DNA from: an uncultured bacterium
GTDB lineage: Bacteria > Actinomycetota > Coriobacteriia > Coriobacteriales > Coriobacteriaceae
Assembly (NCBI GenBank): GCA_905215195.1
Contig: CAJMPF010000001.1
Location: forward strand, 1-39,011
Direction: 5' to 3'
DNA: 39,011 nucleotides
In this document: piece after piece, positions 1-39,011 of the stretch
How positions within the stretch are numbered: position 1 is the first letter of the stretch
Layout of the letters: every line of letters begins with the position of its first letter
Position numbers and translations under genes: made by a program
Notes under the pieces: model-generated
The model's database searches: none
Told to the model about the DNA's origin: nothing
The model's input: only the letters and a program-made list of their open reading frames with translations

Positions 1-152
1 CATCAACAAGGCGGAATGTGGGAGGTGTTCGGATAAAGTCGATAATCAAGGTAGTACTTAAGTGTTTGCGTATAACCTAAGAATCAATACGCCCGGCACT
101 CTGTCGGGCGTATTCTATTGAAGACTATGTTTCCTAACAAGGAGTAACCGAT

Positions 153-1238
153 ATGGGTCTGATTCAAAAGAAGGACGAGAAGGACGAGATCGACGGCATT
201 CAGATCATCGAGCGCGGCGAAGGCCCCGACGGTGATGAGGACGAGAAGATCGACCTGGTCACCGGTACGTCTGCCGAGCACATTGCTGCCGGTACGACGG
301 CCGAGGAGGAGGACGCCCGTCTGGAGGCTCAGATTGCCGCGGATGCCGCTGACGAGAATCTGATGCCCGAGGAGCAGGACGAGGACGATGACTCCGACGT
401 GGATGACCACGCTTGCAAGCACAAGAAGACGATGATTGCCGCCTTTGTGGTTGCAGTCGTGATTGCTGCCGTGATTGGCTTCTTTATTGGCAATGGTGGT
501 TTTGGCGGCAAGGGCGTCGGCTCGGCGACCCTGACCGAGGACCAGCTCGATTCGACCGTGGCAAGCTACAGCTACAACGGCAAGAAGAGTGACATCACCG
601 CGCGCGAGGCCATCGAGAGCCAGTACAGCCTCGACACCGTCAAGGACGACGACGGCAACTATACCGCTCCGTCTGCCGACGTCATCCTGTCCTACGTGCG
701 CAACAAGATTCTGCTCGATGCTGCCGAGGACGAGGGCATTACCGTCTCCTCTAAGGAGATGAAGAAATACGCCGAGGATTCCATCGGCACTTCGGACTAC
801 AAGACCATGGCCACGCAGTATGGCGTGTCCAAGGACCAGGCCAAGCAGATCGTCCGCCAGTCCGCGACGCTGCAGAAGCTCTACAAGAAGAAGGTGGGCG
901 ATAGCTCCGCAAGCATGCCGACTGCTCCGACCGAGCCTGCTGACGGCAACGAGGAGACCGCGAGCAAGGACTACGCCGACTACATCATCAACCTTGTCGG
1001 TGACGAGTGGGATAGCGAGAAGGGCACTTGGAAGGACGCCGACAACACCTATGCCAAGGCCTTTGCCGACGATGCCTTTACGGCCGATAGTGCGACCTAT
1101 AAGCAGGCCATGACCGCCTATTACACCGCCTACCAGCAGTATTCTTCGCAGGCCTCGAGCGCCAGCTCCAAGTGGACCGAGTACGCTAACGGCCTGTACG
1201 CCAAGGCCAACATCAGCATCTACGGCCTGTTTGCGTAA
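153..1238 (+). CDS. Membrane-anchored protein: acidic N-terminal region, one TM helix, SurA-N/foldase-like extracellular domain
   Basis: 361-aa ORF, RBS AAGGAG. D/E-rich N-terminus, hydrophobic IAAFVVAVVIAAVIGFFIG, then NKILLDAAEDEGITVS reminiscent of SurA/PrsA N-domains. Confidence 0.6.
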   Translation: MGLIQKKDEKDEIDGIQIIERGEGPDGDEDEKIDLVTGTSAEHIAAGTTAEEEDARLEAQIAADAADENLMPEEQDEDDDSDVDDHACKHKKTMIAAFVVAVVIAAVIGFFIGNGGFGGKGVGSATLTEDQLDSTVASYSYNGKKSDITAREAIESQYSLDTVKDDDGNYTAPSADVILSYVRNKILLDAAEDEGITVSSKEMKKYAEDSIGTSDYKTMATQYGVSKDQAKQIVRQSATLQKLYKKKVGDSSASMPTAPTEPADGNEETASKDYADYIINLVGDEWDSEKGTWKDADNTYAKAFADDAFTADSATYKQAMTAYYTAYQQYSSQASSASSKWTEYANGLYAKANISIYGLFA

Positions 1239-1281
1239 GGATTGCTTGAGCTTTCGAGCACGAAGCCGAAATATCTGATGG

Positions 1282-1318
1282 AGCCCCCTAGAACGGACAT
1301 CGTTCTAGGGGGCTTTTT
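1282..1318 (+). terminator. Rho-independent terminator
   Basis: Perfect 14-bp stem AGCCCCCTAGAACG / CGTTCTAGGGGGCT, 5-nt loop, T-run; lies between convergent genes. Confidence 0.85.
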
Positions 1319-1351
1319 GCGTTGAAGGCGTGATTGGCGGCTTAATTATGG

Positions 1352-1591
1352 CTATTCATCTTTAAGTCCAAAAAGGTTATCGGCTTCATCGTCAGGCATA
1401 TATTCCAGTACATCGCCCGGTTGGCAGTCGAGTGCCCGACATATCGCGTCAAGAGTTGAAAAACGTATGGCAGAAACCTTGCCCGTCTTAATGCGTGACA
1501 TATTGACCTGGGAGATGCCCACGCGTTCCGCAAGCTCTTTGGATGAGATCTTGCGTTCGGCGAGCATGCGGTCAAGCCGCAGAATAATCAT
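1352..1591 (-). CDS. Cro/C1-type (YozG-like) HTH transcriptional regulator
   Basis: 79 aa, LRLDRMLAERKISSKELAERVGIS...IRFSTLDAICRALDCQPGD; typical partner of DUF2975 genes. Confidence 0.9.
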   Translation of the reverse strand: MIILRLDRMLAERKISSKELAERVGISQVNMSRIKTGKVSAIRFSTLDAICRALDCQPGDVLEYMPDDEADNLFGLKDE

Positions 1592-1600
1592 GGATTCCCC

Positions 1601-2239
1601 CTAGAGCAACTCGTCATCTTGTTTTTGCAGGATATACCCGTAACGGAAGATACTGGCAATCAGGCAAATAATCAGGCCTGCAAAGAGCATGGAGGGCTCG
1701 AATAACTGGCCGACGAACGCATCCGTAAAGTTGCCGCCAAATCCTGAGAGTATCATTCCCGTGATTACGGCGCCAAGAAGCCTCACGGCAACGCCGCCGA
1801 TAAGGAATAAATGTCCTACTCGACGAAGTGTCTGGTTACATTCAAGGTCAAAGGGCCTGCCTTCCTTTTCAATGTTGAAGAAAAGCCTGCGCACGCTTAT
1901 CGCGATGGTAAGCGCGAGGCATGTCATCAAGAGGCTCCCTATGGCAGTGTGGCCATCGTGTGCGACGAGCATAAGTGGGGCCTGCGCATCGGTACCGACA
2001 ATAGCCAGGCACGGCCCTTCGCCGGCTTGAAGTTCTACGGATTGGAGGCACGACCCTTGGGAGAGGCCGGGCAATATAAGTAGAAGGTCAATCGCAATGA
2101 CTGCGAGGAGTCCCAGAGCGAGCGCTGTGGTAATGCAGATTGTGGCCCATTTGCAGATGCGAGCGAGCTTCCTCAGTTTGGCTATCGTCTGTTCGCGGCT
2201 GATGGTTTCATTCGATATAGATGCGTTTCGGTGGACCAT
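1601..2239 (-). CDS. DUF2975-family membrane protein
   Basis: Several TM helices, PF...N..TLR motif, C-terminal IFRYGYILQKQDDELL. Start placed at the ATG after RBS GGAGAGG. Confidence 0.8.
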   Translation of the reverse strand: MVHRNASISNETISREQTIAKLRKLARICKWATICITTALALGLLAVIAIDLLLILPGLSQGSCLQSVELQAGEGPCLAIVGTDAQAPLMLVAHDGHTAIGSLLMTCLALTIAISVRRLFFNIEKEGRPFDLECNQTLRRVGHLFLIGGVAVRLLGAVITGMILSGFGGNFTDAFVGQLFEPSMLFAGLIICLIASIFRYGYILQKQDDELL

Positions 2240-2787
2240 AACCTCTCCAATCGGCGTTTTGGATGATACTTGTATCATATCAAAATTAACGATAAACGAT
2301 AAATAATTACGTATACTGAGTAAGTAATGATTGAAAACGATTAGCGTGAGCTATTAGCTCATTTTGGATGCCGGAGTTTGGCGTTCGGGGGATGAGGACA
2401 AATGCCAAAAACTTCCCGTGATCGCGCAAGCGCTCCATCGCGCATCCCTAATTCATCTGGGAAAACAACTGCAAACGATTACAAGAAACCGGTGAACGGT
2501 CGAAAACTACCGTTCACCGATAATCTCAAAACTGGTTCTAACTGGTATTAAGTCAAAAAGACCAATTCACATATCTTCACAATGACCTGCAATTTTTCTA
2601 CACGCTATTTTTAGCCGCCCTGCGTTGTTTAGACACCGGGAAAGATCCGTTCTTTTGCCAAAACAGTTCGAAACGGTTTCAAAACCGCAGGTAGAAGTGT
2701 TAACGAGCGGTAAACGGTCGATTTATCACCGTGAGCGGTGCAAAAACGTTTTACCGTATGAATCAACGAAAGCGACCTCTTCTGGGG

Positions 2788-2826
2788 TGATATAGTGACA
2801 ACAACACGTCACGTGGTTACTACCAG
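2788..2826 (+). promoter_or_regulatory. Extended -10 (TGATATAGT) plus GntR/HutC-type operator TGGTTACTACCAG
   Basis: The same 13-mer recurs upstream of agaS (7107-7119); TGGT-N4-ACCA resembles NagR/DasR dre sites. Confidence 0.65.
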
Positions 2827-2942
2827 TTTAGAAACCACTGGTCTTCAAAGAACGCTTTCTAAGAAGCTTTAAGGGCGAGCGCCCGCTGGCTTCCGAAAAT
2901 CATCGGACTCAGATTGTACACACCTTCGGAAGGGAAATTTGA

Positions 2943-3386
2943 ATGGTTGGCTTTATTCTTACCGGTCATGGACAGTTCGCACCCGGCCTAGCTAGCGCTA
3001 TCGCTATGGTTGCCGGCGACCAGCCCGCTTTTACCGTCGTTCCTTTTGAGGGCGACCAGGCTGCTTCCTACGGTGAGGATCTCCGCGCCGCTATTACCGC
3101 CATGCGCGAGGAGTGCGATGGCGTGCTCGTCTTTACCGACCTGCTTGGCGGCACCCCGTTCAACCAGTCGATGATGATTGCCCAGGATGTCGACAACGTC
3201 GAGGTTCTGACTGGCACCAACCTTCCCATGGTTATTGAGCTTCTGTTCCTCCGCGGCAATGCCACGCTCGCCGAGCTTGGCGAGCAGGCCGTGACCGTTG
3301 GCCAGACGGGCATCACCGCCCAGACGGTCGCATCCGTTGCCGGCTCCGAGGAAGAGGATATCTTCGGCGACGAGGACGGCATCTAA
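2943..3386 (+). CDS. agaF: Mannose-class PTS EIIA (GalNAc PTS, AgaF-like)
   Basis: ILTGHGQFA (phospho-His), DLLGGTPFN and TGTNLPM motifs. Confidence 0.85.
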   Translation: MVGFILTGHGQFAPGLASAIAMVAGDQPAFTVVPFEGDQAASYGEDLRAAITAMREECDGVLVFTDLLGGTPFNQSMMIAQDVDNVEVLTGTNLPMVIELLFLRGNATLAELGEQAVTVGQTGITAQTVASVAGSEEEDIFGDEDGI

Positions 3387-3667
3387 TGGCCGATTTCGGA
3401 GCCAACGTCCTGAGCTCCTCGGTCGCCCTTTTAGGTCTGCTTGTCATCATGGGCTTGATTTACACCATCTGGTCGCAAATCAACATGAAGAAGAAGCAGA
3501 AGTACTTCAAGGAGCTGCACACCGAGCTCAAGCCGGGTCAGGAGGTTCTTTTCGCCGGCGGTATCTACGGAACCGTCAAAGGCATCGAAGGCGAGAAGGT
3601 CCAGATCAAAGTCCGATCCGGAGCCGTCGTAGATGTTTCGCGTTATGCGATTCAGGAGATCAAGTAA
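3386..3667 (+). CDS. yajC: YajC-like preprotein translocase subunit
   Basis: N-terminal TM helix then LKPGQEVLFAGGIYGTV; stop/start overlap TAATG with IIA. Confidence 0.8.
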   Translation: MADFGANVLSSSVALLGLLVIMGLIYTIWSQINMKKKQKYFKELHTELKPGQEVLFAGGIYGTVKGIEGEKVQIKVRSGAVVDVSRYAIQEIK

Positions 3668-3703
3668 CTGTCGTCAGCAAATATCGAAAGGAAGCTGATC
3701 AAC

Positions 3704-4186
3704 ATGGCAGAACCCAACATTCTTCTTACCCGCATCGATAACCGACTGGTTCATGGTCAGGTTGCCACCCAGTGGAACTCCACCCTGGGCTCCAACCTCA
3801 TCCTCGTCGCCAACGACGACGTGGCGTCCAACACCATGCGCCAGAACCTCATGAAGATGGCCGCTCCCGCCGGCGTCGCTACGCGTTTCTTCTCTCTGCA
3901 GAAGACCATCGACGTCATTGGCAAGGCGAGCCCGCGCCAGAAGATCTTCATCGTGGCCGAAACACCGGAAGACGTGCTTACGCTCGTCAAGGGCGGTGTG
4001 CCTATAAAGAAGGTAAACATCGGCAACATGCACATGTCGGAAGGAAAGCGCCAAGTCGCCACCTCCGTCGCAGTTAACGACGAGGATGTCGCTGCGTTTA
4101 AAGAGCTGCAGGAATTGGGGGTGGAGTTGGAGATCAGGCGCGTTCCGAGCACGCCTGTTGAGGACACGAGCAAGCTCTTCTCGTAA
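3704..4186 (+). CDS. agaV: PTS N-acetylgalactosamine EIIB
   Basis: RIDNRLVHGQV with catalytic His; VNIGNMH; ELEIRRVP. Confidence 0.9.
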   Translation: MAEPNILLTRIDNRLVHGQVATQWNSTLGSNLILVANDDVASNTMRQNLMKMAAPAGVATRFFSLQKTIDVIGKASPRQKIFIVAETPEDVLTLVKGGVPIKKVNIGNMHMSEGKRQVATSVAVNDEDVAAFKELQELGVELEIRRVPSTPVEDTSKLFS

Positions 4187-4276
4187 TCCTCGTGATCCAC
4201 GTTGTCAGGAGTGAAACCCTGACGTTCTGTACGTGAAATCCAAAGTGCGTACATACATTTTGAAAGGAGGAGCAAG

Positions 4277-5077
4277 ATGGAATACTCGATCATCCAGATC
4301 GCTCTGGTCTTCGTCGTCACGTTCATCGCGGCAATCGACCAGTTTGACTTCCTCGAGTCTCTCTATCAGCCCATCGTCACCGGCGCCGTCATCGGTCTTA
4401 TCCTTGGCGACCTCAACACCGGTCTTCTCGTGGGTGGTACCTATCAGCTCATGACGATCGGCAACATGCCGATCGGAGGCGCTCAGCCGCCTAACGCCGT
4501 CATCGGCGGCATCATGGCAGCCATTCTCGCTATCGCCACGGGCCTCGAGCCCAACGCGGCAGTCGGCCTCGCCATTCCGTTCGCTCTGCTTGGCCAGCTT
4601 GGCGTTACCCTGGTCTTCACGCTTATGTCCCCGCTTATGTCCACGGCCGATAACATGGCTCACAACGCGGACACCAAGGGCATCGAGCGCCTGAACTACT
4701 TCGCCATGGCTCTGCTCGGCCTGATCTTCGCTGTCGTCGTCACCCTGTTCTTCATCGCTGGCGCTACCATTGGTCAGACCATCGCTTCCGCCATCCCGAC
4801 TTGGCTGCAGACCGGTCTGTCCGCTGCAGGCGGCATGATGCGCTTCGTCGGCTTCGCCGTCCTGCTCAAGGTTATGATGAACCGCGATATGTGGGGCTTC
4901 TTCCTCATGGGCTTCGGCCTCGCGCTCATCACCGTTGCCAACGATTCGCTGGCAACCCCTGCTCTGCTCATCCTCGCTCTCATCGGCTTCGGCATCGCTT
5001 TCTGGGACTTCCAGCAGCAGACCGAGCTGAAGGGTGCAGCTGTTTCTGACGGAGGTGACTTCGAAGATGGCATCTAA
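4277..5077 (+). CDS. agaW: Mannose-class PTS EIIC (AgaW-like)
   Basis: QPIVTGAVIGLILGD and PIGGAQPPN motifs; RBS AGGAGG. Confidence 0.85.
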   Translation: MEYSIIQIALVFVVTFIAAIDQFDFLESLYQPIVTGAVIGLILGDLNTGLLVGGTYQLMTIGNMPIGGAQPPNAVIGGIMAAILAIATGLEPNAAVGLAIPFALLGQLGVTLVFTLMSPLMSTADNMAHNADTKGIERLNYFAMALLGLIFAVVVTLFFIAGATIGQTIASAIPTWLQTGLSAAGGMMRFVGFAVLLKVMMNRDMWGFFLMGFGLALITVANDSLATPALLILALIGFGIAFWDFQQQTELKGAAVSDGGDFEDGI

Positions 5078-6149
5078 TGAGTATGTGATCCCGGAGCACT
5101 ACGAGGATCTCACTCCTGCTCCGCAGCTCGACCAGAAGACCCTCAACAAGATGGCTTGGCGCTCCTGCTTCCTGCAGGCCTCGTTCAACTACGAGCGTAT
5201 GCAGGCCGCTGGCTGGCTCTACTCCATCATCCCCGGTCTGGAGAAGATCCACACCAACAAGAACGACCTCGCGGCTTCCATGAGCCACAACCTGGAGTTC
5301 TTCAACACCCACCCGTTCCTCGTCACCTTTGTTATGGGCATCGTGCTTTCGCTCGAGCAGAACAAGGTTGACATCCCCACGATCCGTGCCGTCCGCGTCG
5401 CCGCAATGGGCCCGCTCGGTGGTATCGGTGACGCCCTGTTCTGGCTGACGCTCGTGCCTATCACGGCCGGCATCACCTCCAACATGGCCATCAACGGCAA
5501 CGCTGCTGCGCCGATCATCTTCCTGGTGATCTTCAACGCTGTCCAGTTCGCTCTGCGCTTCTGGCTCATGAACTGGTCCTACAAGCTTGGCACCAGCGCT
5601 ATTGACGCTCTGACCGCCAACATGCAGGCCTTCACGCGTGCCGCTTCCATCATGGGCGTCTTCGTCGTCGGTTGCCTGGTCGTCACCATGGGTGGCACCC
5701 AGATCAACCTCCAGATCCCCAACGGCACCACCCGTGGTCTCTCCGCTACTACCGTGATCGTCTCCGAGAAGGAGGCCGAGAACTTCACCGGTATGGAGGG
5801 CATCGATACCGAGACCGCTGAGGCCGGTACCATCGCCATGACCGATAAGGACGGCAACGCCCTTACCGCTTCCGATGCCGACGGCAATGCTGTCGAGTGC
5901 GGCGTCACCGATCTGGGTAACGGCATGGAGTCCGTGACCTACGGCACCGTTACCGAGGATCCGGTCAACTTCTCTGTTGCCGACACCCTCAACACCATCG
6001 TCCCGAAGCTCGTCCCGCTTATGCTTACGCTGCTGCTTTACTACATGTTCGCTAAGCACAGCTGGACCCCGACCAAGGGCATTCTCCTGCTCTTCGTCCT
6101 TGGCATCCTGGGCGCTGGCCCGCTTGGTCTCTGGCCGAGCATCTGGTAA
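5067..6149 (+). CDS. agaE: Mannose-class PTS EIID (AgaE-like) with a large extracellular insertion
   Basis: QASFNYERMQ, FFNTHP and MGPLGGIGDALFW motifs. ATG at 5067 after GGAGG, overlapping the IIC end. Confidence 0.85.
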   Translation: MASNEYVIPEHYEDLTPAPQLDQKTLNKMAWRSCFLQASFNYERMQAAGWLYSIIPGLEKIHTNKNDLAASMSHNLEFFNTHPFLVTFVMGIVLSLEQNKVDIPTIRAVRVAAMGPLGGIGDALFWLTLVPITAGITSNMAINGNAAAPIIFLVIFNAVQFALRFWLMNWSYKLGTSAIDALTANMQAFTRAASIMGVFVVGCLVVTMGGTQINLQIPNGTTRGLSATTVIVSEKEAENFTGMEGIDTETAEAGTIAMTDKDGNALTASDADGNAVECGVTDLGNGMESVTYGTVTEDPVNFSVADTLNTIVPKLVPLMLTLLLYYMFAKHSWTPTKGILLLFVLGILGAGPLGLWPSIW

Positions 6150-6215
6150 GGCTCTAGCTTGAGGGGTGTGTCCCTACGCGGCTCACACCCCGACCCCTTA
6201 AGCCATGTGTATGTT

Positions 6216-6254
6216 AAAAGCCGCGTGCTCGAAAGAGCGCGCGGCTTTTGTTTT
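6216..6254 (+). terminator. Rho-independent terminator of the PTS operon
   Basis: AAAAGCCGCGTGCTC-GAAA-GAGCGCGCGGCTTTT followed by further Ts. Confidence 0.85.
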
Positions 6255-6334
6255 CTTGATGATTCGGGTGTGGCAGACAGATAATGCATAACACCCTAGG
6301 TAGTTAGCCGAATTCGAGCAAAAGGGAGGATAGG

Positions 6335-7066
6335 ATGGCGATCGGAGCGCGTAAGCAACCGCTGTACGATCAGCTGGTCGATATTCTGACCGAAAAGATT
6401 GACCATGAATATCGCGCCGGTGACATGATTCCTTCCGAGCGCGAACTTTCGGAGCGCTATGGTCTCTCGCGCACTACGGTACGCCTGGCTCTGCAGGAAC
6501 TGGAGCGTTTAGGACTGGTGGTTCGGCAGCACGGTCGCGGTACCTTTGTGACCGACCGTTCGGCAAAAGCAACCAATCTTATGCAGTCCTACAGCTTTAC
6601 CGAGCAGATGCGCGCGATGGGTCGAGAACCCGAGACCACGATTCTCGAGTTTTGCGAGATGGAGGCCGATAAGAATCTGGCCGAGCATATGGGATTGCGC
6701 ATCGGTGATCGCATTTTTAAGCTCAAGCGCCTTCGTTCTGCCGACAACATGCCCATGATGGTCGAACGCAGCTATCTACCGGTTCGTCAATTTCTGTCCC
6801 TAAAGCGACCGCTGCTGGAGCGTAAGCCGCTTTACGATGTGATTGAGCAGGACTTTCAGCAAAAGATTCGCGTGGCCGAAGAGGAGTTCTATGCGAGCAT
6901 AGCCCGTCCCACCGATGCCCACCTTTTGGGAATTGTCGAGGGCTCGCCTGTGCTCGATTTGGTCAGGACTACGTATAACGAGTCAAACGAGGTTGTGGAG
7001 TATACACTCTCGGTTGCTCGTGCCGATCAGTTTAAATACAAGGTTTACCACCAGCGTAGCAACTAG
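6335..7066 (+). CDS. GntR/HutC (NagR-like) regulator with UTRA domain
   Basis: PLYDQL...[21 protein letters not shown]...GRGTFV followed by a UTRA-like domain. Confidence 0.92.
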   Translation: MAIGARKQPLYDQLVDILTEKIDHEYRAGDMIPSERELSERYGLSRTTVRLALQELERLGLVVRQHGRGTFVTDRSAKATNLMQSYSFTEQMRAMGREPETTILEFCEMEADKNLAEHMGLRIGDRIFKLKRLRSADNMPMMVERSYLPVRQFLSLKRPLLERKPLYDVIEQDFQQKIRVAEEEFYASIARPTDAHLLGIVEGSPVLDLVRTTYNESNEVVEYTLSVARADQFKYKVYHQRSN

Positions 7067-7105
7067 TGTCCGCATCGTTTCCATATGGTGATTCTTTGCA
7101 TTTAA

Positions 7106-7141
7106 CTGGTTACTACCAGATAACCAACCGAAGTGTATAAT
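7106..7141 (+). promoter_or_regulatory. GntR operator CTGGTTACTACCAG and -10 TATAAT for agaS
   Basis: Near-palindrome matching 2814-2826; TATAAT at 7136-7141. Confidence 0.65.
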
Positions 7142-7180
7142 TGCACGTCAGAGGATTACTTCTAGAGAGAGGTATTAAAA

Positions 7181-8347
7181 ATGTTCGAGAAGAGTGTCGA
7201 GGAGCTCACCGAGCTCGGCGCCCAGATCACCACGGCCGAGATTGCTCAGCAGCCCGAGCTTTGGCGTGATACGCTCAACATCTATCGCGAGAACAAGGAG
7301 GCCATCGAGGCCTTCCTGGCCGAGGCTCGCGCTATGGGCGAGGGTCGTCTGTCCGTTGTCTTCACCGGTGCCGGTACGTCCGACTACGTTGGCGATACCT
7401 GCGCCCCGTACCTGCGTCACGCTGGCAACACTGATCTCTACGACTTTAAGCCCATCGCCACGACCGATATCGTGAGCGCCCCGCGCGACTTCCTGCGCGC
7501 CGAGGATCCCACGCTCGTGGTTTCCTTTGCCCGCTCTGGCAACAGCCCCGAGAGCCTTGCCGCCGTCGCCGTTGCCAAGGAGCTCGTCCACAACGTCAAG
7601 TTCCTCAACATCACCTGCGCTCCCGAGGGCAAGCTCGCCGTCGAGTCCGCCGATGATCCCAATGCGCTGACGCTGCTCATCCCGCGCGCCAACGACAAGG
7701 GCTTCGCCATGACCGGTTCCTACACCTGCATGACCCTGCTCTCCACCCTTATTTTCGACACTGCCTCTGACGAGCAGAAGGCCGAGTGGGTCGAGACGAT
7801 TGCCAAGATGGGCGAGGAGGTCATCTCCCGTGAGCCTGAGATCGCCGATTACCTGGCTGGCGACTTCAACCGCGTGACCTACTTGGGTTCTGGCTCCTTC
7901 GGTGGCCTTGCCCAGGAGAGCCAGCTCAAGATCCTCGAGCTCGCTCACGGTCTGGTCGCTACTTCCTACGACACCTCCATGGGCTATCGTCACGGACCTA
8001 AGTCCTTCGTCGACGATAAGACGCTCGTCTTCGTGTTCGTCAACAACGACGCCTACACCCGTCAGTACGACATCGACATCCTCAACGAGATCGGTGGCGA
8101 CGAAATCGCTCAGCACACCATCGCCGTTCAGCAGGAAGGTGCCACCGTCTATGAGGGTGAGTCCTTCACCTTTAAGGGCTACGAGGCGCTTCCCGAGGGC
8201 TACCTTGCCCTGCCGTTCGTGATGTTTGCCCAGGCTATCAGCCTGCTTAACTCCGTGCGCGTGGGCAACACGCCCGATACGCCGAGCCCCACCGGCACGG
8301 TCAACCGCGTGGTTAAGGGCGTGACGATTCACCCCTTCACCGCTTAA
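7181..8347 (+). CDS. agaS: SIS-domain galactosamine-6-phosphate deaminase/isomerase
   Basis: EIAQQP, TGAGTS, SFARSGNSPES, FAMTGS, RHGPKS, PDTPSPTGTVNRVVKGV motifs. Confidence 0.92.
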   Translation: MFEKSVEELTELGAQITTAEIAQQPELWRDTLNIYRENKEAIEAFLAEARAMGEGRLSVVFTGAGTSDYVGDTCAPYLRHAGNTDLYDFKPIATTDIVSAPRDFLRAEDPTLVVSFARSGNSPESLAAVAVAKELVHNVKFLNITCAPEGKLAVESADDPNALTLLIPRANDKGFAMTGSYTCMTLLSTLIFDTASDEQKAEWVETIAKMGEEVISREPEIADYLAGDFNRVTYLGSGSFGGLAQESQLKILELAHGLVATSYDTSMGYRHGPKSFVDDKTLVFVFVNNDAYTRQYDIDILNEIGGDEIAQHTIAVQQEGATVYEGESFTFKGYEALPEGYLALPFVMFAQAISLLNSVRVGNTPDTPSPTGTVNRVVKGVTIHPFTA

Positions 8348-8365
8348 TCGCGTCCCCCTGTAAGG

Positions 8366-8402
8366 GCGCCCGTCCGCTCATAACGGCGGGCGGGCGCTTT
8401 TT
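8366..8402 (+). terminator. Rho-independent terminator
   Basis: GCGCCCGTCCGC...GCGGGCGGGCGC followed by TTTTT. Confidence 0.75.
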
Positions 8403-8465
8403 GTTTTTACATGGACCGGGTATAAGCATTACCACAGTCAACTGCTTTAGAAGCAAGGAGTGCAT

Positions 8466-9635
8466 ATGAGCACGTACGCAATTAAGGCTGACAAGTTCTT
8501 CTTGCCGGCAGGCCCGCAACTGGGCGGCTATCTTATGGTCGAGGATGGCGTTTTTGGCGCCTGGCAGGCCGACGAGCCCTCTTGCGAGATTAAGGACTAC
8601 ACGGGATCGTGGATCGCACCGGGTATGGTCGATACTCACATCCATGGCTTCTATAACCACTCGACTACCGATAACGATCCCGAGGGCATTGATATCAGCT
8701 CGACCGAGCTAGCCCGTCGCGGTACCACCAGCTGGCTGCCCACGACGTTCACCGATGGCGTCGAGCAGATCAAGGACGCCTGCGCCGCCATCGCTCAGGC
8801 GGACGAGGGTCGCGGCCCCGACTTCTGCGGTGCTCGCATTCAGGGCATCTACCTGGAGGGCCCCTTCTTTACCATGAAGCACGTGGGCGCACAGAACCCC
8901 GCCTACCTGATCGATCCCTCCGAGGAGGTCTTCGATCAGTGGCAGGAGGCTGCGGGCGGTCGCATCGTTAAGAGCGCCATGGCGGCCGAGCGCGACGGTG
9001 CCGCTGCTTATGCGGCTGCTCTGAACGCCAAGGGTGTGGTGACCAGCATCGGTCACTCCGACGCCACCTACGATGAGTGCATCGCTGCCATCAACGCCGG
9101 TGCCAGCTGCTTTACGCATACCTATAACGGTCAGCGCGGGCTGCATCACCGTGAGCCCGGTGTCGTGGGCGCTGCCATGTCCACGCCCGAGACCTACGCC
9201 GAGATCATCTGTGACGGCAAGCACGTAAACCCTGCCGCCATCAAGGCGCTGCTGCAGGCAAAGGGCTGGCAGCACACGGTGCTCATCACCGACTGCCTGG
9301 GGTGCGGCGGCATGCCCGAGGGCAGCTACACCAGCGGCGGCATGGACGTCATCATGAAGGACAACCTGTGCTGGCTCGCCGACGGCAAGAGCATTGCCGG
9401 CTCGGTGCTCACGCTTGCCCAGGGCGTCAAGAACATTGTCGATTGGGGCATCGCCAGCGCCGATATCGCCATTCGCATGGCAACCGAGGTGCCGGCACGC
9501 TCCGCGCACATCGAGGATAAGTGCGGCAGCATCATGCCGGGTCGCGACGCCGACTTTGTCGTGTTCGACCATGAGCTCACCCTCGTCGAGACGTATGTTG
9601 GCGGCCAGAGCGTCGGCAACGCCTTTACCGAGTAA
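8466..9635 (+). CDS. nagA: N-acetylglucosamine/N-acetylgalactosamine-6-phosphate deacetylase
   Basis: PGMVDTHIHG, YLEGPF, GHSDA, THTYNG, DGKHV, LITD, IAGS motifs. Confidence 0.93.
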   Translation: MSTYAIKADKFFLPAGPQLGGYLMVEDGVFGAWQADEPSCEIKDYTGSWIAPGMVDTHIHGFYNHSTTDNDPEGIDISSTELARRGTTSWLPTTFTDGVEQIKDACAAIAQADEGRGPDFCGARIQGIYLEGPFFTMKHVGAQNPAYLIDPSEEVFDQWQEAAGGRIVKSAMAAERDGAAAYAAALNAKGVVTSIGHSDATYDECIAAINAGASCFTHTYNGQRGLHHREPGVVGAAMSTPETYAEIICDGKHVNPAAIKALLQAKGWQHTVLITDCLGCGGMPEGSYTSGGMDVIMKDNLCWLADGKSIAGSVLTLAQGVKNIVDWGIASADIAIRMATEVPARSAHIEDKCGSIMPGRDADFVVFDHELTLVETYVGGQSVGNAFTE

Positions 9636-9641
9636 CGATAG

Positions 9642-9679
9642 AAAAAGACGGCGGGCCCGAATCTGCTCGGACCCGCCGT
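9642..9679. terminator. Hairpin terminator between convergent genes
   Basis: ACGGCGGGCCCGA / TCGGACCCGCCGT preceded by an A-run (T-run on the minus strand). Confidence 0.7.
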
Positions 9680-9710
9680 ATGGGTTAAACGCTCAAAAGC
9701 ACCTTAACAG

Positions 9711-10295
9711 TTACAGCTTGTTAGCGATCTTCTTTGCCGTGCGCTTGACGCCGGCCACCAGGCCTCCTGCAGGATGCTCCTTCTCGTAGGCTAGGCGCTT
9801 CTCGCGCTTGGCATACTCTTCGACGATGATGTCGCCGTACTCGTCTTCGATCTTGTCGAAGAAGTCGACAGCGCCCTTAATTTCCTCAGCGGTCGGGTGT
9901 CCCTTTTGGACACCGCCGGCGAGCTTGAACGGCCCCCACGTATCAAAGCCGGGGCAACCGTAGACACCCATAAAGATGGCCTGCCTCATGCGGCAGATGC
10001 CGTCGATATCCTTGCCGTACCACTTGTTTTTGCCGCCATAGGTCATAAGGCCAAACACCTTGTCCTGCGGCTGCAGCACGTTAGTGAGCACGCGTGCCAT
10101 ATCTTTGTCGATCTCGGAGTAATAGATGCCCGTGGCGACACCGATCAGATGATATTCGTGCAGGTCGGGGTACTCGTTTTTACCGAGCGCCTTGACGTCG
10201 AGGGTATCGATCTCGGGGTGCGCCTCGACGATGGCGTCCACGAGCTTTTTCGTATTGCCGTGGTGGCGTGAGGCATAAAGGATGATGGTTCGCAT
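9711..10295 (-). CDS. Flavodoxin-family protein
   Basis: Start MRTIILYASRHHGNTKKL; GIYY; CPGFDTWGPFKLAGGVQKGHP. Confidence 0.85.
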   Translation of the reverse strand: MRTIILYASRHHGNTKKLVDAIVEAHPEIDTLDVKALGKNEYPDLHEYHLIGVATGIYYSEIDKDMARVLTNVLQPQDKVFGLMTYGGKNKWYGKDIDGICRMRQAIFMGVYGCPGFDTWGPFKLAGGVQKGHPTAEEIKGAVDFFDKIEDEYGDIIVEEYAKREKRLAYEKEHPAGGLVAGVKRTAKKIANKL

Positions 10296-10452
10296 AAGAA
10301 GGCCTTTCAGCTGTAATGACGTCAATGTTTGTATGGTACCCCGTTGTATGGTCGGGATACCGGACACATCGACGAGCGCGCGGGTTTGTCCTCTGACTAG
10401 GATTGAGACGGGCGCTTGCATGAAAAAAAGCAGTTGTCCGAAAGGATGGATA

Positions 10453-11334
10453 ATGGAATACGCTCTTTCCAACGATTCGATTTCTATCAAGGTTTCCACG
10501 GCTGGCGGCTCGTTTACCTCGATTGAGGCTGACGGACGCGAGTATCTGTGGCAGGGTGATCCCGCGGTGTGGTCCGGCCAGGCGCCGGTCTGCTTTCCGA
10601 TTTGCGGAGGCCTGCGCGATGGTAACGCTATGACGTTTGCCGGGCATCATGTGAAGCTCGCCCGCCACGGCTTTGCGCGCAAGCAGGAGTGGAAGCTGTT
10701 GAGTCAAAGCGCAAACGAGCTGGCTATGTGCCTGGCATCCGAGGATAACGCTGCATTGCTGAGCGATTATCCGTATCCGTTTAAACTTGTCGCCCGCTAT
10801 ACGCTCGAGGACGCCGCCGTGCGCGTTTCCTATGAGGTTACCAACGAGGGCACCGAGGACATGCCGTTCTTTATCGGTGGACACCCCGGCTTTAGGTGTC
10901 CGCTCGATGAGGGCGAGGCCTATACGGACTACGAGCTGCGCTTTGAGAAGGACGAGGCTGCGGAGCTTTGCACCGCTGTCCCTTCGACTGGCTTGATTGA
11001 TGTGGACAGGCGCTCCAAGAACCCCATGGTGGGAAAGACGCTGCCTCTGTCGCATGAGCTCTTCGATTTTGCGGAGACCATCTTTGACGTGCTCGAGAGC
11101 CGTCAGGTCACGCTTTCCAAGAAGGGCGAGGACAAGGGCGTCCGCCTGAGCTTCGAGGGCTTTCCGTATCTCATTGTGTGGAGCAAGCCCGAGGGCGATT
11201 TTGTGGCAGTTGAACCCTGGGGCGGCCTTTCGACCTGCTCCGATGAGGACGACGTGCTTGAGCACAAGCGCGGCTGTCTTATCGCCAAGCCCAAAGAAAC
11301 CATCGTGCGCTCGTTCACGATCGAGATTCTGTAG
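10453..11334 (+). CDS. lacX: LacX-type aldose 1-epimerase family protein
   Basis: EYLWQGDPAVWSGQAPVCFP, RHGFAR, GGHPGF, VAVEPW; RBS AAAGGA. Confidence 0.85.
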   Translation: MEYALSNDSISIKVSTAGGSFTSIEADGREYLWQGDPAVWSGQAPVCFPICGGLRDGNAMTFAGHHVKLARHGFARKQEWKLLSQSANELAMCLASEDNAALLSDYPYPFKLVARYTLEDAAVRVSYEVTNEGTEDMPFFIGGHPGFRCPLDEGEAYTDYELRFEKDEAAELCTAVPSTGLIDVDRRSKNPMVGKTLPLSHELFDFAETIFDVLESRQVTLSKKGEDKGVRLSFEGFPYLIVWSKPEGDFVAVEPWGGLSTCSDEDDVLEHKRGCLIAKPKETIVRSFTIEIL

Positions 11335-11393
11335 TCGCATGTAGCCAATTCGTTTTGCAAGGCATAAGGAGCCTGCGAGATAAGGAGCTAGAA

Positions 11394-12329
11394 ATGATCC
11401 TCACCGTTACGATGAACCCGTCTGTCGATACGCGCTATCAGCTCGATGAGCTCATTATCGACGACGTAAACCGTGTGACGCCCGAAAAGACTGCCGGCGG
11501 CAAGGGCCTTAACGTAGCCCGCGTCCTTGGTCAGCTGGGCGACGACGTTGTGGCGACCGGTCTGCTCGGCGGCCACATGGGCGCCTACATGGCTGAGCTC
11601 ATGGATGCCAATGGCATTAAGAATGATTTTGTGCCCATCAAGGGCGAGACCCGCATCTGCCTTAACATCCTTCATGCCGGTAACCAGACCGAGCTGCTCG
11701 AGAGCGGCCCGACGATTGCCCCCGAGGAGCTCGATGCCTTTACCGCCAAGTTTACCGAGCTTGCGGGTAAGGCCGACGTCGTTACCATCTCGGGTTCGCT
11801 GCCCCGCGGCGTCGAGGCAGACTACTATGCCAAGATCACGGGCATTGCCGAGAACGCCGGCGCCAAGGTGCTGCTCGATACCTCGGGTGCTTCGCTCGAG
11901 GCCGCCCTTAAGTCCGAAATTAAGCCCGAGCTGGTCAAGCCTAACCTGACCGAGATCAACGGCCTTCTGGGCACGAGCTTTACCACCGACGATGTGGACG
12001 AGCTCCGCGCCGCGCTCGCCTCTGATGCCCGCTTCTCCGATATCCCCTGGGTCGTCGTGTCCATGGGCGCTGCCGGCTCCGTTGGCTTCCACAATGGTCG
12101 TGCGTTCCGCGCAAAGACGCCCGATATCCCTGCCGTTAACGCAACAGGCTCTGGTGACTCCACTATCGCAGGCTTCGCGCATGCCATCGCTGCTGGCGCA
12201 GACGACGAGACGGTGCTGCGTACCGCCAACACCTGCGGCAAGCTCAACGCCATGGATCCTATGACCGGCCATCTGGTCATGGACCGTTGGGACGAGGTCT
12301 ACAACGGCGTTGTCGTGACCGAGCTGTAA
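11394..12329 (+). CDS. lacC: Tagatose-6-phosphate kinase (PfkB family)
   Basis: MILTVTMNPSVD, AGGKGLNVARV, KPN, NATGSGDS; context with agaS. Confidence 0.85.
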   Translation: MILTVTMNPSVDTRYQLDELIIDDVNRVTPEKTAGGKGLNVARVLGQLGDDVVATGLLGGHMGAYMAELMDANGIKNDFVPIKGETRICLNILHAGNQTELLESGPTIAPEELDAFTAKFTELAGKADVVTISGSLPRGVEADYYAKITGIAENAGAKVLLDTSGASLEAALKSEIKPELVKPNLTEINGLLGTSFTTDDVDELRAALASDARFSDIPWVVVSMGAAGSVGFHNGRAFRAKTPDIPAVNATGSGDSTIAGFAHAIAAGADDETVLRTANTCGKLNAMDPMTGHLVMDRWDEVYNGVVVTEL

Positions 12330-12366
12330 GGGCTTGGGCGTCGGTCCCGGCATCGGTTGTTTGCTT

Positions 12367-12501
12367 ATGGTTAGAGCCGACGACAAGTGCGGTAGCATTA
12401 TGCCGGGGCGCGACGCCGACGCTGTCGTGTTCAATCCCGACCTTACCCTGGTCGAGACGTATGTGGGTGGCAACAGCGTCGGTAACGCGTTTACCGAGTA
12501 G
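12367..12501 (+). pseudogene. nagA: Remnant of a second nagA (C-terminal ~40 codons)
   Basis: Reads DKCGSIMPGRDADAVVFNPDLTLVETYVGGNSVGNAFTE*, homologous to 9516-9635. Confidence 0.8.
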
Positions 12502-12533
12502 CCGCCAAAGAAGCGATCCGAGGGGGGATTTAG

Positions 12534-13007
12534 ATGATTTACGGTGCATTGGGCGATATCGAGGAGTATCGCGGAATGCTCAAGGGCCTCGACGTGTTGA
12601 TCGACTGGCTCGAGGAGAACGACCCGGCGGAGCTCGAGGTCGGCAGCCATCCGATTCTGGGCGATAAGGTCTTTGCGAACGTCATGGCGCCCACGACGCG
12701 TCCCGAGGCCGAGGCTCACTATGAGACGCATCAGCGCTATCACGACCTGCAGATCGACGTCGAGGGTCGCGAGGCCTTTAAGGTTGCCACGGGCAGCCTG
12801 ACGCTGGTTCAGGAGTTTGACGAGAAGGACGACTACGATCTGGTCGATTCTGACGCCTCGATTGCCGGCGATCTTGCCGACGACAAGTTCGCGCTGTTTG
12901 TTGCCGGCGAGCCTCACATGCCCACGCTCGAGTTTCCGGGCGATGGCGCACAGCCGGTCAAAAAGATTTGCTTTAAGCTGCTTGCAGATGCTTACTGGGA
13001 GGAGTAG
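12534..13007 (+). CDS. YhcH/YjgK/YiaL (NanQ-like) family protein
   Basis: YETHQRYHDLQ, EGRE, FVAGEPHMP, VKKICFK motifs. Confidence 0.88.
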   Translation: MIYGALGDIEEYRGMLKGLDVLIDWLEENDPAELEVGSHPILGDKVFANVMAPTTRPEAEAHYETHQRYHDLQIDVEGREAFKVATGSLTLVQEFDEKDDYDLVDSDASIAGDLADDKFALFVAGEPHMPTLEFPGDGAQPVKKICFKLLADAYWEE

Positions 13008-13065
13008 CGAGCTACTCGGCTGAGTTGTTCGTATGCTGGCGTGATTCCATTGAGGGGCGCGCTTG

Positions 13066-13115
13066 AGCCCCGTTAATCGCGGTTCCCTTGGGGATTGCGG
13101 TTGGCGGGGCTTTTT
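13066..13115 (+). terminator. Rho-independent terminator
   Basis: AGCCCCGTTAATCGCGGT / ATTGCGGTTGGCGGGGCT (G-U pairs) followed by a T-run. Confidence 0.65.
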
Positions 13116-13212
13116 GTTGAGTAGGGGAGTTGCCGGCGGCGTTGTGCTTGGATTGGCATTGTGCGATAAATCGGCAACAAAAAAGCCGCCCGAAGGCGGC
13201 TATCTTGTGCAA

Positions 13213-13288
13213 TGGAGCCAGCGACCGGGCTCGAACCGGTGACCCCCGCTTTACGAGAGCGGTGCTCTACCAACTGAGCTACGCTGGC
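13213..13288 (-). tRNA. tRNA-Thr (CGT)
   Basis: Reverse complement GCCAGCGTAGCTCAGTTGGTAGAGCACCGCT-CTCGTAA-AGCGGGGGTCACCGGTTCGAGCCCGGTCGCTGGCTCCA: 76 nt, encoded CCA, terminator hairpin at about 13179-13201. Confidence 0.97.
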
Positions 13289-13445
13289 GGCCATGTGGTG
13301 ACGCAACTGAGGCGTCAACGGCTGTCTATGATACGGGACATCGCACATCCGCGCAAGTGTTCTGACGGCTTTTCTCACTTTAAATGCACTAATATTGGAG
13401 ACGCGATGTCTTGCTCTTACGGGTCTCAAACAGAATGGGGCAGCG

Positions 13446-13928
13446 ATGGCTCAACCCAAGATTCTTCTCACACGCATCGATGATCGGTTTATTTACGGGC
13501 AAGACGTTGAGCTGTGGAATGAGGCGGTTGGTTCCAACCTCGTCCTGATCGTTAACGACAAGATTGCAGCGGATTCGCGCAAGTGGGCACCCATGAGGGT
13601 GGCGGCGCCAGAAGGCGTCTGGACAAGGTTTTTCTCGGTGCAAAAGACCATCGACATCATTCATACTGCGACGCAGCGCCAATTGATTCTAATCATGGTG
13701 GCCTCGCCCTCCGATGCACTCGCGCTGGTTAAGGGCGGTGTGCCAATAACCAAGATCAGCATCGGCCATATGCAGGTGGGGGAGGGCAAGCGCCCCATAA
13801 CGCCTGCCGTTGCCGTAGACGATACGGACATCGCCGCCTTCAAAGAGTTGCAAAAGCTCGGCATAGAGCTGGAAATCCGCTATCTCCCCAGTTCCGCCCC
13901 CGATCCCATCGGTAATCTGTTCAACTGA
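13446..13928 (+). CDS. Orphan mannose-class PTS EIIB paralog, catalytic His replaced by Tyr
   Basis: Full-length homolog of 3704-4186, but RIDDRFIYGQD instead of RIDNRLVHGQV. Confidence 0.85.
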   Translation: MAQPKILLTRIDDRFIYGQDVELWNEAVGSNLVLIVNDKIAADSRKWAPMRVAAPEGVWTRFFSVQKTIDIIHTATQRQLILIMVASPSDALALVKGGVPITKISIGHMQVGEGKRPITPAVAVDDTDIAAFKELQKLGIELEIRYLPSSAPDPIGNLFN

Positions 13929-13990
13929 TCCCTTGGGGACGGAGGAAAACGGATCATTTTGCCCTTGCGAGGGACGCGCGCGATACCGCC

Positions 13991-14150
13991 TGTCAAAAAC
14001 TATGTCCATTTACTACGTTTGATCGGTTATCGCCGAGCATGTCGAATTTGAGAAAAATAAAACCGCAGGTAGACGGCTCGCAAATTTAACAAAACCGGTG
14101 CATGGTCGAGCATCTCGGGCTAAACGTAGTAAATAGGCATAGTTTTGATA
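13991..14150. repeat. 160-bp element with ~29-bp imperfect terminal inverted repeats (MITE/REP-like)
   Basis: TGTCAAAAACTATGTCCATTTACTACGTTT ... AAACGTAGTAAATAGGCATAGTTTTGATA, with central AAACCGCAGGTAGACGG. Confidence 0.7.
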
Positions 14151-14252
14151 TGTCACTCATACAGTCACAGCGAAAATGAGCACAAAAGATGAAAAACGCC
14201 CGTCGGCGGTGGTACCGGCGGGCGCTGCTGTGCGGTATGTTGCGCTGTGGGC

Positions 14253-15305
14253 TTAGTGCCTCATAAAGTGGTATTCGATCACGTTGCTGTAGGGATGACC
14301 GGGGCCCACGATGCCCTGGGGGAACAGCGCATGGTGCGGCGTGTCAGGATACATTTCGGCCTCGAGGGCAAAGCCGGCGCCCCAACCATAGTTGGCATCG
14401 TCCTTGGCGTGTTCGTCGCCCAGCCAGTTGCCGGTGTAGAGCTGCACGCCCGGGGCGGTGGTGTAGTAGTCCAGCTCACGACCGGTCCACATCTCCTCGA
14501 CGTGCATCGCGCGGCGCAGGTTGCGACCGTACTGATAGCCATCGATGCACAGGCAGTGGTCGTAGCCGCGTGCCTGCTTGATCTGCGGGTTGTCGGCCTC
14601 CATGCCGGGCGCGACAGGACGCAGCTCGCGGAAGTCGAATGGCGTGCCTTCGACCGGAACAATTTCGCCGGTGGGAATGTTCTGGTCGTCAATGGGCAGG
14701 TAGTGGGCGGCGTTGGCGACAAAGAAGTGCTCGCAGTCCATGCCGGCGTTATGACCGGCAAGGTTGAAATATGTGTGGTTGGTCATAGACACGTAGGTGG
14801 CGCGGTCGCTTTCGCAGCCATACTCGATGCGAAAGACGCCGGTGCGTGTAACGGTAAACACGGCAGTAAACGTGCGGTTGCCGGGCAGGCCCAGCTCGCC
14901 ATCCTCAAGCGAAGTGGTCATGCACACGGCGTTGTGAGTCTCGTCGAGCTCAACATCCCACACTCGCTTGTGCAGGCCGTGCTCAAGATCGCTGTGCAGG
15001 TTGTTGGCGCCTTCGTTGGCCGGCATATGCCAGTCCGTGCCGGCGATGGTGATCGTGGCACCTGCAGTGCGGTTGGCCACAGGTCCGATGGTCGCACCAA
15101 AGCAGGCGGGGTTGTCAAAGTAATCCTCGAGCTTATCGAAGCCCAGCACCACATCGCGCACGTTGCCGGGGATGTCGGGCACGTCGATGCCCAACACGGT
15201 GGCGCCATAGTCCATAATGCGAACGCAGATCTCGGGCCCGTTGAGGGTGTAACGATGAACGGGGGTACCGCACGGCGCGGTGCCGAAAAGCTCGGAAGTG
15301 ATCAT
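14253..15305 (-). CDS. galM: Galactose mutarotase (aldose 1-epimerase)
   Basis: DVVLGF, GATIGPVANR, NNLHS, TNHTYFNL, GYDH, VQLYTGN, FALE motifs. Confidence 0.92.
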   Translation of the reverse strand: MITSELFGTAPCGTPVHRYTLNGPEICVRIMDYGATVLGIDVPDIPGNVRDVVLGFDKLEDYFDNPACFGATIGPVANRTAGATITIAGTDWHMPANEGANNLHSDLEHGLHKRVWDVELDETHNAVCMTTSLEDGELGLPGNRTFTAVFTVTRTGVFRIEYGCESDRATYVSMTNHTYFNLAGHNAGMDCEHFFVANAAHYLPIDDQNIPTGEIVPVEGTPFDFRELRPVAPGMEADNPQIKQARGYDHCLCIDGYQYGRNLRRAMHVEEMWTGRELDYYTTAPGVQLYTGNWLGDEHAKDDANYGWGAGFALEAEMYPDTPHHALFPQGIVGPGHPYSNVIEYHFMRH

Positions 15306-15510
15306 TTGGTTCCTAACATCGAGGTATTTCCGACAAACTGTAGCGCGAACAGGCGAGATTATCACTACACCCCACTAAAGCAGGGGGTATTTTTCTCAAA
15401 AAAGTGATGATTGGAGCTGTGCGGGCGTTCATTTCTGACGCGTGCGAGTCTGATACAATTTGTTCGTTATTGTTTGAATTGACGTGAGCGTGGAACAGCG
15501 AGGACTCATC

Positions 15511-16275
15511 GTGATTAAAGCGGAGCGACAGGATAAGGTTCGGCAGCTGCTCGAGGAACAGGGAACGGTCTCGGTCAAGGAGATTTCGGATGCGTTAGGT
15601 GTCTCGGATATGACGATCCGCCGTGACCTTGAGGAGCTTGCGAGCCTGGGCGAGATCGAGCGCGTGCACGGCGGAGCCCGCAGTGCGCAGAGCCGTCCAC
15701 ACGCTATGCTGCGCCATGAGTATTCGCACAGCGAAAAGCGCACAAAGCATGCCGAGGAAAAGTTGCAGATTGCGCGCCGTTCTGTGGAGCTTATCGAGGA
15801 AGGCTCGACCATCTTTTTGGGCACGGGCACCACGGTTGAGCAGATGGCCTCGATGCTGCCGGCGTTTCGCCTGCGCATTGTGACCAATTCGCTTTCGGTG
15901 TTTAACCTGCTCGAGGCGCGCGAAGACTGCGAACTGTGCCTGGTGGGCGGCGTGTACCGCCGCCGCACTGCCGCTTTTGTGGGCCCCACGGCCGAGGACA
16001 CCTTGCGCGCACTGGGGATCGACGCAGCCTTTATCGGCGCAAACGGCATTTTGGACGGCGACGTGTCTACGTCTAACATGGAAGAGGGCCGCATCCAGCA
16101 GCTCGCCTTTAGCAAGGCCGACTCGCGCTATCTGATCGCCGATTCCAGCAAGATTGGCAAGCGCGACTTCTACACCTTCTGCCGTCTGGACAGCCTGGAC
16201 GCCGTGGTGTGCGAGCCGGGCATCGCCGCCGAAGATCGTGCCGCCATCGAGGAGCATACGCAGGTCATTTGCTAG
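15511..16275 (+). CDS. DeoR/GlpR family regulator (LacR-like)
   Basis: VSDMTIRRDL, RVHGGA, GTGTT, VTNSL, DSSK motifs; GTG start after GAGGA. Confidence 0.9.
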   Translation: MIKAERQDKVRQLLEEQGTVSVKEISDALGVSDMTIRRDLEELASLGEIERVHGGARSAQSRPHAMLRHEYSHSEKRTKHAEEKLQIARRSVELIEEGSTIFLGTGTTVEQMASMLPAFRLRIVTNSLSVFNLLEAREDCELCLVGGVYRRRTAAFVGPTAEDTLRALGIDAAFIGANGILDGDVSTSNMEEGRIQQLAFSKADSRYLIADSSKIGKRDFYTFCRLDSLDAVVCEPGIAAEDRAAIEEHTQVIC

Positions 16276-16390
16276 CTAGCGCTACGGGATTGCCAACGGG
16301 CGATGCGGGAGGACTTTTACCTCCTGTCATTGTGGAAACCAGCGCGTCAGCGCTACGCGATATGACGCGCAAATAAGGACTCCACTATCA

Positions 16391-16535
16391 AATTGTCTCA
16401 ACCTGTGATATCTAGGCGGCCAAAACCGGTCTTAGTGTTACAGATTGAGACAATTCGGCGTGGTCTACCTTGTTTGTCTCGATCTGTAACGGTTAGGACT
16501 TAAAAACTCGGCTACGTGTTACAGATCGAGACAAA
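16391..16535 (+). repeat. Palindromic repeat cluster 1 (two units: 16391-16455, 16473-16535)
   Basis: Arms of the type TGTCTCRATCTGTAACA / TGTTACAGATYGAGACA around 25-bp cores. Confidence 0.9.
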
Positions 16536-16547
16536 AGAAAAAGAACA

Positions 16548-17285
16548 TTAGGACTTGAAAATAAAGTTTTGATAAGGGACCCGCCCAGTTAAGACGGTGC
16601 GGCAGACAATTGAGATTAGTTTGCCTCCGGAGTCGTAAGCATAATGAGTCAGTTCGATGACCGGAAGTTTTGCAACACCATAATTACTGGCTTCGGAATC
16701 GCTAAGCTGACGTGCTCTATAGCTTTCCCTAACAGATTGGATAGACTTGGACAAGTCGTCCATGATTCTGCTAAATGCCTGAAAATCTAACTGGTTATTC
16801 GGAACGCGCGACTTTGAAATGAAGAACGTATCAGCGCCTATGAAGCTGCCTTCAAGTTCGTAGGTCAATTCAAGACGCTGAATTTCATCGCGACTTTGAC
16901 ATCCAAATTGTTGGAGCATCATTACGGAAATTGGACGACCTGATATGAGGCCGCCGAAATGTTTGGTGATGGCATCCGGATCAACGCCATCGCAATGGCT
17001 TGCAAAGTCAAAGTCTAAAAGTGAATTGAGCTCGCTAACGCGTTTCGGTGCAACAAACGATCCCTTACCTTGGATTCGATAGATACTTCCACGACGCTCC
17101 AGCTCACTCATGGCAAGTCGGACGGTTGTTCTGCTTACGGCGTATTCGTCGCAGAGTTCCATTTCTGTTGGAAGTTTATCGTCTGCTTGATATTCATCGA
17201 CGATCTGCTTGAGCAGCGCGTCGGTGAGCTGTAAATAGAGTGGCCGTTTTTCGTGTGTATCGAGCATTAGAGCCTCAGTTTGCAT
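16548..17285 (-). CDS. GntR family regulator with divergent UTRA-like domain
   Basis: PLYLQL...[22 protein letters not shown]...QGKGSFV; AT-richer codons than the flanks. Confidence 0.88.
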
Positions 17286-17339
17286 GTTGGTTATACCTGA
17301 TGGTTGCCTCAGTCGGGATGTAACGTGGGCAAGGTAACC

Positions 17340-18260
17340 TTAACGTATCACAGAGCGGCTCAGCATGACGATCTGATGCCTGTATCCACGAAGGGCTTGT
17401 CCGAGCGTGAAGATATTCTGGGGCAGGCAAATACCGTTCATGGAGTCCCCGATATGTTGGAGGTCAGCGCCGGCTGCTTTTGCTGCAAGGCCTATTTTCT
17501 TAATGGTCTCGCTATCGCAGGAGTCTTGACTCGTCCCGTTCGCCGCCATGACGAGAACCTTCTCTTCAATTGACTTGCCTACGTTGTGGGATCGTACAAA
17601 ATCTACGATGGCGCGCAGGTCTGCTTCTTGGAAGCAAGGGACGGTGTAGGGGGCTGGCACGAGAAGGATATCGACGCCGAGGTCAACAAACTTGCGCGCA
17701 ATTTCGAGCGTCATGACAGGTTCCGCAACGCCCGCTCCATGCATTTTTCCGGCTATGACCAGGCCATTGAAATGCTCTTTGGAGAGTTTAATCGAATGGG
17801 CGATTGCATCGTTGGAGACGCCGGTTCCAGGGTTGCCCGTCAGGCAGATAAAATCAAATCCGAGTTCGTTAGCCTTTTCTAAGGTCTTGGGAGAGACGCG
17901 ACGACCCATGGGGATTTCCGTTCGGGATTCAGACATCTCTGCCTCGTTATCAACTGGCTCCAGATTGACGCCAATGGGCCTTCCGCATGCTCGCTTCACC
18001 CAAGTGACCGGGTTTTCATTGAGATCATCTGGAATACCGGCAATAACTGGATCGAACACATCGAGCGCGTTAAACAGAAGCAGGTCGGCACCTGCGGCAC
18101 GTTCGATTTCTGCATTAGTAACGCCGCTGAGAAATTGGGAAGAGGGTACGTTTTCCGCCATGATGGTACGTCCCTCGGAAGCCAGAATTGCCTGTTTTAG
18201 ATCCATGGGTGACGTGGCGGCAAAATCGGATGCGGACATGTTCAGTAATCGTTTGGGCAT
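17340..18260 (-). CDS. Uncharacterised PTS-associated protein (probable TIM-barrel, PEP-mutase-like annotation)
   Basis: Motifs ASEGRT, GADLLLFN, GVNLEP, LTGNPGTGVSN, AGKMHGAG, GTSQ, HIGD, RGYRH, recalled from a conserved family found in sugar PTS loci; RBS AAGGA. Confidence 0.7.
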   Translation of the reverse strand: MPKRLLNMSASDFAATSPMDLKQAILASEGRTIMAENVPSSQFLSGVTNAEIERAAGADLLLFNALDVFDPVIAGIPDDLNENPVTWVKRACGRPIGVNLEPVDNEAEMSESRTEIPMGRRVSPKTLEKANELGFDFICLTGNPGTGVSNDAIAHSIKLSKEHFNGLVIAGKMHGAGVAEPVMTLEIARKFVDLGVDILLVPAPYTVPCFQEADLRAIVDFVRSHNVGKSIEEKVLVMAANGTSQDSCDSETIKKIGLAAKAAGADLQHIGDSMNGICLPQNIFTLGQALRGYRHQIVMLSRSVIR

Positions 18261-18307
18261 TGTTACTTCCTTTGACTAGAACGACAGGCTTGTGACATTG
18301 TCTCTAA

Positions 18308-18323
18308 TATTGTTACAACAATA
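18308..18323. promoter_or_regulatory. Putative GntR operator in the divergent promoter region
   Basis: Near-palindrome TATTGTTACAACAATA; related TTGGTTATGACAAAT at 18477-18491. Confidence 0.45.
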
Positions 18324-18615
18324 TATTCAATATGTTATATCCAATCGGTGAACGGTTGCAAACTTATTGTACTGCTCGGAAAAAATAGCCTTTAGCTGGG
18401 AAAATCTTATATTAATCAACTACCGTTCACCGAATAAGTATTTGAATTCTTGACATATCGACAAAGCGGAAAAGAATTGGTTATGACAAATCGCGCAAAT
18501 GATATTACATTTCGCACAAGAACGTATTCACTTACATAAGTGGATACAAACGGGGACGACGACGGTTGAGTCCGGATAAATCGTTGTGTGCCCGGGAATC
18601 ATGAAAGGATGTGTT

Positions 18616-20310
18616 ATGGACGCTATCGTCAAATTCCTTGAAAAACACCAGCCTCTCTTCGACAAAATCTCGAGGAACATTTATCTGGTGGCGATTAAGG
18701 ATGGCTTTCTCTCGAATATGCCAATTGTGCTGTTCTCGAGCCTGTTCCTTCTTCTTTCGACGCTCCCTGCCTATGTAGGCATCACGCTTCCGTCTGAGGT
18801 GCTGGATTTCTTCAATAAAATCTATGCATATACCATGGGACTTCTTGGCATTATGGTGGCCGGCACCACGGCGAGCTCACTTGCCATGTCGATGAACCGT
18901 CGCATGCCTTCGGGTAAATCTCTCAACCCCACCTCGTGCATGGTTTGTGCCATGTGCGGCATGCTCTTGCTATCGGTGACGAACGATGTTGTCTCGATTG
19001 GCGGAGCAGATACATCTGTTTTTGAAACCGGCTATATGGGAACTAAGGGTTTTCTCGCTGCGTTCGTAGCCGCATTCTTGACCGTTAATATCTATAAGGT
19101 GTGCATTAGCCATAATGTGACGATCAAGCTTCCCAAAGAGGTCCCTGGCTCTATTGCGCAGAGTTTTCGCGATATCTTTGCATTTGGGTTTTCGATCCTT
19201 GCGTGCGCTTTTATCGATCTTGCGAGCCGCAAGCTGCTTGCTGTGCCGTTCGCCAATTTGGTATCCGCTCTCATCTCGCCGCTGTTCTCCGCGGTCGACA
19301 CCTATCCTGGCATGGCGCTTATCGAAGGCGCGGTCGCGCTTTTCCAATTTATGGGTATCCACGGTGCTTCGGTTGTCATGAGTCCGATCAATGCTGCGCT
19401 CTACGGCAATACCGTTACCAATCTTGAGGTTTTCCAAGCAGGTGGACACCCGTCAATTGCTCTCACGCAGGACTTTACAAGCTTCATCGGCGGTCTGGGC
19501 GGTTCTGGCTGCACGTTCATCGTTCCTATTATCCTGATCATGTTTATGCGCTCCAAGCAGCTTAAAGCCATGGGTAAGGCATCGATTATCCCGGTGATTT
19601 TTGGAGTTAACGAGCCCGTTATCTTCGGTATGCCGATTGTTCTCAATCCCTATATGTTCGTGCCCTTCCTAGTGGCTCCTATGGTCAACGCCATTATCGG
19701 TAAATTTTTCATTGACGTCATTGGAATGAACGCCCCCATGTATACCATGCCGTGGGCGCTTCCCGGCCCAATTGGTGCGTTCCTCACCACGGGTCTCGAT
19801 CTGCGTTCTCTCGTATTGATGGCAGTGCTGTTGGTCGTTGACTTTGTGATTTACTATCCGTTCTGCAAGGCGTATGACCATCAGCTTTGTTTGGAAGAGT
19901 CTGCAAAGGAGACTGCAGGAACCTCGGATGCAGATGCTATTGCCGCACAGGAAAATGTCGCAAAAGCTCTCGAGGCGGTAAAGGACAAGGCGGAGCAGAT
20001 CCGCGTGCTTGTGCTTTGCCAAGGTGCCGGCACTTCGACTCTCTTGGCAAATGCTCTTCGCGAAGGTGCCGCTGCTAAGGGTATCGATCTGGTTTCTCAG
20101 TCCGGTGCGTACGGAAGCCACTATGAGACGATGGATCAGTACAACGTGATTGTTCTGGCGCCCCAGGCACGCATGTACTATGACGCTATGAAGGCCGATA
20201 CCGATCGCCTTGGAATTAAACTGCTCACCACAAGGGGCAAGGAGTATATCGACCTTACCAACGATCCCGAAGGTGCAATTGACTGGATCGTTCAGGAGCT
20301 GGCCAAATAG
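18616..20310 (+). CDS. lacE: Lactose-class PTS EIICB, paralog 1 (divergent)
   Basis: YLVAIKDGF, KLPKEVP, GIHG, VNEP and IIB motif VLCQGAGTS; RBS AAAGGA. Confidence 0.9.
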   Translation: MDAIVKFLEKHQPLFDKISRNIYLVAIKDGFLSNMPIVLFSSLFLLLSTLPAYVGITLPSEVLDFFNKIYAYTMGLLGIMVAGTTASSLAMSMNRRMPSGKSLNPTSCMVCAMCGMLLLSVTNDVVSIGGADTSVFETGYMGTKGFLAAFVAAFLTVNIYKVCISHNVTIKLPKEVPGSIAQSFRDIFAFGFSILACAFIDLASRKLLAVPFANLVSALISPLFSAVDTYPGMALIEGAVALFQFMGIHGASVVMSPINAALYGNTVTNLEVFQAGGHPSIALTQDFTSFIGGLGGSGCTFIVPIILIMFMRSKQLKAMGKASIIPVIFGVNEPVIFGMPIVLNPYMFVPFLVAPMVNAIIGKFFIDVIGMNAPMYTMPWALPGPIGAFLTTGLDLRSLVLMAVLLVVDFVIYYPFCKAYDHQLCLEESAKETAGTSDADAIAAQENVAKALEAVKDKAEQIRVLVLCQGAGTSTLLANALREGAAAKGIDLVSQSGAYGSHYETMDQYNVIVLAPQARMYYDAMKADTDRLGIKLLTTRGKEYIDLTNDPEGAIDWIVQELAK

Positions 20311-20345
20311 TGGATGCACTTCGTCGTTGATTCGTCGGTGTATGG

Positions 20346-20383
20346 TACGGCCCCGCAGCTTATTGAGCTGCGGGGCCGTATTT
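20346..20383 (+). terminator. Rho-independent terminator
   Basis: TACGGCCCCGCAGCT-TATTG-AGCTGCGGGGCCGTA perfect stem followed by TTT. Confidence 0.8.
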
Positions 20384-20472
20384 CGTTGAGTATCTAATTG
20401 AGACAATGCGCGCAACCGTCGTGAGATCGCATTGGCGCTCTCCGAGTCACCGACAAACTGTCTTCCATCTAT

Positions 20473-20766
20473 GTGACCAATTCGCTTTCGGCCTTTAGCC
20501 TGCTCGAGGCGCGCGAGGATTGCGAGCTGTGCCCGGTGGGCGGCATGTACCGTCGCCGCACCGCCGCCTTTGTGGGCCCCATGGCCGAGGATACCCTGCG
20601 CGCACTAGGGATTGACACGGCGTTTATCGGTGCCAACGGCATTCTGGACGGTGACGTATCTACGTCCAATATGGACGAGGGCCGCATCCAGCAGCTCGCC
20701 TTTAGCAAGGCCGATACGCGCTACCTCATCGCCGACTCCAGCAAGATCGGCAGGCGATACTTCTGC
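20473..20766 (+). pseudogene. Internal fragment of a second copy of the DeoR regulator
   Basis: Near-identical protein to 15880-16173 (VTNSLS...DSSKIG); no HTH and no RBS; runs into unrelated sequence. Confidence 0.85.
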
Positions 20767-20850
20767 CCCCCCCGCCGGCGCAGGGGTACCGCTTTAAAAT
20801 GACGCGTAAATGACTTTGGGCAACAAGGATGAGGCTATTCTGGGATATGA

Positions 20851-22083
20851 CTAGACTCCGTATTTCGTCTTTATGTCCCTTGAGAATGAATCGTAGTCTT
20901 CATAGAGCCCCTCTCTGCTTTCATCCTCGGCGTGGTTTACACGTTCAAGGAGCTTATCCTTTGGAGCCTCTTTTGTTATTGCGGCCTCGCTATCGGGTAT
21001 TGTGGATTGCAAGAATAGTTCTAGAGCATGGACGTCTTTGAGTATGTAGCCCGTCGAACGACCCGCTCCTGTTTTTTCGATTGCGCTGCAACTAACAAGC
21101 TGACCGAGGGTTCGTTTAACGGTAACCTCGCTGATATCGGGGCAGTTGGATCGGATGTCGGATTTCTTAATGACGCCGGGTCTCTGTTGAAATAGAACAG
21201 CGATGCGCGCTTGCTTCGACATGGGACGAGCGCTTGATTCAATTAAGGTACGCTGCTCGAGCTGTCGGTAGGCGGCCAGGGTTGTTCCGAGCATGAAACG
21301 GATAAAGGGTACTTCGGTGTTTTGATTTTCATTCCATCCAGTGGAGCTTGCAGCGAGGGCGTTGTAGTAGAGCGCCTTGTTGTCTTCAATAAGTCGTTCG
21401 ATGCTGATGTAACGCGCAACGTCGTATCCAGTCTTTTCGAGTAGCAGCGTTGTAAGGAGCCGGCTCATCCTGCCATTGCCATCGTTGAAGGGATGAATGC
21501 TGACAAAATCGAAGATGAAGCGGAATGATATAAGGAGGGGGTCGCAAACTTGACGAGATAAGGCGTCGTTGAGGGACCGACAGGCTTCTTCGATAAGTCC
21601 GGGGGTTGCTAGGGCCGAAGGCGGCCTAAAGCGCACAAATCGATTGCCTTGATTGTCGATGGAGATGATTTCGTTATCGCTATCTTTCCAATGGCCCCCA
21701 TACGAGATTGCCGTGTGCGCCATGAGGTCACGATGCAACTGCAAAATGACCGATGGCGTTACGGGAATGGAATCGTGTTGCTCGTGAATAAGCGACAGCA
21801 CATCTCGGTATCCAGCGATTTCTTCCTCTGCGCGGGAGCTTGGCTTGGCGGAATACGCCATGATTGCTTTGAGTCTTTTTTGGGTGGTAACAATTCCTTC
21901 AAGTCCGTTGGAGGATTGGGTGCTTTGGATCTTAGCTTCCTCCATAAGTGACGATAGAAGTTCGGGTTTAACTTGACTCAGAGCAAGCTGTCGGCCTTTA
22001 TGCTCGCGTATCGAGAGGAGGAGGTTGGTGATTGGAGTTGCTTCGAGTTCCGCTGGGACTGTGGTGTAATCGAACTGGCGCAT
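20851..22083 (-). CDS. Class II Fic-family protein with C-terminal winged HTH and an extra tail
   Basis: Canonical HPFNDGNGRMSR; N-terminal inhibitory SxxxEG (SNGLEG); wHTH-like ISEVTVKRTL...IEKTGAGRSTGY; RBS AAGGAG. Confidence 0.92.
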   Translation of the reverse strand: MRQFDYTTVPAELEATPITNLLLSIREHKGRQLALSQVKPELLSSLMEEAKIQSTQSSNGLEGIVTTQKRLKAIMAYSAKPSSRAEEEIAGYRDVLSLIHEQHDSIPVTPSVILQLHRDLMAHTAISYGGHWKDSDNEIISIDNQGNRFVRFRPPSALATPGLIEEACRSLNDALSRQVCDPLLISFRFIFDFVSIHPFNDGNGRMSRLLTTLLLEKTGYDVARYISIERLIEDNKALYYNALAASSTGWNENQNTEVPFIRFMLGTTLAAYRQLEQRTLIESSARPMSKQARIAVLFQQRPGVIKKSDIRSNCPDISEVTVKRTLGQLVSCSAIEKTGAGRSTGYILKDVHALELFLQSTIPDSEAAITKEAPKDKLLERVNHAEDESREGLYEDYDSFSRDIKTKYGV

Positions 22084-22091
22084 GCGGCTCC

Positions 22092-22166
22092 TTTCGGTAT
22101 CACGAACATACTTTCGATATCATAATACCATTAAATGATACCGAAAGTATGTTCGTGATACCGAAA
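22092..22166 (-). promoter_or_regulatory. fic promoter inside a 32-bp inverted repeat with four TGATACCGAAA boxes
   Basis: Arms 22092-22123 and 22135-22166 differ at one position; the minus strand across the 11-bp loop reads TGGTATTAT (extended -10). Confidence 0.75.
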
Positions 22167-22218
22167 ACTAGAAACCATGCTTCATAACTGCTTGGAAAGT
22201 TCGGATTTGACTATCTTA

Positions 22219-22358
22219 TTGTCTTGATCTGTAACAGGTAGACGGTCGAAAGTGGGCTACGTGTTACAGATTGAGATTTTTTGACCGGACTCCTGTTTGT
22301 CTCGATCTGTAACATTTAAGACCGAAAATCCCAGTTAGATGTTACAGATCGAGACGAA
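22219..22358 (+). repeat. Palindromic repeat cluster 2 (two units: 22219-22276, 22296-22358)
   Basis: Same arms, 25-bp cores. Confidence 0.9.
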
Positions 22359-22448
22359 TGATCCGCTCGGGCCCACCAAAAACAAAAAGGCCGCATGCGA
22401 ACCCGTGGAGGATTTCACATGCGGCCGACAGGGGGTATGCGGCAAAAG

Positions 22449-23870
22449 TTAGGCCATGAGCAGGCCGGTCTCCGCGACGTTCTTGTACCAGTACGCGCTC
22501 GCCTTGGGATAGCGCTTCTGGGTCTCAAAGTCGATGTAGAACAGGCCATAGCGCTTGTTATAGCCGTTGGTCCAGGAGAACTGATCCTGCAGAGACCACA
22601 CAAAGTAGCCGTCGACGTTAACGCCGCCGTCGATCGCCTTGAGGATCCACGCGAGATGCTGACGCATGTAGTCGATGCGAGGGGCGTCATCGATAAAGCC
22701 GTCCTCGAAGTCGTCCTTATAGCCCATGCCGTTCTCGGTGATGTAGATCTTCTTGTAGTTGGGGTAATCGTTCTTAATGCGCAGCAGCAGATCGTAGAGG
22801 CCCTCGGGATAGATAATCCAGTCCCAATCGGTGGTGGGTACGCCTTCGCGCACGCATGACTCGCCCACGCCCTTGAGGAACCAGCGCGAGGAGCCCTTGT
22901 CGCCGGTGCCATTGTGGTTGATGTCGTTTTCGCCCTCGGCGGCACGCAGGAACTGGCACTTGTAGGTGTTGACGCCCAGGCAATCGTTGTAGGGGAGCGC
23001 GGCGGTCAGCGCGGCGATGTCCTCGTCGCGGACGTCGAGCTCGCCGCCGGCGATATGAGCCAGCTTGGTCGCAGCCTCCATGGTATCGGCTGCATAGTGG
23101 CCGCGGAAGGTGGCGTCGAGTACCCAGCGGTTGTTGATGACGTCGGCCATGCGAGCTGCCTCGCAGTCGGCGGCGTTGTTGGGGTCGAGGGGATACTTGG
23201 GCTCCAGGTTCTGGACAATGCCGATCTCGCCCTCAAAGCCGCCCTCATGGAAGGCGACGACAGCCTTGGCGTGGGCCACCATCATGTTGTGCATGAGCTG
23301 GAAGGCCTTGTCCAGGCGGTACTTCTCGCCGTGCGGCCAGTTGCCGACGATAAAGCTGCCCTCGGCGGTTGCGGGAATCTCGTTAAAGGTAAACCAGTGC
23401 TTGACCTCGGTGAACTCGGCAAAGCAGAACTTGGCGTACTCGACGAAGGCATCGATGGTCGTGCGCGTCAGGAATCCCTCGCCGCCGTCCTGGTAGAAGA
23501 CCTCGGGCGTATCGAAGTGATCGAGCGTGACATAGGGGATAACGCCAGCTTTGTTGCAGGTGGCGAAAAGCTCGTGATAGAAGGCGACGCCCTCGGGGTT
23601 AATCTCGCCAGTGCCGTTGGGGAAGATACGGCTCCAAGCGATGGAGACGCGAATACCGTTGATGCCGAAGCGCTGGCACAGGTCAATATCGACCGGGTAC
23701 TTGTTGTAGAAATCGCTTGCAGGATCGGGGGAGAAGCGACCCTGGGCTGCCAGGAAATCGTCCCAGGGCACTTTGCCCTTGCCGTGCGTACGGGTCTCGC
23801 CCTCAACCTGGTAAGCAGCGGTGGCGCCGCCAAACACAAAGCCGTCGGGGAACTGCATGGGGTTGGTCAT
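22449..23870 (-). CDS. lacG: GH1 6-phospho-beta-galactosidase, paralog 1
   Basis: GGATAAYQVEG, TFNE, ITENG, FSWTNGYNKRYG. Terminator hairpin at about 22385-22427. Confidence 0.92.
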   Translation of the reverse strand: MTNPMQFPDGFVFGGATAAYQVEGETRTHGKGKVPWDDFLAAQGRFSPDPASDFYNKYPVDIDLCQRFGINGIRVSIAWSRIFPNGTGEINPEGVAFYHELFATCNKAGVIPYVTLDHFDTPEVFYQDGGEGFLTRTTIDAFVEYAKFCFAEFTEVKHWFTFNEIPATAEGSFIVGNWPHGEKYRLDKAFQLMHNMMVAHAKAVVAFHEGGFEGEIGIVQNLEPKYPLDPNNAADCEAARMADVINNRWVLDATFRGHYAADTMEAATKLAHIAGGELDVRDEDIAALTAALPYNDCLGVNTYKCQFLRAAEGENDINHNGTGDKGSSRWFLKGVGESCVREGVPTTDWDWIIYPEGLYDLLLRIKNDYPNYKKIYITENGMGYKDDFEDGFIDDAPRIDYMRQHLAWILKAIDGGVNVDGYFVWSLQDQFSWTNGYNKRYGLFYIDFETQKRYPKASAYWYKNVAETGLLMA

Positions 23871-23945
23871 GAGTCATCCTTTCTGTGGGATACGAATAGG
23901 GAGAGGTGCCCGAACTGGGGATCCGGGCACCAACAGAGGGAGGAA

Positions 23946-25724
23946 CTAGTCGAGGTTCTCGCGGAGCCACTTGATGGCGCCAGCGGGGTCGCGAGTAAGG
24001 TCGATATATTCCTTACCGCGGGGAGCGAGCAGCTTAATGCCCAGGCGATCGGTGTCGGCCTTCATGTCGTTGTAGTAGCTACGGACCTGCGGGGCAAGCA
24101 CGATAACGTCGTACTGATCCATGATGGCAGTGTGCTGGCCATAAGCGCCTGCGGAGGAAGCGATGTTCTCTCCGGTCTGTGCGGCACCTTCCTTGATGGC
24201 GTTGGCGAGCATGGCAGAGGTGCCGGCGCCGGCGCACAGGACGAGGACCTTCAGACCATCGACATCCTTCTTGGCGGATGCATCGGCAGCGGTCTCGGGC
24301 TGATCGGCGACAGGCTTGCTGTCGGCGGCAGCGGCGGTCGGCTTGACGGAAGCGGCGGTCTGCTCGACAGCGGGCGCAGAGGTGCTGGCGGCGATGGTGG
24401 CAGCACCATCGGATTCGAGACCCAGCTCGGCGGCACGCTCGGCCTCCTGGTCGCAGAGCAGCTTATCGTATGCCTTCAAGAACGGCAGGTAGATGATGGC
24501 GTCCAGCAAGATGATGATCGCGACAAACACCAGGGCGATAAGCTGGAAGTTCGTGGTGATGAAGATGCCGATGGGGGCGGGGGTAGCCCAAGGCACCACG
24601 AAGGAGAAGCCGTTCATGCCCACGTTATCGATAAAGAACTTGGCAACACTCACGTTGACGCAGCCGGCGGCAACAAAGGGGATGAGCATGTAGGGGTTAA
24701 GGATCATCGGCGCGCCAAAGAGCAGCGGTTCGTTAACGGCGAAGGCAACGGGAACGATCGAGGCCTTACCGACGGCTTTGAGCTGCTTGGACTTCATAAA
24801 GAGAATCAGCAGAAGCGGCACGATGAACGTGGCGCCGGTGCCGCCGAACTCACCCACGAGCGACATGTTAAAGGTGAGGGAGTGTGCGGGGTGGCCGCCT
24901 GCCAGAAGAACCTGCAGGTTCTCGGCCTGGTTGGCAAGACGGATGGGGTCGATGCCCGGCTGGACGATCGAGGGGCCGTGGACGCCGATGAACCAGAAGA
25001 ACGCGGTGGCTGCCTGGATAAGGATAAGGCCAGGATAGGTTTCTGCAGCGGTAAAGAGCGGGGAAAGCAGTTTAATAAGCAGCTCAGAGAACGGAACGCC
25101 CATGAGGTTACGCACAACCACATCGATGATGCCGCAGATGATGACGGCGCCGCCAAAGGGGATGATGTCGCGGAAGTTCTGAGCGATGGCGCCCGGGACT
25201 TCCTTGGGCAGCTTAATGGTCAGATCGCGCGAGACGCAGAACTTATAGACCCAAACGGTAATGAACGCGGCGATATAGGCCGAGAACAGACCGCGCGTGC
25301 CCATGCTGGTGCAATCGAAGACCGAAAGCTCGGAGCCGTTGAACTTGGTGGTGAACTGCGTAACAGCGAGCAGCAGCATGCTGCACTGGGCGGCAACCAT
25401 GGTGGAGCCGTCGTTGAGCACCTTGCCGGCGGGCATGCGACGGTTCATGGAAGCCGTGAAGTTCTTGGCAGTGGTGCCGGCAACCATGATGCCCATGACG
25501 CCCATGGTGAAGTTGTACAGCTTGTTGCACCAGTCGATGAGCGGCTGGGGCAGCGTGATGCCAACTACGCCAGGAAGGGTGGCGATCAACAGAAAGATCG
25601 AAGAGGTAAGGACGATGGGCATGCACCCAAGGAATCCGTCCTTGATGGCCTGGAGGTAGATGTTCCTTGAGATCTTCTCAAAGAACGGTTGATGCTTCTC
25701 GAGCATCTTTACGATGGCGTCCAT
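23946..25724 (-). CDS. lacE: Lactose-class PTS EIICB, paralog 2
   Basis: GVHGPSIV, GGTGAT, VNEP, long Ala/Pro linker, VLCAGAGTS. Confidence 0.92.
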   Translation of the reverse strand: MDAIVKMLEKHQPFFEKISRNIYLQAIKDGFLGCMPIVLTSSIFLLIATLPGVVGITLPQPLIDWCNKLYNFTMGVMGIMVAGTTAKNFTASMNRRMPAGKVLNDGSTMVAAQCSMLLLAVTQFTTKFNGSELSVFDCTSMGTRGLFSAYIAAFITVWVYKFCVSRDLTIKLPKEVPGAIAQNFRDIIPFGGAVIICGIIDVVVRNLMGVPFSELLIKLLSPLFTAAETYPGLILIQAATAFFWFIGVHGPSIVQPGIDPIRLANQAENLQVLLAGGHPAHSLTFNMSLVGEFGGTGATFIVPLLLILFMKSKQLKAVGKASIVPVAFAVNEPLLFGAPMILNPYMLIPFVAAGCVNVSVAKFFIDNVGMNGFSFVVPWATPAPIGIFITTNFQLIALVFVAIIILLDAIIYLPFLKAYDKLLCDQEAERAAELGLESDGAATIAASTSAPAVEQTAASVKPTAAAADSKPVADQPETAADASAKKDVDGLKVLVLCAGAGTSAMLANAIKEGAAQTGENIASSAGAYGQHTAIMDQYDVIVLAPQVRSYYNDMKADTDRLGIKLLAPRGKEYIDLTRDPAGAIKWLRENLD

Positions 25725-25825
25725 AGAGCTCCTTTGCTACTTGATGCGCGATGCATGTGGATGGAACTGGTCGTCGATGGATGGTCAGGACTGCCCGGAA
25801 ACCTTCCTGCTTAAGGAAGGCATTG

Positions 25826-25870
25826 CGAAATGACAACGTTGTCATTTCGTTAATGACAACGTAAGACATT
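25826..25870. promoter_or_regulatory. LacI operators, module 1
   Basis: Perfect 24-bp palindrome CGAAATGACAACGTTGTCATTTCG (25826-25849) plus adjacent degenerate AATGACAACGTAAGACATT. Confidence 0.8.
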
Positions 25871-26008
25871 TTTGGAAGAGCAACAAGGATATACGGGTGA
25901 GCGGTCGATATTGTCCGGTAAACGGTTGATTTGTCAGTCAGGCAGGTAGTGTATGCTAGAACGAAAAAAACAAGCGATGCAAGACCGACTGGAGAAGTAG
26001 TGGCAACG

Positions 26009-27010
26009 ATGGACAAGAAAAATGTCTCAATGAATGATGTGGCAGTTGCCGCGGGTGTTTCTCTCAAGACGGTTTCGCGTGTGATCAACGAGCCCGGTAG
26101 CGTGCGAGAGTCGACACGCGATAAGGTCCATTCCGCAATGGAGGCGCTCGGGTTTCGAGCCAACTTTGCCGCGCGTTCACTCAAGTTGGGCCGTTACGGG
26201 TGCATCGGCGTGGTGATGTTCCACTTGTCGGGCGGTGCCGTGGACATGATTGACGGTATCGCCGATGCCGCCGAAGAACGCGGCTTTGCGCTCACGATGA
26301 TCAAAAAGCGGGCTGGGGAGAAGATGACCCTTGCCGAAGCGGCGCGTAGGATGTCGCAGCTTCCCGTCGACGGCATGATCTTCAACCTGCGTCAGATGGT
26401 CGATGACTTTGATACCTTTGAGGCGCCGAAAGACCTCAAGACGGTGATTATCACACCGATGGAACATCCTACCTGCTCTACCGTCAGTGACGATCAAGAG
26501 GGTGGTGCGCGCATGGCGTGCGAGTACTTCTTGAATCGCGGGCATAAAAACGTGTACTTCGTCTCTGGTAAGAAAGAGTCGCTGTCGAGCCAGTGCCGTA
26601 TGAAAGGTTGGCGTGCGGCGCTCGAGGCGCGTGGCATTGAGCCGCCCGAGCCTCTGCAAGGCGATTGGAATGCGGATAGTGGCTATGCCGCGGGCCTTGT
26701 GCTTGCCGAAAAGCCCGATTGCACGGCGGTCCTCGCTGCTAACGACTGCATGGCAAACGGCGTGATGATGGCTCTACGTGACAAAGGGCTCAGTGTGCCC
26801 GACGACGTGTCCGTGATCGGCTTCGACGATGAGCTCTACAAGACGATACCTAATTCGATTCTGACGTCGGTGAAGTTTCGCCACCGCGAGCTGGGCGTCC
26901 GTGCGCTTAACGAGGTCGTCGCAGGTCTGGAAGCCCCGAGCTCCAGAAGCCGTACGCTCGTCTCGGGCGTGTTGGTCGAGCGTTCCAGCGTAAAGGACCT
27001 GCGGGCGTAG
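26009..27010 (+). CDS. LacI family regulator 1
   Basis: MNDVAVAAGVSLKTVSRVIN HTH, FRANFAARSL hinge, VPDDVSVIGFDD; GTG at 26000 is an alternative start. Confidence 0.92.
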   Translation: MDKKNVSMNDVAVAAGVSLKTVSRVINEPGSVRESTRDKVHSAMEALGFRANFAARSLKLGRYGCIGVVMFHLSGGAVDMIDGIADAAEERGFALTMIKKRAGEKMTLAEAARRMSQLPVDGMIFNLRQMVDDFDTFEAPKDLKTVIITPMEHPTCSTVSDDQEGGARMACEYFLNRGHKNVYFVSGKKESLSSQCRMKGWRAALEARGIEPPEPLQGDWNADSGYAAGLVLAEKPDCTAVLAANDCMANGVMMALRDKGLSVPDDVSVIGFDDELYKTIPNSILTSVKFRHRELGVRALNEVVAGLEAPSSRSRTLVSGVLVERSSVKDLRA

Positions 27011-27024
27011 ACGTGCTCGGCCTG

Positions 27025-27247
27025 TTTGTCTTAATCTGTAACAGCTGGGACCCAAAAACTCGGCTAGATGTTACAGATCGAGATTTTTGGCCCGGCTTAT
27101 TCCGTTTGTCTCGATCTGTAACAACTAGACGGTCAAAAGTGGTCTACATGTTACAGATTGAGATTTTCGGCTTGGCCTGTGCGTTCATCTCGATCTGTAA
27201 CAGCTAGGACCGAAAAACTCGGCTAGATGTTACAGATTGAGATGAAC
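27025..27247 (+). repeat. Palindromic repeat cluster 3 (three units: 27025-27083, 27105-27163, 27183-27247)
   Basis: Same arms, cores in A-B-A order, ~80-bp period. Confidence 0.92.
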
Positions 27248-27270
27248 AGGAGGACGGGTGCGGTCTAAAC

Positions 27271-27310
27271 AAAATGGCCCGCGCATCACACATCGATGCA
27301 CGGGCCATTT
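27271..27310. terminator. Bidirectional terminator
   Basis: AAAATGGCCCGCGCATC-ACACATC-GATGCACGGGCCATTTT. Confidence 0.8.
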
Positions 27311-27342
27311 ATTGTCTGCAAGCGGCAGGTGGTGTCAGCGTC

Positions 27343-29103
27343 TTATGCCTCGAGGTTTTCCTCGATCCAGGCGACGGCACCCTTGGGATCCTTAGTGAGG
27401 TCGATGTACTGTTTGCCCTTGGGCGACAGCAGCGTGATGCCCAGGCGGTCGGTGTCGGCCTTCATCTCGTTGTAATAGGTGCGAACCTGCGGAGCCAGGA
27501 CGATGACGTTGTACTGGTCCATGATGGCGTAGTGGCTGCCGTAGGCACCGGCGTTGGCGGTAATGTCGATGCCCAGCTCGTCGGCGCCTTCCTTAAGCGC
27601 GTTGGCGAGCAGTGCAGAGGTGCCGGCGCCAGCGCACAGAACCAGAACCCTCAGATCCTTGCCCTTAAGGGCGGACGGAGCTGCGGAGGCCTCAGTGGCA
27701 GAAGCGGTCTCGACAACAGGAGCCTCAACGGCGGGGGCGGCAGCGGTCTTGACGGCCTTGGTCTCCTCGGCCTCTTCTTCGGCCAGGGTCTCGGCCTCCT
27801 GCTTGCACAGGACGTTGTCGTAGGCCTTGCAGAACGGGTAGTAGATCAAGAAGTCAACGACCAGCAGGACGACAACCAGGACCAGAGAGATCGGCTGGAA
27901 GTTGGTGTCGATGAAGGTGCCGATCGGTCCGGGGAGTGCCCACGGCATGGCATAGATAAAGCCGTTCATGCCCAAAAAGTCGATGAAGAACTTACCAATG
28001 AGGACGTTGGCCACGGGGGCAAACAGGAACGGGATCAGGAAGTACGGGTTGAGGATGATGGGCGCGGCGAACAGCAGCGGCTCGTTGACGGCGAACATCA
28101 CGGGCACGACAGAGGCTTTGCCGACGGCCTTGAGCTGCTTGGAGCGCATAAAGAGCAGGAAGATGATCGGGACAATGAACGTGGCGCCGGTGCCGCCGAG
28201 TTCGCCGATGTAGTTACCGAAGTTTTCGGTCAGGGCGAGGGCGGGGTGACCGCCGGCCTGCAGCGTGGCGAGGTTGGTGGTGATGTTGCCAAACAGCGCG
28301 GCGTTGAGGGCAGGCTTAACGACCGAGGGGCCGTGGATGCCCATGAACCAGAACAGCGGGATCATGAACCAGATGAGGGCGAGGCCGGCGTAGGAATCGG
28401 CAGCGGCGAACAGCGGGCTCACCAGCGTGGAGATGACGTTGGCAAACGGGACGGCCAAGCAGGTGCGGCAGATAACGTCGATGACGGCGACAAACAGGAT
28501 GGAGAAGCTGAAGGCGAAGATGTCGCGGAAGTTCTGGGCGATGGCGCCGGGGACTTCTTTGGGCAGCTTGATGGTGATGTCTCGCTTAATGCAGAAGGCA
28601 TAGATGTTGACCGTGGCAAATGCGGCGACAAAGGAGCTCAGCAGGCCCTTGGTGCCCATGTTGTCGGTAAAGAACACCGAGACATCGGCGCCGTCGATCT
28701 TGGCACTCGTCTGGGTAACGGCCAAGATGAGCATAGCGCACATGGCGGCGACCATGGTGCTCGTGGCGTTGATGGCCTTGCCAGCAGGCATGCGGCGGTT
28801 CTTGGAGCCGGTCAGCGCGCTTGCGGTGGTGCCGGCGACCATGATGCCCACGACGCCCATCGTGAAGTTGTAAACCTTGTTGCAGAAGTTCACGACGTCG
28901 ACGTTCCACCAGTCGGGCAGCGTAAAGCCGCCGACCGTGGCGACAACGCCCGGCAGGGTCGAAATAAGCAGGAAGACAGAAGAAGACAGGATGATGGGCA
29001 TTGCTGCCAAAAAGCCGTCTTTAATGGCCTGAAGGTAGATGTTCTTAGAGACCTTGTCGAAGTACGGCTGACCTTTCTCCAAGAACTTAACGATCGATTC
29101 CAT
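27343..29103 (-). CDS. lacE: Lactose-class PTS EIICB, paralog 3
   Basis: GIHGPSVV, GGTGAT, VNEP, VLCAGAGTS. Confidence 0.92.
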   Translation of the reverse strand: MESIVKFLEKGQPYFDKVSKNIYLQAIKDGFLAAMPIILSSSVFLLISTLPGVVATVGGFTLPDWWNVDVVNFCNKVYNFTMGVVGIMVAGTTASALTGSKNRRMPAGKAINATSTMVAAMCAMLILAVTQTSAKIDGADVSVFFTDNMGTKGLLSSFVAAFATVNIYAFCIKRDITIKLPKEVPGAIAQNFRDIFAFSFSILFVAVIDVICRTCLAVPFANVISTLVSPLFAAADSYAGLALIWFMIPLFWFMGIHGPSVVKPALNAALFGNITTNLATLQAGGHPALALTENFGNYIGELGGTGATFIVPIIFLLFMRSKQLKAVGKASVVPVMFAVNEPLLFAAPIILNPYFLIPFLFAPVANVLIGKFFIDFLGMNGFIYAMPWALPGPIGTFIDTNFQPISLVLVVVLLVVDFLIYYPFCKAYDNVLCKQEAETLAEEEAEETKAVKTAAAPAVEAPVVETASATEASAAPSALKGKDLRVLVLCAGAGTSALLANALKEGADELGIDITANAGAYGSHYAIMDQYNVIVLAPQVRTYYNEMKADTDRLGITLLSPKGKQYIDLTKDPKGAVAWIEENLEA

Positions 29104-29279
29104 AGTTCACGCTCCTCTTTGCATGAAATCTAAATGGCATGGACGTTGAAAACCTATATGGTCTCCCGCTTGCTAAAAGCCCGGGTGCAGGCGGGGTCGG
29201 TCCCAGGGAGAGAGAGGGGAGCGGCTGGGTTTGTATCGCATAGGGCCGCTCCCCTCTCGGGGGAAAGCGAGGCGATGCG

Positions 29280-30722
29280 CTACTGCGCGTCCGCCATAGT
29301 GTCGGCGAGCTCCTTGTACCAGAGTGCCGACTGCTTGATGTAGCGTTTTTGCGTGTCGAAGTCGATGTAGAACAGGCCGTAGCGCTTGTTATAGCCATTG
29401 GCCCACGAGAACTGGTCCTGCAGGCTCCAGATAAAGTAGCCCTGGACGTCGACGCCCTCGGCACGCGCCTGGAGCACCTTCTCCATGTGCTGGTCGACAA
29501 AGTCGATGCGCTCGGGATCGGCGACGATGCCGTTTGCGTCGGGCTCGGGGTCCTTGTGGCCCAGGCCGTTTTCGGTGATATAGATGACGGGGAGGTTGGG
29601 ATAGGTGGCGCTGATGTGCTTGAGCGTGTCGTAGAGGCCTTGCGGGTAGATGAGCCAATCCCAGTCGGTGGTGGGGATACCCGGCATATCGACCTGCTGC
29701 CCGACGCCCTTAAACTTAAAGCACGAGGTGCCCTTGTCTCCGGTGCCGTTAAAGCTGTTGGTTGACTCGCCATCGTAGGCGGCGATAAACGCCGACTGAT
29801 AGTAGTTGAGGCCGAACATATCGTTGCGGGGCGCCGCCTTGGCGAGCTCCTCCATGTCGCTGTCCTCAACCGTAAGTGTGGCGTTGTTGGCACGCAGAAT
29901 CTCGTTGATGAGTGAGAGGGTGCGCGCGGAGTAGTGACCCAGGAAGGCGCCGTCCATGATGAAGTCGGTGTAGAAGGCGTTGTACAGGTCGGCGGCGTGC
30001 TGGTCGGCGGGCGAGTCGGTGGCAGGATATGCCGGCGTCAGGACGTTGACCATGCCAATGCGTCCGCCCAGGTGCTCGGTCTCGTCAAGATCCTTATACA
30101 GGTTGACGGCGCGGGCGTGGGCAACGAGCTCGTTGTGCTGGCTCTGGATGCCGCTCGTCACATCAAAGTGATGGTTGGGCGGGAAGTTGCCTTGGATGTA
30201 TTGGGAGTGCGAGAGGCTGATGAGCTCGTTGATGGTGAACCAATTTTTGACCTCGCGGAACTCGCGGAAGCAGAACTCGGCATAGCGCACATAGGCGTCG
30301 ACGGTCTTGCGGTTGAGCCAGTCGCCCTGGTTGAACAGGGCGGCGGGGGAGTCAAAGTGATGCAGGGACACATAGGGCTCGACGCCATACTTTTTGCAGC
30401 AGGCGAACAGCTCGTGGTAGTGCTTAACGCCCTCGGAGAGGGGTTCGGCATCGTCGCCGTTGGGGAAGATGCGGGTCCAGGCGATGGACACACGAATGGC
30501 GTTGAGTCCATGCTCGGCAGAAAGGCGGATATCCTCCTCGTAGCGGTTGTAGAAATCACTGGCCGGGTCGGGCAAAAAGCGACCCTGGGCGACAAGGTAA
30601 TCGTCCCACATGGTCTTACCCTTGCCTGCCACCTTCGTGGAACCTTCCGTTTGGTACGCGGCGGTTGCGGCGCCCCAAACAAAGCCCTTCGGCAGCTGCT
30701 GTACGCGGTTTAGCAAAGACAT
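29280..30722 (-). CDS. lacG: GH1 6-phospho-beta-galactosidase, paralog 2
   Basis: WGAATAAYQTEG, TINE, ITENG, FSWANGYNKRYG. Confidence 0.9.
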   Translation of the reverse strand: MSLLNRVQQLPKGFVWGAATAAYQTEGSTKVAGKGKTMWDDYLVAQGRFLPDPASDFYNRYEEDIRLSAEHGLNAIRVSIAWTRIFPNGDDAEPLSEGVKHYHELFACCKKYGVEPYVSLHHFDSPAALFNQGDWLNRKTVDAYVRYAEFCFREFREVKNWFTINELISLSHSQYIQGNFPPNHHFDVTSGIQSQHNELVAHARAVNLYKDLDETEHLGGRIGMVNVLTPAYPATDSPADQHAADLYNAFYTDFIMDGAFLGHYSARTLSLINEILRANNATLTVEDSDMEELAKAAPRNDMFGLNYYQSAFIAAYDGESTNSFNGTGDKGTSCFKFKGVGQQVDMPGIPTTDWDWLIYPQGLYDTLKHISATYPNLPVIYITENGLGHKDPEPDANGIVADPERIDFVDQHMEKVLQARAEGVDVQGYFIWSLQDQFSWANGYNKRYGLFYIDFDTQKRYIKQSALWYKELADTMADAQ

Positions 30723-30841
30723 ATGCATACACCCTCTCGTCTCGCTGTTCGATATTGTGCGTTTGCGCTCAGGAGGCTCCCTGGTTAGCGTTCAGCGGTG
30801 AAAAAGCCCGATAAACACTATCTTAAAATGATTAGAACCAA

Positions 30842-31012
30842 AATGAGCACGTGAACATTTGACAATGAGCACGTTAACATCCGGCTGGGATGAATAGAAA
30901 CAAAACAACTTCAAACAGCCGCGAACGGTTGTATTTGTTCGGTAAGCGGTTTTGATTGACAGAAGTTTTCATGTTGTGGTATATGGCTCGGGTATCATGA
31001 GCACGTTATCAA
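30842..31012. promoter_or_regulatory. Three LacI operators, module 2
   Basis: AATGAGCACGTGAACATT (30842), AATGAGCACGTTAACAT (30864), ATGAGCACGTTATCAA (30997). Confidence 0.75.
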
Positions 31013-31072
31013 TGTATGTACGATGCGCCATGGGCGCGGGGAATAGTTGGGAAGCAGGTTAGCGTGGAAGGC

Positions 31073-32101
31073 ATGGATCAGCAGACAAGGAATGGTCGTT
31101 CGGCGAGCGCGGCAGAGGTTGCGGCGCTCGCTGGCGTGAGCCGCCAGACTGTGTCTCGCGTGGTCAACGGTATGCCCAACGTGACGGAAAAGACGCGCAA
31201 GCGTGTGCTGGCCGCCATGGAAGAGCTGGGCTTTCGTCCCAATTTTGCTGGAGCGGCGTTGCGCGGCGGGTCGTATCGTTCTATTGGCCTGTGCATGTAC
31301 AACATCACACGTGTCGGTAACCTGGCGACGCTCGAGGGTATCATGCAAGCGGCGCGCGAGCACGATTTTGCCGTCACTATGATCGAGATGGGCGGCGACA
31401 AGCCCTATGCACTTGCCGATGCCTCGCGCCGCATGGTCGAGCGACCCGTCGACGGCATGATTCTCAACATGAACCGCATGGCTCCCGATTTTGAGGAGTT
31501 TGTTCCCCAGCCGGGAGTGCGAACGGTCATCCTGTCCATGTATGCGCATCCGCGCTGCACGACGATCGACTCCGACCAGTATGGTTCGTGCGAGCTGTTG
31601 ACCAATTATCTGCTGGAACATGGTCACTCGAATATGCGGTTTGTGGCGGGTCCGGAAAACTCGATTTCCTCACGTTTTCGTGAGGCCGGTTGGCGCGATA
31701 CGCTGGGTCGTGCTCATGTCGATGCCGCTCCGATGCTGCGTGGCGATTGGAGTGCGGACAGTGGGTACGCCATGGGCGAGCGGATTGCGGCCGAGGTGCT
31801 TGCCGGCGGGTCGCAGGCGCCGACTGCCGTGCTTGCGGCAAATGACCAGATGGCGCTGGGCGTTATCGCCGCGCTCGAGAACGCGGGCCTGTCCGTGCCC
31901 GACGACGTGAGCGTGGTTGGTATCGACGACGCACTCGAGGGACTTGTTCCTCACAATCGGCTGACGACGCTGCGATTTGATTTGCGCGGTGTCGGTAAGC
32001 TTGCGTTTGAGGCGGCGATTGGAGAGAGCTCGTCTATCGAGGCGATTCATGTGCCGAGCACGCTGGTCGAACGCTCGACTGTTAGGGACATACGGGGTTA
32101 G
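31073..32101 (+). CDS. LacI family regulator 2
   Basis: EVAALAGVSRQTVSRVVN, FRPNFAG, VPDDVSVVGIDD. Confidence 0.92.
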   Translation: MDQQTRNGRSASAAEVAALAGVSRQTVSRVVNGMPNVTEKTRKRVLAAMEELGFRPNFAGAALRGGSYRSIGLCMYNITRVGNLATLEGIMQAAREHDFAVTMIEMGGDKPYALADASRRMVERPVDGMILNMNRMAPDFEEFVPQPGVRTVILSMYAHPRCTTIDSDQYGSCELLTNYLLEHGHSNMRFVAGPENSISSRFREAGWRDTLGRAHVDAAPMLRGDWSADSGYAMGERIAAEVLAGGSQAPTAVLAANDQMALGVIAALENAGLSVPDDVSVVGIDDALEGLVPHNRLTTLRFDLRGVGKLAFEAAIGESSSIEAIHVPSTLVERSTVRDIRG

Positions 32102-32112
32102 GTCCTACTCCG

Positions 32113-32255
32113 TTTGTCTCGATTTGTAACAGGTAGACGGTCAAAAGCGGGCTACGTGTTACAGATTTAGATTCTTCGGAAAGAGCAATCCTGTTCGTCT
32201 AAATCTGTAACAGCTTGGACCCAAAAACTCGGCTAGATGTTACAGATTGAGACAA
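32113..32255 (+). repeat. Palindromic repeat cluster 4 (two units: 32113-32171, 32194-32255)
   Basis: Same arms, cores in B-A order. Confidence 0.92.
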
Positions 32256-32363
32256 GCGGCCCCCGAACCGCCCAAAAAAGGCCGGGGGCGGCGCGCCGTG
32301 TGACGTGCCGCCCCCGGCTGAGAAATGGGGACAGGTTATGTGGGCAGGCGACCCCGCCAGCCG

Positions 32364-33803
32364 CTAGTCCAGACGACGGGTCTGCGCCACGTGCTTATAC
32401 CAGTATGCGCTTGCCTTGGGCGTGCGCTTCTGGGTTTCAAAGTCAACGTAGAAGAAGCCATAGCGCTTGTTGTAGCCATTGGTCCAGGAAAACTGATCCT
32501 GCAGGCTCCACAGGAAGTAGCCGCCCACGTTGACGCCCACCTCCATGGCCTTGAGCAACCAGCGCAGGTGCTGCTCGATGTAGTCGATGCGCGGCTGATC
32601 GTCCACAAAACCGTCCTTGTAGGGGTCCTTGTAGCCCATGCCGTTCTCGGTGATGAAGATCTGCTTGTAGTTGGGGTAGCGCTGCTTAATGTAGACGAGC
32701 AGATCGAACAGGCCCTCGGGATAGATGATCCAGTCCCAGTCGGTGGTGGGGACGCCGGGCTTGTTCACATGCTCGCCAATGCCCTTAACGCGCCAGCGGC
32801 CAGTGCCCTTCTCGCCCGTACCGTTGTGGTGCAGGTCGTTCTCGCCATCGTAGGCCTTCAAGAAGCGGCACTGGTAGTTGTTAACGCCCAGGTAGTCGTT
32901 GTAGAGCGCGGCCTCGCGCATGATTTCCAGATCCTCGTCTAGGATCTCGATGGTGCCGCCCGAGACGGCAGCCAAGCGGTTGGCGCACTCGAGGGTGTCG
33001 GGCGCGTAGTCGCCGCGGAAGGTGGCGTCGAGCAAGAACTGGTTCTGCAGCACGTGCTCGTTGTTGGCGGCTTTGATGTCGGCGGGGTCGTTCTCGTTGA
33101 GCGGATACTTAAACTCCAGCGACTGAATGACGCCGATCTTGCCCTTAAAGCCACCGTTGTGGAAGGCCAGTACTGCCTTGGCGTGGGCGAGCATCATGTT
33201 GTGCTCGCACTGGAAGGCCTCGGCCAGATGCGCCTTAACACCACCGGGGAAGGTGCCCTCGATGTAGGTGTTGGAGGCGTCGGCCCAGATCTCGTTAAAG
33301 GTGAACCAATAGGTCACCTGGTCGGCGTACTCCTTAAAGCAGAAGGTGGCAAAGTCCACAAAGGCATCGATGGTCTCGCGGTTGAGGAAGTCGCCCTTCT
33401 CAAAGAGGGCAAGCGGCGTGTCAAAGTGATGCAGCGTGACGAACGGCTCAACATGGTTCTTATGGCACTCGGCGAAAAGGTCGTGGTAGAACTGAACGCC
33501 CTCGGGGTTAATCTCGCCGGTACCGTTGGGGAAGATGCGGCTCCAGGCGATGGAGAGGCGAATGCCGTTGATGCCAAACTCCTCGCACAGCTCCAGGTCG
33601 ACGGGGTACTGGTTGTAGAAGTCCGAAGCGGGATCGGGGGAGAAACGCCCCTGGGCCTCCAGGAAGTCGTCCCAGGCGACTTTGCCCTTACCGTGAGTGC
33701 GGGTCTCGCCCTCTACCTGGTAGGCAGCGGTGGCACCGCCAAAGACAAAGTCCTCGGGAAACTGCGCGGGCGGGTTGGTGACGCTAGCAGGGTTAACGGA
33801 CAT
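32364..33803 (-). CDS. lacG: GH1 6-phospho-beta-galactosidase, paralog 3
   Basis: GGATAAYQVEG, TFNE, ITENG, FSWTNGYNKRYG. Terminator hairpin at about 32275-32318. Confidence 0.92.
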   Translation of the reverse strand: MSVNPASVTNPPAQFPEDFVFGGATAAYQVEGETRTHGKGKVAWDDFLEAQGRFSPDPASDFYNQYPVDLELCEEFGINGIRLSIAWSRIFPNGTGEINPEGVQFYHDLFAECHKNHVEPFVTLHHFDTPLALFEKGDFLNRETIDAFVDFATFCFKEYADQVTYWFTFNEIWADASNTYIEGTFPGGVKAHLAEAFQCEHNMMLAHAKAVLAFHNGGFKGKIGVIQSLEFKYPLNENDPADIKAANNEHVLQNQFLLDATFRGDYAPDTLECANRLAAVSGGTIEILDEDLEIMREAALYNDYLGVNNYQCRFLKAYDGENDLHHNGTGEKGTGRWRVKGIGEHVNKPGVPTTDWDWIIYPEGLFDLLVYIKQRYPNYKQIFITENGMGYKDPYKDGFVDDQPRIDYIEQHLRWLLKAMEVGVNVGGYFLWSLQDQFSWTNGYNKRYGFFYVDFETQKRTPKASAYWYKHVAQTRRLD

Positions 33804-33873
33804 GATGAAATATCCAATCGTCTAAATTGAAGGGCCAACCGGTCTTGGATAATCGGCTGGCCCTGAGCGTTAC

Positions 33874-35643
33874 TTACTTCGAGAGTTGCTCGCTTACGAA
33901 GGCGAGAGACTTGTCACCGTTCTGGGAAAGCTCGATGTACTGCTTGCCACGGCAGGCGACGCACTTGTTGCCCACGCGCTCGCAGTCCTTCTGCAGGTCG
34001 GCCAGGTAGCTTGCGGCCTGCGGGGCCAGTACGACCAGGTCAAAGTCGGGGAGCATGTCGACGTGGTTGCCATATGCCTCGGCAGCGGTCTCAAGATTGA
34101 TGCCGCGCTCCTTGGCGGCCTTGGCCAGCGCGTTGGCGAGCAGGCCCGAGGTTCCGCCACCCTGGCAGAGCACGAGTACGCGCTTGCCGTTGAGGTCGCT
34201 GGCGGGCGTTGCCTCAACGGCGACAGCGGCGGGAGCGGCATCGGTCTTTACGGCCTCGGCAGCGGCGCCGGCGGCAACGCTCTTGGCGTCAGCCTTGCCC
34301 TGGAAGGCGTCGTTGAGCTTGGCGGCCTTCTCGGCGTTCTTGGCGGCGAGCTCCTCCTGGGAGATCTCGGCCTCCTCGGCGCACTTCTGGGCGTCATAGG
34401 CACGGAAGAACGGATAGTACAGAACGAAGTCGACGACCAGGATAAGGGCGAGCATCACAAAGGCGAGCGGCTGGAAGCCCAGGCCCATGATGGTGCCGAT
34501 GGGGCCGGGGACGGTCCAGGGCAGGGTGTACATAAAGCCGTTCATGCCCAAGAAGTCGATAAAGATCTTGAGGATCCAGATGTTGGCGATCGGGGCAAAG
34601 ACAAACGGGACAAAGAAGACGGGATTGAGCACGATGGGTGCGGCGAACAGCAGCGGCTCGTTGACGGCAAAGCACACGGGAACGATAGCGGCCTTACCGA
34701 CGGCGCGCATCTCCTGGGACTTGGCCAGGAAGCAGAACATAAAGACCAGGACGAGCGTGGCGCCGGTGCCGCCCATGCAGACGACGAAGTACTGGGCACC
34801 CTGGGTCAGGACAGCGGAAGCGTGCTGGCCAGCCTGGAACGCAGCCAGGTTGTCGGTCATGTTGGCAACGAGCGCGGCGGCGATGGCGGGCTCGACGATC
34901 GAGGGGCCGTGGACGCCCACGAACCAGAACAGGCTCATGGCGCCGTAGATCACAGCGAGGCCGATGTAGCCATCGGCAGCGGTGAACAGGGGCTGGAACA
35001 CCTGGATGACGCCCTGGGCAAAGCAGAAGCCAAAAGCAGCGCGGAAGACGATGTCAAAAACCCAAAAGACGGTGATGCAGACGGAGAAGGGGATGATGTC
35101 CTTGAAGGTCTGCGAGATGTTGGGCGGAACCTGCTCGGGCATCTTGACGGTGATGTTGCGCTTAATGAAGAACTTGTAGATGATGCCGGTCACAAACGCA
35201 GCGATGAAAGCGGTCAGCAGGCCCTTGGAACCAAGGTAGGTGGTGTTGAAACCGCTGGCGGCGTCCGTGGCGATCGTGTCGCTCGAAAGGAGCAAGAAGC
35301 CGATGATGGCCGCGCACATGCACGAGATAAAGTTGATCTGGTTGTTCTTGGGCAGATCGCGGTTCTGAGCGTCGGCGAAGTGCTTGGCCGTGGTGGCGGC
35401 GCAGGCGATGGCCAGGATGCCCATGGAGTAGTTGTAGCACTTCCACAGGGCGTTGTTGATGTCATCGGGCCAGTAGAAACCCCAGATGTTGGGGACCGAG
35501 GCTACCAGGCAGAAGATGGACGAGAAGATGATGATGGGGATGACGGAGATAAAGCCGTCGCGGATCGCCTTGAGGTACTTGTTGCGGGCGATCGCGTTGA
35601 AAAAGGGCTGGCTCTTTTCGATGATGGCGATGAGTTGCTCCAT
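33874..35643 (-). CDS. lacE: Lactose-class PTS EIICB, paralog 4
   Basis: YLKAIRDGF, GVHGPSIVEPAIAA, GGTGAT, VNEP, VLCQGGGTSGLLANAL. Confidence 0.93.
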   Translation of the reverse strand: MEQLIAIIEKSQPFFNAIARNKYLKAIRDGFISVIPIIIFSSIFCLVASVPNIWGFYWPDDINNALWKCYNYSMGILAIACAATTAKHFADAQNRDLPKNNQINFISCMCAAIIGFLLLSSDTIATDAASGFNTTYLGSKGLLTAFIAAFVTGIIYKFFIKRNITVKMPEQVPPNISQTFKDIIPFSVCITVFWVFDIVFRAAFGFCFAQGVIQVFQPLFTAADGYIGLAVIYGAMSLFWFVGVHGPSIVEPAIAAALVANMTDNLAAFQAGQHASAVLTQGAQYFVVCMGGTGATLVLVFMFCFLAKSQEMRAVGKAAIVPVCFAVNEPLLFAAPIVLNPVFFVPFVFAPIANIWILKIFIDFLGMNGFMYTLPWTVPGPIGTIMGLGFQPLAFVMLALILVVDFVLYYPFFRAYDAQKCAEEAEISQEELAAKNAEKAAKLNDAFQGKADAKSVAAGAAAEAVKTDAAPAAVAVEATPASDLNGKRVLVLCQGGGTSGLLANALAKAAKERGINLETAAEAYGNHVDMLPDFDLVVLAPQAASYLADLQKDCERVGNKCVACRGKQYIELSQNGDKSLAFVSEQLSK

Positions 35644-35702
35644 GCAATGCTCCTAAGAGTCGGTGGGTTAGCAACGATGGTAGCTTTTGACGTTCGGTTG
35701 CC

Positions 35703-35986
35703 AAAATGTTGACGTTGCCATTTTGTGACACAAAAAAAGAAGCGAACCGGTGGTTCCTGTGCCTGCGAACCGTCGATTCCTTACGCGTAAACGTTTGAGC
35801 CGCCCGGTGGCTCTGTGTTTGCACAATGGCAACGTTAACATTTGGGCGACAAAAGCCGTTCGGGGAAGCAAAAATGTCGGTGAACGGTAGGTTTTGGGTG
35901 GTGAGCGTATGGTGGGGGAGGCGTTAGATATACTTGAAGACGTTTCATTTGACTGCGTAGGGTGCCACCAATGGCATCGTTGACAT
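35703..35986. promoter_or_regulatory. Three LacI operators, module 3
   Basis: AAAATGTTGACGTTGCCATTTT (35703), AATGGCAACGTTAACATT (35825), AATGGCATCGTTGACAT (35970). Confidence 0.75.
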
Positions 35987-36000
35987 AGAAAGATCAACCT

Positions 36001-37005
36001 ATGGCCGCTGTTAAAAAATCGGTTTCCGTTAAGGATGTGGCGCTCCTCGCGGGCGTCTCAGAACAGACGGTCTCGCGCACTGTCCACGATTCGCCCAGCG
36101 TGCGCCCCGAGACCAAGGAGCGCGTGCGTGCCGCCATGCGCGAGCTGGGGTATCGCCCCAATTTTGCCGGTCGATCGCTGCGCCGTGGCAAGTTTAAGAC
36201 CGTCGGCGTCGCCATGTTCAACATTACCGGTACTGGTAACCTCGACCGTATGGAGGGCTTTGCCGCCGCGGCCGACAAACATGGCTATGCCATCACCCTC
36301 ACTAAAGTAGATGGACATCCCTATACCCTCGAGAGTGCATCGTCGCGTATGAGCGCGCTGCCGGTAGACGGCATGGTCGTGATCATGAATCGCATGCCGG
36401 CGGACTTTGGCACCTTCGAGCCGCTGCCCGGCATGCAGACGGTGCTCGTTACGATGCTGGAGCACCCTCTCTGTTCAACGGTCGATAACGACCAGTTCGA
36501 TTGCTCGCGCCAGGTGGTCGAGTACTTGCTGGGGCGGGGGCACAAAACCGTGCACTTTATTTCGTGTCCCGAGCGCTCGCTTTCGGGCATGCGGCGCGAG
36601 GAAGGCTGGCGCGAAACATTGCGCGCGCATGGTATTGAACCGCCGCGACTCGTCCGTGGGGATTGGACGGCACAGAGCGGATATGCTGCTGGTCAGGCTC
36701 TGGCGGAAGATCCGACCTGTACGGCCATTTATGCTTCCAACGATGCCATGGCCTACGGCTGCATTCGCGGGCTCGAGTCGTGCGGAAGGCATGTGCCCGA
36801 GGACGTGAGCGTGGTGGGTGTTGATGACAGCCTGGGCGATATCGTGCCCGACCGTCGCCTGACCACGGTGCGCTTTGACAACAAGCGCGTCGGCATGTGG
36901 GCGGTCGACAAGATTGCCGGCGCCGATGGGGGTGCGTCTGGCGTGGAGCACATGCTGATTCCCGGTGTGCTCGTAGAGGGCGATACGGTGCGCGACTTGC
37001 GTTAG
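36001..37005 (+). CDS. LacI family regulator 3
   Basis: KDVALLAGVSEQTVSRT, YRPNFAGRSL, VPEDVSVVGVDD. Confidence 0.92.
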   Translation: MAAVKKSVSVKDVALLAGVSEQTVSRTVHDSPSVRPETKERVRAAMRELGYRPNFAGRSLRRGKFKTVGVAMFNITGTGNLDRMEGFAAAADKHGYAITLTKVDGHPYTLESASSRMSALPVDGMVVIMNRMPADFGTFEPLPGMQTVLVTMLEHPLCSTVDNDQFDCSRQVVEYLLGRGHKTVHFISCPERSLSGMRREEGWRETLRAHGIEPPRLVRGDWTAQSGYAAGQALAEDPTCTAIYASNDAMAYGCIRGLESCGRHVPEDVSVVGVDDSLGDIVPDRRLTTVRFDNKRVGMWAVDKIAGADGGASGVEHMLIPGVLVEGDTVRDLR

Positions 37006-37219
37006 GGTGCGGCCCTGTTTGGGTTGCCGCTAATTGTGTTCGATATTGTTCAGATTGGTTTAAAAACCGTTCACGGGCGAAAAGTGACCGTTCATAGTTC
37101 GAAAGTACGTTTTGAGCTGTTCTTTTTTGTTTGAATGTTATTGCTTCTGTCATACACAACGCAGCGCGTATGCCCGGACGCGATGCTCTCCATTGGTTCA
37201 TATGTGAAAGGAACGCAAT

Positions 37220-37558
37220 ATGGCAACCAAAGAAGAAATCTCGATGGTTGGATTCGAGATCGTCGCATACGCAGGTGACGCCCAGACCGATCTGCTTGCA
37301 GCGCTCGATGCTGCTCGCGAGGGTGATTTTGAGAAGGCCGAGCAGCTGCACAAGGATGCCAGCGATGCGCTCATCGGTGCCCACGACACGCAGACCAAAC
37401 TGCTTTCGCAGGAGGCCGGCGGTGGCGAGATGGAGATGACCTTCATCATGGCTCACGCTCAGGACACTCTCATGACCACTATGATCCTGGAGAAGCAGAC
37501 CCGCTTTACCATCGATGCCTATAAGCGCATCGCCGAGCTCGAGGCCAAGCTCGCCTAA
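37220..37558 (+). CDS. lacF: Lactose-class PTS EIIA
   Basis: FEIVAYAGDA, AH..QT.LL..EA, AHAQD (phospho-His); RBS AAAGGA. Confidence 0.93.
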   Translation: MATKEEISMVGFEIVAYAGDAQTDLLAALDAAREGDFEKAEQLHKDASDALIGAHDTQTKLLSQEAGGGEMEMTFIMAHAQDTLMTTMILEKQTRFTIDAYKRIAELEAKLA

Positions 37559-37783
37559 CGAGCCCTCACAACCAAGTCCCCTTCCAAAAGCTCTGCCGCT
37601 ACCCGCGACAGGGCTTTTTCCGTTCTCCTCCCCGCAACTCATCCCGAGATAGTCATTGGGGACGTTCTTAAACGACTAGTCATTGGGGACAGTCTTGGTG
37701 CGCTCCGTTCGTCCTCCCGTTCGATTTTTGCTCGGTGGGTATACTTCCTTTCGCATTAAGCCCCGGACTGAGGAGGTATCCAA

Positions 37784-38806
37784 ATGCCGGATAACGGGTC
37801 AATACAAAAAAGAGACGCGCACGAGATGGCTCATGGGCGTCCTGTCCAGATAACCGAGCACACGACGGTAACCGAGCTGCAGCCCAGTCTGTCCGATGTC
37901 GTGTGCGCAAACAAAAAGCTGCAGATTGGCTTTATCGTTGCTCTCGTGGTCCTGGCGCTGCTGTCGGGCTTTGTGGCTCGTCCGCATTTCGCCGATACCA
38001 AAACTTGGGACTCCACCATCGAGGTCATCGACCAAAAGAAGGGTAACGTTTTGGCGCTCACGGCTTCATGCGTTGCTCTATCTGCGGGTATTACGGCGCT
38101 GCCGGGTGATACGGGAACGCCGGTTGCCGAGCAGCTCGCACAGCTTTCGGGCAACCTTGGTATCGTGCTTGCCGTGCTATACCTAGAGAAATATTTGCTC
38201 ACGATTTTGTGGTCGGTTGGCCTGGGCATCTTAATCCCGTTTGCGCTGGTGCTCTTTGCGGTGTCGCTCGGCATTCACGGGCGCTGGAGCACGAGCGCTG
38301 TCCTGCGCCGTGTGGCGACGCGCGTGCTGGTGGTTGCCGTGATCGGCATGGCGTTGGTGCCCGCGAGCGTATGGGTGTCGCAGAAGGTCGATGAAACGTA
38401 TCGCGTAAGTATTGAGCAAGCTGAGCAAAAGGCTGCGGACGCGGCCGACACCACGGACAAGTCAGCCGAGACCAGCTCAAAATCGAACAAGAAAAAATCC
38501 GAGGCCACGGAGTCCAAAAACGTGCTCGAGCAGTTGACTGATGGGGCATCGAGCCTTGTTACGTCGGTGACCAGCGGCGCCAAGCAGATGACCGACGAGA
38601 TCGTGCAGCAGGTGACCAATCTGATTGAAGGCGTCATCGTGATGATCGTGACCTCGTGCGTTATCCCGCTGCTGGTGCTCGTGGCGTTCCTATGGCTAGG
38701 ACACGTGCTGCTGGGGATCGATATTTCCGGCCCGGCGAACTATTTGACGGGCCGCTTTCTGGGTGCTCCGTCCAAGCACGCCAAAAAGGGTGGGCAGTCC
38801 GAGTAA
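37784..38806 (+). CDS. Conserved hypothetical integral membrane protein
   Basis: Strong RBS GAGGAGG; several TM segments; motif ITALPGDTGTPVAEQLAQLS. Terminator at about 38840-38879. Confidence 0.75.
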   Translation: MPDNGSIQKRDAHEMAHGRPVQITEHTTVTELQPSLSDVVCANKKLQIGFIVALVVLALLSGFVARPHFADTKTWDSTIEVIDQKKGNVLALTASCVALSAGITALPGDTGTPVAEQLAQLSGNLGIVLAVLYLEKYLLTILWSVGLGILIPFALVLFAVSLGIHGRWSTSAVLRRVATRVLVVAVIGMALVPASVWVSQKVDETYRVSIEQAEQKAADAADTTDKSAETSSKSNKKKSEATESKNVLEQLTDGASSLVTSVTSGAKQMTDEIVQQVTNLIEGVIVMIVTSCVIPLLVLVAFLWLGHVLLGIDISGPANYLTGRFLGAPSKHAKKGGQSE

Positions 38807-39011
38807 CTAAAACAGCTGTATATACCGGGGAATACCGCCGAAGGGCGGCCGAGACGCGTTCTCGGTCGCCCTTTTGTTTGTTGAACACATGGTCGCTGCG
38901 TCCGCGCCCGGCTCAAACGGTCAGCAATCATCCGTGAACGGTATTTGTTCAAAAAAGAACAAAGATAAACAAATAGTTGTTGCAGTTACTGTTCGAATGT
39001 GTTCAAATAAA

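Follow-up and report, generated by a model that had tools for sequence, protein, structure and literature searches.

The window analysed here is an entire contig of 39,011 nucleotides from a fragmented assembly of 1.93 Mb, and it carries a Collinsella lactose-type PTS locus with deoR at the left, lacF (IIA) at the right, and sugar modules and repeat arrays between them. Gene calls and Pfam and NCBIfam profiles confirmed the gene order given in an earlier note on this DNA, which had proposed that the repeats act as recombination points for gain, loss or exchange of sugar cassettes. The features are listed below; strands are given for genes, and frequencies refer to the 97 loci compared further on.

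15484..16275, + strand: DeoR regulator (Pfam), conserved as the left anchor; a second breakpoint, independent of the repeats, lies at its 3' end
16393..16533: array R1, 2 units (2-4 in relatives)
16548..20310: module 0, GntR, DUF7916 and lactose-type IICB; GC lower; 28/97 loci
16548-17285, - strand: GntR (module 0)
17340-18260, - strand: DUF7916 (module 0)
18616-20310, + strand: lactose-type IICB (module 0)
20472..20771, + strand: duplicated deoR 3' fragment, 87% to deoR; the alternative edge of module 0
20851..22083, - strand: fic, one among several interchangeable passengers in the slot preceding R2
22219..22356: array R2, 2 units
22449..27010: module 1, lacG, IICB and lacI; 81/97 loci
22449-23870, - strand: lacG (module 1)
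23946-25724, - strand: IICB (module 1)
about 26009-27010, + strand: lacI (module 1)
27026..27244: array R3, 3 units (relatives have 1-4), the last of which bounds module 2 on the left
27343..32101: module 2, IICB, lacG and lacI; 61/97 loci; low diversity
27343-29103, - strand: IICB (module 2)
29280-30728, - strand: lacG (module 2)
about 31073-32101, + strand: lacI (module 2)
32114..32254: array R4, 2 units, the second of which bounds module 2 on the right
32364..37005: module 3, lacG, IICB and lacI; 96/97 loci; no array on its right
32364-33803, - strand: lacG (module 3)
33874-35643, - strand: IICB (module 3)
36001-37005, + strand: lacI (module 3)
37220..37558, + strand: lactose-type PTS IIA (lacF), the only close IIA of the assembly

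All parts of a lactose-type PTS operon (IICB, 6-phospho-beta-galactosidase and IIA) are present. The three GH1 enzymes, whose LacG sequences share 52-68% identity among modules 1-3, all pass the lacG cut-off (TIGR01233), and all four IICB proteins pass the lactose/cellobiose IIC cut-off (TIGR00410); none of the four passes the strict lactose cut-offs, and the IIA (IIA family TIGR00823) also scores below. The locus resembles the lactose PTS/LacG pathway of Firmicutes in passing the lacG and lactose/cellobiose IIC cut-offs and in having a tagatose-type kinase gene upstream, but differs from it in comprising three paralogous modules that share one IIA. Each of these modules has its own regulator and putative operators, in line with the earlier note: modules 1, 2 and 3 each encode a LacI and carry module-specific operator-like palindromes of LacI type (module 1 at 25829; module 2 at 30842, 30864 and 30996; module 3 at 35705, 35825 and 35970). 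The proposed sharing of one IIA also holds in this assembly, where a single lactose-type IIA serves the locus; the one homologue of lacF, at 35%, lies on contig C27 beside another system.

The four arrays hold nine inverted-repeat units of ~60 bp (two in R1, two in R2, three in R3 and two in R4). Each unit consists of two 15-bp inverted arms flanking a 25-bp centre, and neighbouring units are 25-26 bp apart, so that arms alternate every 40 bp. Folding of R3 gave z = -10.5 relative to shuffled sequences, and the exact repeat pattern matched 22 of 24 genus relatives and none of 16 genomes of other families, while a reversed-pattern control gave no matches in 41 genomes; the fold score and the empty control together indicate that the repeat is not a product of chance. 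Among 96 distinct units the arms are near-invariant, and the variable arm position pairs with its mirror position at a rate of 0.56, about chance, a pattern that would suit a DNA sequence recognised by a protein more than a folded hairpin. An Rfam scan returned a tRNA as its sole match, so the repeat fits no RNA family. In the literature covered by the searches, mostly the main texts of open papers, we found no description of the repeat or the locus, and the accessible part of PMC8040213 does not describe the repeat.

The co-orientation noticed at first holds for all nine window units, which have their A-rich centre on the + strand; across the genome there are 10 further arrays on nine other contigs of the assembly, and three of these nine contigs have arrays of mixed orientation. 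R3 and R4 do begin close to the lacI stop codons, about 15 bp (R3) and 12 bp (R4) downstream. The short repeat-like start reported after the third lacI (37014-37021) exists as an 8-mer, but no arm follows it, and the gap between lacI3 and lacF is arrayless in all fetched loci. Syntenic arrays differ among relatives, with 1-4 units per site and variable content.

To compare module content, we searched 150 genus genomes with deoR and lacF as anchors and found both on one contig in 103. The 97 loci compared are the 97 fetched (22 of them trimmed to 20 kb), minus L072, a distant relative whose rearranged locus was excluded from the counts, plus the window. Six further same-contig loci of about 22 kb are outside the count, so the frequency of module 0 is understated, and the genomes are kin, so all counts overstate the number of independent events. 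The locus spans 6.6 to 25.5 kb among the 97 loci, and the invariant module content that the earlier note had set against its own proposal is not what we observed. Seven combinations occur: modules 1+2+3 in 37 loci, 0+1+2+3 in 22, 1+3 in 16, module 3 alone in 14, 0+1+3 in five, 2+3 in two, and 0+1 in one. The proposal is limited by module 3, which is near-fixed (96/97) and has no array on its right. Relatives also carry an 11-kb alternative PTS block, which likewise has a deoR fragment at its end.

In all 21 alleles that lack module 2 and keep modules 1 and 3, the join runs from the end of lacI1 through an array to the lacG3 tail. In filled alleles, module 2 sits between two units of the same subtype, the last of R3 and the second of R4, and the first R4 unit and its linker travel with it. 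An R1-to-R2 empty allele, in which an array links the left flank of R1 to the lacG1 tail, occurs in 11 loci; an R1-to-R3 allele occurs in one, L045, where the module-2 tail follows the same first unit and linker as in R1-type empty alleles. The filled locus L063 is the same in sequence as the empty locus L006 from the start of the last unit onward, for at least 465 bp. Over the 275 arrays in the 97 loci, five of eight left-flank classes meet at least two different downstream blocks across an array.

The prediction that breakpoints fall within the repeats therefore stands for module 2 and for the R1-R2 and R1-R3 alleles, but not for every allele: module 0 is also missing through deoR/deoR-fragment homology (10 loci), five alleles without module 1 keep a lacI1 remnant before the array and so break inside lacI1, and L056 has lacI1 joined to the lacF promoter without an array. 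Many alleles diverge directly after the deoR stop. Chimeras between lacG, lacE or lacI paralogues were not found; in all genes tested, three windows fell below 85% identity, none of them in lacG or lacE. We therefore rejected the idea that modules were lost through recombination between paralogues, and the outcome that the earlier note had opposed to its idea, joins within lacI/lacE/lacG homology, is not the one seen. At a second locus there is a 7.3-kb array-bounded block (G007 compared with G000 and G021); a further candidate for such a block, G007 C21, was rejected as a duplication that includes a gene end.

Module 2 is about tenfold less diverse than its neighbours: in the same 59 loci, diversity is 0.45% in module 2, compared with 4.15% in module 1 and 3.55% in module 3. 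Third-position diversity is 0.8-1.1% against 9-17%, and Tajima's D is -2.0 in module 2 and -0.9 in modules 1 and 3 (59 loci); local loss of diversity with an excess of rare variants over the unlinked background is the signature of a gene-specific sweep, be the spread selective or neutral. None of the three module 2 genes has a premature stop in any of the 61 loci. The linker preceding the last R3 unit is present in 40 of 59 filled alleles and absent from all 21 empty ones, so the empty alleles are mostly not fresh deletions. Taken together, low diversity and the missing edge markers point to recent gain followed by a sweep, rather than to recurrent excision; going by these alignments, module 2 was likely gained recently and then spread through most of the sampled genomes, a sweep that we infer to be driven by selection on sugar use. 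A family search of 61 genomes revealed no divergent donor of module 2, giving only matches of 99-100% or paralogues of 64-78%. Two loci, L031 and L045, carry module 2 where module 1 would stand and may represent the type of donor that could build the tandem form.

We favour, with some confidence, the reading that the arrays, through their short homology, anchor ordinary homologous recombination with DNA entering the cell, and that module 2 was gained in this way before it swept. A donor fragment would cross over once in an array unit and a second time in adjacent long homology or in a second array; a whole regulated module would in this manner be added in tandem, or dropped, beside the shared IIA with its genes unbroken. 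Later spread would proceed by recombination in the flanks, with selection for sugar use driving the sweep. The arrays themselves are probably kept mainly for another reason, as protein-bound DNA sites, and used opportunistically here. Of the original proposal, then, the part that holds is that module content varies and many joins lie in the arrays; no sign of a mobile cassette system was seen. The locus is a variable set of sugar modules bounded by repeats, in which a sweep has likely taken place recently.

Palindromic sites separate gene blocks in integron cassettes and pdif modules, and modules might similarly be cut out as circles between arrays of like orientation and return to the chromosome at array sites. 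The direct repeats of one subtype that flank module 2 and the uniform orientation of the nine window units are what such a system would leave. However, the edge markers of module 2 occur in 0 of 21 empty alleles, no module reordering was found in the 97 loci, module 2 is confined to this locus, beside module 1, in all 13 other genomes matched, and the window ORFs include no recombinase gene; unlike integron or pdif cargo, moreover, the modules are whole regulated operons. Contigs of four runs contained no R4-to-R3 back-joint, contigs being prone to drop rare forms, and the joints seen there were mis-pairings of repeats or paralogues. We regard excision and re-insertion as very improbable.

The homology-anchor reading must also be weighed against the view that the arrays are passive, settling behind genes or in convergent gaps while selection keeps modules whole, so that the edges are old events copied by recombination. 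The mundane alternative in the earlier note, that REP-like elements favour convergent gaps, proved partly true: by rough gene calls, convergent gaps hold six of 14 classified arrays but make up 91 of all 528 gaps. A single gain could explain module 2, background recombination is high, and elsewhere in the genomes entire arrays are present or absent at given sites, all of which would suit passive arrays. This view does not, however, account well for joins inside units with same-subtype units on either side of module 2, for five left flanks that each meet several right tails across arrays, or for the separate within-unit crossovers in L045 and in L063/L006, and we consider it decidedly unlikely.

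On whether arrays are recombination hot spots, the evidence points both ways. Among the 61 carriers of module 2, the commonest right-edge haplotype falls from 53/61 to 20/61 over the opening 40 bp of the unit and declines slowly thereafter, with 13/61 left at 85 bp, 9/61 at 165 bp and 2/61 at 465 bp. Distance correlations range from -0.01 to 0.20 across six array junctions, versus 0.05-0.81 across 11 arrayless ones. Linkage is short everywhere, with rho of 0.02-0.37 over 300-bp gaps within module 1 and 3 genes and, inside module 2, four-gamete conflicts in 35-45% of site pairs more than 100 bp apart. With linkage decaying fast throughout, crossovers piling up wherever homology ends, and gene conversion able to alter unit centres, the sharp edge is no proof of a hot spot.

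As a genome-wide control, 600 kb of G115 was compared with the fragmented contigs of G000 and with 200 kb of G021. This gave 42 indel rows of at least 500 bp. Four of the rows, representing three events, came within 60 bp of an array, and inspection showed that none of them broke inside a unit. We rejected an enrichment based on these three events, which are IS insertions or have their edges in, or next to, another kind of hairpin repeat. Recent-exchange tracts between G115 and G000 coincide with arrays in two of 11 cases, both at module 2, and lie away from them in the other nine. The arrays thus mark joins at this locus, but with 0/42 control indels in units and 9/11 tracts elsewhere the effect is local: it is strong here and not general, and most gene gain and loss in these Collinsella genomes bypasses the arrays.

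A dedicated enzyme could nevertheless act on the repeat. A 364-residue ORF (L116:3671-4762), AbiEi-like in its N-terminal part and DUF559-like in its nuclease tail, has arrays on both sides in all 18 orthologue loci, whereas its paralogues are array-bracketed in none of 12 loci, the nearest array to one of them being 1 kb off. We regard this nuclease-like protein as a candidate catalyst of array recombination: it might bind the 15-bp arms and nick or cut, making the arrays active hot spots. Such a scheme would be compatible with homology anchoring and would follow REP/RAYT-like logic with a different enzyme. The near-invariant arms, spaced 25 and 25-26 bp with chance-level mirror pairing, would suit it, as would the best, though weak, fold matches of its model (pLDDT 83): AbiEi antitoxin at E 5e-3 and, at E 0.12, the nuclease domain of I-Bth0305I, a homing-endonuclease catalytic domain. 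Against it, no fold matched at E 0.001, the Pfam DUF559 match is below the cut-off, most arrays elsewhere mark no indels, and an orthologue was not found in five of 23 array-bearing genomes, this assembly included, though here the contig ends beside the site. We think an enzyme-driven process possible but unlikely. The same tentative standing applies to a broader scheme, in which Collinsella would possess an undescribed repeat-plus-nuclease system whose AbiEi/DUF559-type enzyme reads the phased 15-bp arms, with arrays as programmed DNA entry points and the PTS locus as a plug-in platform that swaps sugar modules and defence genes, one module now sweeping human-gut populations under diet selection.

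REP/BIME-RAYT systems, as set out in the accessible part of PMC3333891, are similar in that palindromic arrays, varying in linkers and copy number, are scattered over intergenic sites, and in having one nuclease gene bordered by its own repeats. They differ in that the bracketed gene in Collinsella is AbiEi/DUF559-like rather than an HUH Y1 enzyme, and that arm variation in Collinsella is not compensatory. A RAYT partner for the repeat was rejected: the two Y1_Tnp loci of this genome have no repeat units nearby, and the bracketed gene is of another fold.

The closest model for the Collinsella arrays is that of the NIME/dRS3 arrays of Neisseria, which the available portion of PMC1797815 proposes to promote recombination with outside DNA, including the insertion of array-flanked genes, and the exchange of genes in their flanks. 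In both, variable spacers separate short inverted repeats of conserved sequence, and both occupy syntenic sites with varying unit number (PMC1797815, same portion). The Collinsella arm consensus departs from the 20-bp dRS3 consensus given there, its 40-bp phase is fixed, and it belongs to another phylum, NIME arrays being described in that portion as not seen outside Neisseria; the Collinsella arrays, furthermore, flank sugar PTS operons that are gained or lost whole. What is added here is evidence, at the level of single bases, that the joins of entire metabolic operons are marked by a dispersed repeat family, a role proposed for the Neisseria arrays and now placed at a testable locus in a gut actinobacterium.

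Sweeps of carbohydrate genes are common in gut bacteria, according to the accessible text of PMC12916291, where, as in the present case, recombination spreads a carbohydrate locus across lineages and leaves low local diversity. Collinsella has no mention in the main text of that source, and the Collinsella case differs from those it describes in being an accessory block whose edges are set by repeats. The sweep that has likely carried a lactose-type uptake module through many Collinsella lineages in recent times could be linked to diet, age or geography. Use of GalNAc by C. aerofaciens has been reported (PMC10808065, accessible part), and the genes to the left of the locus would fit that use.

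The slot after deoR in the sugar locus carries different cargo in different genomes, and the passenger gene that precedes array R2 in the window, fic, is replaced in some loci. Features bearing on this, in related versions of the locus (L-numbers) and in the window, are as follows.
L075, 776-10120: 9.3-kb block that fills the slot behind deoR, likewise in L073, L079, and L080
L033, 1500-12400: 11-kb alternative module, likewise in L030
L033, 12877-14247: AAA_14/DUF4143 gene (PDC-S01) before the array, replacing fic
L002, 777-2033 (locus-oriented coordinates): passenger gene before the array, replacing fic
Window, 22092-22166: almost perfect inverted repeat of 32 bp lying upstream of fic

The 9.3-kb block of L075 encodes a C5 methylase, an EcoRII-type nuclease, and a DUF2326/LmuB-like protein; with this block, present in all four loci, the sugar locus serves also as a defence slot. 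The 11-kb module of L033 encodes a 2-hydroxyacid dehydrogenase, a PRD regulator, an aminotransferase, M42 and M24 peptidases, and a PTS IIC; its start lies at an array and it finishes in a deoR fragment, both as in module 0 (the GntR/DUF7916/IICB module). The L002 passenger is presumably AlbA/HATPase-like. The 32-bp inverted repeat is retained in alleles without fic and is possibly an operator.

Module 2, the low-diversity block that was likely swept recently, shows a divergent terminator or lacI2 3' end in a few loci where the module is otherwise swept: at the junction preceding module 2 in L031, and after its lacI (lacI2) in L010, L090, and L091. These divergent ends hint that older, diverged forms of module 2 exist, none of which was found among the sampled loci.

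A second dispersed hairpin family, with 31 copies in genome G000 and none in the window, often adjoins arrays, and IS insertions and block edges fall at its copies (G000; loci L113 and L117). In L110, a locus of genome G021, large surface-protein genes stand in tandem with an array after each, the first units being alike; its 14-kb surface-protein block is missing from genome G115.

The window also holds genes left of deoR and candidate regulatory sites ahead of the sugar operons.
2943-13007: mannose-family PTS, GntR, SIS protein, amidohydrolase, PfkB kinase, and YhcH genes
13216-13288: tRNA gene, between these genes and deoR
13395-13928: lone sorbose-family IIB gene, also between them and deoR
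2490, 2509, 2708, 18346, 18422, 25916, 35878, 37066, and 38932: 11-bp motif sites

The genes at 2943-13007 look like an amino-sugar (GalNAc-type) pathway with output into tagatose metabolism. The 11-bp motif, which occurs 9 times in the 39-kb window and 68 times in the whole 1.93-Mb assembly, is likely a shared carbon-regulator site superimposed on the module-specific LacI operators.
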